Assembly (NCBI GenBank): GCA_051294905.1 | Contig: CM119372.1 | Span: forward strand, 6,450,001 to 6,514,000 | DNA length: 64,000 nt | Source of the DNA: Botryllus schlosseri | Lineage: Eukaryota | Direction: 5' to 3' | The notes under the pieces: generated by a model | The model's input: the letters and a program-made list of their open reading frames with translations, nothing else | Databases searched by the model: none | Told to the model about the DNA's origin: nothing | Shown here: positions 1 to 64,000 of the stretch, piece after piece | How the letters are laid out: each line of letters begins with the position of its first letter | Position numbering within the stretch: the stretch's first letter is position 1 | Translations under genes and position numbers: made by a program

Positions 1-846
1 TAACTTGATGCAACTTGAAGATACGTTACTCAGACAATAGTTAAATATTTTGTCGACTATATGTAAATGAGAAGTTGTCTTGTGACATTGAATTATTCTA
101 TATTTCGTATATGTTTCATATAGGTAAATATAAAAATTTCACGGTTCGTCATGGTCATCCTGTGGATGCGATGTGCCAAGTATGAATTCCGTAAGGAATA
201 CCAATTCACTTGTTTTCATGTGCTGTTGAGAAGGAACGGTGACAATAGAGCAAAACACGATGCATGCTCTCTGCTCAAAAATCTTGTTAAGATTGTGCTG
301 TCCAATTAGTAGGCTAATACTGCCGACATTGTTATCGTCATGAAATTAGCATATATATATAAATGAATGAATGTATCCGTACAGTTTAGGATATGCACTT
401 CATGCACAAATATACCTTGCTAGAAATAAGTAGAAGTGGACCAAACTCATGGTTCTGAGATTTTTCTAGCATACTGTGTTATCAATCGACGGTTTTCTTT
501 TACATAGCTCAGCAGGAGACAGCCGAAAGATCAATATCAATCATAGTCAATAGTCATAGATCATAAAATTTGCTATAGATGTACTATACATGCTGTTGGT
601 AAACCCAACGGGCATATGCTGACTATTATCGGTTGAGGTATTGGTTGTATAAATATATTCATATATTGTATCTCGAATTATTGTAGGCCTACTAAATTTA
701 TAGTAATTATGTGAATGAGAGCGAGTGTATGGAAGATTTACAATCATGTGCTGTATCAAAGCTCATAATTTAGGAAGTATGAAGACTTTATGCGAAGTGC
801 TAGCTATGTAATATTTGGACTTGCCTGTCCGTAATATTGCTATATA

Positions 847-1242
847 CTATCTCTTTATTGTGGTACGAGGGTAGCATTTTAAGACGCCCCTTTCTATATC
901 TTGCATTATAGGGTTTATTCCAATAACATTTGAAGAGAAACATCTGGTCAAGTCCAAATATTTGAAAGCCTTTGTGAGTTTCCGTTGTTGCACCCGGTCG
1001 TTATAGTCGCACGAACTGGATACAGTTTTAATTCGATGTAATGTCTCTAAAAAATCCAATAGATTGTGTTCCCTCGGGATGAGAAATGCGTCAAATCCAA
1101 AGCCATGCACCTAATGGCAATCTGATGATTGACTGCGATTTGACCCACAGTAAGATACAGGCTCGTCATTCTTGAGATGTTTCAAGTATAGAACGAGGTT
1201 ACCTGAACTGGAGTCGCCCAACCGTATCGCAGTGTTATAAGC
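847..1242 (-). CDS. Possible last exons of an unidentified - strand gene
   Basis: 87-codon frame 847-1110 starting exactly at an acceptor (CATTAG|GTG), plus an in-phase upstream donor CAG|GTAACC at 1203. No family was recognised. Confidence 0.3.
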
Positions 1243-4200
1243 CTTACATTGACAGCACTTTACTCCCAGAGGTACTAGTCATCGGCTACCGCTTTATTCG
1301 TTCAAGCAGCTAAGAAGTCGTGCGTTATTTCATTTCAGGAATGCCGACGCATGAAATAATATTGCATGCGATGTGATGCAGGGATCGAGAATGGATATCC
1401 GCTGTTTGCATAGCGCAATTTCAAATAAGAATGAACTAGCAAATTAAATTTGTTAACGTGATTAAGTCAAGGCAGAGCATGTGAAATTTCAGTGTAAGGT
1501 CAATCCGTTAGGAACGTCAACAGTTCTATAATGTCGAATGATTTTTAGGGGTTAGAGAATCCGATATCGTGTCAGATTCGCTTATTTAGTTCTTGTCGTA
1601 GCAGGGATGAAAATGGTGTAACCTTATAATGTATACATTAGCATATGGGTATTTCAATGAATTGCGATTATTGGTGCGTGTACTGCGATGGCCGTATTGT
1701 ATTCTCATGTACAGAAATATGCGGAGCCATAGCCATCCCTTTGAAATTGGTTGTGTTATTAGACTTGAACGCATACCTACCTGTCTACCTACTGTTGTAT
1801 TATCTTGGGTTCAGAATTCAATATAATGAAACCGCGCTATGCTAGGGATATCTCCATTGCGATAAAGACCGTGCCAGGAATGTGAAATCGCTACGGTATT
1901 GCGACGATTTGACAGCAATTTTTGGATTGCAAAGCAATTATCATAGTGCTATTACCGCCATTGGATTACGCAGTTGTCGGACTGTATAGTTTCCCATAAA
2001 ATGTAACCGTTTCTTTTCGTATCAGCAGCGTAATCAGAAATGTCACAATCGATGCGTTGTATGTTCCCCAGTGCATTAAATATACAAATGCTTGGCTACT
2101 TATGAATGGATCACCGTACATATTATATAGAATTTATTATAGTCTGGATCAATTCATTTAATTTTGTCTTACTAGACAGAAATCCTCCGTTAGGAAACGA
2201 TTTTGTAGCCGTATACCAAATGGATTATGTTGAAAGGTGAAAGCACATTATAGAGAACCCTATGCGACCAAGCACGCAAGGAATTTCTTTGCTACGACCG
2301 ATAAATATCGTAACCTGATTTCTTACAATAGGCATCCCTTTGTCAAAATGCTACGCGGCGCAAACCGCACGATTCAGGTAACACGACACCGGGTCTATTT
2401 CGTCTCAAGAAATAAACTTTAAACTCGTGTACTCATTATGTCTCATAGAATTTCGTAGTTCTGTGACACCAATCAGGAAGTATCTTCTATTGTCAAGTCG
2501 TATTGCTCCGTGGTGGCCGTAAAAACGGCTTTTGTGTCAAGTTTCATCGAATGTTCACTGTTCAATGTTCATTAGTTCGAGACGTTGTTTCCCTTGATTC
2601 TATAATGCTGCATAATCAAATAGTTGAGACTGCAGGGAACTAATCTCATTCGAGAAGCGGCTGCGTTCCTGAGAATTAAATATTAGCTATTTCAAAATAG
2701 TTTTTGTATATTGAAGTTCTGTACCTTCATGAAGCTCTTCAAATATCTTTTGTAACTTGACGTTATTGGAAACTTTGTAATTACATCAGAGAAAATGTCA
2801 GTCAACCATTTTGGAATACAAATTTCTACGCGAACCCACGATACGAAATTTAGCCGGGTCATGTAATTGATAAATGATCGATGAAAGTCAATGCAAATAT
2901 CTAGTGCTATTTTCTTGAATAACGAATGTATTCAGTGAAACGAATAACCAGTTGCTAAGATAAAAACTAAAAGACAACGATCTATGAAGTGGTAGAAGCC
3001 CTCTAATGCTATGGACGCGGTTGATGATTTTGACTTGGCGTCAGTCATCCCTTTGGCGTGTTGTAAGACAAAATGCGACGAAGGGTATCCCAACAGTTTA
3101 CAAAGTGGACATTACTGCTAGCGAAAGAACTTTCCAGTAAGTGATTACGATTTTCGCAGCCAACGTTTCAATACAAATAAGGCAAGCTGGTTTCACCACT
3201 CCATCTTTGTAACAAGGAAACCAGTACTGCAAAGTATTTGTCACCTTTTATTCTCGATTTCCACGCGGGTTGGGAGCTAGTCATTCGTCCACTAAACCAC
3301 ATATACCTGTCACAATTATGTCACGAACTATCGTCAGTAACTCAGTATAGCTAAGGTAAAATCAGAATATATTCAGTAAGGCTTTTTCTTCATGTATTAA
3401 CGTAGAAAAAAAGCGCATAAACCGATTAGTCGAGATCGTCGTAAGCTGAAGAACTCATATCATTAGAAGACGTTTATTGTAGAGTGGGAATGAGATCACC
3501 AGTGCTAAGACTGATAGCTCCATCCTACATCTACCCGGTACGCAGTGCGCACTAAATGCCCCGCCAGTCGAACTGCATCATACAGTCGAACTATATAGAT
3601 TCGCAATGCAGGCAGATATTAGAACCTACGCTTCGTAAAGGAACAGGTCGAGCAGAAACAGTATTGGTATTGTCGCAACTACTCTTACAACGGCTTAGTC
3701 GAGGGTAATATCAAAGCTATCCGAAGTTCAGCCGCAAGTTTGCGATAACGTGACAGGTCTACAAAATGATGCAAAACGCTCGAAAGAAATCGATGGGCCC
3801 TTTTAATTGTAATGTTTCGAGACCATAAATATATTTCTTCACGAACCTATTTGTGCTCGTGAACCACAATTCGAGAAGCCCGGGATTAAGGCACAGATTT
3901 GACCAAGATTTAAAATTTCGGACATTAGACTGCGTGGATAACATTTAAATGGGTCAATCTCAGAAACATGAGCAATTGAGCAATGAGCATGCCAGTCATT
4001 TCTAACGCCAATAATACTTTAGTGCGACACGATATATGCTGGAGGTAAGATTAGCAGGGGGCATCGAATATATACAGTCTATTTTAGGCTAGAGTAAATC
4101 TTTTGATTGAAACCAAGCTTATGTTTTTGTTCGGCTACAATTTGCAGAATTATGGGTAGTGCCGTCATATCAGTAACATATATTTATTATAAATTCGTCA

Positions 4201-4262
4201 CACTACGTCCGTTTTCGTCGCCTGTCCGGGTTCTATAGTGCACGAGAACTTTTGAATTGTCG

Positions 4263-4344
4263 ATGGGGCGGCTTCGGTTACTTTCCGTCGTCAAGTTTAC
4301 TTTTGCTCTCTGCTGCGTGTCAGAAGCTTTCGTTTTGTCAACAG
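4263..4344 (+). CDS. Receptor exon 1, signal peptide MGRLRLLSVVKFTFALCCVSEAFVLST
   Basis: ATG at 4263, basic n-region then hydrophobic core, phase-1 donor G|GTACGT that matches the phase-1 acceptor at 6398. Confidence 0.7.
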
Positions 4345-7300
4345 GTACGTTATACAATCAGCATAAATTATATTATACATGATCAGATACGTTATATTGC
4401 AATACAGCAGCTGTTGGCTCTTGGGCGGGTAGTAATTGTTATCACCATCGGGAAAATTTAGCTAATTTCTACATTATATATAACGGAACAATGTATCCCG
4501 CCCATTAAATCACCAAGCTATTTATCAATAATCTATACTCCGCAACGTATTGAGGCAGTAGTACCCCTTTGTGCATTATGAATTCGGCTAACCTCTACGC
4601 ATGGTAGAATTCAGTTTGATTGTGAATAGTAGCAGAACTCGTCAGTCCTCATATCTAGCGAAATTCAGTGTTCGTCGCCATTTAGTGCATCGGATTCTAT
4701 CCGCCCAATCAATGCTATATCATGCTACTTATCGGTTTCGAAATATTTATATTTTAGAAAGCAATTATGTTTTTTCAAATTATGGCGGATGTATTTAATA
4801 ACGTGAACATCTGTAATCCAAACACTATGCAAAGTTGTATATCGTTTGCTACGATACATTTTTATGATCTCGTTTGTATCATGATAATTATAATTTGGAA
4901 GATGGCAGAAATTTGAATTGATGACATTTAGCCTATACGCACAGTACACATTTCCGCTATACGTGTCTAATAGCCTTAAAAATTAAATCGAGAGCAAGTT
5001 AGCTATACCTATCAAATCCTGGCAACCACGAATCCGTGTGTCTTACGACATCTTCATGTTACTATCGGATTAGATATAGGCCTAGGTGTATTCCTTATAT
5101 ATCTGATAGTTATTCGGCTGCAAAAACACATACTATGATCATCGAAGATAATAACAGTAGCTTAACCAATATTTATAGCGCCCAAGACATGTTATTAATA
5201 TTAATATTCCCATCCACGAATTTCGGGTATTTAGATTGCGATGTCGCATTGTGTCATCGCCATATAGCCCATCTATGATGCTACAGTATGGAAGTTGTAT
5301 TGGAAAGCAATCGTTTTTGTCTCTGCTCGATTTTCTGGTGTCTTGCTTGCTTTTCCGGCAGCATATTTGTAGTAGGCTTATTACTGACAACATATGAGAA
5401 CGTATGATCATAAGTATTCCAATTACGCAACTCAACCCTGCGGTTATTCTTTGTGAAGCTCGACCAAATATTTCCAGAAGTCATTTCCATCTACTCTCGG
5501 CTGATTAGAAAACGCAGTAATATAAATGTCATAATAGAATATGCTGTCTGAGTAGTTAAACGAGACAAAAGCTTTTACGACATGTCACAATATGCGTTGT
5601 ATGTTGATTGGGAAAACAAAATACTCGCGCCAGACCATCGCTGTAATGTCTTTGATAACATAAATTACAGAGAGTAAAATCAATATCACGTTGAACATAT
5701 GTTCATTACAGTCCGAAAAATGCCTATATACATTCTGGCCGCATCCATCATTCCCAAAGTAGAATAAAAAAGAACCTAGATCCTATGTAGCCAGAGATCG
5801 TCAAAGTATCAATAGTCAACGCTAGTACTAAAGTAGAAGCAACCTAGAAGCAACGGCCTAAAATTCTAGACAATTACGAATACCGATTCACAAGATATAT
5901 TAAAACTACTTCATGTGGACATGAAAAATGAAGGTGTGCTCATGCTGGAAAGTCCCGAAGCAAGTAGCCTAGTTTTGACACGTAGATTTGGTCGATGGGT
6001 CGTATACTTTTGCCGCCTAATTGCAGTAGGTGGCTAAAAAAACGACATGGTATATCTTCGCCGTTACCGCAAAATGCCGCTACTAAGGGGTGCGATTGCC
6101 GGAAATATATTCAGTTACTATGATACAAGGGCTGTTTCGACCAGTTGCTCTGACAATTTCGATTATGAACGACCTGAACATATCCCAAAACGAATATGTA
6201 GTTTACAAAATGTAATTTGTAAAAACCAAGTATATATTTCATAAACGAAATAACTATTACATGTGTAGGTTGTGTGAGTAGGCCGAACATACTTCAGGGC
6301 CTACTCCTCTACTCGCAGTACTTAGTTATTGACCACCTCTGCCTATAACTACGAATATGTGAAGATAAGCTATTATGAGTTGATATCTATTTTTCAGAGG
6401 TCGAAGTGGAATGTGTCACTTGGAATTTTGAAAAGATTCTGTGTAGGTGGAAAAATATCCGCGACGGAACTGAGACGATTCGAGGCAAGATTACCGTTGA
6501 ATTTGCAGCCAAAAGGTAAGCTGCGAATATGATGTGTACGGGAATTCGTCTTGTCCGATATTTTTCATTCACAGTTATGGCCATCTGCTTGTTTTGTTTT
6601 GGCGTGCACTCTAGGCGTAAAATATGAAGTTGACCGATTTGGATTAACACATTAACTACTTGAACAACGGGTGTGTCGAACTGTCCATACTGCAACGGTG
6701 CGTGATAGTTTAGCACGACTACTCTCAAGTATTTGAAGCATGTATAAAGCTATCCACTTACTGGCTGCCAATGGAAATGAAGCTAGAATTTGCCCAAAAG
6801 AGATGGCACCAATGTTCCCCCTAATTTTTGAAGAGTCTGCGCACACTCACCAAATCACTACGCAGATCCTTGGACAACAGTGTGTAACGACTATAAAAAA
6901 GGTCATCGATTCGGATTTTTTGTGCGCAACTTAGATTTTCTGTGAGCAGCGACCGTGTCATCACTGCGCATTTGCGCACGTGCGCAGCTTAGAGGGAACA
7001 TTGGATGGCACTATGCTATGGTAGCCTACTTGAATTTGGTGTTCTTTAATGTATTCTGAACAAAGTCCCCTTCTTTTACCAATGTCTCTGCACTGTAATT
7101 AGCAATTGTGATCAAGCATTCGTCGGGCTTTGCAAATCATGCAAACTATCATCAGACATACCAAGTACACTAATGGACTTAAATATTCATATTGTTTCCT
7201 ATTCACTTGAAGCCTTTCGAGAACAGGCTAATCCAGTGGTTCTCCACCTTTTTGGCTTCGCGGACCCCTTTTTGACCGTCACGGACCCTCGCGTACCCCC

Positions 7301-9799
7301 TCAAGATTTAGTTCAATTTTAGCTCAATTATGGTGCAACCGTCATCTGTCCTGTGCAAATATGAACTGTAGGCTTGTGATAAACAGCAACAAAATAACTT
7401 TTCTTGGAAGTAACATCATTATATTTATGTAGAAATTGGGCATACTTTTATTACATCAAAGCTAATTTTGCAGCAGTATTTCTTGAAGTACGTAGTCGTG
7501 TCTTGAAAATCGGCGCCTTCGATTTGATATGAACGAGTGCCGAAAATCCATCTCCACAAAGATAGATGGAGGCTAATGCAGCCTAATATTAACGCGTAAC
7601 GCTTCCGACGACACTTTTGGTGTGATCTCAACATTCATGGCACCAAAATGAAGAAACATATTTTTAATGGACATAACAAGTCCAGCCTCGTCATTTTTGT
7701 GTGGTATCTCCTCTTGAATTTATTCTGGAATACTAGTTAGGCTATGTATGTCACAGGATGAAATGGATTACGTGGCGAGGTTTCAATCCCTTCATTGGGA
7801 AAAATCAGGGAAAATACCTCAGAAAGTTTTATTTTAAACGACGGTTCGCGAATAAGATAAGACTGATGGCACTTGATATCGAAAAGGGTTTCGTAAACAT
7901 CGCGAGTCGGCCTGATTGACCTAACCATATCCATATATTTATTTTTTCCACAAACCCCAACAAATCGTTTCTGAACAGCAATATGTTGGTAAAAGTAGGT
8001 TATTGGCAATTTGGCAATTAAAATGCATTTGCATAATATGATATTTCATGTCAGACGGTTATTATGATGATGTGAGTCATGAAATTTTGCCAGTTGTCGT
8101 GCGAACTGCATCATGCTTTCTCAAATTAAAAAAAAAAAAAAATTAGGTTATCAATCAATTTCAGATCTCGCGGACGCCCTGGAATTGTTTCGCGGACTCC
8201 CGGTTGAGAACCACTGAGCTAATCAAATAGATTGCGACCCTCAGTAATGTAACCGCTGTGTAGGCCTAGTTCTCGAAACTTACCTACATTCCGATCGCAA
8301 TATATTACTCGTCACGGGTTACTGGTAGCAAGGGGTTATACTAAAAGTAGCATTAGTTTCCCTTGGATTTTAACACCAACAAAATGCTGATGGCAGTTGT
8401 TATCATATCTGTAACAAGCTGTCCCGTTGGATTGATGTTCAATTGTTCATTGTCCACTGTCCACTGGAAACCAGTGAAGGAACTGCCAATAACGTATACA
8501 GCGCATACGCCCATGACCGCATCAAATAGCATATTCCATCATCCATCAACTCTTACATATCGAATTCGCGTCAGAATAATCCCTTAGCCATTAAATACAA
8601 TCATGCCATGGCAGAACACTCTTCCATTGGTAACCATTTGTTTGTATAGGTTTACCATATTTTGGAATTGGGAAAAGAGGACACTTTTTCAAAATTTTCA
8701 AACTGGTAAATTTTTCCCACTTCGTGATTGGTTGACTAACAAAAAAGTCAACTTTCCCGTTCCGCCCAAATTACAGTATCTATCTTCTTTCACTTTATCA
8801 AGCGGTTGACTAAAATAAAGGTCCCACGAATTTCATATTTATGCCCATAATCACTACAATCTGTCCACTGTATTAGCTCTAACACGTGTAAAGGAGGACG
8901 GGTTGCAAAAAAGGAGGCGTCCTCGGAGGACATTTTCAAAAACCCGAAAAAGGAGGACAAATCCTCCTAAAGGAGGACGTATGGTAACCCTAGTGCATAC
9001 GCCATGTGCTGCAAATTACCAAGAGGACTTGTTCCATATTTGTGTCAGCTCGGGAAGTTACAGCTGAAAATATAATAAACGGGCTGTGTCCATCACTTCA
9101 ATCTACGAGTACAAGCAGATCTAATGGGACACCACTGCAATGCGCAGTAGAATTCAGCAGTAGTATGTGTGGCAGTGTTGTGATGACACGAGTCAACTTT
9201 TTTTGCATGACTTGATTGACTCGAGTCTCTTTGCGAAAACGACTACATTTCACTCAAACGCTGCGTTTTAAAGATTTGTTTGACTTGTGACTCGTTGCAA
9301 AATTTTAGTCAATTTCATGTCATCAAGTAGTCGGTGTTGATATGCTCTCGAACACACTGGACCGATGTCGTGACCAGTGACAGAAACCAGTCGTTCTACT
9401 ATTGTCCAGCTTAGTTTTACTGAGCCTCGATTGTTATTTCACATATAAATTGAACGTGAACAAGTGGATTAGAGCTAACCTCGTTGTAATAACTAGTAGT
9501 AATATAAGCCTTAGCTTATGCCGGTGTATTTCTGTTATACTGTTCGGTGCTTCCTTCAACATAACACTTCTATGATTTGACTCAAACGGGAATGTTTGTG
9601 AGTTATTATTACTAGTCAACAAATGGTTTACGCTTTATCTCATGGATGTATAGGTGGTTTGCGTCTCCCATCATATCAATTAGTTCAACTCTCGCAGGTT
9701 TCTCATGCATTCCGCTATTTTGTCTGATAATTATAAACCCGGGATATACAGTTACCTACGTAGTTTAGCAGTACCCGTGTGTGTGTGTGTAGGTCTTGG

Positions 9800-9832
<33 letters not shown>

Positions 9833-12800
9833 TGAACCCCCTCTGAAGGCTTGTGCTTTGCAACTACATGGGTATTCAGGCGATATCCAAACTAAATACA
9901 GGTTTATAGCCTAGATTTTTATGTTACGGCCAGGTGATGCTAACGCACATTTTTGTACATCCTAATTATGCATTTTTCCTGACCTTTATCCATCCATTTG
10001 GTTAGAACTTTCCATTGACATATTAGACTTGAGTCTACCCCAAAGAATGTGAATTCTTCAACGTGCACGTGCATAATACCCTTTTGAAATTTCTCTCGAG
10101 TAACGGCACTGATTGGTATGCATTTGGCAGTTCGCCAATATTTCAGGAATGTGTGGAATCTTCACAACCATTGCACCCAAACTACTCATCTTGCGTTTTG
10201 CCTTACCCCTCTGCATGGTTGAATAAAACTTTGCTGAGAAAAGTGTCTTCTTCAAATGAATTGCAGAGTAACCCAACTGTGGATGACTTCATTCCTGCCT
10301 GTGAGTTTTTATCCTTCGCTGTATTGATATACGAATGTATGGTTGAAAATTCCTTTTCGTAACAGTGGTGCTGTCTCCTCCTGTCATCAAATTTTCAAAG
10401 AAAATATTCGAAGGAAAGGTCAATGTATCACTCAACGTTTCTTTTGATGAACAATTTATTGGAAAGATGGTTTCTTTGTACTGTGGAACACCTGAATTGA
10501 GCGTAAGTGTGTTATCATTGTTTTCGGTGTTACGTCCTACTACTAATGACAAATGCAATGGATGCTTCAGTAGGCATGAAGCACTGTATTATATCTCAAT
10601 TGCAGCTTGTATTCATTGTCAATCGCAGTATTGTCAATTGCTGAAAGTGGCTAACCGTACATAACGTAGCTATGTGCTGCTTGCAGTGCTCTTCTTTGGT
10701 TACCAAAACTGTTCACATTATAATTGATTGAGACGGGTGTTTCTTGTCCATTTCTTTTATTACGGATTGCATTATGTATTGACAGATATTTTATCAAGCT
10801 GTTGCCTCGCAAGGACATGAAGAATACTCCGACGAGGTAAATAAATCTGTTTATTGTGTAAAATTATTTCTGTGGCAATCCACGTGTACTTGAGGACAGT
10901 TCTGTATTATATTTTCACACACGATAGTCAACAATGCTGGACCTGGAAGACTTTTTATTACGGACATAGAAAACTATTTATACTAGAAATAAAATCCATC
11001 TGAATAACTGATTTTGTCTTCAGTATAGCCGGTACCAGAATAATCGTATAGCTTGTAATTTACCAGTAGGTGCCTTCGCTCTTTATATAGATACATTCGT
11101 TCTGTAGACACTATACAAATTTAGGTCTTCCGTGTGCTTCAAATTTGAGCAATTGATGCCACTTTATGACCTGTTCCATCGTCAATTGCCATGAAAACTT
11201 TTCTGTTATGCCTAACCCTGAATCAAAATTCTGCATGAATCCTTGCAGCTCTCTTGGAAAGAGTGGAAGAGCTACAAAACATGGGATTTGCATGAATACT
11301 TGAAATACAAAGATAGGAAAATGAGAAATAGCAAAGCCTCAACATCAGAGGTGAGTGGGACTTTACAGTTCAGGAATAATTCTCGATATCAACATCAGTA
11401 TGCACTGCTATACATATTAGGGCTGTTCAAATTTAACGTTTTTTCCGTATTCCAGTCTTTCGCTGATTAAATTGTCAGGTTACCCTTTAAAAATGCTGCA
11501 CATCAAACTTGGTTCAATTCCAACAAGTATGCACTTTTTTCAACCCCATGAGATTGTTGAGTGGTCTTCCAAATTGACGCAAAACAAATTTGACTCAATT
11601 TTAACCAGTAGAAGCGGAGTTATTTGAGTTTTTGTTGATCATTTTCTTATTAGCCTTGATTGGTGATCAAGTGGTAATCAGTGGTTGGAATCCGGAAAAA
11701 AAGTTATTTTTGAGAGCCCTAATACACATGCATGCATACATTCATTTGAATATGGAATATAGTCTTAGTCATAGGCTGAATGAAATCGAAATTATGTTTT
11801 GAAACTTACGGTATACAAGTACAAAGAAGCTGGGTCAAATATTGTGGCTGCAGTGATGGTGGGAATAGTCAGAAAGATGAGCCGAATTAATCAAAATTAA
11901 TGTTTCAAAACGAAGTACATTCAAGTACGTAGCGTGGAACCATAGCAGAGTTTTGAGATGGGGCATCGGTACATCCAGAAAAATGTGTGTGTAGGTTATT
12001 CTATGTTGTCTTCAATCTAAAAGTTTGTCAGTTTGTATACCTGACAGTTCAGGTGATAATTAGTTAAAAAAATAATCATTTTTGTCAAAACCGGTGATAG
12101 AATCCATTCCACAGAACTCACCTTGCAACAGCCTAATGTGTATAGGAGTTTCGATCATAAAAATGTGTTCTGTGTATAGGATCAGAGTGAAAATTTGTAG
12201 AGGTGAAATTTACTTATTAATGACATGATGACACGAATATCCATTGTGACGTAACGACGATGAATGATGTCACAATGTTTAGGAGGAGCCAGGGTCATTG
12301 GAGCCTTTCACGTGCCCAATATTCTGTGGTTGTGTCCAGGATAATCACTAGCTCAAACCTTACAGAGTGAGATTTGTAGCCATATGAATTACATGTGCAG
12401 TCAACTGATTCATTTTACATAATAAATCAATCGTAACGTTCCAATAATTTAAAATCAATGATTGGAACACCATTTTATATCGAAAATTTCAATTTACCCA
12501 AGTTCAGGTAATCACACTCACTTGGGAAAATGTCAAATTCGCTGTATTTGACTAATTTTAATTCCTTTATATTCATCACAAACAGGAACAATGATGAATA
12601 TAGTGACTCAATCTAACGTATTCAGACTGAAACTGATGCTGTAAGAGGGCATCGCAATTTGTGTCTGATATCTTTGTAGGCTACCTGGTAGTCATGACTT
12701 TGGGATAAGTAATGAATCTGTATGATATTGTTCACCCAACTTAACTGTAAAAAAATATACTTATTATTATATTCTTTATTAGTATTATTGATACAACACA

Positions 12801-15800
12801 GTGGCGCTTATCGCCTTTTTCAGGACATGTGCACCACGACACGAAATTTGATATGTTGATAGTGTCTTTGCGTTTTCGTAATCTTGGGGACGCCTTTCAT
12901 TCTGTTCTCCCAATCAAGCTTCAGTGTTCAGTCCCTCTCACTACCCTGCGCCTCCAGCGTGGTCTCTGCTGCCGACTTGTAGCACGGCTCACTTTCAGTC
13001 TGGGATTTTTCAATGCACTACCGTAGTAGTGAGATCGGCGATGAGGAGCCAAGAGAAACCCCGACCCGTAGAAGTTGGTCAGAAATATACATAAATAATA
13101 TACATATGAAACTGATCCTCGATCATGTTGTGTGCTTGAAATTTTTATCCGTTGCTTGAATGCCAATTTTCATGTAATCATTTACCACCTTTGTATATCT
13201 CTCATATAGTTATTCGGATATGTATTTAATTAGATGCGTTTGGCATTTGTACACAGCCCATCCCCTGCGATGATCCTCTCGAAGTGATAACATGTTTGAA
13301 CAGTTGGGTGCATTGTGTCATGGTTCAATATGTCATCTGTCAGTACTCAGACCTAGTAATATGGGACATGTGTCGGGTACAGGTATTTGAATTGTTCCCA
13401 ATCACTTTTAGTCTCCCTCCCTTCTTGCAGGTGACAATATGGGTATAATTTAAGGTATATAGCTACACACACAGCACTGGGTTACTAGGTATTATTGAAA
13501 ATGTTGTCTTGCAGAATGGTGGATCTCCTAAAATTTTGCCGAGGATAGGCCAACTTACCTTTCAATATATTGTACATACATTGTGCTGCGATTTCAGATT
13601 TACCTCGACACGTTTCCAGTTAATAGGGAGTATCTCTTACAAGTGAGATGGCGGGCAGATACATCATTGTGCAAAAGTGACTGGAGTCCTTTCCGTACTT
13701 ACGAATTTAATACGAGTAAGTCGAGAGTTGCATGTTTGGAGTTCAGTCTCCTAGCACTCTTTTCTTATCTAGAGAACATCATCCTATCTCCTATCAATAT
13801 CCAAATGAATCGTGATAGCAATGTTACCCTGACTTGTAAGTCGAGCTACTACATGGACAAGGTGAGTCGATATGAACTGAGAAAAGTGACCAGTATCCGC
13901 TTTATATCCAAATTTCATCTGCTTTGCTCGCTACTCCAAAATACATGTAGTCTGAAAGTGACTGACAGAACATTGCTGAAGCCTAGGTGAAGTGCATAGT
14001 ATATTTGGATATAATATTGAAATGTATCATGAGGTTCTGTACTCCAAATCGTCTCTAATTGAATCAAATCATTTTCAAGAAACAACTCTCATGTTTAAAC
14101 TTATATTTAAATCATTATTCAAACTAGCTGAGAAGTAAATTATGGTTCCGTCTATTCAAATTCAAAATTCAATCTCAGCTATGCAGCTCCTCATCTCAAG
14201 CGATATCACGTTCCATTCAGAAGATTGCGGTCCAGCGAGGCATGCATTTGTTCAGTTTTAATATTGGAGAGGAGTTACAAAGACCAGACTGTTAGAACCA
14301 CTATAGGCAGCCAACCCCGCCTTTTGTGTAGCCGTTGCCATTTCACTATATCTTGCAGGAGTGCATCGCATCAACAAAAGTATACCTGCATGCGGACCGA
14401 ATTCGATACGAATAGTGCTAAATATTTATAGAATGTTGTAAATCATATATACATGTATTCAGTTGTTATTAACGGACGATGTCAAAATAGTTAGCTTACC
14501 TGGATCAATTTGACTGTATCGTCGCTGTGGATTCAAAATAGCTCATGTTCAGTTTACCCTATTTGACAAAAAGGCACTCTTTGTAGAGTTCATTTTCTTT
14601 AGGTCATATCTTGGCCATAATGAACTTTGACACAATATGAAAAACATAAACACGGCAAAGATATTCAGAAAAAGTATGATTTTCATTCAATTTGAAATAT
14701 GGACAAAAGCTACTGTGATTCCACTGCGACGATATGATGTTGAGGCCTTTCCTCAAATTCGACCTTTGATCTTTTCCAGTTTGAATGGAGGATATTACCA
14801 GGAGATGGTAACAGTGTAAGCAATCCATCACATAAGTTTACTATTCCGTCAGAAGATGGCTTCACCAGTCGTGTAGGTAGCTGGGATTGGGTTTTGTTAC
14901 AATATCATCTTAACTTCGACGTATTACAGTACAATTTGGTTCATATGAAGGAAATGGATTACAATGTGGAGTGTTTATCAACTGTTTCCGGAAGAGATTT
15001 CGACGGAATTATGGTCCATGTTGGAGGTATGATCAACTTAGTTGAGAATTCGCTTGGTTTGAGAATCATTGGACAATGGGACAGTTGTTCTAGAAAGTGG
15101 AATAGTTAATATATTATTAAACGTTCAAGTGACAATAACGACTTCCCAGGCCACCACGGACCCCATTGCCCTGCTATATCCACATTATGGTAGTTCAATA
15201 ATATCTTCTTTCAAACTTCACTGGTTAGTTGATAAAATTGTTAGTTTGGTTAAAAAACTCTACACAGCAAATGTGACTCAATTCTAACCTGTAGAAGAAG
15301 TGGCGAGATAGCGCAGTGGTATAATCCGCGGCTGCAACACCAATGGGCGCGGGTTCGAGTCCGACCTAAGTGTTGGAGGTTTACCTAGGCTCCTCCTCGC
15401 CACCTCATCCGCGTGAGCGGTGTGTTACAAAAAGCCTGGAGGTGGGCCGTGCTATAAGTCGGCAGTTACGGAAAATATTGAACAATATCGGCCTGGTGTG
15501 AATGACCATAGCAGCCAACCAACACCATGAATATCACAAACAAACAAACCTGTAGAAGCGAAGCTATTGTAGTTCGAAAATTTTATAGATTTATCACACA
15601 AAATGTTTGTTCTTTTAATTTTACTGGCAACGCCTTTAAATTGTTATGTTATCTGAACGGACGATGCATAAAACATTTGTGGAAGATATTGGCGCACAGA
15701 ATTGTGGATTTTAGGAAATTTTAATTAATAATTTTATAACCGCCCACCGTAAATACTATTCTTTCAAATCCAAAGTTTACTACTACAATAACTTCGCTTC

Positions 15801-18800
15801 GATTTCGCTTCTACATGTTGGCGCTCTTTGAACCATTCTAACTATTTGATTACATAGCCAGTAAAATTTGGATAAAAATGTTATATTTGAACAATCCTAA
15901 TCTCCATGTTATGCCACCGTGTGCGGAATTCGAAATTGGGAGTGCATGCAATTTTAGATCCCTGGTACCCGCCCACCGCCCACGATATCGAGCTGTTGAC
16001 AAGCAATTCATTACTAGGCCTCGGATGTATTTCAGAGACACCGAAATTTTATGAAGTGGACTGTCTCATGCATAACATGGAAAGGATATACTGCCGCTAC
16101 AGTGTTTTCCATCTGGGTACTTCCAAACATCTCACGTGTCCCAGCAAATTCGACTTCAAGTGGAGATTCATCGGAAAGTTAGCATATTACATACTGTGTT
16201 GACATTCGTGTGTTATTACGCATTAACAAAGAACTGGTCGAACGGAATTCATCTTCTACAATAATTTCATTGGGTTTTCTTGTACTGAATCGTCGTGATA
16301 TCGCTGCTGGCATTTTGACACGTCAACGTTGTCTATCGAGTCAGATGGTACTTTGCATCCACCTAGGGCAGTTCGTTGAAATGTAAAATCCTAATCGGAA
16401 ATGCACCTGCGTACCTATTGTGATGTATAATGAAGACGACTGTAGTGTAGTCACAATGTCGAACATTCGTAGGGGGCACTCATAGCCCACCCACCCGGAT
16501 ATTCCCCTTAACTCAGGCATATATTTTACAGGGATCTCTCCGGCCGTGACAAGCAAGACGCCTCTACTTGTCACGCTTCGTCCGAAATTGACGTAGCCGC
16601 TGTCATAGACAGCATCATGTACGCTGGGAAAGTCGAGATATCGGTGTCGACGTCCAACGTATTCGGCGTATCCACTTCCAACCTCACTTTCAACCCTCTA
16701 CACAAAAGTAAACTTCTAATTCACTGCCAAACAAGGCTGTTTTCAAAGTAGTATTTTTCGTTGGCAACAGTACACCCCTCCGCGCCTTTGTTGAGCATCG
16801 CATCGACAGTGCCGGACAGGCGCGGGGCCGTCGTTACCATGGAGGCCACTTTTCCGGATATCCGCAGCCAGAGTCTCACCAAGCTCTTGCGGTACTGCGA
16901 CAACTGTAGTTTGAAGGCGAGTAGCGCGTGGCGTGTAATTTGCATTGGGTTCAGACTTGTACAAACTACTATCTAGTTAGTTGGTGGTCACCTCTAACTA
17001 GTGTTTTTTTCTAGTTCTAATATTGGCGAGATAGCATAGTGCAGTGGTCGGGAACCTATGGCTCGCGAGCCATATATGGCTCTTTTCCAAATATTTATTT
17101 TTGTACTGAATTGATCAATATTGTAGCGACTGGTAAATTTTCATCACTGCCAAAATAATTATTTTCGTGGCAATATAAACATGTCTTTGAGAGGTAAAGA
17201 TAATGTCGTCTTCAGGTTTAGGGGCTCGGACGCCCCCTTCAAAATCATCATATTTAAGTTACTGTCACGCCAGCGGCCAGTATCACTCGTGAATTGTAAG
17301 CGCCATTATTGTTTGTGTTATACTGGAGTGGAACTTCGGCCCCTGTTAATTGGCAGGCTAATGATTAGTTTTCTGATTGCGATTGCGCCGTTCATTTAGT
17401 TGCCATATATAACGGCTACTCGTGCTGTTATAGGATGTCTCTTCGGTAATAAACGTTTATCGTGTGTAGACAAGACATCGTTTCGTGGTGCAACAGAGAG
17501 TACAGGCTCTTTATCCGTGGTGGCAGCGATGGGATTCGTACCCACGCCATCGAAATGACTGGTGACTCAAACCTCCTGGCGATGTATCCGAATCGAAATC
17601 TTGAATTGTGCGATACGTTGAATCAAAGAGCATTATGTTCCTGATCTATACGGCGCGAAATGAACTGTTGTGGATGTGACATTCACAATTACAAACTCGA
17701 ATTACAAACAACGCCATAGCTATCCACGTTGCACGTTCTGTGTAGTACCGGTGATAAAATGTAAGCTTGTAGCCCAACGTCATGTTACCACCGAATACTT
17801 TGAGAATTGAGAAGTCGATAAGCATTTAGATTTTCGGAATCAGTATGACAGTCACATTCGATTAATACCAGTTATAAAATAAATCCTAAGCTACTTACGA
17901 TGAATTGCCTTATCATTGGTGAGGCTTGGCCCGTATGCGTCTTACCTCTCGTTTCGAGCTTTATATTTGAACAATAAGTACCAGCTTTTACAGAGAAAAT
18001 GTGGCGCACACGAGGAATCCAATGTAGTGAGTTCGAATGAGTGTCACCATGACGTCACGTATTTTCAATTGTGACGTAACACTTGTTCGGCATGTATGGC
18101 TCTTTTGGAGTTGAGACGGAAAAAATATGGCCAATATGGCTCTTCGGACAAAAAAGGTTCCCGACCACTGGCATAGTGCGATAGTGGCATGATCCACAGC
18201 TGCAACACAACAGGTTGCGGGTTCGAGTCCGACCGAGGTCGACTCCGAAGTTCCTTGCAAAGCGGCTCCCCCGCACCACGTGATCTGCGTAAGCGGTGTC
18301 TTGCAAAAGCCTATACAAGTGGAGCATGCTACAAGTCGACAGCTACGAGATCACAATAAAGAATATTGGTCTGGTGTAAATGATCATTGCAGTAAATTCA
18401 GCACCATGAATGCCACAATCAACAAGTTCTAGTTCTAGTTGAGGATTTTAAAAATTGATTAGTTATAGTTCTAGTTGCGCATTTTAAAAAACATTTCGTT
18501 GCTCAACAACTATGGAAATCACGTGTCGGCATTAGGCGTAAATCGTGACAGCGATTTGTTGTTGTTCTAAAAGTCATTGCTCGCTCAGAACCATCACTAC
18601 CATGTAACATACTTGTAATTCAGTATAAATTTACGGCGCTATCACACCTTATATTTCAGTAGCTTCGCCAAGTACTTTTTTCACGTCTGACGATGTCATT
18701 CCCTTGCTCAAAAAGGTACCAGAGTTGATGTTCTAATCACGCATACATATACTGCCTTTATCTAAAGGCGTTTCTTCTGATGAGACGCATTTGGCGTACA

Positions 18801-21800
18801 GAGCCGCGTACTCGGTCATGCATGTACTTTTGTACTGGATACTGCATAGTATCGTCATTATGTCGTCTGAGAAGGTTGTTAGAACGATTGAGAATAAAGC
18901 CGTTCGATGTTGGTCGATTTGCGGGGACTTCAAACCCTCTCTGTAGGTAACACCGATTCCGGGGTGTACTGTTTAACTTCCTCGCTTCCTCCTGCGTTAT
19001 GCGATACGCCTTCAAAGCGCATACGAGCGCGAGTGGAAATATAAAATATTTGCGATTCGGTATTACTTACAGCATCTTTCGATTTTTCAGTATCGCTTCA
19101 ACAAGCTGGAGAATAGCACCGACGACGTTTCTCGACTCAAGCTTCCGACAACGGCTGTAAGCATCATGTATTTCTGTGAAACAGTGATCGTCTTGTAGTT
19201 TTTTCACGGATAGCTATATCATATAGTGTTAGGGAATCAGAAATTGTTTTTGATTGAGGAACTGGAAGTATTTGCTTATTTGTCAATGCGGGAATGGTAC
19301 GTATTTTTGCACTCATCGACTCAGTATTACTGTTTTGACGTAATATTGAGAAGAACTCGAGCACTGGACTTGACTCGAAGCTTAATATACTCGATTGGGA
19401 ATCTAATTAACTCCAATTTGATCCATGAGGATCGCGCATTTTAAAGGTTCTAGTGAAGTATTCGATTCAAGTTTCCCTCATTATTACGTCATAACGGCGT
19501 GAACGATGTGGAAAGTTGGAATGTGTACCTTTTATGCAACCACAAGGAATAAAGTACCAGTTCTACATCGTATTACAGATATTTTGGGTTATTTTAGACC
19601 ATGTCTATTTCGTTGCACTTTGTGACAATGCTGTGAGATCATTAAGAGAGAGTTATGTCGTTTCCACTAACGTGGATAGCTTTGTACAGTGTGTTTCGTA
19701 TGTTGCGACACGGCCAATAGAGGTTCCATGGCTTCTACAGTGGGAAATGCTATCGAAACTATACAATTCGCTGATACATTACCTCAGTACTCGAGACAAT
19801 CATATTCCATTGCGTTTTGTAGTTACTCGGCTCACGCTGTTTCCGTTTCTTCTTCAGGATTTTTTGGACACATGGATTCGCGGCCGGAATACGACCCACT
19901 ACTGGAAAGAGCGCTTGATGAAAGACGTCCATTATGTGACACACAGCTGCACATTGCCGAAAGAACATATGGGCGGAAAAGAACCAGACCCGGTCAAGGT
20001 TGGCTTGTTGGACTTGTTTTAATGGACAATACGTGCGCCTACCACGGCATTTACCCAATGGATCATTTTTTCGCGATGATCGACCCGATCTGGCTGGCCC
20101 CTGACTTCGCCGATGCGTCGGAAGTGATGCTTAAGTCATCAACAACCCAAATTTCGCGGTCAAGCTAATCAAATTTTTGGTTGGCCTTGCAAATTCACAA
20201 TAAATTGCATACTTTGTTGCTCCGATAGCAGACGATATCTATAAACGTAGGTGTTTTTGTTTTTGTTGTTTCTGGTATTCATGGTGTTTGTCGACTGCTA
20301 TGGTCATGGTCGTTTACACCAGGCCGATATTCTTTATCTTTGATTCCGTATCTGCCGACTTGCAGCATGGCCAACTTCTAGGCTGTTGTAAGACATCCCT
20401 TACGTGGAATATAAACGCAATAAATTACATGGAATATTGATTATTTATTATTACAGCTAATTTCGGGAATTATGTCGCGGGCCCGTCAAAATCTCGCGGG
20501 CGACGGGTTGGCTGCCCCTGTCCTAAGACATTTGTTCACTATTTCTCGTCATTATTATTTTTGGCCTTTATATAAACGTTTAGACGGCGAGGCTCCTTTC
20601 TCAAGTGATATAGAACTTCTGAGACGTGATTAATTATTTTTTCTTTAAAAGATTGCTTGAACATGAAACTGTGTCGAAATTTTCTGCGGTCTTTGGGGGT
20701 TGGGGGGGGATGGCATTTTCAACGAAAGTCATAGATGGCAGCACATTCTACTACGCTACTGAACCGGGGCTTAACCCTCCATACAAAATCTTATTACTAT
20801 ATCAAGAGTTGGAAAACTACGCCATTTTTTTGTTGTTAAATAAACAACAACAACATCAATTCAGAGTTCATGAGAATGGAAAATCACCGTACACCAAGCT
20901 TGGCTCGTTCGCACCGAATACACTATACAATTCTCCTGTAGTATTTTCAGAAAAACCACAAATTAGATTAATATTAAAATCATATTATAGTAGCAGTTCT
21001 CAAATTAGCTTAGAACTAGATTGCTGGAATTTCGATCTAATTGCCGAATTAGACAACTATACAATTTTCTAGTTGTCCGAGTCTCGCTATTGGTGGAATA
21101 ACAGACAGACCCAACAAGGCCGATAGTTAGAGGTCACTGCTCCCTCATCATCGGCCATATCAGGTGACATGTCCTACATTTTGATACGGTAAGGGGGGGG
21201 GCATAGTGCCTGTGATGTCACACTGAACACTTGACGTAATTTTGTTGCTACTGCTTCTTTTTAGCGTAAAATACCTAAAAATCCTAGTCTTCAACTTCTC
21301 CCTGTTGAAAGTAATAATATATCTGAGTTTCCATTAGGTCAATTGATATATTTCACATGTGGGGCCTACGATATCTCAGTTACTTTATCGACCTTGGTCA
21401 TTGTAGGACCCCGGCTCATGCCTAATTAATATAATAATCTGATATGCATTATATTATAATACATGCAACTCAATTTTTAGTTTCCGATAGGATCGCTAGC
21501 TGCGAATACGCGATATCTGGTTGAAGTGATATGGAAAACGAAATCCTTCATGTGCAACGGCAGTTGGTCCGTTCCGAGCTATCACGAAATCGTAATCGAA
21601 AACTTGGCACCGCCCGCGTTTCGTGATTCTTCCCTTATATTCCTGGCAGGTATGGCATGGTCATGTCTATCGTACGTTTCTACTGATATAGTGACTGTCA
21701 TTGTGTGTTCGCGCCTTTTTACAGACGATTCGCCGGTTCCCGGGAACTTTTTTGATGCGAATCTGACGGAGGGCGCATCTCTACTGGTGTGGAACAATGT

Positions 21801-24800
21801 GAGTATCTCCGTTACGTGCTGATTGACTTATCGAGGGCGTGCTCGAAATCAGAATTGGACAACTGTAAATGACTAATTAGAGCTAAATTACGGTAATTTA
21901 ATTCTATCACGTGGAAAATATATGCTCCTAATTTTAATTCTAATTTGATTTCTGGTTTTCCTGGAATTTCTACAGAATATCTGACTAGTGCGGAGCGAGC
22001 CAAGCTTGGTGTACATACATTTGTAGCTGTCATGCTTATGAGCATAAACTCTGATTTGATACGAGCTGTTGGATCTGATGTTTTTTGCATTTCTTACTAG
22101 TCCGGAATTCAATTCAATTTTCAAGGTCCTTTCCAAATTTGATTAGAATTAGAATTATAGCTACACAGCATTGTTCCAACTTAGATTGGAATTAGAATTA
22201 CAGAACTCGCGAAAACTTGTTCAGTTCGTATCAAATCGGGCAAATGTTGGTACAGCAAAGTTAGCTCGCTTTTCATTGCCCAGTTCTCATCCTCATGCAG
22301 GATTTAAATTAGCATTATCATCAGATCTTATAGAAACATTTCACAGACTAAATTAGGATATGAGCAAAGAAACATCTCACTTATTAGATTACCAAGATTT
22401 CGCTATAATTAGGCAACTATAATTGTCTAGAATTATCCAGTTGGCAAAGTCTGCTTGCGGCATCAACTAATAGGTTATAATGTGAGTGTCATTTCAGATC
22501 GATATGTCGAATCCAGAGATTCAAGAACGCAACAACGTCCAATACAGCCTCGCGTCTTCAGATGGCAGGTTTGTAGTAATTGTGTACCGCTGACTGATGT
22601 GTGTAGCTAGCTACAATAACTATGTCAATATATAGTGAATATGCGACTTCCCCGGTGGTACTTGTGGTATAAGCTTTGGGCATACTGTCGGGACGCCAAC
22701 AATGACGTAGCACTAATGCGTCGTGTGTGAAACGAACTGATGTTTCGTGATAATCCCCCAAGACCTTGCCCGATCATGTAAGGTTTGATATGTTCCTTTC
22801 AAGCGATCGCGAAGAAAATAATATCAGTTACACTAATCAAAATATACCTTTTTAATGATGTTGATCATAAACTTTACATAGCGCTCCGTGATAATTCTTT
22901 GGATCGATGCCCGTAATTTTCGCCTTGTCACAAAAACAAAAACTACCACATTCACGTATAATACATTACCATATAATACTGGTGAAGAAAAGGAACTGTG
23001 CATCAACAACAGTGTTCAAACGACAAAACCATTTAAACACGATTTTCACGCAAAACGTAATACCGTCTAATCCAGGAATGGCCAACCTGCGGTCGTAAAG
23101 GGAAATTTGTGCGGCCGTGGACACGTAATTCAATTAGTATGTGTTGGCGGCCGTTGACATGCAATTTGAATTTAACGAATTGACTTCCGATTTCTTGAAA
23201 GATTTTAATTAATCTTCACGCTGCGCGCGATTCAATGTGACTTTATTTTTCAATTTTAATATAGTAGCTCCCGTTGCAATCAGAGCCCCACAATACAGAT
23301 GCGAACAGCAGAGGAAAATGATGCGCCTCGGAATCGTGTGTTCCTCACTATACCGACAATCCTCATTGGAGGTCAAGAAATAGCAACATGTACCAAAGTA
23401 ACTAATAACAATTGGCTCACCCGAAGATGCATCATAATTTATAACTTGCCCTAAATTTTCGAAAATACCCGCTGCATCAACTCTATACCGGTGAATCTGA
23501 TCGCTGAGAAAAGGTAAATGTTTGATAGTAATATGTAAAACTACTAATATTAGCGAAGGAATTCATTAGGGAATCTGATAATTTTTCGCGCTTCGCGCGA
23601 CTATAAACACCCCCTTAACATTTCCAGTGACCACTGGAGATTTCGGTGCGTATAGTAAGACTGTATCATTAAATGGATTAGTCCGGAGTTCACCGGAACT
23701 GGACATAGAGACTTTAACGTGAGTATTTGGCGTCCAGCTCGTTCATCACGACTATACCCAGGAATGCGGCCGTAGGCTACATGAGTAGTCGAAATGCGGC
23801 CGTGAATGGCAAAAAGGTTGGCCACCCCTGGCCTAATCATATCATTCTTTCAATTCCACGCCTTTGTTTACTATGTGAATACGCCGCGGCGCGAGTTTGA
23901 TCTTGCAGCAATTTGTAGCGATCCGTTTTTTTTTCAGTTTCGTCCGCAATGCAACTTGGGATTTTGGGGACAACAATTTGCTGGTGCTGCCAAATCGCGG
24001 GTCTTCCGGTACCGTAAAAGCCATCGGTAGCAACGAGGTGGAAACGGTTAGCACCGTGGCATTCCGTAAAGCGAAAATCGGTAAGCGAAAACATATCTTT
24101 GCAGTTGATTGAACTGTAATGTTTTGTCGGTGTCGGTTGGCTTGTGTATTGTTGGATAATCCGTCATGGACTTGCCCGTTCTTTGTTCTACGCGTGAGTC
24201 ACGTGCCAGAAACGAACAGGTTTCGATTAGAACTCGGACAGATCGTATTTGATGTAGGGCAGCGGTTCTTGGTCTTCTGACCTGACGAACCCTTACGCTA
24301 ATCTGCGAGCATTCGGCGAACCACAGATTTTCGCCGAGTCACAAAATCAAAAATATACCGCAATACGTATTTATAGTACAGTACTATAGAATGCTGGTGC
24401 ATAAAATGAACAATAATGTTGAAGAAAAACAACATTAAAACATGATAATGATACAAACAAAAATATTATAATGAATATCGACAGAAAATAAGAGCGACTT
24501 CTGCAGTGTGAGTCTAGCTCTAAACTAGACATTCGCCGAACCCCTGTGACTGTTTTATTGGACCCTTGGGTTCGCATTGTCCAGGGGTCAACTACTCAAA
24601 ACGGTTCGCGGTCCTCATGCATTCAATATCGATATAAAGTAGGCCACATAGTTTAACAACCAATTTTTGAAAACTTTGCGTCAGTGCAATGCTGTGCTCT
24701 CTAACACGGCGGGCATGCGTAGTTATGACAATAGAGCATATATTTTATTACAGAAATGCAATTACACCAAAAAATAATGTTCATCACTTTCATTCTATTT

Positions 24801-27800
24801 TGAACTATGAGCTACGCAAGATACCTGACAACGCTTTTCAGCGACTAAAGAATCGATATTGGGGTTAGTGACACACGTTATTTGCTGGAAAACGATATTC
24901 CCGAAAAGCTCGATCTTGTGGGGAAGCCTCAAGCCGTCTCGGTCCTTGCAGTGTCTGGGTCATTGCCCAATCATATCGGCTAATTCTTCCTCCATGGAAT
25001 GCTATTGCCATCGCCGAAGCCGTATCAGCTAGCGAGGAATAGTGCTGTTGGCCACATAAGAAGAGCTTATTTTGAAACACAACTATATTTTTTAACTAAA
25101 ATCACTTTCAGCATTCCAAAATGCTTTACTAAGCGTTCTTACAAATTCTCAAACCAGGCAGCGGGTCACATGCTGGTGACCTCTGGTTTAGGGATAGGTT
25201 GGTGTTAGGGGTTAGGTCAACTTTAAAGTTAGAGGGTATAGTAGGGGGATGTTTGAGTAAGAAATAGGGGACAACAACTGGCAGATTCACTGGTAACGAG
25301 TTGAGTACCAACGTTACCTACTTTCACCGACTCTGGATATCAAATACTCCGCATTTAACTTGCAGGCCCGCGCGACTGCGTGGCGACAGTGGTTTCCATC
25401 TCGTCCCAACCATCCCTCGACTCTTATCTCACGTTCAAAGTGGAATGGGTGTACGCCAAATCTTCTTATCCGCATGATTGTGAAGTGTCGTCCTTGGAAG
25501 TGAGTAAAATCGACGGCTGTTCCCGACACCTTTTCACTCCCTCCCGGTTTTTATCTAGCAGGACAACATCAAAGTTCATTTCTTCACCTGGTCGGAAAGC
25601 TGCGAGACTTGTGTAGACAGGAGTAATCGGTAAGCATAAGCAATAAGCATGGTATCGCGATTCGTTGATGCAACCGGATTTATAAAAACCACTAAATTTA
25701 CTACACGCGCAATTAGTACTAGAACTGCTGGCCTTTCAAAACTCGCCATTTAATAGAACAGCAGTCATGATGGATGAATGATGATACACCCCTGATATAC
25801 AAAGTTCTTTTGAATTCTCTACTACTTGCTGACGATTACCCTTGACGAGTGTCAGCCGAAAATATCTTAATGTGTATTAAGATATGAATATATCAGTCAA
25901 TTGTAGAACTAGACCAACTCATTTTTCAAAAGTAGCAACTAGAACTAGAACGACTTTTAAAAATCCGCAACGAACTGACTAAAACACAGCTGTGTAGATT
26001 CCATTGCGAAGCAACTCATCGGAATCGGATCGGCTTTCCGCATGAAAGACAGTACAAGTGTGAAATGGGATGGGAGTCGATCCCCAAAACCCATCCGCTG
26101 GCTGCGCCACTGTTAGTATTGATGATTCTGAGAGGGCAATTGCTGCAAGAACAGCACACGACAGAACACCGGTATCACGATCAGACATGGGGTAATCGCG
26201 ATTAGTAATCGTAATCGATTACGACGATTACAGCATTTTCAAGTAATCGTAATCGCAATCAATTACATTCGAAAAAATCCCGAAGTAATCGTAATCGTAA
26301 TCGACTACTTCCCATATTTAATCGATTTATTTGTGAAAGAACGATTACTTTATATTTGTGCAAGGACTTTGACATAAACTGAACACTCGTGAAAAAGGAA
26401 GAGATATTATACTAGTTATTGAGAGCGCAAACGTCTGATTTTCAAATGCCACTGCTCATTATTACGTCATATGTAGTCTATGATCTTTGCTCGTCTTTAC
26501 GTAAGAAGTGTCCACGCATAGTAAATATAGATATTCGCTGTACATTAGTGTGATTGTAAGAAAACCCACCGTGCTGCATATCGGGTTATCAATACATTTC
26601 AGACAGCACTACCTCGCAACAGGATAAGTCATCACCTCTGTGCCTAAGTTAAAATGGCAACTTTTGTATTGATGTTTGGTTCTTCTTAGTTAAAGTATAG
26701 AATCTAATACTTCTAATTCTATAGGTAAATGCAGTTTCACCGTTGCTGGTTGGCGAGCAGTAGGCCTATATGGTACGAACGTACACCAGACAAAGGTTTG
26801 AAATTTTGTACTCGTCAAATAAAACATTACGGTTTCCATAACGAAGCATTAAAATCAACAGCGGCTGATATATATCATAACTGAGCCGTTGTTTTGCCGT
26901 TTTCGTAATGGCAGCTTGCATTACATTATCTGCATTAAGTTGAAGGCAGAATTTTATGTTCCCTTTGTCGTATTCTCATATTATTCTACTCAAAACGGGC
27001 GCCAATCGCTATTTCACAATTCTTTACTGAACATTTGGACCTGCCGCCATAGCCATCGGCTTATATAGCATGTTAGCGTGACTTGTAGCAAAAATCAGGT
27101 TCGAAACAGCAAAAGTTTACCCCACCCAAACATCGGTCTTGGGCCCCCATAGAGTAGTCAATTTTGAAGTTGAAGATTTAATTTAATCAATAATATTGCT
27201 AATTGCATTATATTGCGTTTTTAATCCTATCTTAGCGTCCGGTGGCCAGATTTAGTTGAAGAGTAGGGGCGCGTAATTCATAATTCTAGAATCTGGTCTA
27301 TCTTGCAATAATTGCTTTATTGTATGTTGTTAATTCGTGACCTCCGGTCTGTTATATAACCAAAAGATATTGATTGTAGTGGCCCAAACATAGCAGACTA
27401 AAAGAAAAACTTGCGTGAAACGCACACAAAAAATTGTCGTGTCTAATGCCCTATGGGTGCCCGGGTGCAATTTGCATCGTTGGCTCAGATTGAAAGGAAT
27501 GGACTGTTAGTCACGCCCACCCAGCGCGGCTATTGACAATGGACACATACCATAAGTTTCGGCCAATGTATTTCTTTAGTAGCGCACTTCGTGGAGTCTC
27601 ATGTTGGCCGAAACTGCATGTCTTTTGATGTGTCGAGGAGCGGTATTGACTGGCACCTAAATGCCTATTACTATGAATTATACATGCTTTATTTCTTGAG
27701 GGGAAGACGTATGCATTTCGAAATCAAGTTATCCAGAGACATTTAAATCGCAAAGCTAAAAGATAATTTCCAAGTTGATGACATCTATCGAAAATGCTCT

Positions 27801-30800
27801 ATAATTTATGTTGGTTAACGAAATACTTTTCGAGTACCCTCCAACCACGCTCCCCACCCTATTGGGGAATTTGGGGTGCGGCAGTTATGGACCTGGCAAG
27901 AATGCAAAACGTTGTGTGCGATAAACCGTCCTCTATAAAATGGGCAATGGAACATTATGACGTAACGGAGAAATTTCTCATCTTTTGTAAAGACAGTTTT
28001 TATATTATTAGGCCTTTTCAGCGCAATCCATGTATTGTCTTCCAATATAACTACTACGATGCAAGATAAATGTAATCGTGAGTAATCGTGATTACTTTTC
28101 CAGTGTAATCGTAATCGTAATCGACTACTTCCTGATTTTGCTGTAATCGTAATCGTAATCGTAATCGCGTGATTCAGAAGTAATCGTAATCGCAATCGAT
28201 TACATTCATGAAGTAATCACCCCATGTCTGATCACGATTCATGCCAAACGACATGCGTATTCAAGTTGCTCGGCAACCATATTTTTTCAAATGCATAACT
28301 ACAACTTGAACTACTCTAAGATACAGTAGATAGGTGACCGTCAACTAACCAGTAGGGCAAAATCGAGTGATTCGTTTCTGAATCTAGTACATGCTTCCAT
28401 TCGAGTCAACGAGTATCGCTCGTTATGACGTCATAACAGTATAAAAGATGAGGAAAGTACAGATATATATCTTTCATGCTACTGCAACGAATACAGCGCC
28501 CTTTCTATATCACATTAAAGATAATCTTGAATATTTTTCGACCATGCCTGTTCCATTGCAATTTGTGACAATGCTGTGTGCTGATCAGCATCACGTCTTC
28601 ACGGTGGAAAATCGTACCGAAACTATCAGTGGCGAGATAGCGTATAGTGGTACGTTCCACAGCTGCGACACCAATGGAGGTCCAATCGTTGTGCGCAGCA
28701 GTGATCGTGATTGTTAACTGCGTAATGGGCGTGCGTATCCGCGTCAGTGGGCTTGGGCTCGGGCTTCAGTAAAGAATACTGAATATCGCCTAATCGCGGA
28801 TAGCTTGTTTTGATACTTCTCAAATTTCTGTGCGTATTGTCGTGACATGCGGTGATCCGATTTTATCGTTGTTGTGTTCGTGTGTTACGTAATTCCTCGA
28901 TTCATGCGGCATGTTTTCGGCGGATAATCTTCGTCTGAATACGCGGATTTCCCAGGGTCCTGCGGATGCATTTCCAATTTTACATGGAGCTCTATCAGGC
29001 CTTATCAGAGGAGGTCAAAGCAGTCGCCGTTGGTGCTAAACTAGAAGTAACGCAATAGTAACGTATAGCGATTTCCAGTAATTAAAACGTAAAAATATTC
29101 TCGGCCTAGTCTTTGCCTGGATATGTGGAAGCTGTGAAATAGACGTAGGAATGACCTGAAATCATACCCACTTGAGTAAATAGTGTAATTGGACTCGGAG
29201 TGCGAAATAGCAGGAAACACAACAAAAATCAAGTCCAGTGCATAAATCAGCGTTCAATCTCAGAATCACGAGAATGGCAAATGTCGGCACAGCGAGCTTG
29301 ACTGGTTTCGCACTATACAGTTCTCCTGTAGCATTTTTGGAAAAAAGCAGAAATTGGATTAGAACTAAAATTACAGCATGGAAGTATGTCACAAATTTGA
29401 CTACTAGAATTAGATCACCTGCATTACTCTCTACATTAGTCTATTTTGACAATTACAATTATCTTTGTCCAACAACTCTAGTTTCGGCAAGCTCATTTCG
29501 GCGATAACGGCTTGTGATTGAGATAATGTCGGACCTGGCTATGTTATATTTATCTTTAAATATTATATTTATGTAATACTTGAACAGATTCTTGGAGGTA
29601 CTGAACTTCAATATACAATTGAATAATATTGTATTGCTATTGAAATGAACTCGAATGTTGTCGGCTGACGCTCGTCGCCAGGGGCCATTGTCAGCAACAG
29701 ATAATTGCAAGGAACATTGTATATCAACAATCTTATCACCAATGCATTTGTAACACAATACTAATATTACCAGTAAGGATGGTAGATTGACGGACCTCAC
29801 ATTATCATTACGACACATTCCGATATCTGACATCACGTCCGTCGTCATTTTCTTCCCACCCGTCGAAGATCTCCTTTCGTCCTGGGGGTGCGGGAATATT
29901 ACGAGCCAATCGCGACTACGGCGACCGATCGCCCCGCGTGACACCGTTTCCGTGATAAGCAGTATCACGCGCGGCGTTCTGCCGCGGTGGCTCACATTGT
30001 GGTCGATCGCGCTTCGATTATATGACCGTAGAAACACTGGTATGTTAATCAGGCAAGATATCGCTGCGAGTCTGCGATTTGCTATTGCACACTGTAAATA
30101 TGTGGGCGGGAGATAGGTGTATTTATCAGTTTTTTACCATATTGCGGGGAGCAAATTAAGAACATATCACTTTCAGGCACACTTGGGCAACTAGATAATT
30201 CTGATTGTCGAATTAAGACTAATTTGAGTGAAATGGAGTAATTCAATTCTAATCTAATTAGTGAAATGTTTCTTTGCTCCAATTCCAATTCTAATTGTGT
30301 AATTTTTACTGTGTTCTAATATTAAATCTAATCTGATTCCTGAATATCCTGAAAATGCTACAGAACTGTACAGTGCGAAACGAACGAAGCTTGCTGCTGT
30401 GCAGACATATGTCATTCTCGTGCCCATGGGAAAGAACTTTGATTTGATATGACCTGAATTTCTTTCACTGACGAAGAAATTCTATTTCGAAGCTGTGTCG
30501 CTATAATTTTAATTCCCATCCAGTTTGAATGAGCTGAAAATTTTCTAGTTTCCAGTAAGTCCGCTTTCAGGTACCAAATTCTGCTTTCACGCCCTTTCGA
30601 AAATGAGTAAAACGTGAAAATGAATAAAACGCATCATTCCTCGCGGAAATTTCTAGCAAGGGTTGTTGTTGTTTGCGGTATTCATGGTGTTTGTCGACTA
30701 CAATGGTCAAGGTCGTTCACACCAGGCCGATATTCCTTATTTTTCATTCCGTAACTGCCGACTAGTAGCACGGCCCACTTGTAGGCTTTTGTAACACACC

Positions 30801-33800
30801 GCTTACACGAATAAAATGGCGAGGAGGAGCCTAGAAAAACTCCAAAACTTAGTTTGGAATTCTGCAGTCTACCTCGGTCGGACTCGAACCCACAATCCAT
30901 TGATGTTGTAGCTGCGTATGATACCACTACGCTATCCCGCCACTCTCGCAGGGGTGCAGTGGGTTGGAATCGGTGAAATACGCGAAGAGCTATAAATTCC
31001 GCGACGGTTTCTATGCTGCGATACTAGTTTGTTGTTTTGGCGAGTGACGATTTAACCGCACGTTCGATGTCGGCTTTCGGCGTACTTCTGTGAACGGCCC
31101 GAAAATATAATGATTCAGTCGCGTTTCGCTGACGGCAACGATTCGATATCTGTGTTTGCATCTGGAAATAGTTCTCTCAATTTAGTGCGACCTGATCCGT
31201 TGACAAAACAACGGCGCTATTAGTAACGCACTTTGACCCGCGGGTGAGGTTCTAGTTTGTTGACTCCGTTACAGTGTCATGGATTTTTGGTTGAAGTTCG
31301 CGCCGAACGCTGCCAATTAGTACGCGCTCGTCATAGGGCGCGTTAGCGCTGTAAATGAAAAATCGTGTATTTCGGCGATTTCAACCATCGCGCAGGGTGC
31401 AATCCCGGTAAACTGCACTTTCTGGCACAACAGTTTGCTTTCAAATCCATTCCAGTGCGTTCAAACGAGTCAAATACTCGTACTTCGAGCAGTCTTGACA
31501 CCTAGATAATTATAGTCGTCTAATTAGACTATTTTACGCAAAAGGACGGTATTGTAATTCTTATCCAATGTGTAATGTGCTCGAATTTTAATTCCAGTCT
31601 GGCATTCCTGACAATGCTGCAGGTGAACTGTATATTGCGAAACAATCCAAGCTTGCTGAACGATGTAATACATTTGCACCATCCTAATGCTTACGAGAAT
31701 GAATTCAAATATGATATGAACTGAACTTGGTTCAGTTTCCAAGTTTTCACGAATTCAGTAATTCTAATTCTAATGTAATTTGAAAAAAGTTGTGTAGCAA
31801 TTATTCTAATTCGAATCGAATTTGAAAAAAAGCGTATCTATAAATCTAATTATAATCGAATTTGGAAAAACTGAAAATTTTAAGAATCTGGTAAATACGC
31901 CTGTTTTACACCCATGTATTTACGCTGTTCAAGGCGCACCTCTACCAGTATCTTGAAGATGCGGAAGTGCGTCATAATAGTGTGTTATGCATGAAAGATT
32001 CTTAGGTTACGTCGCAAAGATTACGATAGAAATAGCCGTTAGTAAAGGAAAAGTAATTCCCCAACGGGTCAATTTCTGTTTGAGTCATTCGCCCGCGTTA
32101 GAATTGTGTTCGACACAATAATTGCTGTTTTGGTGAGTTATCGACGCCGATATTTGGCTACATGGTCGGGGATTTTCAAGATAGCATGGAGAACTCGAAC
32201 CACAAACGAGAAATACCCCACAAATGAATGGAATAGTATTGATAAGATTTGTTTCGAATTAGATCGATAACCAGACTTTATCTTATATGAAACCACGCAC
32301 GATGTACAACGATGTACAGAAGGGTTGTTCGAAAATACCTTTTTTTCAGAAAACGGGGATTCACTGGTTAAATTGTTAGGTTGCCTCAAAAAACGCTGCA
32401 CACCACATTTAGGTCAATTCCAATCAGAAGAAGCCGCCGCAAAGCCAATTGAAATTTTGAATTTATTATCAAAAAATGAAAAAAAAAATTCAAAATTTAC
32501 TGTCAACCCCAAGGATTGGTTAAGTTGCTTAAAATAACAATGCATAACAATTTTTGCTCACTTCCAACTGGTGGAAGTGAAGTCACTGCAGTTGAAACTT
32601 GTGGATATGCAGAAATAGCATTGACGGTGGGAAATTCCACAGAATTTTGAATGAAAACTGAAATACCTTCGCTTCTACGGGTTGGAATTGCGTCAAATTT
32701 GTTTTGCATCGTCTTTGTAGACAAGACAACAATTTCATGGGGTTGACAGTAAAATTTGAAAATTTAAATATTAATTTTGTAGTATAATTTCAAACATTTT
32801 AATTGGCTTTGTGGCGGCTTCTACTGGTTGGATTAAAGCCAGATTTGGCGTGCAGCGTTTTTTTAGCAAACCAACAATTTGATCAGTAATTCCAGGAACC
32901 CCAATGTACTGTACAATGTACAGTCATAAACTACTGTCAAAAGAACCTCAATGTACAATGTAAATTTTCCCTGACATTATATAATATACACTGTACTGTT
33001 TTTAGTCCGGTGCTATCAACCATATTTGACCTCATCTCAACATCTGCACGATAAATCAGACGATCAGCAGTCTAATATTTAGCCTGCAGTATAATTCGTT
33101 CTCGAAATCTCAGATTCGCATTAGCTCGAATCCGCGTGGTTTGGGGCATTCGGAATTCGACCGAATCTCATCGTTGTTGTGATGTCAGTGATGAAATGAG
33201 TTATTGATTTTCATTCGGCTGTAACCCGATATTCTCCTAAGTTCGACGTTCGGTTGAATCTGGGCTTCAGTTCTAGTCAATAGATTGCTGGTAATTTATA
33301 GCTTCGATGTCGTTCTTTAGTCTAACTCTAAAATCACCGCACAATTGCTTTCAGGGACGCCAACCTCGACAATCACGCAATTCCTACGAACGCCACGACG
33401 TACTCGTTCGTACTGAGCATTCAGAAATCAAGATACAACGAAAGCGAACTTGTGTTCGGAACCCGCGTTGTTGACTTGAGGTGGGGGTCAATAAAATTGC
33501 CCATTTCGCCTACTTTTTGAGGTCTGCTGGGTTCGATATGACGTGAATATCTAGACTAGAACCCGACATCGTAAATGTTGCACACCATAATGGCCGACCC
33601 GCGTCAGGAGATGCAAACGCGTCACGGATTAGTCTGGCTTACGATAAAGTTCATTTAAACTCGACACGAAACCAACTTTTTATCAAAACACCCGTTCAGG
33701 GAGTTAACAGATCGTTTTATGGTATCGGGCAATAGTTTTCGACTTGGGAATTCAACGAATGCTTCTGAAAATGTCTATGTCGGACCACCGGTTATCCGTC

Positions 33801-36800
33801 AAGCATTACCCCAAAATGGCTCTGTCGCACACTGTAAACGAAAATCGAGTATTTCGTCGATTTCCACCATAGTGTAGTAAGGTGAAAATTATCTAAACTG
33901 CAACTTCTGACACAAAATGTTGTTTGAAAATGAATCAAATACACAAATTGAAACAAATATGTAGATGTATGCCAGGGATATCCACTTTAATCGAATCTGC
34001 AACACCACTGGGGTATATCTAGGGTTGCATTTAAAGCAAAAATAAAAAAAAAACAAGCATGTTTAAAACAATGCCCTTGTTTAAAACATGTTTTTATTGT
34101 TTTTTTAAGCCATGACGTAACGAGTATTCATATGTGACGTCATAGTGGTTGACATTGACAATTGAAAATATAGAGTAAATATAGCTCCTGCTCCTTTGGA
34201 GATATAGGCTTCAAACCCACGTCATGTACGGACCAAAAATATCTTTAACCAGGACTACATCGGCAAGCAGCATTTTTAAGGTCGGCGATCATCATCATTC
34301 GAACATTATTTTCGTGCCAACGATCTTTTGAACTTTTGAACCGACTATTTCGAGGGTTCCAACCATCCCGTATCGTATACGTCGGCTCTTTCGGGTGGTA
34401 ATCGTCCGTAGGCTCATGTACTATGTTTTTTGGAAAGTATTTACACTATTTACGCATATTGTGGCATATTTATACAACTTAAAATAGGCCCTAGTTTAAA
34501 ACACTGTTAAACATGTTTAAACAACCGTTTGTTTTAAAGGCAACCCTAGGCATATCTCCATAAGCAGTTGTATTTGACTCGTTCCCACTCATTGGAATGG
34601 GCTTGACACCAAAATATTGTACTTGAAAGTGCGTATGGCCTGATTTGCTCCCCGTGCTATGGTGGAAACCCAGTAAATCTACTACATTTCAACCCATGAA
34701 TTTAGACATGTATAGGCCAACTATATCCATCTTGATCAGTTTTTTGAATATAAGCTGCTGGAGCACATATAGAACACCCTTTTGGCCTTTTATAACGCAA
34801 TATCAAAAGTCATTCCCTTACTTTTCCAGCGATATGACAAACATATCCTATCCGTTCGGCCTCGATACCGGCTACGGAATAGGCGTGGCTTTGTCTACGG
34901 TCGACGAACCGCACAACATACGCAACCAGTCGTCTACGCTCATCGACCCGAATCTCTACTACGAAATGCTAAACCCTGACGGTAAGTGTTATTGACTGCC
35001 TCATTTTCGTCATACGTCACCATGCGCGCAGTCCCCGCTAAATTACCATGACTTATTCAACAGATACGGTAGCTATAGGGCTGGGCACAATGAATAGAGT
35101 ACTCGAATCTGAATCGAGTGTTAATTTTAATGATTCGAGTCGAGTAGTAAAATACGATTTTTTCGAGTACTTAAATTATACGCTCCTCGTCACTGAAAGT
35201 TAATTTATCAACGAGGATTATAGTTTCGATAGCATTTTCCACTGTAGAAGCCTTGCAACCTTGATCAGATCAGTCGTGTCGCAGCATGCGAAACATATAG
35301 TACAAAGCTACGAACGTTGCTGAAAATAACACATTTCCGAAATACTGATCATCCCACAACATTGTCACAAAGTTCAATGAAATTGGTGTGGTCGAAAAAT
35401 TACCAAAGTATCTTTAAAGAGATGGATGACAGACATTATATTCTTGTGGTGTCATAAAAGGTTCATCTTTGAACTTTGACATGTTACATTCTGTTATGAC
35501 GTCATAATGAGTGATACTCGAATACTCGATTCGACTCGAAGCAAAATACGTGATTCAGAATCGAAAAACTCGGGTACTCGATTTTGCCCAGCCCTAACGG
35601 TAGGTCAGGGGTCGGAGGCCCGGCGTCTACCTATGCTCAAAACCTTACGTTCAAACACGAAGGTGATTACCAGGGCAAGTTTTTATTGCAGCTAAATCCG
35701 TGGAAAGTTGTATATATTTTTCACAGAAGTTGCAATGAAAAGTTGCATTAATTTTTTCAAAATAGTTCCACTAAAATACCACATTTTGGTCGGTTGACTA
35801 AAAAATTAACGTCAACTTCTCGGCTCAGCTCCCGAAATACACGTTAGAGTGTTACTTCAGTGCTCATTTACGGTATTTCAGTCGAATTAGTCCGTGTATT
35901 TCACCAAAATTCACAAAAAAACAGTGACATAATCAGGCGATCTATTTACATATACTGCCAAATATTTCCAGTAAAAAGTTGATTGCATAAAAAAACGAAA
36001 AAACTTTCATGAAAAATCGAAAAAGTTGCAAAAAGTTGCATGGAAAAAAATGGACAAAAGTTGCAAAAAGTTGCACAATAAAATTCCTTAAAACAGCTTA
36101 AAACAGCATTCTACATAACTTCCGGGTATTTAGGAAGCTGCAGGAAGCTGTAACAAAAAGTTGCAAAATATTGCCCTAGTGATGGCATTGCGTGACTTTA
36201 CTAACGTAACGTGCTCTCGGATGGCAGGATTCCCTTTAAAACTACCCTGCCGTCCATCACTGCTTTCTCCAAAGGCTCGGTCCGGACATAATAACGTTGC
36301 CATGCAACACACTAGTCGACCTTCATTACTCTGTTGTGGAAAACGCCTCTAACAACTCCATATCCGTGTACACTGTACAGCATGTGTGTGACTTGCGCCT
36401 GAAAATAGTAGCATCGCGGTTATATGTTCTATATCCTCGTCATCCAATTAGGATGGAAGCACAGCAATATGGCTTACACCAGGGGTCCATAACACACGTC
36501 CCGCGAACTGATTTGAGATTTTTGAAGAACGCTTTGTAAATCATTTTGCAATACGGAAATTGGTCTTAGTTTAAAATTGTTATTGTTGTTGTTGTTCGAA
36601 AACCCCTTTTTCACTATTCCACACTAGCTAATACGACTTAGGTGACGGTAATAGCATTCCATGGAGGAATAATTAGCTGATATGAATGGGAATGGGCAAT
36701 GGGCATATTGCCTTGACGTGCAATGGGCCAGACACTACCGCGAAAGTGACGCTTAGAAAACGAATTGGAGCTATACCCCACAAGATCATGCTTTGCGATG

Positions 36801-39800
36801 AGATAGTTTTCCAGCAAGTACCGTGTCTAGCTAACCCCAATAGCGCTTCTTTATAGTCACTGGAAATAGTTGTCAGTTATCGTGCGCTGCTGACAGTTCG
36901 AAACTGTTTGCCCGTCGCCCCTGTTAGAGAACAAATCGTTGTAGTGACGTAAAGTTTTAAAAATGAGGTTGTTAAACTGTGTGGCCTATTTTATCTTGGT
37001 ATTGAATTCATGCGGCAGGCGGCCTCTACGAAATTTGAGAAGTGGCCAGCCGCCCGTTTTGAGTTGGCGACCCCTGGCTTACACCCACGTCTCAAGAATA
37101 TCATATGACCGGGAGTCTTTTGGCTATTCCAGATGGTGCTGACAAATCCAGATCCAAGTTGTCAGCGTTGTTACTCAAAATTTTCTACTTTATTACAAGT
37201 AGAGTTTTCAACACGTTTCAAAACTACTTCTAGTATAAGTAGGCGATTGAATGCCTGGAAAGCAGTCAATTAGTTTCAAATAATATATTTGGTCGAGTGG
37301 CCGCTTACTGCAGCAAATCGGAGGTGGCTGCTTTCGAAATTGCAAGATGCATCTTGCCAGCTAACGCAGAATTGGTAATGACGTTACACTCTTAGCGAAA
37401 AGACTGTGTAGTCGCACACAAAGCGCCGAAAAGGATGGTATACTATATCATATATCATATATCTTTTTAACATTACGTTGGCGAAGAGAAATATTCTTTT
37501 ACGAATAGCACGCTGACTAGATATTGCAGCATACACCGTCACGATAATAGCCACGATAACGATTCCCCGGATAACATTTCCGATACCATAATCAAACCCG
37601 CGCATTTTCAGTCTCAACAGGAGCGCCAATGCAGCTGACCGCGAGCGACGTGGGCACGACTCAACTCACAATTAGCTGGCGGCCGTCGAGGCCTCAGCGG
37701 CGCCACATGCCGGTTTTGAGATACGAGATCTTCATGACGCACGAAAAGCAATGCGCGCTGGGTCACGACGACGAGATATGCGACTGGCAGGAACACGGTG
37801 AGCTAAGAGGCTTAAGTCTAATTAGTTGACATAGGCGCTGAGATAAAGATCTTCAAAACGGTGCTACGAAAGCGCATTCGCTCTATCGCGTTGCGTATCG
37901 GTAGGTGAACTTCTTACGATATTTGGAATGTGCTGGTGTTATATTTTCAAGAGCTTCTCGGGGGTACATACCTTCAATATACAGTTGAGTAATATATTAA
38001 TATTGAAATAAACCCGAATATTTGCGGCTGACACTCGTCAGGGGTAAAAGTTAGCAACTAACAGAGAATTGGCTCCACTTCTTCGAATTCTCTACTTGTT
38101 ACTACCAGTTCAGAAATGCAAGGATGCACCTTTTAAAGTGCATCGTATTGTTCGATCGAAACGCAAAAGGGGTGATCCAAATTCCCTAACTACAAATGAG
38201 CTTATAAGTAGGGCGAATTTTTTGACCTACAAAATGGAAGATTTTGATCTACAAAATCAAAATTTTGACATTTTTTCACCTTAAAAATCAAATTTTGACC
38301 GAATTTGACCTAGCGTATGCAAATTAGGTGTTTTCCTACGTAATGTTAGAATTGTGCTACTTATCCTCATTTCTGGTTGGAATTGTCTGTCCTTACGAAG
38401 TAGTTTGGCCTGAAAAAAAACTTTTTTGACTCAAAAACTGACAAATTGTTCTATGAAAAACTTTATTTTAACAAAATCTGGCCCTATGAAGATTTCCAAT
38501 AGTTACATTACGCGCTATGGTAGAAAAAATTGAAAGAAATTGTAGTACAACGAAAGATGCTTTCCTACATTCTCGGGTAGAAAGTGTCTGTCCTTACTAA
38601 GTAAGTAGCTTGCCAGGAATTGAGAAAGAACATTCAACAACAGCAGTTGTTGGCTGACAACATTGAAGTTGTGTGTACACTGCTGGTGACAAACAGTGTT
38701 GCTTCATTCTGGCAATGGTTTTTACATCACACTTTTCATCATGCGCTTCTTGATTAAGAACCATGCAATGCCCACGCAGTCTTGCTTCAGTTGTGATATT
38801 GCGGTACGTTGAGCATAACACCATGTCTACCTATTTGTTTCATTTGAATGTTTATGATTCACAATGAGCAGACAATGGGCCGTCTACTACGGTAGGCCTA
38901 TAAAGTAGGCTACAGGCTGTAAAATGTCAAATGATAAGTTCACCGACAGTGCAAAATCTACGATACAAACGAAATGCAAAAAAGTTTTAACTTTGTAAAA
39001 AAATATGAGATTTTTTGACCTAACGCTAGAATTTCGACCTAATTTTGACATTTTTTGACATGTCAAAAAAATCACCCTACTTATAAGTATTAAAGATAGA
39101 ATCGGCATTTTAAAAGGACAGGATACGATTTCGAACGCTAACCTTCCATGCGTTACGCCACGGCACACGACGTACCAATCTACGGTGGCCAAGACGGCCG
39201 TATCATCACAAATCATTAGGGATGGTGTGAACGTGAGGTTCACGTTCGCGTTCTGTGTGTGAACGAGTGAACCTCAGAAATTTAGAGGTTCGCGTTCACA
39301 AACGAACCTTGGTAGGTTCTGCATTGTGAACCTTTTTCGTACATTACAATTTTCACTACAATATAATAACTTCGCATGAAATTTATTGCATTTCAACTGT
39401 GGGCCACTCTATGCACGGTGCTGGCAGCATAAAAGATCAACACCAAACGAGCATGCACCTTGATAACCTGAAAGAATTTACTTGCTTTGTTACAAAACTT
39501 TGCTCGAAATATCCAGCTTTCCGTTTGTGAATATTTAGTGACTCTCTGCTGTGAGATGGACCCGCAATCACACAACATCAAGAGCGAAATACACTACAGG
39601 TAGTCAGCGAATGATGATTATTTAATCAATCAATGGAATTGATATCGTTGTCTGATGTAAAAAAACATCTAGCAGGCGTACAGGGTCAAGCTTGGCTTCG
39701 TATGTTCATGGTATCATAAAAAACATACCCGTGCGATGGGGATGTTGGCTATTTCTGTATAACTTGTTAATGGGGAAATATCCGTAGCAAGTATAGAAAC

Positions 39801-42800
39801 ACGTTTTACACTCTGGTCAATATCAACGTCGCAATACTCATACGCCGAATACATTGTTCGTGCAAGCTTATATTCCCTTGCAAGACCTCGTCGAAATTGT
39901 TGGCAAAGCGACGGAAGATATTGATTTAATGGGGTTATTATATCATTTGATTGTCCCAGTTGATACATTTGGCAACGTTTTAAATGTCAAGATGTACTTC
40001 AGCATTGTGGCAATATATATGTGGCCCGAATCGTCGCTAGGTATCGTATACAATTGTACATTAATATAGGCTATCACGTCACTGAAATGTAGTGTTGGAA
40101 TTAGTAGCAATATGACGTCACCTTATGTCATGAGGTTCACGTTCGCGTTCACACAGAACCTTTAAAAAGCTTAGCCTTCACACGAACCTGAACCTTCCAG
40201 AGGCTCACACCATCCCTACAAATCATATTTATTAGTTGAGTGTGTGTCCTGACTTCTAGGGAACCTCCGAGACTGGCTTATGGAACCTATAGTGTTCTAT
40301 GGAAAACCGATAAAGAACCATTGTACTAGACTCATTATCGCGACAAGGGGACGGGACAACACATTGCCGCTATAAGGATGTGCTGCCGCAACGCAGCGCA
40401 TTTAATGTATACACAGCACAAAGAAGATGTGTTTGCATAACTATATAGTGATCAGTGAACGAGTCCTCGCAATGTAAACAGACCGCTCATGATAATCTAA
40501 ACTTTCAGAAATAACCGTTGCAATTTACCTCTTTAATATTTTCTCTCATTCACAAATCGTTGCTTGTGCCTTTACAGTATGAATGGCCGAGTCATAACGT
40601 ACATGTCCGCCGCCCTATTTCCAATTATAGCGATGGCATGTGGAGGAATTAACAAATTAATTTGAATACGACGACATGAATTTACGTGGCATTATATGCA
40701 TATGCGAATTCGATAAATTACGCCGGTGTACCGTTTCCAAGCGAAATTGCTGCAACGCGCGCAATGACTGCATCGCTTTATTCGCTATTTGGTTATATGT
40801 CACAGCAACACTGCTCATGGGAATACATCAAGGTCTAGTGGTGTCCCCTGAGAAAGAAATATTTAGTCTCTCTACTATTTTGAGTTCAGTGGCGACTTGC
40901 CAATAATTCTTTGTTCAAAGCCCATTCCTTTGGTCGCCATCGCCATTCGCAAAGCACAGGGCATATAACATATTGCCTGTGGTCTGTACTTCATATGACC
41001 ACGACCACCCAACATGATAGCATGCGACAATTGAGCATGTATGGTATATTCCGGGTTAGGGTTGGGTTAGATTAGGGTTAGTATATATAAGGTTTAATTT
41101 CAAGATTCGGGTTTATTATGGGGTTATAAAGTCACAAGCCCTGGTGACTAATGCTAAAGTGTCGCATAATCAACTGACGTTGAGCAACTGTAGGACATGT
41201 TCTGTTTTCCCATAATACATTAAAATTATATCATACCTACACAGTTTTTCCCAGATTCGTTTAGAATTAGAATTATTGAACCCGTAAAAATTGGAAATTG
41301 AATTGAGTTCCTAATAAGAAGTAATGCAACAAAAATCGACTTCAGTTCATATCAAATCAGATCTCATTTTCATAAAAGCAGGATAATGGAAAATGTCTGT
41401 ACACAAAGCTTGGGTCGTTTCACCCTGTGAAGTTCTCCTGTAGCACTTTCAGGAAAACAAGAAATTAGATTAGAATTAGATTACCAGCATTTCACTCTGA
41501 TTGTCTAATTAGACATCTGGAATTATGTAGTTGTGTAGGTGTCATTGCCAACGCCATCTCATGATTGCGATTTCTTTCTTTCGCAGTCCCGGATAGCTGT
41601 TACGCGAAACCGGCCAAACTGTACGAGGTGACGAACTCTTCAGAATTCGGGAGCTGGGAATACGAGAAGAGAAACTACAGCAACGTAATGTCGGTCACAT
41701 TTTTCGAGCTGTCGCCGGGCACCAGCTACTACATCACCGTGTGGGAAGTCACCAAAGCCGGCAGGAGCAAATGCCTGCGACACATCAACGAAATCACGGC
41801 TTTCAATTTGTACGCGACTTGCGGGCTTTGAATTATTGATGCGGCTGCTAACGGTGGCGTGTTTACAGCTGGGTCGCGTACGTGGTGCTGGGGTTTCTGG
41901 TGACCTTCGCTGCGGTTTTGCTGTTGCTGAAGTTCCGGCGGAAGGTGAAGAAAGTGTTTCAGATCGATATTCCGGAGCCGAGGATTTGGATAGATTGGGT
42001 ACGCTGTTGCGTTGTATTTATTACCTTTGCGTCCTTGGGCTCCTTGCCCAAGAGATATCGTTGCGCAATAATTACGGGTCTGGGATCGCCGCTTGATGCC
42101 TAGCGTTTGGGCTCAGCATTCAAGCCATCCTGTTGACCTCATATTTTCAACGCATTGTGGTAATAGAAATATAACGGTGGTCGAATTCTGATTTTTTGTC
42201 CGCCGGTTGTGTCAAAAAAGCCGTAATTTTGCTGCCAGTTCTGTTACAAAATGTCATTCACAGCCACCAATAATGCTAACAGGTTGGTCGATCTGATAAA
42301 ATTTTGGGAGACGGCCCCATAGAATTAGTACGACCCTGCTGAATTCGTCCACTGGGTGTATATACCTGATTTACGCAATTTCGTAGGGTGCAAATCAGAC
42401 CATGTCAATTTCCAATATCAAATATTGCTTTCACATCGATGAAAACGTGTCATGTGTATGAATACTTAACGAGATATATCCCATGGGTGTATTGGGTTCT
42501 TTTATCGTTTTTCACCTTTTTGCGTTCTCTTGGAGTGATACACGAACGCAGAAACCAGTCCACCTCTGGGATAGATTTCCAAAACGGTCCGAATGCACAA
42601 GTCGAAAATTTGTAGGGAGCTTCAGCACTTTTCGCCCCTTGGCTGTATCACTGTGAAGAGAGTGCTTTTGTCCCAGTTCTTGCCCGCATTGTGATTAACG
42701 AGAGATTTTAATCTAACCTGGCTATTTTCCGGATTCTAAAACGGCTTGTTTACGTTTGCACACAAAAGGGCCGTGTTCTCGAGAAATCCCTTCTCAGGGT

Positions 42801-45800
42801 ATTGAAATTTGCTATATTTCATGCTTTGCCCAATATATATAGAGCATTTAGATGAAGTTAACCAAAGGTGACACTCATAAATTTAACATCCCGAATCCTG
42901 TACTGGTCCGGATCAGGGTTCCGTTCTCCAGATTTCTCTTCGTTAGAATCTTAACATTTTGAACCCAAGAGCGACTCAATTAATGATCTACCACCCATTC
43001 CTCACGCATGACGCGTCCGAGATTAACTACTACCGTCTATGTTTCGAGACTGATTTAATACCACAGTTTGCGTAGCTGATACCCGTCTCAAAGTACGTAT
43101 CCCGCGTTTCTCGAGAACGCTTGATAGCGGTAGTTATGAATTCCGCGCCGCCCTACAATATCAACACGGGCCCGGGGTGTTGGCACGGTTTTCTTTCGCC
43201 GGTATTAGAAGCGTTGTTTTAATTTCGCGCAGAAGTCGGTCGAGAACGAGAGCGAGCCGACCACGGATAACCAAGACAGTCGCATCGAGGACGGTGACGA
43301 CAGGAGTAATTGTTACGTCGCGCTCTTGCGGTCGATGGATAACGGGGTAAGTTGGAGGTCGCTGTCTCCTAGAAAATCGCACGAAATTTAAAAAGTTCGC
43401 AATATCCCAGTAATCGAACTACGTCACCACGCGGTGACGTTAGGTAGGGCTCGAAGCGGCGTATTGGGTGGCGGTGCGCGCCCTCTACATTCGTTCCGTG
43501 TAGAAACTATCAAGCGCAGGAGCATTGTGTGCTTGTAGATTGTGCCAATACAATCTGACAAATCGCAAAATACAATCGAATACCCTCTTAACGAAAAGAC
43601 TGTGCATCCACACCCAAAAGGTGGTACACGCAAACGTAAAAGCGAAACAACTTACTTTAGTAATCCGATAAAGTAAAGGTAATTCGTTTCTGACCACCTC
43701 TACTGTACTGTATTACGATATATACAATTGAATATTATATTCATATTGAAATGAACACGAATATTCTCGACTGACACACGGCAGGGGTAATCGTCAGCAT
43801 CTAGTATAGAATTGGAAAGAACATTGCATATCAACAATCGTACACAAAATTATGTCGTCACTGGCATGAAATTCCGAAAAGTTAAAAGACTTGAAAAGTT
43901 TTATGCGATATGGTTCAATTTAGGGCTGAAATTACTTTCAACTGAACAGAGGAATATGCATTCGTTTTACAAACCAAAAAGCCTATGAGGTTTTTGTGAC
44001 GCCAGGATTAGGGTTGGGCACAATGATTCGAGTAATTTAATCTGAATCGAGTATTCCTTGTAGTGATTCGTGTCGAACAGCAAGAAAATATTTTTTCATG
44101 TACTGAAATCATACGCTCCTACACGCTAACAGTTGAAATATCAACTAAAATTATAGTTTCGATACTATTGCGCAGTGATGGTGTTGTTGTTTTTGGTATT
44201 CATGGTGTTTGCGGGTTGCTATGGTCATTTACATCGGGCCAATTTTCTTGATTTTTATTCCGTAGATGCCGGCTTGTAGCTTTGGTCCCTTCTAGGCTTT
44301 TGTAAGACACCGCTTACACGGATGAGATGGCGAGCAGTAGCCTAGATTAACCCCCAACACTTTGGTAAGAATTCGGGAGCCGACCTCGGTCGGACTCGAA
44401 CCCGCAAACCATCGGTGTTGCAGATGTGTATTATACCCCTCGCCACCTATATTGTCCGCTGTGAAACCTTGGAACCTCGATTGGACTTATTGCAACGCAC
44501 GTAGTCCAAAGATACGGAAGTTAGTGGAACTAAATTTTCCGTGGAGTAGTGATCAGCCCACAGCATTGTCACAATGTGCCGAGATTTCAGAAAGAAATAG
44601 AAAAATACCAAATTGTCTTAAATGTGATCTAAAACTGGCACTATTCTCTGTTGTGGTATACATACACTATTTGAACTTTCCATATCATTCATACTGTTGT
44701 AAGTGTTGTAACATTATAATATATGATACTATAGCCGGTATTTATTGATCCCCCTTCAACACATGAAATTTCAGTGGCGAGATAGCGTATAGTGGTATGA
44801 TCCACAGCTGCAACACCAATGGGTTGCGACCGAGATCGACTCCAGAATCCCTACCCAAGTGTTAGAGGCTTATCTAGGCTCCTCCTCGCCATATCATCCG
44901 CGTAAGCGGTGTCTTATAAAAAGCCTAGAAGTGGGCCGTGCTAAAAGCCGGCAGATACGAAATCAAAATAAAGACAATCGGCCTGGTGTAAATGACCAAC
45001 GACCATTGTAGTCGACAAGCGCCATGAGTAATACAAACAAACAAACAAACATGAAATTTCACACTGACGGGCGCAAATTTGATGGTGCAGAGCACGACGC
45101 CGAACTCTCGCTCCAATTCGGAAACGATGGACGTCGAGCATCCGATCATGATCACCGACCCGGAATTACGTCATAACGGAAAAAGCGACGCGCGCGTAAG
45201 CGATTTATCGTCGTGGTCGCGTCCTGTCTGCTTTGCTGACGGGAATGTTTTTTTCTTGCAGAATCACGGCAACAATAATGAAATATTGAAGAGGCCGCAC
45301 GGCGAAGAAGATTTCGAAGACGTGGAAAGGTTGGTTTTGCTGGCCACTAAGTATACTTGGTTCTTGCCCGTTCAAGTTGATCTTTTTTCTCGACGTGGCC
45401 GTGGCGCTATTCCACAATACATTCGTTTTGGATTTGCCGCTTTCAGAGGTATAGTCAAAGTAGTCAGCTTTGCGTTGGTTGGTGGTTCTCGTGTAGAAGT
45501 AGCAACGTGCATTTCTACTCGATTATAAGTAGAAATAACATACCAAAAATAGCTAAATCGAAGTCAAAAATGAAGGTAAGAAAAGCATTGAAGCAGTGGC
45601 TCTCAACCTTTTTGTCTTCGCGAACGCCCTTTGGACCGCCACGGACCATCGCGGAGCCCTCAAATTTCAGTTCAAATTTAGCTCTATTATCGCGCAACCG
45701 TCATCTGACTGTGCAAATATTAACTGTATAGGCTAGCGATAAACAGCAACAAAACCACCTTTCTTGAAAATAACATCATACCATTTATGTCGAAATTGGG

Positions 45801-47915
45801 AAGACTTTCATTATTTCAAAGCGAAGTCTGTGGATACATTTCGTGAAATACACTGCCGTGTGTCGATTTGACATGAACGAGTGCCGAAAATCCATTAATT
45901 ACGAATGTAACAATAACGCGTAACGCTTCCGAGGACACCTTTGGGTCTGATCGCAACATATATGGCACCAATATAAAGTCCATCCGGGGCCTACGATATC
46001 CTGAGTTTTAGCAGTTATGAAGCGAAACTGCTTCGTGATTTCTCTAATTTTTAAAAATATATACAAATGAGGTGATCACATAATTTGTAATTTGGAGGTT
46101 TCGCGGACCACCCGAAATTGCTTCGCGGACTCCCGGTTGCGAGCCACTGCATGAGAGTAACTACTTTCAAAAAGTAGATTTGATCGATGGGTCACGCACT
46201 TTTAGCAGTTAATGTACTCAGTTGTCGTGACTGTGATGCTGGGGCGATTTTGCCCCGTTGCTGCGGCAATACCACTCATAAAAGGGGTACAAATATGCAC
46301 GCAAACAACTTTCTACTTCACAAAGGGTAAACTGAAAAAAGTAATCAGTTTGCCTACAGTTGAGTTCTTTTGAATTCCCTACTAGTTGCGGACGAGTGTC
46401 GGTCGAAAATATTTGAGTTTATTTCACTTTGAGTATTGAGTATACTCTTCAATTGTATATTGAAGAATCTATCACTGCAAGTGGTACTGCTCTGATTTTC
46501 CTCTCTGTTTTGCAGTGCGGATGTTTACTGCGTAGCAAGTTCGGATTCGGCGCACGGCAGGACGCTGACGGAAACCACCTCCCTCGGTTCGGACGAACCT
46601 TGCTGCTCCGTGTCGACGGGAAATATCAGCGGTACGTTCATGTCATTGGCCGCGTTACATCGGGTTTCGGCTCGACACTGCGAGTAATCTGCAAATCTCT
46701 GTGCGATGTCCTTCATTCGAAATTCGGATGATTAAATGCGACTGGTGTTTCGGTGGGGGTTCACCGGTTAATCGTCGCCAATATATCCATGTGGTTTCCT
46801 AGGGGGCCCTGTATGATGCAGAATTCTCTTTTTTTGTAGAAACGCGTTGTAGAAGTGAATGCAGAATGATTTTTCACTTGTCAGTATTTAATAGGCAATA
46901 TTTAGTATTTCAGCATCGTAAAACTGTTTAAATCCTACTTGAGTTAGTTACGCAGGCTAAGTTAAATAAGAAGATAAACCTACTTGAGTAAGAGAAACAA
47001 GTAGATAATACATACCCAAGTACTATGAAAAGCAGAAGTACTTCTAGATTTTAGGGGGCGATAAAGATATGTCGAGCTTTATAAGGGGGAGATGAGTCAA
47101 CAATGTTTGGGAATCGCTGCTATAAATGATGAACTGAGGCAGTAATGAAACTGATTACCGCAATGTGACGGTCCGTCGGGTGTAAATAAAGGCCATGCGG
47201 ATAGCCGGGCTCCGTAGACCTAAGATCCCATATCAGTCAACTAAGTAGGCCCTCCGAACCGAATGTAGGTCGTAATTTATACTTTCATTGGTCGATATGT
47301 CCGATGTCACATTCGATAGCCGTTCATACGCCTAGGATATATGTTTCTATCCATACCGATTAGACTGCTGTGTTAGTCGGCGAGAAGAATAAAGAAACCT
47401 ATTCCTTGATTCTGACCAGGCATGTCGGCCGGTGACGAAGAGGCCGGCGACACCTACATCTCCGCAAACGAGGCCGCAAACATGAGTTGGCTGCTGGGAT
47501 TTGATAGCGGCCGCGAGCGCGTAGCCGATAGACTCCTCAGCACGGGGCCGTAAGAGTTCTCATCCTGAATGGAGAGCCAATTCTGGCTTGATTGAAAGGT
47601 GCGGCGCTACAACGCATTAGGAAAGGCGACTTTCAAGCTCGGGGACTTTGTAAATGGGACGTATGCTCGACATGATACGTGGACTTGGGCGTGACGAGCG
47701 CCGGTTTGAACCATTGTTGCAATTGCCATAGCAAAAGTCGACGGACTCTAACCGGATATTTTATTTGATACTTCCCATGCGTGTTACAGCACTTCGATCA
47801 GGATATTGCGTTTCGGTCAGAAAACAGTATTTCATATCACACCCAGTCATATCGCATCGTGTCGGCAGTATCTGCGGGCGTAAACATTGTGCCTGAATTG
47901 CACTCTTTCATATAA
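4263..47915 (+). CDS. Multi-exon class I cytokine receptor (gp130/LIFR/LEPR family): SP-CHR1-Ig-CHR2-FN3x3-TM-cytoplasmic tail, ~1244 aa
   Basis: Hand-assembled exons with AG/GT boundaries and matching phases: 4263-4344, 6398-6515, 10131-10300, 10366-10502, 10786-10836, 11249-11350, 13598-13715, 13773-13861, 14780-14815, 14930-15026, 16036-16177, 16532-16707, 16771-16916, 19091-19156, 19858-19998, 21481-21649, 21725-21798, 22498-22568, 23938-24080, 25366-25499, 25559-25629, 33355-33480, 34830-34981, 37612-37797, 41587-41809, 41869-41998, 45091-45195, 45262-45329, 46516-46631, 47420-47549, 47621-47660, 47790-47915. The total of 3735 nt is one open frame. Family motifs: C-x9-C-x-W, WSxWS-like, FN3 L-x-P-x-T-x-Y, TM, Box1-like IPEP. 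The small exons and the last three exons are less certain. Confidence 0.85.
6398..13715 (+). CDS. Receptor cytokine-homology region 1 (6 exons)
   Basis: EVEVECVTWNFEKILCRW (C-x9-C-x-W); SSCVLPYP...VSSSNEL...FIPA; LVLSPPVI...; final exon IYLDTFPVNREYLLQVRWRADTSLCKSDWSPF (degenerate WSxWS). The 1-2-1-0 phase pattern is typical of CHR modules. Confidence 0.85.
6810..7003. mobile_element. hAT-type MITE
   Basis: TIR CAATGTTCCC / GGGAACATTG, perfect TSD GATGGCAC. Confidence 0.9.
7234..8216. mobile_element. Non-autonomous hAT (Charlie/Buster-like) with possible transposase remnant
   Basis: TIR CAGTGGTTCTC / GAGAACCACTG, TSD GGCTAATC/AGCTAATC. The - strand reads FP...RNPF, resembling Charlie-type transposases. 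A shorter copy lies at 45594-46149. Confidence 0.85.
8647..8992. mobile_element. hAT-type MITE with GAGGAC subterminal repeats
   Basis: TIR TAGGTTTACCATA / TATGGTAACCCTA, homologous to 50757-51207. Confidence 0.8.
9777..9831 (+). repeat. Interrupted (GT)n microsatellite
   Basis: GT dinucleotide runs seen directly. Confidence 0.9.
11418..11721. mobile_element. hAT-type MITE related to the 60604 family
   Basis: TIR TAGGGCT / AGCCCTA, TSD ATACATAT/ATACACAT, shared motifs TTTGGTTCAATTCC and GAAGCGGAGTTATT. Confidence 0.8.
13773..15026 (+). CDS. Receptor Ig-like domain (about 3 exons)
   Basis: NIILSPINIQMNRDSNVTLTC / FEWRILPGDGNS / YNLVHMKEMDYNVECLSTVSGRDFDGIMVHVG gives the Ig C...W...C pattern, ending V-x-V-G just before CHR2 as in gp130/LIFR. 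Confidence 0.75.
15300..15546 (+). mobile_element. tRNA-derived SINE, full length
   Basis: A-box-like TAGCGCAGTGG, B box GGTTCGAGTCC, GCA at the anticodon position (possibly tRNA-Cys origin), (ACAA)n tail, TSD AACCTGTAGAAG (15286-15297, 15547-15558). Confidence 0.9.
16036..21649 (+). CDS. Receptor cytokine-homology region 2 (6 exons)
   Basis: TPKFYEVDCLMHNMERIYCRY; VEISVSTSNVFGVSTSNLTFNPLHKIHPSAP (like the gp130 D2-D3 junction VEAENALG...FDPVYKVKPNPP); LAANTRYLVEVIWKTKSFMCNGSWSVPS (WSxWS-like). Confidence 0.85.
17258..17517 (+). mobile_element. Possible LTR fragment preceding a tRNA-Leu PBS
   Basis: TATATAA at 17406 and AATAAA at 17448, followed by TGGTGGCAGCG, a tRNA-Leu PBS-type sequence. 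Boundaries are uncertain and no second LTR or TSD was found. Confidence 0.45.
17518..17573 (-). pseudogene. Retro-copied fragment of mature tRNA-Leu (about position 29 to the 3' CCA)
   Basis: The reverse complement reads GGT TT GAG TC ACCAG TCATTTCGATGGC GTGGG TACGAAT CCCAT CGCTGCC A CCA: Leu-type long variable arm, T arm, acceptor 3' strand and an encoded CCA. The 5' part (acceptor 5' strand, D arm) is missing. Confidence 0.85.
20870..22445. repeat. Dispersed AATTAG-rich repeat family, copies in both orientations
   Basis: Shared core AAGCTTGGCTCG...TTCTCCTGTAG...AAATTAGATT at ~20870-21075 (+), ~21855-22090 (-), ~22100-22445 (+), ~29235-29470 (+), ~30195-30450 (-), ~31500-31880 and ~41265-41535 (+). 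Class unresolved. Confidence 0.65.
21725..41809 (+). CDS. Receptor membrane-proximal fibronectin type III domains (three)
   Basis: SLLVWNN...GTVKAIGSNEV; FKVEW...HFFTW...GLDTGYGIGVAL; STGAPMQLTASDVGTTQLTISWRP...LRYEIF...ELSPGTSYYITVWEVTKAGRS (clear FN3 signature). Confidence 0.8.
23073..23830. mobile_element. Non-autonomous hAT element
   Basis: TIR CAGGAATGGCCAACCT / AGGTTGGCCACCCCTG, TSD GTCTAATC/GCCTAATC. Confidence 0.85.
26182..28230. mobile_element. 2.05-kb non-autonomous hAT element with (GTAATC)n subterminal arrays
   Basis: TIR CAGACATGGGGT / ACCCCATGTCTG, perfect TSD ATCACGAT (26174-26181, 28231-28238), GTAATC repeats at both ends. Confidence 0.92.
30663..30943 (-). mobile_element. 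tRNA-derived SINE, same family, antisense
   Basis: GGACTCGAACCC and a TTGTTG tail on the + strand. Partial copies also lie at ~20252-20405 (-), ~28629-28678 (+) and ~50341-50465 (+). Confidence 0.85.
32355..32893. repeat. Old palindromic (foldback) MITE remnant related to the 60604 family
   Basis: Diverged inverted arms (for example AAACGCTGCAC...GCCGCCGCAAAGCCAATT versus AATTGGCTTTGTGGCGGC...GTGCAGCGTTT). Termini not resolved. Confidence 0.7.
34020..34548. mobile_element. hAT-type MITE
   Basis: TIR TAGGGTTGC / GCAACCCTA, TSD GGTATATC/GGCATATC, TTTAAAAC subterminal repeats. Confidence 0.87.
35076..35596. mobile_element. hAT-type MITE with ACTCGA subterminal repeats
   Basis: TIR TAGGGCTGGGCA / TGCCCAGCCCTA, imperfect TSD ACGGTAG. 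Related fragments at ~28352-28630 and ~44008-44690. Confidence 0.82.
35671..36178. mobile_element. hAT-type MITE with AAAAGTTGCA repeats
   Basis: TIR CAGGGCAA / TTGCCCTA, TSD GTGATTAC/GTGATGGC. Confidence 0.75.
36480..37076. mobile_element. Non-autonomous hAT element
   Basis: TIR CAGGGGTC / GACCCCTG, perfect TSD GCTTACAC. Confidence 0.87.
37972..38070 (+). repeat. Short dispersed repeat (CAATATACA...GAATATT...CTGACACTCGTCAGGGGTAA)
   Basis: Similar copies at ~29605-29700 (+), ~43720-43830 (+), ~25795-25880 (-) and ~46375-46460 (-). Confidence 0.6.
38209..39079 (-). mobile_element. hAT deletion derivative retaining a C-terminal dimerisation-domain remnant
   Basis: TIR TAGGGCGA / TCACCCTA, perfect TSD CTTATAAG. 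The - strand reads CCQPTTAVVECSFSIPGKLLT, like the hAT P-x-T/S-x-x-x-ERSFS motif. TTTTGAC subterminal repeats. Confidence 0.92.
39217..40218. mobile_element. 1-kb non-autonomous hAT element
   Basis: TIR TAGGGATGGTGTGA / TCACACCATCCCTA, perfect TSD CAAATCAT, collinear with 48937-49963. Confidence 0.93.
41869..41998 (+). CDS. Receptor transmembrane and Box1-like exon
   Basis: WVAYVVLGFLVTFAAVLLLL followed by a basic stop-transfer KFRRKVKK and FQIDIPEP, at the position of Box1 (IWPNVPDP in gp130). Confidence 0.88.
44180..44446 (-). mobile_element. tRNA-derived SINE, same family, antisense
   Basis: Reverse complement of the family consensus, with GGACTCGAACCC on the + strand. It interrupts a remnant of the 35076-type hAT family starting near 44008. 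Confidence 0.85.
44774..45048 (+). mobile_element. tRNA-derived SINE, same family
   Basis: Same head and body, (ACAA)n tail, 13-bp TSD ACATGAAATTTCA (44761-44773, 45049-45061). Confidence 0.9.
45091..47915 (+). CDS. Receptor cytoplasmic exons, putative terminal YHTQ (YxxQ) motif
   Basis: Phase-compatible Ser/acidic-rich exons 45091-45195, 45262-45329, 46516-46631 and 47420-47549. The frame then either stops at TAA 47551-47553 or splices via 47621-47660 to 47790-47915 (HFDQDIAFRSENSISYHTQSYRIV...FI*). Confidence 0.6.
45594..46149. mobile_element. Shorter copy of the 7234 hAT family
   Basis: TIR CAGTGGCTC / GAGCCACTG, internal sequence collinear with 7234-7640 and 8165-8216, degenerate TSD. 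Confidence 0.85.
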
Positions 47916-48936
47916 ACAACACTTTTGAAGTTTCATGTAATGGCGCTGTCTAACCGTACAGCGAACACGCGTTTTGCGTGAATACGTCGCAATGAAACCG
48001 CGACTGTACCACTCTGTTGAGAAGATTGTTTCAGATTAAAGTGTATTATTGATTCAGATCAGTGCTTCCAAACGCCGCCCACTTGAGGCAAGTTTTATAT
48101 TGCGATCCACAATGAGATATGACCAAACAAATGAGAAACAAATTGATGAGAAAAGCAACAACGTACACACATGCAATTTACTAATAAGGCGAAAGCTGAG
48201 CTGGGATATTAAAACATACCACATCAGGTTAAGGCTTGATTTTCCTACTAGGAAAATGTATCTTGTAATATCTACCCATAACATAGATTCTATATTGAAT
48301 AGAAAACTGTAACGTCGAGAAATGCTTCGTACCCTCCGCGCACTGGTTGGTAAGCACTGATTTAGATTACTCTGTATCTCGGTCGAAATACGGTCTGAAA
48401 AAGTTGAAGTATCATGAAAGTAGGCCTACTTGGCCTACATTGGTCAGGCCACGCTCTGGCGAACGATCTGTTGATGGTTCACGACGGGTCTACATGGGCA
48501 TGTAAAATGAAATTTGATGCTGTTTTGCCGATTCCATTGCAAGCTTGTTCTCAGGAATTGAACGTAATGCGTTCTGACCCATTCTTGCCCCTGTCTTCAA
48601 CGTTTCCATTACCAATTGCATGCTTCACTATCACATTAATCCTTATTAAACGCAGTACCAAGTACTTTTCGAATACAATTACTGACTTTTGCAAGCGTTC
48701 TGGTTTCATATGGCGAGTCGTGTTCCTTGGCAGCATAGGTTAAGGATTGTGGGTATGGGAGTACTCATAAAGACGGCTCAATATAGACAGGTGATAAGGG
48801 TGGCGGATTTCCCGCTTCCAGGTATGCATTCAGATCATTCAAACAAACAACTAGTTCGATCTCTCCTGCCCGGGTCGTCGAACGGTAACGATCTGCTTCG
48901 TTGGCATTGTCGGACATTTCAAAGACACCTTTCCGG

Positions 48937-49963
48937 TAGGGATGGTGTGAACGTGAGGTTCACGTTCGCGTTCTGTGTGTGAACCTCGGAAATTTTGAGG
49001 TTCGCGTTCACAACAGAACCTTGGTAGGTTCTGCACTGTGAACCTTTTTTATATATTGCAATTTTCGCTTCATTATAACATCTTTGGTTCAAATTTATTG
49101 CATTTAAACTGCGGGCCACTATATGCATGGCGCTGGCAGCATAAACAATCAACACTAAACAAGCATATGCACCTTGACAATCTCAGAAATTTTACTTGCA
49201 TTGTTACAAACGTTTGCTCGAAATATCCAGCTTTCCGTCTGTGAATATTTAGTGTCTCTTTGCTGTGAGCTTGACCCGCAATCACATAACATCAAGAGCG
49301 AAATACACGGCATGTAGTCAGCGAATGATGCTCATTAAATCAATAAATGAGATTGGTATCGTTTTCTGATGTACAAATCTAGCAGACGTACGGGGTCAAT
49401 ATTGATTTCATATGTAAACTGTATCATAAAAACCAAATCCCAAATCCGTGCGATTGGGGTGTTGCCTACTGTTGTATAACTTGATAGTGTGGTAATATCG
49501 GTAGGAAGTATAGAAACCCGTTTTACACTCTGCTCAATATCAATGTAGCAATACTCAGACGCCGAAGACATTGTTCGGTCTGGCCGGGACCGTTAAGGCG
49601 TAAGCTTATATTCCCTGGCAAGTCCTCGTCGAAATTGTTGGCAAAGCGACGGAATATCTTCATTTTATGGAATTATTATATCATTTGATTGCCTCATTTG
49701 ATACATTTGGCGACGTTTAAAACGTCAATATGTACTTCAGCACTGTGCCATTATGTGGCCCGAGTCGTCGCTGGGTATCATGTACAGTACATATATTGTA
49801 CAATACATTAATTTAGGCAATTACATATTTGAAATAAAGGGTTGAAATTAGCAATATGACGTCACGTGACGTCATGAGGTTCACGTTCGCGTTCACACAG
49901 AACCTTTCGAAAAGGTTCGCGTTCACACGAACCTGAACCTTTCAGAGGTTCACACCATCCCTA
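48937..49963. mobile_element. 1-kb non-autonomous hAT element, second copy
   Basis: TIR TAGGGATGGTGTGAAC / GTTCACACCATCCCTA, perfect TSD CTTTCCGG. Confidence 0.93.
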
Positions 49964-50039
49964 CTTTCCGGCCGTAACTGATATCACAAGATGACTTACT
50001 GTGTGGTTTGTGTTGAATCGAATATGTCAACGTATCATA

Positions 50040-50228
50040 AAGATGCATGAGTACGACACCTGCGCGTACTCGTCGTCCAACTATCATATGGTGGCCAAAA
50101 ATGATCATCGCTCTATCAAATATGCCCTACCTGAAGTGTGGAACAGTATCTTGCTGGCTATCCGACAGTGGTCGAGCATGTCCACATTCAAGTCGAAATA
50201 CAAGCAATTTCTGCTGAATAACTACTAG
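50040..50228 (+). mobile_element. 3' remnant of a non-LTR retrotransposon ORF2 (CR1/L2/Crack-like)
   Basis: HEYDT...RSIKYALPEVWNSI...IRQWSSMSTFKSKYKQFLLNNY* matches the typical C-terminal H-x-Y-x-TR...WN-x-LP...S-x-x-x-FK pattern. Confidence 0.7.
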
Positions 50229-50756
50229 TCAGCCCTCACCATTTACCGGACCACGGCCTGATATATCGATCTCGCCTTCCGTCACTTGCCAACTTATTTT
50301 ATCGCTTTCCATTTTATATTATCTTCTTTTACTTTCATTCAGTGGCCATATAGCGTAGTGGAATAATCCACAGCTGCATCACCGATGGGTGGCGGGTTCG
50401 AGTCCGACCGAGGTCGACTCCAGAATTCCTACCCAAGTGTTGGAGGTTTATCTGGGCTCTTCCTATGCCTAGTTGTTTCAGCATCTTCCTATCATTCATT
50501 GTATCTTGTGATGTTTTGAAGTGATGAAATTTTATGAACAAACTTGAACTTGGACGCAGCCAAGCGGCGATATAGTACCATGGACGAAAATAGAAACGCG
50601 CTTTGCGTACACCAGTTTAGTGAAACTTCGTAAATCCCAGTACAAGGTCAAGAGTTCAAATGACCTGCAGCGTCCACACTTTGCTTAACATGTATTCTCA
50701 CTTCGTCATATATGCTACGTGTGACACACCAACGCGTAATAGTAGCATATATATTT

Positions 50757-51207
50757 TAGGCTTACCATATTTTGGAAATCTAAAAAGAGGACACTTTTTC
50801 AGAAATTTCAGACTTGCAAAACCGGAGAAGAATTCTCAAAAACCGGTGAATTTTCCCCACTTTGTGATCGGTTGACAAGAAAAAAAAGTCATCTTTTCCG
50901 CCCAGAGCTCAAAATACCGTTTTTCTCTCCGCGTTGCCAGGTGGATGACTAAAAAAAAAAAAGAAAAAAGGTCATCATTTCGCTCAGAGCTAAATTCACC
51001 GTTTTTCTCTCCGGAATACCCGCCGGAGCTTCACTTCTGTGCTAATTTGCGGCATATCACTCGCAATTTGCTCTGAATCTGACCTAAATTTTCAAAAAAG
51101 AGGACAAAATCTCAAATAAGAGGACAAAAGGGCGTCCTCCGAGGACACTTTCAAAAAAGTCAAAAAAGAGGACAAATCCTCTTAAAAGAAGACATATGGT
51201 AAGCCTA
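50757..51207. mobile_element. hAT-type MITE with GAGGAC subterminal repeats
   Basis: TIR TAGGCTTACCATAT / ATATGGTAAGCCTA, perfect TSD ATATATTT. Confidence 0.9.
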
Positions 51208-51676
51208 ATATATTTTGACGCATAGAAGCACTACGTCGCCGAGTCGTTTCTCGGTATGCACAATACCAATCAACTGAATCAACCAACAAATATTGACAAA
51301 ATCCATCGCTATTAAATCGTATAACTTACATGGGCGCATCCAAGTTTTAATATGGTGTTAAGATCACGCCATTCATTTTCACAACTTCGAATACAGCAGG
51401 TCCATCTCGACTTGTGCTCCCGGCTTTACTGAACAATCACAATCATCACGAATAAAGTAGAACATGGACTGTTGTAAATGTGAATGATTGATGATTAATT
51501 GATTGTGCTAGACAGCAACCTTTAGTGTTGCCCCTTTTTTTTACTGTGCACGTGCTATTATGTAGTCTGGCTTATTCCTTGTATTCTGCTGCTGTGTGAG
51601 GAACTCGCGTTCCTGCCTTGACAATAAACCAGCTCACACTTGGTAGTTGTGGCGTGTCTGCTGTTAGAATTCAACA

Positions 51677-51690
51677 GGTTATGGGCCCAG
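51677..51690 (+). other. Copia-type primer binding site complementary to the anticodon arm of initiator tRNA-Met
   Basis: GGTTATGGGCCCAG immediately follows the 5' LTR. This is the half-tRNAi-Met priming site known from Drosophila copia. Confidence 0.9.
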
Positions 51691-51799
51691 CACGCTTCCG
51701 CTGCGGCAAGTAACGAGTTTGGGGATTCCGAAGAAGAGATATTGCGAATATTGGATCGTACGGAGAGCTTACAGTTTCTACAATTTGCGTTGGAGCCTA

Positions 51800-53821
51800 A
51801 TGACTACTATGGCGTCCGGTGAAGTACAGAAATTCACGGCGGACAAACTGCATTGTGATAACTGGCTGACGTGGAAATACCAGATAACTTGTTTGCTGAA
51901 GGCGAAGGAATTATTCCAATATGTTGATGGATCGGAAGTGTTGCCAGGAGGCGCAAATCAGCAGCAGACAAGGGAACATCAGAAGAAGTTAGATAAGGCG
52001 TTAGCCATCATTACTTTGGCTGTCTCTACGTCGCAACTGTATTTAATAACATCCTGCAATACGCCGGAGGATGCCTGGAATGCCTTGAAGGAACACTTTG
52101 AGGGTGACTCCGCCGGTAATAGACTTTTGCTAATGAAGTCGTATTTTCGATGTGAAATGAAACAGTCTGACTCAGTCGAGAGTCATTTGAAATATATGAA
52201 GAAATTGACTGATCAAATGGCTGCTCTTGGCTCACCAGTCGAAGAAACACTGCAAGTTGTAACATTGCTGGGAAGTTTACCTAAGCCTTACGCAACCTTG
52301 GTCACTGCCCTGGAAACTCATAGCGGACCAGGTCTTAAGTTGAAATTTGTTCAAAGAGCAATTTTGAATGAAGAAGATAAGATTTATGGCAAGCAAAAAA
52401 GGGGTAGACAAAATCGCTATGAACTGGAAGAATCAGCAATGGTGTCGAGACAAAAATTACGATGCTATAACTGCGACAAATTTGGTCACCTGTATCACGA
52501 ATGTCAAGAGTCTGATGACAGTGATGAAGAATACACATTTTCTGTTGGTGGTCAAGAAGTTTGTGATGATGCTGATCCAAGCTGGAATGTAGACAGTGGT
52601 GCATCAAAGCACATGTCAAAAGTGAAAGAATCAATCTCGGACTACAGAGAATTTGAGGTTCCTCGACCCATTCACTTAGCCGATGGTAGCACCGTTTCCG
52701 CCTTTGGAATTGGAAAAGTAAACCTCGAAATGTTTCTTGAAAATGAAGAAAATGTAACTGTGACACTGAAAAAGGTTTTATACGTTCCGAAGCTGGCAAG
52801 CAACCTTTTTTCTGTGCGAGCAGCAAGTAAATTTGGTGGCAAAGTTGCATTTATTGGAGATGAATGCAGAATCTACAATAAGCATGGAAGGCTTTGTGGA
52901 ACTGGCTCGGTGGCAGGAAGACTGTACAGATTGTGTTGCCGTCATGTTATATCTGACACAGAAAATATTGCCAATGGACATGTTGAACCAGTGGGAGAAA
53001 TGATATCTGAAAACCACCCTACTGGAAATGGATATAACCAGTATGATGATGTGCCTGATGAATCAACTGATGGAAGGACTGGTACTGAACACACTGCATT
53101 TGCAGCTGCTGGAATATGTGAACCTATAATCTTTGATGAGGCTATGAAATCACCACATTCAAGTGAGTGCAAAAAAGCTGCTGACAGGGAATACGCTTCT
53201 CTGTTGAAGAATGAAACCTGGAGTGTTGTGGAGCAACCACAAGGAACTGCACCTGCTGAATGCCCCTCGGTATTCGAAATAAAATGCGGCATAAATGATA
53301 ATGAGACATTTTCACCAGTTGTCAGATTTATCTCGAGTCGAGCTGTGCTAGCTGTAACACCTGAAAACGAGATGTTACATCAGATGGATGTTGATACTGC
53401 AGTCATGAATTGTCTGCTTGAAGAAGACATCTATATGAGCCGAACACCTGGTTATATTGCATTTGGTTCTGAACATTTGGTGTGTAATCAGTCTTTGTAT
53501 GTATTGAAACAGCCGCAAAGCTGTTGGAACATTGTGCTTAATCAGTACTTTGAGTCGATCGGGTTCAAACACTGTTATTCTGACTCATGCGTTACATGCA
53601 CTGATAAGAATCTGTTCATTGTTGGTGATGTCATTTTGGCTTCGCCGTCTTATGATCAACTAACTGAAGTGAAGTATAACTTCGGCCCTGAATTTTGCAT
53701 GGCGGGTATCTGTGAATCGCATTACTGCCTTGATGTTTGCATTAAGCAAGAACACACTGAGAAGTGTATCTATTTGCATCAAAAACGATACATTTGCAAT
53801 TTGATTGATAGATATGGTTAG
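51800..53821 (+). CDS. Copia Gag-protease fused to a degenerate RT remnant; integrase core and RNase H absent
   Basis: Gag N-terminus KLHCDNWLTWKYQI, zinc knuckle CYNCDKFGHLYHEC, protease WNVDSGASKHM, RT remnants EPIIFDEAM, ETFSPVV and HQMDVDTAVMN, YVDD replaced by IVGD, TAG at 53819. Confidence 0.9.
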   Translation: MTTMASGEVQKFTADKLHCDNWLTWKYQITCLLKAKELFQYVDGSEVLPGGANQQQTREHQKKLDKALAIITLAVSTSQLYLITSCNTPEDAWNALKEHFEGDSAGNRLLLMKSYFRCEMKQSDSVESHLKYMKKLTDQMAALGSPVEETLQVVTLLGSLPKPYATLVTALETHSGPGLKLKFVQRAILNEEDKIYGKQKRGRQNRYELEESAMVSRQKLRCYNCDKFGHLYHECQESDDSDEEYTFSVGGQEVCDDADPSWNVDSGASKHMSKVKESISDYREFEVPRPIHLADGSTVSAFGIGKVNLEMFLENEENVTVTLKKVLYVPKLASNLFSVRAASKFGGKVAFIGDECRIYNKHGRLCGTGSVAGRLYRLCCRHVISDTENIANGHVEPVGEMISENHPTGNGYNQYDDVPDESTDGRTGTEHTAFAAAGICEPIIFDEAMKSPHSSECKKAADREYASLLKNETWSVVEQPQGTAPAECPSVFEIKCGINDNETFSPVVRFISSRAVLAVTPENEMLHQMDVDTAVMNCLLEEDIYMSRTPGYIAFGSEHLVCNQSLYVLKQPQSCWNIVLNQYFESIGFKHCYSDSCVTCTDKNLFIVGDVILASPSYDQLTEVKYNFGPEFCMAGICESHYCLDVCIKQEHTEKCIYLHQKRYICNLIDRYG

Positions 53822-54163
53822 TCTGATACCAAAATGTGTTTCCACTATCTGTGACACTTTCTGGAACTAGAAACTTGGAATAATGGCTCTCGAAATGCTT
53901 TAGCATTGAAATATCAATCAAGTGGGAGTGTTGTAAATGTGAATGATTGATGATTAATTGATTGTGCTAGACAGCAACCTTTAGTGTTGCCCCTTTTTTT
54001 TACTGTGCACGTGCTATTATGTAGTCTGGCTTATTCCTTGTATTCTGCTGCTGTGTGAGGAACTCGCGTTCCTGCCTTGACAATAAACCAGCTCACACTT
54101 GGTAGTTGTGGCGTGTCTGCTGTTAGAATTCAACATGGACTCTGGGACATGGAACACCCATCA

Positions 54164-55728
54164 TTAGCGCTTCTCCGTGAAGGCCTTCGTAATTAAGTCT
54201 TCGCATATCGCGTCGTCCAGTTCCTCTATTATTGTTACATCCTCCGACGAGAGAAATGGTGATCCTTTATTTTTGTGATCTATAATAAAACTACCCCGCG
54301 ATAATAACCCGCTAATTTCCACCGCAACCTTTGCACTCTTGGATTTCGTGACAGCGTTTTCATTCAGTACAATCGCAGTAACGTACGCGTCGCATAAGCA
54401 GTAACCCGGGCTTACTCCCTTGTCGATCTTCCTATCTTCATACACTTTTGCAGCCGCAAATATTGCTTTGAAAAATTGTGCTCTTTTCGAGTCCACCGAC
54501 ATCAATTTGTTCAATAGATCTGGACGAATTCCATGTGCTACTGTCGTTTCGTACGGTACCACTTCCGTTTTGCAATGCTGAGGGAACATCCGAAAAACGG
54601 TGTACGCCGCCTCTGGGTCGGTGTAGAAATTGTACTCGCCACATGGCGTAGCGTTGCCATATCCTTTGATGGTTCCTCCCAATATATGCACGCTTTTAAT
54701 ACGTTTGGGCACATCGGTGTCGATCTTGGCTGCCATAGCGATGTTAGTTAGAGCCCCCAGGCAGATGAGCTGAAAATATGCAGTGGAGATCAAAATACTG
54801 GAATGATTTAAATATCGCGATATGACTTTCTGCATGATAGATGAGGAGGGTAACTTGAGCGGATTTAGAATTGGACCAAATTAGAGTGGGAGTGGTGTAT
54901 TTGATGAGCATGACTGTGGTCAGGCAAGGTCCCATAGAATACATGCATGATGAGCTTCATACACGCAACCTTGGTAGCAATGACGTTTCACTTTGTTGCA
55001 GCGGCAAATATAAATCGTATTAGTTGGGTCAGCCTTCACCCTTGTGCATTATTCTCAGTGCGAATGACTAATCGGAGATTTGGTGCCTCAGCTGTGTGAA
55101 ATCCGGTCTCTGAGTCCATTTACAGGAAGCTGGATCCATGCCGGATCGGGAAAATTACCGGTATGACCCTCGCACATTCGGACACATGATAGACTAACTT
55201 TCGTACCTGTAAACGTCCTGCATATTCTTTGGAAAGTCGGAGAATCGCATCCACTCCGTGTTCCGCCTAACAATTTAATAAGACAGTAATAATCAGTAGA
55301 TATGAATTTGCCATCCACCTCCCTTACTTGAACGTGATCCAACAAAGATTCGCTCCTTTCCGGAAATACGTCGTGTGCGTCACCTAGGCCGTCTCTTCCA
55401 TGGTAAAATGCCGCATCTTTGGTTTTCGGTAGAAGTACCATTGGCTCAGAACAGCCGCCGAATATGGGAATCTATAAATATAAATATCGGTATAACGTTG
55501 GCACTTCTACGAGAAAATCTCCGAAATTCCGCGACTTACCTCATTCAACATATCGAATAACTTCACTATCCTCACTGTATTGATGGTGACATCGCGAAGG
55601 CCGACATTGCCGGCAGCGCATGTAATGCCGACAATTTTCACCTTTGGTACTTGTGACATTAGCATCATTAAAGCCGCGCAGTCGTCAACCCCAGGATCAG
55701 TATCTACAAGCAGTATCTTTTCAGTCAT
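54164..55728 (-). CDS. Nucleoside hydrolase (IUNH family), copy A, 332 aa, 4 exons
   Basis: Exons 55728-55540, 55471-55328, 55266-55207, 54769-54164, all with phase-0 GT-AG introns. Motifs DTDPGVDD (DxDxxxDD), HGRDGLGD, LGALTNIA, GNATPCGEYNFYTDPEAA, YCLCDA. Confidence 0.95.
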
Positions 55729-55838
55729 CGTATATTCTTAAAGTATGAGCAACGATCGCGGTGGGCAACAGCTAGCTTCACTCACTACTACTAAACATTT
55801 TCACAACAAGCTGCCTTCGTCCACACGCTTCAGCTCAG

Positions 55839-55925
55839 TCGGTTTCGCTTGAATAATTTTCTAAGAATGCGTCATAGCTTCTCTCACACCTGTGCACAGG
55901 CAGACAATGCGAAAAGGTCTGAGAT
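55839..55925 (-). promoter_or_regulatory. Conserved upstream block shared by both nucleoside hydrolase paralogs
   Basis: TCGGTTTCGC(T/A)TGAATAATTTT...CGTCATAGC..CTCTCA at 55839 aligns with 59376-59465, while the surrounding non-coding DNA has diverged. Confidence 0.6.
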
Positions 55926-57436
55926 AAAGGATATAACAATTAATGCTTCAATCCAATCAATCAATTGTAATGATTCGCGTCGAGCACCGGTTCTTAAACT
56001 GGGGTCCCCCGTGTCCACCCCTTGGAGGACCGCAAACTAGTTTTATGGGGTCTGTGAAAGGGCAATGTTGAACAATACATCATCAGGAAACTACAAAACC
56101 ATATTATCATCCTTCGGAAATGACGCCATGAGTGGGACTGTGACTACATTGTCCAGTGGTTATAGGGAATAGCCTTCTGCTCAGGCTTCTTAAATTTTGG
56201 GGTACGAGCATCCGCCCACAAAACTTGAAGGGGTCTGCAATCAAAAATAGTATCTGAACCCCTGTTTTAGACTAACGGAAGCGTGTATCAAGCAAGAGGT
56301 CAGCGACGAATGAACCCTTTTCCCTTGAAAATACACGTGAACAATTCCTTATAATTTGAATGTCAACGAACGCAGACCATTTCATTACTAAGAATCCAAT
56401 ATCAGTATTAAACTTCAAGTCAAGTCGAGTACTCGACAACTACCACGTTATAAAAGTAACAATGACTGGAATGCTTAAATATGTATCTTTTGTGACCACA
56501 AACAAAACGATGCCAGAATTATGGGATAATAAAAAGGATTATGCCTTTCTCGATCAAAGCTATTTCATAACGAGTTGTGACAATAATGCTGCGGGCCGAT
56601 CAGAGAAATGTTTCCATGACATTTAGGATAGGATCCTGTTCCGGAATATCTACATCAGTAACAAATTCTATTGCCTTGCAGAAAGAAAGACTTATGCATA
56701 ACGCGTCGCCACGTCGCATATAACTTATTGATTAAGCGACATCGTCAACGCAGTCAAATTAGTGGAATTGCCCTATTTCCCGAAACACCGATAATTCTGA
56801 GCGCTTGCTTCTGAATACGTGTTTTGATCAAGGCGTGTCGGCGTGCGAAGAAAATGATGGCAGCACGTATAGTCACTGACCATTGATGTAAAGCGTTATT
56901 TCATGACGGAGGCGGTCGCACATATCAGTCTAAACTCTTGGGTGGAATGTTTATAGTGAATAAGTATAACGGAGACTCCAAAATAGTAAGCAGGTTTATA
57001 GCAAACGCCCGCGAGTGCCCTACTCCGACATCGCGACAGGTCTTCCAGGTATCATTCATATGCGGCCGATCATACACCTGCGACGACTGATATTCCGTAG
57101 CACTTGTTTTACTAACCACTACTGCGTGTGCGCATGTATTCATGAAAAGACAACATCTACTAAATCAGCAATTATTAATGATTATAAAATCTCAAATCTA
57201 GAAATGCACAATGTACCGTGAATCTTCAGGAGGGTAACGGGATGAACTGGATCGTATGGCTAGAACATCATACGCCCACACACGTGATAATATCTAAATT
57301 TGCATGCTCAATCGTCCATACAGAGACATTCTGAAAGTAATTGTTGTAAAATCATATCCCGATTGCATGCACTACACGCAAATATACCGCTTAGGAAATG
57401 GTGTGTCAAGCTCATGCGCATACGCGCTGGTGTGCG

Positions 57437-58636
57437 TTACTCTGTAAAGGTCTTCATAATTAGGTCTTCGCATATCGCGTCATCTAGTTCCTCTATAATT
57501 GTCACTTCCGCGGAGGAGAGAAAGGGCGATCCCTTATTTTTGTGATCTATAATAAAACTTCCCCTTGATAATGACCCGCTGAATTCCACTGTCACTTTTG
57601 CACTCTTGGATTTCGTGACTGCATTTTCATTCAAGACAATCGTGGTGACATACGCGTCACATAAGCAGTATCCCTGGCTTAGGCCCTTGGCGATAAGATC
57701 GTCTTCGTATATTTTCGCAGTAGAAAAAATTGCCTTGAAAAAGTTCGCTCTCATCGAGTCTACCGACATCAATTTGTTGAATAGATCAGGACGGATTCCG
57801 TGTGCTGTTGTTGTTTCATACGGTACGACTTCCGTTTTACAATGCTGCGGAAACATCCGAAACACGGTGTATGCTGCCTCTGGGTCGGTGAAGAAATTGT
57901 ACTCGGCACATGGTGAGGCATTGCCATATCCTATGATGGTTCCTCCCAATACATGGATGCTTTTAATACGTTTAGGTAGATCGATGTCCAGCTTGGCTGC
58001 CATAGCGATATTAGTTAGAGCACCAAGACATACGAGCTGAAACAGCACAGAACATTTGCAGTGGAGGCAAGGTACGAGAATAATGCTGCGACAGCAATGT
58101 AACGAGTGTGGTTTTCGTACCTGTAATCTCCCCGCATATTCTTTGGAAAGTCTGAGAATCGCATTCACTCCATGTTCGGCCTAGCAATATAATTTAACAC
58201 TAAACAACCATAAAATGCTGCTATCAACCCAGCGCACCTGAACGTGATCCAACAAAGACTCGCTCCTTTCGGGATATACGTCTGGTGCCTCACCTAGGCC
58301 ATCTCTCCCATGGTAGAATGTTGAGTCTTGTGTTTGTGGCAGAAGTACCATTGGCTCAGAACAGCCGCCGAATATGGGAATCTATAAATACCAGTACACT
58401 GATAGAACTTTATCGCGGAGCCAATGAATCTACACTAAACGCATTACCTCATTCAACATATTAAACAGCTTGACTATCCTCACAGTATTGATTGTGACAT
58501 CGCGAATTCCAACATTGCCTGCAGCGCATGTAATGCCGACGATTTTCACCTTCGGAACTTGCGACATTAGCATCATTAAAGCTGCACAGTCGTCAACTCC
58601 AGGATCAGTATCTACAAGCAGTATCTTTTCCGCCAT
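57437..58636 (-). CDS. Nucleoside hydrolase (IUNH family), copy B, 330 aa, 4 exons
   Basis: Exons 58636-58448, 58381-58238, 58180-58121, 58036-57437, with the same intron positions as copy A. Motifs DTDPGVDD, HGRDGLG, GNASPCAEYNFFTDPEAA, YCLCDA. Confidence 0.95.
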
Positions 58637-58756
58637 CGTACCCTCGAAGTACGAACTATCAGCAACAGAGGTGAGCACCGTACAGTAACTAACTAACTAC
58701 AGTCGTCCGATTCGATACAACAGCAGCAATGTTCTTCGCAGCGGACTGGATTGCAC

Positions 58757-59346
58757 TATAGAAATTAAACATGGAACGGCAACGACCGATTTTGCAGCTT
58801 CGTTCCGCTTCGCAGAGGCTGGAGAGGAGAGTGGTTTTGCGTAAGCGACTGTAGGATTTCTGGCAATCCAAAATCTATCTTCCCGAGCCCAGAAATTATT
58901 GAATCTGGTCTTGATCGAAAGCTACTGTTGCACCGATTCCGAAAATATAAATTAAAATAATGATCAGGCACTGATCCACCTAGAATCCGTCCTCAAAGTC
59001 GAAATATCGGCATTGTTCGAACAATCGGAGAGTCGCAACGGGTCATTGTTACGGTCATTGTGTTGCGGTTACCCGATTGTTCTGAACAATGCCGATATTT
59101 CAGACTTGGAGGACAGATTCTAGGTGGATCAGTGCCTGATCATTATTTAAATTTATATTTTCGGAACCGGTGCAACAGTAGCTTTCGATCAAGACCAGAT
59201 TCAATAATTTCTGGGCTCGGGAAGATAGCTTTTGGATTGCCAGAAATCCTACAGTCGCTTACGCAAAACCACTCTCCTCTCCAGCCTCTGCGAAGCGGAA
59301 CGAAGCTGCAAAATCGGTCGTTGCCGTTCCATGTTTAATTTCTATA
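58757..59346. mobile_element. 590-bp foldback element with ~280-bp inverted arms and a 7-bp TSD
   Basis: Termini TATAGAAATTAAACATGGAACGGCAACG / CGTTGCCGTTCCATGTTTAATTTCTATA, near-perfect arms, TSD ATTGCAC (58750-58756, 59347-59353). Confidence 0.92.
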
Positions 59347-59973
59347 ATTGCACTCTTCCAGCTGGTCTAGTTTAATCGGTTTCGCATGAATAATTTTTCA
59401 GTAATTTCGTCATAGCCACTCTCATACGGTGGAGATCTAAACAATCGTAACAGGTCGAGGACAACGTAATGAAGTTATCGAGCCATTGTTCCTTTGTTCG
59501 GGCCTATGTTACAAGGCAGAGCATGCTACATACATTTTTTCAGATGAGCATGAGAGGTTCGTTGTAGTATCAGCATGACAACACGATGATGGTGGCTATT
59601 GTCATTGTGCAATGTGCATGCAGCATGCAACCATGTAAGTTTGCAGCTTATTTGACCCGTTTGAACTATTATTGCGTAATTTAATGTTTGCACCCGATCT
59701 CGTGACTTACATTTTGAGTATAGGTAGGCTAAAGTATTGATAACTGACCTACGTAGGATAGTTATCTATAGTCAAAGTAGGCGTTGTGATTAACAAAAGA
59801 CGATCAGCGTGACGCTGTTAATAACAATCAACGCCGTTAAATGGTGAAAGCTTGCAACTGCATATACTTCCGGTCCTTTGCAGTTTACAGTTTTCTAAGT
59901 ATAGTTGCTCTAATTAAGGAGCGGCTATAATAAAATAGGAAGGAAGCATTTGGTTACTAGCAGAGGTGATCAG

Positions 59974-61471
59974 TAGGGCGATTTTTTTGACCTGAAAATC
60001 GGAAGATTTTGTCCTGAAAAAATCAAAATTTTGACTCTGTTTTCCTTAAAAATCTTAAGTTTGACCTAACGTAGGCAAATTAGATGTTTTCCCACATAAT
60101 GTTCGAATTGTACTACTTTTCTTCATTTCTGGTTGAAACTGTCTGTCCTTACGAAGTAGTTTGGCATGAAAAAAGCTTTTTTTGCCTCAAAAACTGACAA
60201 ATTTTTACATGAAAAACCTTATTTTAACGACATCTGGCCCTATGAAGGATTCCAGTAGTTACATTACGCATTATGGTAGAAATAATTAAGCTTTTTTGTC
60301 ACGGGTTGAAAGTGTTTGTCCTTACTAAGTTGCTTGCCAAGAATGGAGAAAGAACGTTCAACAGCAGCAGTTGTTGGCTGACACCGCTGGTGACAAACCG
60401 TGTTGCTTCATTCTGGCAATGGTGTCTATATACATCACAATTTTTCATCATGCGCTTCTTGATGTAAGAGCCATGCTATGCCCACGCAGTCGTGCTTCAG
60501 TTGAGATATTGCGGTACGTTGAGCATAACACCGTGTCAACCTATTCGTTTCATTTGAATCTTTATGATTCGCAATGACCAGAAAATGAATGGGCTGTCTA
60601 CAATAGGGCTCTACAAAAATTACTTTTTTTCCTCAAATCGTACTGGCTACTTGATAAAATTGTTAGGTTACCTAATTTAAGCCTACACACAAAATTTGGT
60701 TCAATTCCAGCTAGGAACCGCTTTGCTACAGAAGAAGAAAGTTTCTATTTATCATATAAAAATAAATAATAAAAATGTTTAAAATTTTCTGTTCACCCCA
60801 TGAAAGTGTTAGGCTGTCTATAGAAACGATGCTCACCAAATTTGGTTCAAATCCAACCACTGGAAGCGGAGTTATTGCCGTCGAAAAATTTGGATTTGAA
60901 TAAAATAGTATTTACGGTGACCGATTCTTTGTTTATTTATTATAGTTGTGCTCACCGTAAATACTATTTTATTTAAATCCAAATTTTTCGACGGCAATAA
61001 CTCCGCTTCAACTGGTTGGATTTGAACCAAATTTGGTGAGCATCGTTTCTATAGACAGCCTAACACTTTCATGGGGTGAACAGAAAATTTTCAAATTTTT
61101 TATTATTTATTTTTATATAATAAATAGAAACGTTCTTCTCCTGTAGCAAAGCGGTTACTGGCTGGAATTGAACCAAATTTTGTGTGTAGGCTTAAATTAG
61201 GTAACCTAACAATTTTATCAAGTAGCCAGTACGATTTGAGAAAAAAAGTCATTTTTGAAGAGCCCTAGTCTACAACGGTAGGCCTAAAGTAGGCTACAAG
61301 CTGTAAAATGTCTAATGATAAGTTCACCGACAGTGCAAAATCTACGATAAAAACGAAATTCAGGCTGCAAAATAGTTTTAACTTTGTAAGCAATTTTGAC
61401 ATTTTTAGACCTAACGCTACAATTTTGACCTAGTTTGACTTTTTTTGACATGTCAAGAAAAAAATCGGCTA
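59974..61471 (-). mobile_element. Middle hAT element of the nest (same family as 38209-39079)
   Basis: TAGGGCGATTTTT...AAAATCGGCTA, perfect TSD GTGATCAG (59966-59973, 61472-61479), collinear with 38209-39079. Confidence 0.92.
60604..61267. mobile_element. Inner, almost fully palindromic hAT-type MITE
   Basis: TIR TAGGGCTCT / AGAGCCCTA, ~320-bp near-perfect inverted arms, perfect TSD GTCTACAA (60596-60603, 61268-61275). Confidence 0.94.
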
Positions 61472-64000
61472 GTGATCAGTAACGAAGTACTTCTACTTTT
61501 CCAGGCACTCATGCAAGTTGTTTTTCTCTACTTGCAGTACTTACTCAACTAAATCCAATCTTGTGCTACTTCTACTTCGTCATATTTTGTGACTTACTGA
61601 CGTTTCGCTATTTACAATTTTCCAAGTATTATGCTTTTCCAATATGAGAAAGAGAGAAACACAAGGACGGAGAAATCAGGTGCTGTTTTCGCGGAAGTAT
61701 AAAATTTTCATCATGCTTCGCGTGAAATTGATATGGACTGACCAACATGCCTTGTTCAGTATAATTTATGTAGCGGCTGCGTTTCAAGTGCACAATTTCA
61801 GGTCACATATTCGCCAATACAAAAGTTTCATCACAGCAAAATGTTCAGAATTACTCGATCCACCATATTTTCAGTTGCCTTTTTGCCAACTGCAAAAAGC
61901 GTTATTGTGGTATCAGATACAACTTATCCTTATCACTCATAGTAACTAGTGGCCTTGTAATACAAAGGATGGCGCCATACCGTCACATTTTCTGAAGAGG
62001 GGCACTTGGGTGAAAAAGGTATAAGCTAGCTATCATTGTATCACATTATGCGCTCGAATCCTAATGCTGCTGAAAATATGTAGCTCAGACTGCATGGAAT
62101 GTAGTCATTTAGCAACAAAAACTCAGCTCTCACGTATTTATGACTGCTTTTCAAAACCACTTGCTTACTTGAACAGTTTTCAAATACAGCAAATTATACT
62201 TATACTTTAATTAGTTTGGGGCTGCTTCGGAAAACACTACGTCTACTCGTACTTGAGTAAAATATTGCGTCGATATTAGTCGAGTAGCTTACTCGACTAC
62301 TTTGACCACCTCTGATTACAAGATATGGAGGAAGGCCTGTTTTTGATTGAGTTGAAGTCACTGCTACGACCCTACCACAGATCTAATCTGATAGGGCTGG
62401 GGTGGGCAGACCTGCTTCATGTGCGAGCCGCATATCAAAATCCAGAGTTATGAAAAAGCCACAACATAAAAGTTTAAGGAAGATTTCCGCTCTGTAATAT
62501 TGGCAAATATTTACAGATAAGGCACATTGGCGTACCACCATTATCACTGCATGCAGACTATCCCTCCCATTCTGTCATAAAAGTTCTATTTTCCTGTTCA
62601 TACATTCTTTTCTTGCAATTATCGCTCAACAATATTTTCTTGGCCAAACTCTGCAGTTATTGCTAGTTAGCCTTTACAATACAAATGGAAGAGCCCTATT
62701 CACCAATTTAGCCAAGGAATGATCGTGTGTGTGTGCTACTGTGATTAATTATCAAGTTCATTGTAGATCAAAATGATTTATCATCGGTTGAGAACCATGC
62801 ACCATTACTGTGGGTGAAACGAAGTGAACTCGATTCGAGTTCTAACTCTCTAGTGCCCCTCCTCCTAAATTTGTTACGTAAACGATAAGAAAAGAAATAA
62901 CACGATAGCAATACGCATATAGCCCACTCCTGTGATAAAGGAATGTTTACGATTACGAGCATCGTAATACTACGAAGGCTCTCAAACACGAAATCCCGCG
63001 AACAGCATACTCTCGTTAATTTGTGACGTGTTGCAACATCCCTGTGTTTCTAGATTAGGTTTACCACATTTTTGTGGATCAAATTCCGGACACTCTTTAG
63101 CGCCCATTAGCAGATTTTACAATGAGGTATGAACACATTGTCAGTTAATATGACGTTACAATAGCAAAGATTCGCCTGTCGACTGTATACAGGAGTGGAG
63201 TGAAATATAGGTTTTGAATTGAGTCTTCTCTAGTGTGAGCTCTGGTGATTGCCTGATGGGTCTGCAACAGGTTTCTTCACGGGCCGGATGAAATCATCTG
63301 GTGAACCTTATCCGATCCGCCGGTTGAATGTCTGACAGCCTTGCTATACTGTTAATTCGGCGCGGTTATCTGGTTGCGTGTTGTAACCAAGTCCGAAAAA
63401 ACATTTTTTCAGCCCTCTCCCGCCAATAAAAGCACTATTATTGGGCCCACCGTGGGGTAATCTATACAACATCTTGCGAACATACTATATGCATCTGCTT
63501 GATAAAATTGGTGAAAGAATTCTGTCAACAGTATTGATTCTTCCATATATTACTACAAAATACACCATAGATTGCACATCCGGTGGTTTTCAACCTCTTA
63601 GCCCCGTGAGCTCATTTCCAATTTTAAAATGTTTCGCAGTCCAACTCAAAAAAATGATAGGCTGATTAATAAAAATTAATGAAACAAAAGTCAGCTTGCC
63701 CAGACTTACTTACGGCCTATTTTGGAAGCTGATAACGTCCAACATCTTCGTGATCCCCAGAATAAAAGCAAACGACTCCCAGGTTTGACTAAACTAAAGC
63801 ATCCAAACGGCCTTAACCAACGCTAGGAAAATACCGTTATCTTATAATTGTGATTACTATTATTTCACTAAATGATGGTTATTTTTATTTGTTGTTGATT
63901 GCAATTTTTGCGAGGGCGGTACGTGGTCCCCATATTAATATCAATATACGTTATAATAAATCGCGCGCAACACGAAGATAATTTTAAATAGCATAAATTG

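Follow-up and report, generated by a model that had tools for sequence, protein, structure and literature searches.

A spliced gene for a LIFR-shaped, gp130-family-like receptor lies on the plus strand of the stretch of Botryllus schlosseri DNA analyzed here (64,000 nt; assembly GCA_051294905.1, contig CM119372.1, positions 6,450,001 to 6,514,000; hereafter the window). The gene is real and expressed, and its product, judged from the sequence, is likely a class I cytokine receptor of the "tall" type from an ascidian, a single-pass protein with two CHR modules around an Ig-like domain. As far as the available text of the literature goes, tall receptors of invertebrates have a single CHR, and two-CHR layouts belong to jawed vertebrates. 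A two-CHR receptor in two proteins of ~42% identity would thus mean either that the vertebrates' sister group arrived at the LIFR/LEPR layout a second time or that this layout is older than thought. The best explanation overall, which we regard as reasonably probable, is a duplication of this lineage's own combined with the signaling scheme proposed below.

Gene Structure and a Full-Length Relative

The gene model comprises 31 exons from an ATG at 4263 to a stop at 47551-47553 and encodes 1244 aa with no internal stop (Table 1). Exons were built first from the window sequence and then from RNA joints and comparison with a related protein, P0001; domain limits were placed from exon edges and motifs (CHR1, aa 28-259; Ig-like domain, 260-352; CHR2, 353-617; three FN3-type domains, 618-1022). 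The exons are phase-consistent throughout, and all introns are GT-AG except the GC-AG intron after 16916. The window has ~40% GC, and short introns of 57-75 nt are mixed with longer ones. Because the longest exon is 223 nt, the gene is invisible as a long ORF, as a preliminary description of this DNA had said. The order given there, SP-CHR-Ig-CHR-FN3x3-TM-Box1-tail, is recovered in both the window model and P0001; of its 32 phase-consistent exons, the phase consistency stands and the count to the supported stop becomes 31. Exon 19091-19156, which has no joint among the RNA joints listed, is needed by the model and is the best candidate both by splice score and by likeness to P0001. A candidate exon near 26731 was dropped after 25559-25629 had matched P0001, and a stop-containing frame at 21071-21188 was dropped because RNA skips it.

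Some splice sites leave room for variant products. Paired in-frame alternative acceptors occur at 25559/25562 and at 37612/37621. The introns 13716-13772 and 14873-14929 (57 nt each) are in frame and free of stops, so their retention would add 19 residues apiece; the first sits before the Ig domain and would yield a hydrophobic product, and the second lies inside the Ig domain.

Table 1. Parts of the receptor gene in the window, with the RNA joints listed for them
Feature	Positions	Strand	Observations	RNA joints
Exon 1, signal peptide (aa 1-27)	4263..4344	+	Ends in phase 1; hydropathy peak 1.87; matches P0001 N-terminus
CHR1 D1	6398-6515, 10131-10300	+	C33-x9-C43-x-W45-x28-C74-x13-C88; 44/96 residues identical to P0001	6515>10131
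CHR1 D2	10366-10502, 10786-10836, 11249-11350, 13598-13715	+	Degenerate WSxWS (KSDWS), Cys before it; 54/135 residues identical to P0001	10836>11249
Ig-like domain	13773-13861, 14780-14872, 14930-15026	+	C281, C335	13715>13773, 14872>14930, 15026>16036
CHR2 D1	16036-16177, 16532-16707	+	C-x9-C-x-Y, without fourth cysteine	16177>16532
CHR2 D2	16771-16916 (GC donor), 19091-19156, 19858-19998, 21481-21649	+	NGSWS, Cys before it	19998>21481
FN3-type 1	21725-21798, 22498-22568, 23938-24080	+	Motifs and position; collinear with P0001
FN3-type 2	25366-25499, 25559-25629, 33355-33480, 34830-34981	+	Motifs and position; collinear with P0001
FN3-type 3	37621-37797, 41587-41809	+	Pfam fn3 E 5e-5 and 1e-3; collinear with P0001
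TM helix (~aa 1025-1043) and Box1-like IDIPEP	41869..41998	+	Hydropathy 2.76
Cytoplasmic tail (~200 aa)	43233-43346, 45091-45195, 45262-45329, 46516-46631, 47420-47553 (stop)	+
Doubtful 3' extension	47621-47660, 47790-47915	+	Frame open; 33 exons in all

The relative was found with HMMER by searching 1.84 billion representatives with an 88-aa query, the frame at 13598-13861; 4 matches were returned. The best of them, P0001 (E 7.9e-8), is a protein of 1245 aa from a 4186-nt Logan contig and has one near-identical cluster mate; the other three, P0002 (a repeat protein), P0003 and P0004 (both with generic FN3 repeats), were set aside as unrelated proteins. P0001 and the window protein are identical at 515 of 1211 aligned positions (~42%) and collinear in exon order, and P0001 runs from a signal peptide through CHR, Ig, CHR and three FN3 domains to the TM helix and Box1. 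The two-CHR order therefore exists as a single ORF in a second gene. Identity is 33-51% across the ectodomain domains (42-51% in the three FN3-type domains) and 75/168 in the tail, where the tyrosine motifs YVAL and Y[IV]SA are conserved. P0001 may come from another species as an orthologue, or it may be a paralogue. Word-based protein searches gave weak blanks: the last FN3 exon had no match among 4 candidates, and with P0001 as the query the sole match among 7999 and 62 candidates was P0001 itself.

The comparison with P0001 also bears on where the protein ends. The preliminary description had carried the gene to 47915, and the end is probably at 47553, since the additional exons begin at a poor acceptor and P0001 stops at the equivalent of 47553. 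The first acceptor of the extension scores -5.2, where the 29 core acceptors, which also trained the matrix, range from 3.1 to 15.1, the codon use of its last exon is equalled by 19% of 3000 stop-free intron frames, and P0001 holds no counterpart of 47621-47915. We keep this extension as a doubtful candidate, together with the YxxQ motif that it would supply if spliced in, because an unspliced last intron would look alike in the window and in P0001. With a protein that probably ends at 47553, the tail has no YxxQ, and none is found in P0001.

Class I Cytokine Receptor Features

The class I signature in the first FN fold is CX(9-10)CXWX(26-32)CX(10-15)C (PMC1963337). It is complete in CHR1 of both the window protein (Table 1) and P0001 (C34, C44, W46, C77, C91). 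CHR2 fails to show it, having CX9CXY and no fourth Cys. The second FN fold is described as carrying WSxWS, with variants such as that of GHR accepted (PMC1963337, PMC4325515). The canonical motif is present in neither protein; at the expected places stand KSDWS and NGSWS in the window protein and RSYWG and QGDWS in P0001. A signal peptide, one TM helix and a Box1-like proline motif are all present, and the signal peptide and TM helix are the only two hydrophobic peaks in the receptor. IDIPEP lies ~12 residues past the TM helix, and P0001 shares it exactly, along with the three residues that follow. The features of group 2 receptors (gp130-like, tall) are likewise found, namely, an Ig domain that precedes a CHR and FN3 modules that separate the CHR from the TM helix; this placement draws on weak Pfam Ig_3 and fn3 matches, the collinear order in two proteins and Atlas neighbours that are all group 2.

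In the Atlas, residues 26-272 of P0001 alone have class I receptor or IL-12p40-type clusters in all of the best 10 rows (top 0.90, others 0.85-0.88, lead level). The whole of P0001 is placed with LIFR, OSMR, gp130, LEPR and IL31R clusters, all tied at 0.97, with a recognition value under the tool's own benchmark. Pfam places fn3 on P0001 at E 1.1e-7, with no Pfam match to the first two FN3-type domains, and Ig_3 on P0001 277-333 falls below the cut-off (E 0.0084), as do the CHR families LIFR_N (E 0.013, exon 2) and IL6Ra-bind (E 2.7). A sequence search of the PDB returned zero matches for P0001 (E up to 1) and for the exon with the WSxWS position of CHR2; the last FN3 exon matched fibronectin, Eph and Dscam. 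AlphaFold2, run on the single sequence without an alignment, gave an overall pLDDT of 33, and fold searches returned nothing beyond generic beta-sandwiches; the Ig-like domain was the sole part modeled as a beta-sandwich (pLDDT 50-67). Taken together, the motifs and domain order indicate that the gene very probably encodes one two-CHR receptor of class I type.

Proposed Signaling

By analogy with LEPR and G-CSFR, a four-helix cytokine would bind one chain at its CHR2 elbow and a second chain at its Ig domain and would thereby cross-link identical chains. The three FN3 legs would then draw the TM helices together, Box1 would hold the sea-squirt JAK, and JAK would phosphorylate the two conserved tail tyrosines (YVAL and Y[IV]SA), which would dock STAT or SHP/SOCS, with CHR1 being accessory, as in LEPR. 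We give this CHR2-plus-Ig homo-oligomer mechanism roughly an even chance. Tails without YxxQ favor STAT5-type docking. Because the supported tail is of this kind, STAT5-type or SHP/SOCS wiring is predicted, and the STAT in question would more likely be of STAT5/6 type.

Leptin contacts one LEPR chain through CRH2 and another through the Ig domain (PMC13681652), and Box1 is the site of JAK binding (PMC4325515). In Ciona, one jak, stata, statb and one shp are reported (PMC3296744), and homodimeric signaling has been proposed for the gp130-like receptor (PMC1963337). The preliminary description had implied a helical ligand and a JAK/STAT axis; of the two, the axis had already been described in Ciona (PMC3296744). 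An IL-6/leptin-type ligand is reported to be missing from tunicate annotations (PMC12284397), and the receptor offers a bait for it.

The cysteine signature is complete in CHR1, whose conservation against P0001 (46/40%) exceeds that of CHR2 (33/35%). CHR1 could thus be the binding module, and this is the chief argument against the homo-oligomer scheme. It is possible, if rather unlikely, that CHR1 is the main ligand-binding module or that the receptor is a LIFR-like chain of a heterodimer with a second, single-CHR gp130-like chain. Such a partner could supply the STAT3-type sites that a tail without YxxQ does not, and P0001 could be a paralogue rather than an orthologue. However, a single signaling class I chain is reported for Ciona in the available text (PMC1963337), and in LEPR it is CRH2 that forms the high-affinity site, with CRH1 dispensable (PMC13681652, PMC12284397).

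Origin of the Second CHR Module

The two-CHR, LIFR-like layout claimed in the preliminary description is upheld within one gene. That description left the choice between a pre-vertebrate LIFR-like receptor and an independent duplication, and the six-exon structure and odd residues common to both modules favor the duplication. CHR1 and CHR2 are homologous, matching each other by profile in both halves (D2-D2, E 1.7e-5; D1-D1, E 2.4e-4), and these are the only comparisons under E 0.001 among the 28 pairs of the eight ectodomain domains. Their alignment reaches z 4.1-8.6 over 500 shuffles in all four pairings. In both CHRs, D2 has a cysteine pair whose second Cys is preceded by a Trp at a distance of six residues, and WSxWS has lost its first Trp.

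Each CHR consists of six exons with phases 1-2-1-0-0-0-1. The 1-2-1-0-1 phase pattern quoted for class II receptors is expected for class I receptors too, in keeping with the exon counts of human LIFR and lamprey LepRL given below, and by that expectation each CHR here has two extra phase-0 introns. Intron positions were compared on a four-sequence MAFFT alignment made blind to introns, with vertebrate, lamprey, amphioxus and Ciona sequences outside it. Two of the three D2 introns fall at the identical column and phase in CHR1 and CHR2; the third is 5 columns apart, yet in each module it precedes the same Tyr by 12 residues, and the D1 intron is 6 columns apart. The probability of two exact D2 matches by random placement is 1e-4 (400,000 trials), and that of one exact match is 0.009 when one shared intron is granted as ancestral, both tests having been picked after the pattern was seen. 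The three FN3-type domains also have extra introns, but these share no common phase pattern.

Vertebrate modules appear to be built from fewer pieces. Human LIFR has 19 exons in total (PMC3995696), and the third FN3 of lamprey LepRL is described as exons 11-12, which would leave about four exons for its CHR. Vertebrate CHR modules would thus have fewer exons than those here. The simplest reading is that the duplicated unit was a module already remodeled within this lineage, and an independent internal duplication of its six-exon module, from which the first CHR likely stems and which would be convergent with LIFR and LEPR, is in our view probable. Duplicated CHRs are reported from LEPR, the thrombopoietin receptor, bird and lizard PRLR and whale-shark GHR, that of LEPR being described as gnathostome-specific (PMC12284397); this recurrence in vertebrates makes another origin plausible and less surprising. 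Counting against a duplication of this lineage's own, the intron after CHR2 is off the module edge, with exon 21481-21649 extending 15 codons into FN3a. The identity between CHR1 and CHR2 is only 18-21%, so the event is an old one, perhaps earlier than the split of tunicates and vertebrates.

Comparison with Known Receptors

The closest layout is that of LIFR, described as SP-CRH1-Ig-CRH2-three FN3-TM-tail (PMC3995696), and LIFR and OSMR are the top Atlas clusters; in OSMR the first CHR is partial. The window gene differs from human LIFR in its 31 exons and its six-exon CHRs, and from both LIFR and OSMR in its lack of a canonical WSxWS, its extra D2 cysteine pair and the lack of YxxQ in the supported tail; in addition, P0001 has no sequence match to PDB chains. 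LIFR and OSMR are defined by several STAT3 (YxxQ) sites and a C-terminal internalisation motif (PMC1963337). The CHR-Ig-CHR-FN3x3 order is found here, whereas these sites and this motif are not seen in the 31-exon tail. Gnathostome LEPR likewise has two CRH around an Ig domain, signals without gp130 and owes its layout to a duplication called lineage-specific (PMC12284397); its own features are an extra N-terminal domain, two FN3 and YXPQ (PMC13681652, PMC12284397). In the window protein, D1 follows directly after the signal peptide, there are three FN3-type domains, and YxxQ is absent from the supported tail. Because the defining tail and domain features are absent, we withhold the label of LIFR or LEPR orthologue.

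Orthology with LIFR, which would make the gene a pre-vertebrate LIFR-like receptor, is nevertheless the rival to be weighed, and we consider it unlikely. The window protein has precisely the LIFR domain order, with three FN3 and no added N-terminal domain; a weak LIFR_N match falls on exon 2, and the low identity between the two CHRs is that of an old event. The ranking of LIFR and OSMR as first and second in the Atlas points the same way, but with gp130, LEPR and IL31R tied at the same value, rank is no sign of orthology. The lamprey study leaves a loss of CRH1 possible, although the four lamprey receptors in it are single-CRH or IL6RB-like, LIFR being outside that study (PMC12284397). For the Ciona gp130-like gene, the ESTs described cover aa 662-1124 only, and the N-terminus is without EST support (PMC1963337). 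The missing tail motifs of LIFR and the extra introns common to both modules argue against orthology. It is similarly unlikely that the two-CHR layout is ancestral to tunicates and vertebrates and that the single-CHR gp130 type arose by loss. If this were true, the tunicate "gp130-like" gene would be LIFR-shaped, its first CHR having been overlooked in Ciona, the accepted order of events would be reversed, and the ligand would be the first LIF/leptin-type cytokine of an invertebrate chordate.

Like the window receptor, the Ciona intestinalis gp130-like receptor (BN000969; PMC1963337) is a tall class I receptor of a tunicate, has FN3, TM and Box 1, and is possibly an orthologue of it; by its description it differs in its single CHD, its order (Ig-CHD-FBN-TM-Box 1) and its gp130-like pattern of splicing. 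Lamprey LepRL and IL6RBL1-3 and Drosophila Domeless are also tall, with a CRH, FN3 legs and a JAK box, and differ, as described, in a single CRH where stated and, in Dome, a CHD contained in one exon. No two-CHR receptor of an invertebrate was found in the literature on invertebrate and tunicate class I receptors, mostly papers available without subscription. A protein of this kind may already carry a LIFR-like label in the RefSeq annotation of Styela or Ciona.

RNA Evidence for a Single Gene

Four runs were compared over 4150-24140, a region with 18 introns. Seven of these introns, including the CHR1-to-Ig and Ig-to-CHR2 junctions, are among the RNA joints listed (Table 1), with 53 more joints outside that list. 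Two of the seven occur in raw X12 reads (2 and 4 reads) and the others in X3 or X1 contigs; the joint 10836>11249 is carried by 4 raw reads and one contig, and 19998>21481 is present in both X1 and X3. The RNA origin of X1 and X3 is guessed, yet their contigs are spliced, and exon depth in the bulk runs X12 and X16 is very low. A single X3 contig (depth 10.7) provides the CHR1-Ig joint, connecting 13714 to 13775 with 3 letters between, 2 of which are unlike the window.

A split into two genes at 13715/13773, named in the preliminary description as one result that would contradict it, fails because this contig joins the two blocks and P0001 is one ORF. It is thus very improbable that the model has fused neighboring genes, one for a soluble alpha chain consisting of a CHR only and one for a gp130-like chain, or describes a non-cytokine FN3 adhesion receptor, as might be argued from the single contig with its differing letters, from the lack of any listed RNA piece covering the whole of 4150-24140 and from sequence searches that match no solved cytokine receptor: the blocks lie just 57 nt apart, no second signal peptide occurs, the entire order is carried within one ORF by both P0001 and P0005, and the gene shows the cysteine signature, Box1 and intron phases of 1-2-1.

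Other Features of the Window

Most RNA reads are drawn by cross-mapping intronic repeats at 12780-13070, 15300-15520 and 18200-18400, which look like short interspersed elements. Downstream of the receptor, a copia-type LTR retrotransposon is represented on the plus strand by a 717-codon frame at 51668-53821, with matches to gag, a zinc knuckle, a protease-like region and a partial RT. Two similar tandem spliced genes for inosine-uridine nucleoside hydrolases are found on the minus strand at 54164-55737 and 57437-58696, the first with a Pfam PF01156 match at E 7e-37. ARAGORN found no tRNA in the whole window. A near-identical tandem duplication of ~350 nt at 58700-59340 is visible as repeated frames in the ORF list.

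Follow-up and report, generated by a model that had tools for sequence, protein, structure and literature searches.

A probable reverse-transcribed copy of a mature tRNA-Leu inside a non-autonomous hAT transposon family of Botryllus schlosseri

That mature tRNAs can leave copies in DNA has been known for decades; the 3' half of a mouse pseudo-tRNA-Phe, reportedly described in 1982, is said to be a tRNA retropseudogene with an encoded CCA. Ohshima and Okada reportedly proposed in 1994 that tRNA-derived SINEs arose from strong-stop DNA. Among DNA transposons, short terminal inverted repeats beginning with CAG are the typical hAT terminus, and we know of no described hAT element with a captured mature-tRNA cDNA, from a literature search not aimed specifically at hAT elements. 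That search yielded background on reverse transcriptase (RT) stops and signatures; it found nothing on genomic fossils of tRNA-primer read-through or on tRNA cDNA in hAT elements, most subscription journals lying outside its range. According to PMC8599865, m1A58 is the stop for plus-strand strong-stop DNA, and read-through past position 58/54 is a known failure without m1A58, the read-through cDNA being said there to be non-integrable. PMC5066629 places m1G37, m2,2G26, and m1A58 in human tRNA-Leu, with I34 in its AAG isodecoders. In PMC8062790, cDNAs show G for inosine 34 in about 100%, and mismatches left by a retroviral-type RT at modified sites are mostly T.

The window analysed here is a stretch of 64,000 nucleotides of Botryllus schlosseri (GenBank assembly GCA_051294905.1, contig CM119372.1, positions 6,450,001 to 6,514,000 of the forward strand), in which a 56-base piece of tRNA-Leu, running from GGTTTGAGTCACCAG to GCTGCCACCA on the minus strand, is embedded (Table 1). 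When the piece was aligned to host tRNA-Leu genes, which had been collected by pattern search and ARAGORN (20 genes, from 17 of 25 loci), 49 of 53 bases agreed with the tRNA-Leu(AAG) genes over gene positions 29 to 73, the four differences falling at positions 34, 37, 55, and 65, and the resemblance broke off at position 29. The species-specific 13-nt variable arm of the host tRNA-Leu is also present in the piece, which is the host's own isodecoder rather than a generic T arm; a chance match is excluded. Moreover, position 73 is followed by CCA in the piece and in none of the 20 host genes. Because this encoded CCA occurs in no host gene examined, the piece is supported as a DNA copy of a mature tRNA-Leu, and the preliminary description holds both in reporting 56 nt of tRNA-Leu that end in an encoded CCA and in reading them as cDNA of the mature molecule.

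Table 1. Features of the tRNA-Leu copy and of the element that carries it (window coordinate = L001 coordinate + 15999)
Feature	Positions	Strand	Basis or remark
Left target-site duplication GCATAGTG, 8 bp	17034..17041	.	Identical 8 nt at 18171-18178
Non-autonomous hAT-type DNA transposon, 1,129 bp, insert-bearing 'F' subfamily	17042..18170	+	Copy alignment and inverted ends
Left terminal inverted repeat CAGTGGTCGGGAACC, 15 nt	17042-17056	+	L001 1043-1057
Composite block, 284 nt: segment X (222 nt), tRNA copy, and TCCTGG (6 nt)	17296..17579	+	Alignment of filled and empty copies
Segment X, 222 nt	17296..17517	+	TATA-like 17406-17412; AATAAA 17448-17453; PBS-like TGGTGCAACAG 17486-17496
DNA copy of mature tRNA-Leu(IAG), positions 29-76 with CCA	17518..17573	-	Alignment to host genes and family copies
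Position 65, C>T	+ base 17529		Fragment vs host gene
Position 55, T>A	+ base 17539		Fragment vs host gene
Position 37, G>T	+ base 17565		Fragment vs host gene
Position 34, A>G	+ base 17568		Fragment vs host gene
Anticodon GAG of tRNA copy	17568-17566	-	T37 at 17565
Right 8-nt direct repeat TCCTGGCG beside tRNA copy	17574..17581	+	Both repeats in older copies
Right terminal inverted repeat, reverse complement of left one	18156..18170	-	
Right target-site duplication GCATAGTG	18171..18178	.	

The 5' half of the tRNA is absent, and the piece is therefore missed by ARAGORN (no genes in the window) and by Rfam (no tRNA at the piece, even at an E-value of 10); at the permissive threshold, the sole Rfam output was a chance match to a coronavirus pseudoknot. 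A functional tRNA gene was rejected, as the piece has neither a complete cloverleaf nor a 5' half or A box and its similarity stops at position 29. A tRNA-derived SINE was likewise rejected: only the 3' tRNA part is present, there is no A box, and hAT ends and 8-bp duplications delimit the copies. At bacterial attachment sites, too, an island may terminate in a 3' piece of a tRNA, with a gene-encoded CCA; this reading was dropped in a eukaryotic genome of 495 Mb in which the piece is a dispersed repeat. The locus is like the tRNA retropseudogenes in its 3' tRNA part, its post-transcriptional CCA in DNA, its short direct repeats, and its evidence of reverse flow from a mature tRNA, but differs from them in that A-to-I editing at position 34 is recorded and in that, lying within a DNA transposon, it gained copies through cut-and-paste instead of standing as a single pseudogene. 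Like the SINEs of the strong-stop-DNA model, it joins a CCA-bearing tRNA to a retroelement U5-like sequence and is amplified as a repeat; unlike these (a whole tRNA, a polymerase III promoter, and retroposition), it has no 5' half and spreads as DNA.

In this copy an RNA-editing event (A34 to inosine), possibly together with a methylation misread, has been kept as heritable DNA. Exact matching across the genome returned 30 gene-type tRNA-Leu anticodon arms, with AAG in 19, TAG in 11, and G37 in all 30; neither GAG nor T37 occurs in any of the 30 arms. Since GAG is absent from all of these arms, the proposal that G34 is an inosine read as G by RT is well supported. GAG is present, moreover, in a second, independent tRNA-Leu copy linked to an LTR (L038). 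Within the repeat family that carries the piece, G34 is found in the aligned copies except L064 and L029, which is deleted there; T37 is found in 37 of 37 aligned copies (read by eye, 35 of the 37 also being parsed), and T65 in 34 of the 35 that could be parsed. GAG, T37, T65, and CCA are thus ancestral to the family. The change at position 55 is private to the window copy among the aligned copies, so that the later drift proposed for positions 55 and 65 is retained for the former and withdrawn for the latter.

Two of the three ancestral differences coincide with positions 34 and 37; by our own arithmetic, the chance that at least two of three differences among 53 positions fall on 34, 37, or 58 is about 0.006. 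The G37>T difference may accordingly represent a misreading of m1G37. Against this, position 37 is G in all six LTR-linked copies that extend so far (L034, L035, L038, L041, L047, and L051), and C65>T is ancestral and does not coincide with any known modified site. One or more of the three differences must then have arisen by ordinary mutation or as an RT error, and the same could hold for G37>T. The copy ends near position 29, as first described, close to G26, and its stop may reflect m2,2G26; three LTR-linked tRNA-Leu copies elsewhere in the genome stop at positions 27 to 28. A58 is unaltered, and there is therefore no trace of m1A58, the usual stop, which means either that the template was without m1A58 or that the modification reading is weaker than it appears.

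The tRNA copy resides in a mobile element whose copies can be aligned end to end within its bounds and diverge beyond them. Common inverted ends with 8-nt flanking repeats were found in six of six aligned copies (the repeat of L004 is imperfect at 1 nt), each of the five copies other than that in the window having its own 8-bp target duplication, and both ends of the window copy carry CAGTGGTCGGGAACC without a mismatch, as do element ends in many other loci. With 8-bp target-site duplications and CAG-type terminal inverted repeats both present, the element is a non-autonomous hAT. Its only ORF of at least 120 aa is a 120-aa stop-to-stop frame on the minus strand (17988-18350) that extends beyond the element. 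While hAT dimerisation domains are abundant in the genome (the best 150 of 2,620 candidates were scored, and all 150 exceeded the cut-off), the exact end sequence of the element, sought at eight transposase loci as a sign of an autonomous partner, was found in none. A genome search with the 101 nt around the tRNA piece gave 190 first-look candidates; the best 40 were scored, all 40 at 90-100% identity. With scoring limited to these 40 of 190, the family has at least about 87 copies. In its 8-bp duplications, short CAG ends, many copies, and want of a transposase ORF, and in that the block holding the tRNA copy is absent from relatives, the element is like MITE-like non-autonomous hAT elements; unlike those with filler, it has captured a block containing cDNA of a mature tRNA.

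As the tRNA copy is part of the hAT element, and GAG, T37, T65, and CCA are ancestral to its family, no reverse transcription took place at this locus, and the window copy arrived by DNA transposition. The preliminary description had an LTR element integrating the cDNA here, which is not sustained: what integrated is a hAT element flanked by the GCATAGTG duplication and ending in 15-nt inverted repeats. A tRNA cDNA fossil can thus be carried and multiplied by a DNA transposon, and an annotation of a repeat as 'tRNA-like' or 'PBS-like' therefore need not mean a retroelement.

A larger, related hAT family is without the 284-nt block (five filled and 12 empty copies were aligned), and all 40 scored matches to the 'empty' form are uninterrupted across the block site. 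The block would therefore be an insertion into this subfamily rather than a deletion in the other, as judged from how widespread and old the empty family is. On its right side, the missing block ends no more than 2 nt from where the tRNA copy with its repeat ends. Both TCCTGGCG repeats are intact in older copies (L006, L008, L064, and most of L070-L089), and the left 10-mer is whole in 26 of 35 parsed copies; flanking direct repeats, by which tRNA retropseudogenes are recognised, are thus present in older copies, the left one being damaged in the window copy by the loss of 4 nt.

Upstream of the piece on the plus strand, segment X carries the TATA-like motif and the AATAAA that the first description reported, and that description had called the segment LTR-like. 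That it is an LTR could not be demonstrated. All 49 exact matches to a 17-mer from X fall inside this hAT family, and three boundary patterns for X outside the hAT context gave no match, in searches with exact words and hence of low sensitivity. In a BLAST-type search of the genome, the best 40 candidates scored reach no further than the hAT copies. Compared by BLAST and Smith-Waterman with the LTR families seen in this genome, X showed no significant similarity, a result of little weight given that these families do not resemble one another either. That no LTR family matched the segment nevertheless counts against LTR priming at this locus, despite the low sensitivity of the searches. Further, X ends in ...CCTGGCG in older copies and ...TTATCCG in the window copy, not in CA, and its TG start is confined to the younger subfamily. 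Alignments inspected by eye showed no convincing TG...CA ends or 5-bp duplication around X or the whole block; no second copy of X as a direct repeat was found within 8000-32000, and a search for an intermediate possessing X and lacking the tRNA copy gave two matches, neither of which is one. Of what marks the 5' end of an LTR element (TG...CA ends before the PBS, with a second LTR, a PPT, and independent copies), none was thus found for X. A miniature LTR element (TRIM) around the fragment was also considered and rejected, as there are no flanking direct repeats and the repeat unit has inverted ends. Short repeats inside X, including a 15-nt repeat that gives two 'U5 end + TGGTG' units, are at chance level in 341 nt.

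Like the PBS of an LTR element, the plus strand of the piece begins with the complement of a tRNA 3' end; unlike it, no LTR can be demonstrated alongside, and its 56 nt compare with PBS matches of 8-11 nt in six full-length LTR elements of this genome. An exact 17-mer search for CCA-tagged tRNA-Leu copies returned 18 matches, namely this hAT family and 17 LTR ends that are followed directly by tRNA-Leu copies of 35-58 nt, all 17 having ...ACA immediately before TGG. These LTR-linked copies are natural examples of read-through strong-stop DNA that integrated, as against the statement in PMC8599865 that such cDNA is non-integrable. Read-through of the primer, the mechanism first proposed, is consequently borne out in general by the 17 copies elsewhere. 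For the piece in the window it is unproven, since X was found only inside the hAT family and has no TG...CA ends, and older copies have the flanking 8-nt repeat.

We consider it probable that a tRNA-Leu was reverse-transcribed once in the ancestor of the family, became fixed in a hAT element, and was spread by hAT transposase. The template would have been a mature tRNA-Leu with CCA added and A34 edited to inosine, reverse-transcribed a single time in the ancestor of the repeat family, beginning at its 3' end and halting around position 29, shortly before G26. The cDNA would then have been fixed within the non-autonomous hAT DNA transposon, the 284-nt composite block resembling filler such as might be acquired during break repair in the element, and hAT transposase would have carried the modified element to at least about 87 sites; the window holds one of these DNA-transposed copies. 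An RT of the right kind exists in this genome, since 17 LTR ends directly adjoin tRNA-Leu copies; whether the tRNA-Leu-primed LTR elements supplied the enzyme is, in our judgement, evenly balanced.

Two accounts of how the cDNA entered the element merit weighing, each of which we regard as rather unlikely. In one, a free mature tRNA-Leu was copied directly into a staggered break inside the hAT element, either by a LINE-type target-primed event or by cDNA patching of an 8-bp staggered cut, or an excision footprint, of the hAT type, and X is an unrelated neighbour. The exact 8-nt repeats on both sides of the 56-nt copy in older subfamilies accord with this, as does the start of the copy exactly at the CCA end, the natural terminus of a free tRNA; moreover, 8 bp is the hAT duplication length here, whereas the LTR elements of this genome make 5-bp duplications (4 of 4 cases). 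However, no other free tRNA-Leu retro-copy appeared among the 18 exact matches, the insertion must by chance have hit a site no more than 2 nt from the X edge, no copy was found to have X without the tRNA, and there is neither a poly(A) nor a LINE tail.

The other account, of which we are equally doubtful, makes X an LTR (U3-R-U5) of a tRNA-Leu-primed element, whose plus-strand strong-stop DNA ran some 38 nt past position 58 and looped its tail back on the U5 end to give the second TCCTGGCG, the dead-end cDNA being captured in the hAT ancestor. X does adjoin the CCA end and is oriented as in a cDNA primed by a tRNA, with its TATA-like motif and AATAAA upstream; all 17 other CCA-tagged copies sit on LTR ends, and in two of them (L042 and L043) the tRNA copy is followed by a repeat of the U5 end, as here. 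The agreement, to within 2 nt, between the right block edge and the point where the tRNA copy and repeat end suggests one event, and TGGTGCAACAG in X is close to the PBS variant TGGTGGCAACAG carried by two full-length LTR elements. Set against these points are the confinement of X to the hAT family, its end in ...CCTGGCG where true LTR ends have ...ACA, the TG start restricted to the younger subfamily, the dissimilarity (in itself weak evidence) to the LTR families seen, and a loop-back junction without microhomology. DNA-level capture during gap repair, from a tRNA gene or a tRNA-bearing LTR element and with ordinary mutations at 34 and 37, is very improbable: filler uptake is common in hAT elements, LTR copies with long tRNA stretches are present, and the ancestral position-65 difference is certainly not linked to a modification, but a gene could not supply the CCA, GAG occurs in none of the 30 gene-type arms, and capture from an LTR copy would have to start precisely where the CCA begins and include no base of the LTR.

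The LTR-linked tRNA-Leu pattern may matter more than the hAT-borne copy. Tentatively, and with somewhat less than an even chance, the hAT-borne fragment and the 17 LTR-linked copies would be products of one process, in which tRNA-Leu-primed LTR elements sometimes read far into their primer without the position-58 block, the over-long strong-stop DNA is rescued through 2-3-nt microhomology, and cDNA is shed. If so, one process (i) yields internally deleted, TRIM-like elements within a single replication cycle, (ii) leaves heritable read-outs of tRNA modification, inosine 34 appearing as G and copies stopping just short of G37 and G26, and (iii) occasionally sheds cDNA that other mobile elements take up and multiply. 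In young integrated LTR elements of this genome, the internal region starts with a primer-tRNA copy of 35-58 nt that is joined by microhomology to a distant internal site, which suggests that such read-through copies are a one-step route to miniature non-autonomous LTR elements.

The 56-nt tRNA-Leu fragment in the window derives, as the preliminary description proposed, from a mature, inosine-edited tRNA-Leu, of which it is a cDNA fossil; its founding event is old, and it has been carried in a hAT family and copied to the window as DNA. The features concerned are collected in the table.

Features of the window and end points of LTR-linked tRNA-Leu copies in the host genome
Feature	Position	Copies or basis
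Non-autonomous hAT element	window 17042-18170	alignment of six copies with flanks
Terminal inverted repeats CAGTGGTCGGGAACC...	both ends of 17042-18170 element	alignment of six copies
Target-site duplication GCATAGTG	17034-17041 and 18171-18178	window copy
Extra block	window 17296-17579	12 empty and 5 filled copies aligned
Segment X	window 17296-17517, + strand	
TGGTGCAACAG	17486-17496	
tRNA-Leu fragment	17518-17573, - strand	
Repeat around the hAT copy	window ~17020-17041 and 18171-18330	
Copy end	tRNA position 27	L034, L041
Copy end	tRNA position 28	L047
Copy end	tRNA position 32	L038
Copy end	tRNA position 36	L051
Copy end	tRNA position 37	L035
Copy end	tRNA position 38	L039, L042, L045
Copy end	tRNA position 39	L037
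Copy end	tRNA positions 42-43	L036, L040, L048, L050
Copy end	variable arm	L043, L044, L049

The sequence itself had been described as tRNA-Leu with an encoded CCA end and an anticodon loop reading TT-GAG-TC, and this was borne out; it is the 3' portion of a tRNA of type II. Neither ARAGORN nor Rfam called a tRNA in the window, which is expected because the 5' half is absent. A pattern search for host tRNA-Leu genes in the 495-Mb eukaryotic assembly gave 25 matches, of which 17 loci contained 20 tRNA-Leu(AAG/TAG) genes by ARAGORN and the remaining eight were repeat copies of the fragment. The comparison with host genes that had been proposed, made here with ARAGORN and by alignment to these 20 genes, matched the fragment to gene positions 29-73, a stretch that takes in the 13-nt variable arm specific to this host, with 49 of 53 nucleotides identical and differences at positions 34 (A>G), 37 (G>T), 55 (T>A), and 65 (C>T). 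Over this stretch, position 34 is the sole difference between AAG and TAG genes. A wider pattern recovered 30 gene-type anticodon arms, comprising 19 AAG, 11 TAG, and no GAG, all with G37; moreover, the CCA at the end of the fragment follows none of the 20 genes. On these grounds, the original observation is confirmed and lies far beyond chance. At least 10 tRNA-Leu(AAG/TAG) genes are clustered within ~110 kb of one contig (G000:C4:13.52-13.63 Mb; loci L018-L026).

The 101 nt around the fragment gave 190 first-look candidates in the genome, the best 40 of which were all 90-100% identical. The six aligned copies define a discrete ~1.13-kb element, each with its own 8-bp target-site duplication (imperfect by 1 nt in one of the six, L004), and no long ORF lies inside it. 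This element is a non-autonomous hAT element. Transposase domains of the hAT type are abundant in the genome (the best 150 of 2,620 candidates all scored above the Pfam cut-off), and the exact hAT end sequence was present at none of eight transposase loci checked for an autonomous partner. Combined genome match listings place the filled family, whose copies carry the extra block, at ~87 distinct sites, which is a lower bound. Since the fragment is embedded in a hAT element, DNA transposition rather than reverse transcription brought it to the window locus, and the earlier claim of cDNA integration at this locus does not stand. The host site of the window copy is another repeat, tRNA-derived in look, with a T-arm-like GGTTCGAGTCC; it gave 1,121 first-look candidates, the best 40 of which were all 74-100% identical, with the query itself as top match.

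A hAT relative adjoining L035, one of the LTR-linked loci, is without the region holding the fragment. Used as a genome query, this empty relative revealed a large family, older than the filled one, with 2,467 first-look candidates, the best 40 of which cross the site uninterrupted at 81-100% identity. The extra block delimited by alignment of empty and filled copies consists of segment X (222 nt), the 56-nt tRNA copy, and TCCTGG, and no target duplication surrounds the whole block in this alignment. The empty family far exceeds the filled one in size and diversity, and we therefore take the block to have probably inserted into the filled subfamily's ancestor; a deletion in the empty lineage is the possible alternative in this comparison between empty and filled copies. 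In older subfamilies (L006, L008, L064, and most of L070-L089), TCCTGGCG brackets the tRNA copy on both sides; 26 of 35 parsed copies retain the full left 10-mer, and the left repeat of the window copy is short by 4 nt. Duplications here are 8 bp long for hAT and 5 bp in four of four LTR-element cases. The repeat can be read as (i) a short templated repeat, like the U5 end recurring past the tRNA copy in L042 and L043, (ii) a target duplication from a separate insertion of free tRNA cDNA, or (iii) a footprint left where a staggered cut was patched with cDNA. On its right side, the block edge matches the repeat within 2 nt, an arrangement that favors entry of segment X and the tRNA copy as a single composite event, and a search for an intermediate found no hAT copy with segment X but without the tRNA. 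Segment X of L005/L046 and of L033 contains a further nested insertion (~300 nt in L005/L046) rich in GACTCGAG-type repeats.

Alignment of 37 hAT copies, drawn from several subfamilies and sharing 77-98% identity with the window copy, with 35 parsed, separated ancestral from private differences. T37 (A on the + strand) is present in all 37, T65 in 34 of the 35 parsed copies (solely L005 has the gene's C), and G34 in all aligned copies except L064 and the deleted L029, whereas only the window copy is changed at position 55. It follows that, besides its CCA, the founding copy had departed from the gene at 34, 37, and 65, and the later drift once proposed for both 55 and 65 applies to 55 only.

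An exact 17-mer complementary to the gene-type tRNA 3' end plus CCA had 18 genome matches. One is a hAT copy (L046); in the other 17 (L034-L051 except L046, on contigs C1, C2, C5, C6, C8, C9, C10, C12, C13, and C15), an LTR end (...ACA) runs straight into a tRNA-Leu copy of variable length (35-58 nt), beyond which the sequence is different. The copy ends, read by eye, cluster at 27-28, 36-39, and 42-43/variable arm, and none of the 17 stops after the canonical 18 nt. Primer read-through, the mechanism originally proposed, is thus seen at 17 LTR ends elsewhere in the genome, whereas the link of the window fragment to an LTR is unproven. Four of these copies (L034, L039, L048, and L050) proved on inspection to be complete small elements of 661-1,155 bp, each with a PPT, a 5-bp duplication, and LTRs of 135-153 bp that are 100% identical in L048 and L050, 99.4% in L034, and 96.6% in L039. 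The four LTR-linked copies that reach position 34 read TAG (three) or GAG (L038), and this absence of AAG contrasts with the AAG majority among genes. The tRNA copy of L039 has A58>G (near 1517), at a position that bears m1A in other organisms. At the tRNA-copy end of L048 (1501-1560), AATGACT occurs threefold, which resembles polymerase stutter at a block.

Inosine 34 yields G in essentially all cDNAs, as stated in PMC8062790. Consistent with this, two cDNA-type copies, independent of each other, carry GAG, against 0 of 30 gene-type arms, and the proposed reading of G34 as inosine copied to G is well supported. For human tRNA-Leu, PMC5066629 lists m1G37, m2,2G26, and m1A58, and PMC8062790 states that retroviral-type RT produces mainly T mismatches at modified sites; by analogy, the G37>T change and the end at position 29 would fit m1G37 and m2,2G26. 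By our own arithmetic, the chance that two of three ancestral differences fall on positions 34, 37, or 58 is ~0.006. However, A58 is unchanged in the fragment, C65>T is unexplained, and G stands at 37 in all six LTR-linked copies reaching that position; T37 may be a plain mutation.

That segment X is the LTR of a tRNA-Leu-primed element, as previously suggested, is unproven. A TATA-like motif and AATAAA lie within it, and it adjoins the CCA end in the orientation of tRNA-primed cDNA. It also contains TGGTGCAACAG, located upstream of the tRNA copy by 21 nt in the window and by 25 nt in older copies; this sequence resembles the PBS variant TGGTGGCAACAG of the full-length LTR elements L115 and L116 and is a possible hint of such an origin. 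However, all 49 exact matches of a segment X 17-mer lie within the filled hAT family (24 paired with the tRNA motif, 11 among the fragment-search matches, 13 fetched and aligned, and 1 in L033), and three exact patterns for its ends gave no match in a non-hAT context. Further, its end reads ...CCTGGCG, not CA, and a TG start occurs in the younger subfamily only, with older copies reading ...ATTC before CATGCGCC. Comparison of segment X with the LTR families recovered in this analysis showed no significant similarity, which says little because those families are unlike one another too. An old, diverged LTR family would escape these exact-word searches.

One LTR family has full-length copies with LTRs 4.2-5.0 kb apart. 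In all six examined (L111-L116), the PBS matches tRNA-Leu over just 8-11 nt, and it varies between copies; because of this short, variable match, the normal PBS appears to pass down with the element instead of being refreshed from the tRNA. Comparison with L117 (G000:C6:4010440-4011400) shows the small elements L050 (661 bp) and L039 (1,155 bp) to be derivatives of this family by internal deletion, at 98.6% and 99.3% identity. Their tRNA copies are joined to points that precede the 3' LTR by 352 and 840 nt, at microhomologies of 3 and 2 nt. These joins fit over-long plus-strand strong-stop DNA whose tail annealed elsewhere on the minus strand, and the structure suggests that primer read-through can give rise to miniature LTR elements in one step. 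For HIV-1, such read-through cDNA is stated in PMC8599865 not to be integrable, whereas integrated read-through products exist in the Botryllus schlosseri genome. In L042 and L043, the LTR's last 11 and ~59 nt, respectively, recur past the tRNA copy and are followed by a short old PBS, a pattern that suggests upstream re-annealing of the over-long strand.

Follow-up and report, generated by a model that had tools for sequence, protein, structure and literature searches.

It is a general and unsettled question why certain defective LTR retrotransposons retain their coding frames and spread more than their helpers do. Translation is cis-acting in mouse IAP 1-delta-1, whereas yeast Ty1 is packaged without cis preference and TR-GAGs are perhaps only Gag donors. 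The question is raised again by a 2,666-bp Ty1/Copia element (51470-54135, total span including both LTRs) lying in the window analysed here, a stretch of 64,000 nucleotides from Botryllus schlosseri. A single frame runs open in this element through a reverse transcriptase (RT) that has lost its catalytic motif.

The insertion is recent and used ordinary LTR integration

The ends of the element and the signals flanking its coding region are the following.

51465..51469, + strand, left target-site duplication of 5 bp (TGGAC, repeated at 54136-54140)
51470..51676, + strand, 5' LTR of 207 bp with TG...CA ends, same sequence as the 3' LTR
51677..51690, + strand, putative primer-binding site (PBS) by sequence, abutting the 5' LTR
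51691..51799, + strand, 5' leader, ATG-free from the PBS to the ORF start
53920..53928, + strand, short tract, purine-rich in sequence and a probable PPT by position
53929..54135, + strand, 3' LTR, copy of the 5' LTR, with AATAAA at 54082
54136..54140, + strand, right target-site duplication (TGGAC, as at 51465-51469)

The LTR pair was identical at 207 of 207 positions (0 differences, upper 95% bound 1.4%). Together with the TG...CA ends and the 5-bp duplication, this showed that the insertion is recent and was made by ordinary LTR integration, in agreement with the initial annotation, which had pointed to identical LTRs and a perfect TSD. The same ends and duplication are those of Ty1/Copia, and the Gag, protease and RT (RVT_2) sequences are all Copia-type. 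The integrase itself is deleted, but its linker to the RT is found where Copia elements have it, after the protease and ahead of the RT.

The PBS, which we take to be of the Drosophila copia type, pairing with a fragment of the initiator tRNA-Met, was also found upstream of a 1,322-codon Copia ORF in L001 and was present in L006 (2/69 loci). No tRNA gene for pairing with it was found within the window. Membership of the GalEa clade was rejected because the PBS differs from the tRNA-Met 3'-end site of GalEa1, as given in the accessible part of PMC3587641. The 5' leader had no unusual RNA structure, and a structured packaging leader was thus unsupported (z 0.63).

Next to the element lies a host gene.

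54164..55728, - strand, nucleoside hydrolase gene of 4 exons (Pfam PF01156), with GT-AG intron sets giving an open frame of 334-339 aa

The element is antisense to this gene, 23 nt beyond its stop codon, and the insertion site is probably the 3' UTR of the gene. The adjoining gene carries spliceosomal introns. An assembly artefact, in which collapse or polishing erased LTR differences or a chimera was joined, is extremely unlikely. The highest share of the element's words in any run, 0.79, would fit such an artefact, but the target duplication is perfect, the host gene is continuous on one side and the window contains no N (count 0). Moreover, collapse cannot create the 5-8 in-frame deletions described below, and words of the tail were found in other runs.

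Gag and protease have been kept

The coding region begins with the following features.

51800..53821, + strand, single ORF of 673 aa (Gag, zinc knuckle, protease, integrase scar, decayed RT)
51800..52507, + strand, Gag with zinc knuckle, residues 1-236 (Pfam PF14223, E 2.8e-38)
52508..52570, + strand, shortened Gag-protease linker, ~20 residues below all six relatives shown
52571..52975, + strand, aspartic protease, residues 258-392, DSG motif present (PF22936, E 3.7e-22)

Retrotran_gag_2 (PF14223) matched ORF residues 31-194, and the Gag matched the Drosophila Copia capsid whose structure has been solved (8s41/8vvw, E 2e-12). The zinc knuckle (residues 221-236) gave a weak Pfam match (E 0.03), but its CX2CX4HX4C pattern was complete. 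About 20 residues have been lost in frame between the knuckle and the protease, whose Pol_BBD match covered ORF residues 262-344.

None of the 24 near-invariant columns of the protease was changed and 5 of 24 were in Gag; over the conserved sites of Gag-PR, 4 of 84 were changed. Relative-rate tests used lineage controls (P0004, P0008 and, for the RT, P0321) that are truncated proteins themselves; Gag-PR had 28 private changes versus 27 in P0004, and Gag alone 24 versus 12 in P0008 (p<0.05 with 37/70 outgroups), a hint of faster change. Statistically, the lineage is shown to have kept its Gag and protease residues, as far as sequence comparison goes, and both the capsid and the protease appear to be working. 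The intact Gag-protease of the initial annotation was thereby confirmed, with both the DSG and CCHC motifs in place.

Integrase and RNase H are lost and the RT has decayed

Downstream of the protease, three remnants were delimited.

52976..53110, + strand, integrase scar from 1 to 3 in-frame deletions, the protease end being fused to the integrase/RT linker
53111..53821, + strand, decayed RT, residues 438-673, ending at a stop inside the RT (comparison with relatives)
53822..53919, + strand, remnant of the RT-end and RNase H C-terminus, out of frame and with stops (three-frame translation against the C-termini of relatives)

Relative to 70 full-length relatives, ~330 columns were missing from the integrase core, and 249 columns from the RT end plus RNase H; no integrase family match was found in the ORF by Pfam. 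A putative 8-residue integrase remnant was borderline, with 6/300 and 13/300 in shuffles against two relatives, and 68/300 and 267/300 against two others. RVT_2 still matched partially (residues 496-671, E 6e-22), with in-frame RT losses of 22, 1, 2 and 6 (or 2+4) residues. Deletion junctions from the scar through the RT were placed near 52976-53017, 53284, 53377, 53485 and 53608-53621. The 22-residue segment missing by comparison with the same 70 relatives includes the KARLVA motif, and the YxDD motif is absent. The element does not qualify as an autonomous Copia, as the integrase core, the catalytic RT motif and RNase H all lack an intact copy. The losses and the RT erosion that had been annotated at the outset were hence all found.

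The RT remnant was changed at 23 of 82 conserved columns and kept 59, a proportion different from the 4/84 of Gag-PR (Fisher p=4e-5). Set against the nearest RT (P0321), it carried 44 private changes to the 14 of P0321 (p<0.05 with 70/70 outgroups). All but one of the 23 changes (22/23) were one base from a codon for the conserved residue and 15 were radical, a share at or above the 51-54% expected from random missense. Because of this, protein-level constraint appears to have left no sign in the RT changes, and the RT residues are shown statistically to have drifted as unselected sequence would.

The tail (scar plus dead RT) has diverged by ~0.15 substitutions per site, as opposed to 0/207 LTR differences, and because of this contrast the decay is, judging from divergence, older than the last jump. 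A recent insertion despite the absence of integrase, RNase H and a catalytic RT motif shows that these activities were supplied by another element.

The tail is open beyond expectation

Along its ~280 codons the tail contains no stop, when 3.5-6.6 would be expected (P of none 0.001-0.03), or 5.2-7.7 with the observed mutation spectrum. The deletions, 5-8 in number, are all in frame, for which the chance is 0.004-0.0005 with 5-7 deletions. The joint chance of a stop-free, in-frame tail is ~1e-4 or less, although the element was chosen for its open frame and this ascertainment inflates the surprise.

A hidden compensated frameshift was ruled out, since the plus-strand pieces that tblastn gave for 73 relatives fell in the ORF frame in 156 of 156 cases. 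So was a mutational bias away from stops (A>G / T>C editing), which accounted for 5 of 22 changes, the spectrum-weighted stop expectation being higher and not lower. Stop-adjacent codons showed no depletion (110/281 vs 165/392). In a comparison set of 40 Copia RT loci that look just as eroded, 37 were interrupted by stops or by switches of frame; the catalytic motif was retained in all 3 that were open. These results supported that the frame is open beyond chance and mutation bias. The unbroken frame initially annotated thus stood for the 673 codons, but it stops inside the RT. Reading by eye of the three-frame translation placed the final RNase H codons within the 108 bp that precede the 3' LTR, where they run in a different frame that contains a stop.

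A single mobilisation event would be an alternative, involving either a defective copy of some age or a recombinant in which an active element had supplied the LTR and Gag-PR and an old decayed copy the tail; the open frame would then be luck plus ascertainment. Template switching would give rise to matching LTRs and an intact Gag-PR with no need for long-term selection, the integrase deletions are possibly just one, in-frame deletions also occur in other database proteins (P0113 vs P0181), and a single copy was seen in the window, with no sisters among the matches listed. We consider such a one-off event quite unlikely, because it leaves a tail free of stops and frameshifts unexplained when 37/40 comparably eroded loci are broken.

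Copies, relatives and other samples

The initial annotation had called for a search for other copies and for a helper. The window contains one copy of the element. No sister or helper was found among the best 120 of 184 near-length, the best 120 of 139 longer and all 56 shorter protein matches, nor among the best 150 of 27,313 representative matches. The protein collection searched contained no record identical to the exact 673-aa protein, and the nearest proteins among the matches listed were 55-58% identical. The search outside this genome yielded no autonomous partner with matching LTR/PBS. Scanning metagenomes with the element's protein gave 17 pattern matches, 0 confirmed; when the nearest RT served as query, 69 loci were found, none above 55% identity. 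In the Gag-PR tree the element formed a four-member group with P0004, P0008 and P0242 (support 100/100); named relatives include proteins from a sponge and a coral.

At least half of the element's words were found in 19 of 24 listed runs. Runs X1 and X2 contained 0.79 and 0.72 of them, and since the maximum without the tail is 0.63, the tail is present in other samples; both runs come from one study and may share the same inherited insertion. One word-holding run was recorded as RNA (share 0.25), and runs X22-X24 had almost no element words, which is not evidence of absence.

The distant P0366 has one ORF from which integrase and the RT segment missing here are also absent, YVDD and RNase H being retained; like P0113, it is a single unflanked record and a lead only. 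P0409 and P0429 were dropped as integrase-less parallels because their RT is apparently sound, and P0302 because it is a eukaryotic gene model.

Proposed selection for translation through the tail

Because the decay preceded the last jump, the element may represent a non-autonomous Ty1/Copia lineage that depends on a helper and in which selection has maintained Gag-PR and translation across the tail, an explanation to which we give an even chance. A selected Gag-PR lineage had been proposed at annotation, and it is partly upheld by the recent insertion, the conserved Gag-PR, the drifting RT and a frame open beyond chance and mutation bias. Counting against it, one copy was examined, the protein matches listed included no sister or helper, and the best relative among the matches listed is just 55-58% identical.

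Such a lineage would have been copied in trans over many rounds, in which an own Gag-PR, translated from its own RNA, could give that RNA an advantage in particle assembly. Copies stopping early would be lost, their 3' UTR being ~1,130 nt instead of ~290 nt and the RNA degraded or poorly captured. The tail would act as a translated spacer, trimmed stepwise and removed by the protease, with no enzyme role. Precedents for parts of this mechanism are the cis-acting translation of IAP 1-delta-1 (PMC6466679) and the self-processing, capsid-forming Gag+PR of Copia (PMC11835246), and long 3' UTRs are a mark of direct NMD targets in Drosophila (PMC3962487). Two reports count against this mechanism: Drosophila copia RNA does not belong to the direct NMD targets, the effect being indirect (PMC3962487), and yeast Ty1, also Copia-type, is packaged without cis preference (PMC3945221).

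In the same helper-dependent lineage the tail could matter as protein, with the Gag-PR-deadRT fusion aiding co-assembly with the helper polyprotein or holding RNA in cis. An in-frame fusion after internal deletion is the design of IAP 1-delta-1, reported as cis-acting in the accessible part of PMC6466679; the tail still matches RVT_2 (E 6e-22) and keeps 59/82 conserved residues, and P0366 shares the missing integrase and RT segment in one ORF. However, the conserved-column changes are as radical as random (15/23), the RT core itself has been cut into by deletions, the residues kept are what would remain after 0.15 substitutions per site in any case, and P0366 still has its YVDD and RNase H. 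We regard this protein role as unlikely, and by inference prefer selection that acts just on the frame (short 3' UTR, RNA stability) to a function of the dead RT. In its full form, this proposal of an animal Copia lineage whose ~280-codon tail is selected solely for translatability, with residues randomised, the frame policed and the ribosome ending near the 3' LTR, is tentative and somewhat doubtful.

The fusion might also be favoured by the host or interfere with the helper, poisoning its particles (copy-number control), with selection acting at a persistent source locus from which copies arise now and then. Restriction by truncated Gag reportedly occurs in yeast Ty1, and selection on Gag-PR and its expression would give the same picture. 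In simulation, high-affinity defective elements oust competent ones, according to the available part of PMC10924933. Yet identical LTRs and a fresh target duplication denote a mobile copy and not a fixed gene, a restriction factor needs no 280-codon drifting tail and the source locus was not seen, which makes interference very unlikely.

The element would separate two constraints in one ORF, residues in Gag-PR and frame alone in the tail, and a few sister copies could tell frame-only selection from protein function through simple counting; if sisters were absent or broken, this would be an ordinary deleted Copia copy. If frame-only selection is true, the spread of defective retrotransposons would be filtered by RNA surveillance or translation-coupled packaging and not by what their proteins do. 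The element would then mark, outside plants, an intermediate step from full Copia towards elements of the TR-GAG type, and integrase-less single-ORF proteins like P0366 would be independent repeats of the same route. For transposon annotation, the case suggests that a long intact ORF need not imply working enzymes.

Comparison with known systems

The comparisons below draw on the accessible parts of the sources cited. TR-GAGs of plants and brown algae, whose transposition has been demonstrated (PMC4350172; PMC8704663), were the precedent named by the initial annotation. As in their definition (PMC4350172), the element is <4 kb and has LTRs, a PBS, a PPT, a 5-bp duplication and one ORF with a Copia-type Gag and zinc knuckle. 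By definition, no protease, integrase, RT or RNase H similarity is seen in TR-GAGs, whereas the element has a full protease (E 3.7e-22) and an RT remnant (RVT_2, E 6e-22). None was predicted in Drosophila, the sole animal tested.

This comparison proved too narrow. Gag-protease-only ATHILA elements of Brassicaceae (934/2,322 elements), recently active, have likewise retained gag and protease and lost the enzymes (10.64898/2026.03.20.713144); unlike the element, they are plant Ty3/Gypsy with one clean 3-kb RT/RNase H/integrase deletion, and no translated dead-RT tail is described in the portion available. In sugar beet, 8 of 115 non-autonomous families have GAG/PROT remnants alongside a POL domain in partial decay, the same domain content as here, but in a plant, with preservation called patchy and an open frame not reported in that portion (PMC13570524). 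Mouse IAP 1-delta-1, mobilised in trans with a reportedly cis-acting gag-pol fusion (PMC6466679), has gag fused to a pol remnant in one ORF through an internal deletion, as found in the element.

The spliced Gag+PR of Drosophila copia is a natural self-processing, capsid-forming unit (PMC11835246), but it derives from a complete element and is not a separately mobile deleted genome. Mammalian ERVL-MaLR are pol-less LTR elements with a gag-related ORF (PMC11359688); unlike the element, they are ERV-L derived, without protease or RT remnant, and their ORFs are mostly decayed. The accessible parts of PMC3286476 and PMC9341512 contained no comparable element, and the literature search found no animal Copia with a frame-only signature. 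The kind is already known from TR-GAG, gag-protease-only ATHILA, beet decayed-pol elements and mouse IAP 1-delta-1, and because the last three are closer precedents than TR-GAG, the element is less surprising than it had first seemed.

Structure of the element

The element consists of the following features:

51470-54135: Ty1/Copia retrotransposon copy, 2,666 bp
51470-51676 and 53929-54135: LTRs, 207 bp each, starting with TG and ending with CA
51800-53821: single ORF, 673 residues
52508-52570: linker between Gag and protease

The two LTRs are identical at 207/207 positions and the same 5-mer is found at either flank, which confirmed the identical LTRs and perfect TSD described in the initial annotation. 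Neither a second copy nor a solo LTR was detected within the 64-kb window, which contains no N, and an assembly artefact is hardly credible. The PBS lies directly 3' of the 5' LTR and presumably pairs with an initiator tRNA-Met fragment, as in Drosophila copia. It was found in 2/69 fetched Copia loci, one of which (L001) has it ahead of a 1,322-codon ORF. In this locus (298-6887), two Copia units stand head to tail, with an RT-RNase H end followed by the PBS at 2851 and the ORF, which suggests that they form a tandem sharing one LTR. A GalEa-type PBS was rejected, the sequence differing from the GalEa site as given in the available text of PMC3587641.

By domain-family search, the 673-residue ORF codes for a Gag of Copia type with a complete CCHC knuckle, for a protease containing DSG and for part of an RT; no integrase family matched. 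The Gag part finds a match in the solved capsid structure of Drosophila Copia. The element is thus a Ty1/Copia member.

Relatives and domain losses

Among the matches listed, the recovered full-length Copia polyproteins (~1,200-1,440 residues) were at best 40-46% identical, the closer relatives being the truncated proteins P0004, P0008 and P0242 (51-58%) and the nearest RT that of P0321 (52.5% over 236 columns). The element and the three truncated proteins formed a supported clade (100/100) in a 35-row Gag-PR tree. The named relatives come from a sponge and a coral; together with the short introns of neighbouring genes, this makes an animal host probable.

We have aligned the element with the best 70 of 120 listed full-length relatives. 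About 330 integrase core columns are missing through 1 to 3 deletions, which bears out the reported loss of the core; an 8-residue internal integrase remnant was better than shuffles for 2/4 relatives only. The RT has lost 22, 1, 2 and 6 (or 2 + 4) residues, with 4/5 gaps on columns filled in 70/70 relatives and the fifth where 25/70 are filled. The YxDD motif is absent, in agreement with the erosion noted initially, and the ORF ends inside RT. The last RNase H codons lie within the 108 bp before the 3' LTR, in another frame and with a stop. Another ~20 residues were lost between knuckle and protease, and the linker lacks a short motif common to all six relatives shown; if this motif were a protease cleavage site, processing would leave Gag with another end. 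Tblastn with 73 relatives gave 156 plus-strand pieces, every one of them in the ORF frame, so no hidden compensated frameshift is present.

Residue constraint in Gag-PR and RT

We counted changes at columns that are conserved across 90% or more of the 70 relatives and retained in the nearest members of the lineage: 4/84 in Gag-PR vs 23/82 in RT are altered in the element (Fisher p=4e-5). In relative-rate tests, RT showed 44 vs 14 private changes (p<0.05 with 70/70 outgroups), and Gag-PR compared with P0004 showed 28 vs 27 (p<0.05 with 3/70). Gag alone compared with P0008 gave 24 vs 12 (p<0.05 with 37/70), 5/24 of its near-invariant columns were changed when the lineage filter was left off, and the lineage controls are themselves truncated proteins; hence, there may be some relaxation in Gag. 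The protease showed none (0/24 near-invariant columns changed).

The RT changes look unselected: in 22/23, a single base separates the codon from one for the conserved residue, and 15/23 are radical, vs 51-54% expected at random. They imply ~0.15 substitutions per site, against an LTR divergence below 1.4%. The RT decay is therefore older than the last insertion and occurred in ancestors already without RT function.

The open frame compared with chance

For the observed missense load, 3.5-6.6 stops are expected from the own codons of the tail (the integrase scar and decayed RT after Gag-PR), with a probability of zero stops of 0.001-0.03, or up to 0.075 by a looser estimate. Weighting by the observed mutation spectrum gave 5.2-7.7 stops. 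A mutation bias sparing stops was discarded, since this spectrum is not tilted toward changes unable to make them. That 5-7 deletions are all in frame has a probability of 0.004-0.0005 (at 1/3 each), and the joint probability is ~1e-4 or less; part of the significance is lost because the element was picked with an open frame, but this loss can hardly amount to four orders of magnitude.

As an empirical control, we took the 51/69 fetched loci with 150 or more RT positions covered; 40 of these 51 kept at most 80% of the conserved columns. Stops or frame switches were present in 37/40 of these eroded loci, a guide rather than a p-value because the set includes loci that are nearly duplicates, members of distant clades and perhaps sequencing errors. 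The catalytic motif is retained in the 3/40 open loci, which probably represent sound elements from distant clades.

Genomic neighbourhood

The surroundings of the element contain the following features:

54164-55728, minus: inosine-uridine nucleoside hydrolase gene, first of a tandem pair
57437-58636, minus: second hydrolase gene (DNA ~81-83% identical)
58757-59346: near-perfect palindromic element, 590 bp (85% self-complementary ungapped, 94% by BLAST), MITE- or foldback-like, lying a short way upstream of the second hydrolase gene
60604-61267: palindromic element, 664 bp (93% by BLAST), interrupting another repeat whose uninterrupted copy is at 38198-39071
39217-40219 and 48937-49964: 1-kb repeat, present twice with 82% identity
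50751-51213: 20-nt inverted repeats (95%), 423 nt apart, enclosing short direct repeats and lying closely upstream of the element; probably a non-autonomous DNA transposon of small size
41565-41828, plus: weak match to fibronectin type III (E 0.002), perhaps a host-gene exon

Many dispersed repeats of 100-400 bp are also present in the window. Splicing can yield open frames of ~330-339 aa for both hydrolase genes; each has three introns, the GT-AG introns of these neighbours being short (48-84 nt) except for one of ~425 nt in the first gene. The element lies antisense, 23 nt past the stop of the first gene, in its probable 3' UTR. It has moved a putative poly(A) signal, the minus-strand ATTAAA at 51351, 2.7 kb off, and the first minus-strand AATAAA within it is at 52855. 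Therefore, the hydrolase mRNA may now include RT sequence in antisense, which could be a source of small RNAs.

Occurrence in other samples and look-alikes

Part of the element is present in 20/24 listed sequencing runs, and at least half of its sampled words (short sequence pieces) in 19, all with one organism label and from six studies. At most 63% of the sampled words lie outside the tail, a share exceeded clearly by X1 (0.79) and X2 (0.72), two runs of one study, weakly by X3 (0.69) and by no other run. The decayed tail therefore occurs in other samples, as the same inherited insertion or as sister copies, and one such tail-holding run may be the window's own source sample. Among the runs containing part of the element, the single one on record as RNA had a share of 0.25, run types being mostly unknown or guessed; read-through from the host gene could supply such a signal, given the antisense position in its probable 3' UTR. 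Neither a sister nor a helper protein turned up among the matches listed (protein collections and metagenome loci).

Gag, protease and RT signals without an integrase core were found in 5/439 proteins examined, the element among them. P0366 (a 911-aa ORF on a 3,349-bp contig, from a distant Copia clade) has Gag and protease without integrase, misses the RT segment that the element has also lost, keeps YVDD and RNase H, and is a possible independent case. In P0113, a Gag-PR 91% identical to that of the full-length P0181 is followed by two in-frame deletions, and P0409 and P0429 lack the integrase core with an apparently sound RT. These four are leads only, since each is an isolated record lacking flanks and open frames are favoured in protein databases.

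Proposed mechanism and known systems

Having neither enzyme, the element was integrated by foreign integrase and RT. Its lineage would have been copied repeatedly in trans, as only selection during replication would explain a kept Gag-PR beside a drifting RT. The 3' UTR measures ~290 nt with the present stop vs ~1,130 nt with a stop right after the protease. Less certainly, the tail's frame may have been kept open because an early stop would result in a long 3' UTR and unstable RNA. As given in the available text of PMC3962487, direct NMD targets in Drosophila are marked by long 3' UTRs (median 423 vs 218 nt); copia RNA does not belong to the direct targets, which cuts against this idea. For Ty1, a minimal translation level was suggested to stabilise the RNA, and packaging without cis preference counts against the mechanism (available text of PMC3945221).

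We give about even chances to selection on the tail's frame and not its protein. Selection on the frame agrees better with the random-looking residues, the core-cutting deletions and the unchecked decay immediately past the stop than does a protein role of the Gag-PR-RT fusion, which we regard as unlikely. A one-off product or a recombinant is distinctly unlikely, and interference favoured by the host is quite improbable.

The following comparisons hold for the available portions of the sources. In its workings, the element would most resemble mouse IAP 1-delta-1, in which a deletion led to a gag-pol fusion, with mobility in trans and the fusion acting in cis (PMC6466679). It falls outside TR-GAG elements, which are below 4 kb, encode Gag only, are defined by having no similarity to protease, integrase, RT or RNase H, and were not predicted in Drosophila (PMC4350172); one was seen to transpose (PMC8704663). 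Gag-protease-only copies are the commonest form of ATHILA in Brassicaceae (10.64898/2026.03.20.713144), eight sugar beet families combine GAG/PROT with decayed POL domains (PMC13570524), and MaLRs are animal elements without pol and related to gag (PMC11359688). The spliced Gag+PR product of Drosophila copia self-processes and forms capsids (PMC11835246). The term non-autonomous is absent from the available text of a survey of animal Copia diversity (PMC11889832), and among the open-access papers listed, no family of animal Copia elements combined an intact Gag-PR with a dead RT that is still translated. The element is real, well-formed and statistically odd, yet of a kind already known; what is new, in one copy, is how cleanly constraint on residues and constraint on the frame are separated in a Copia element probably from an animal.
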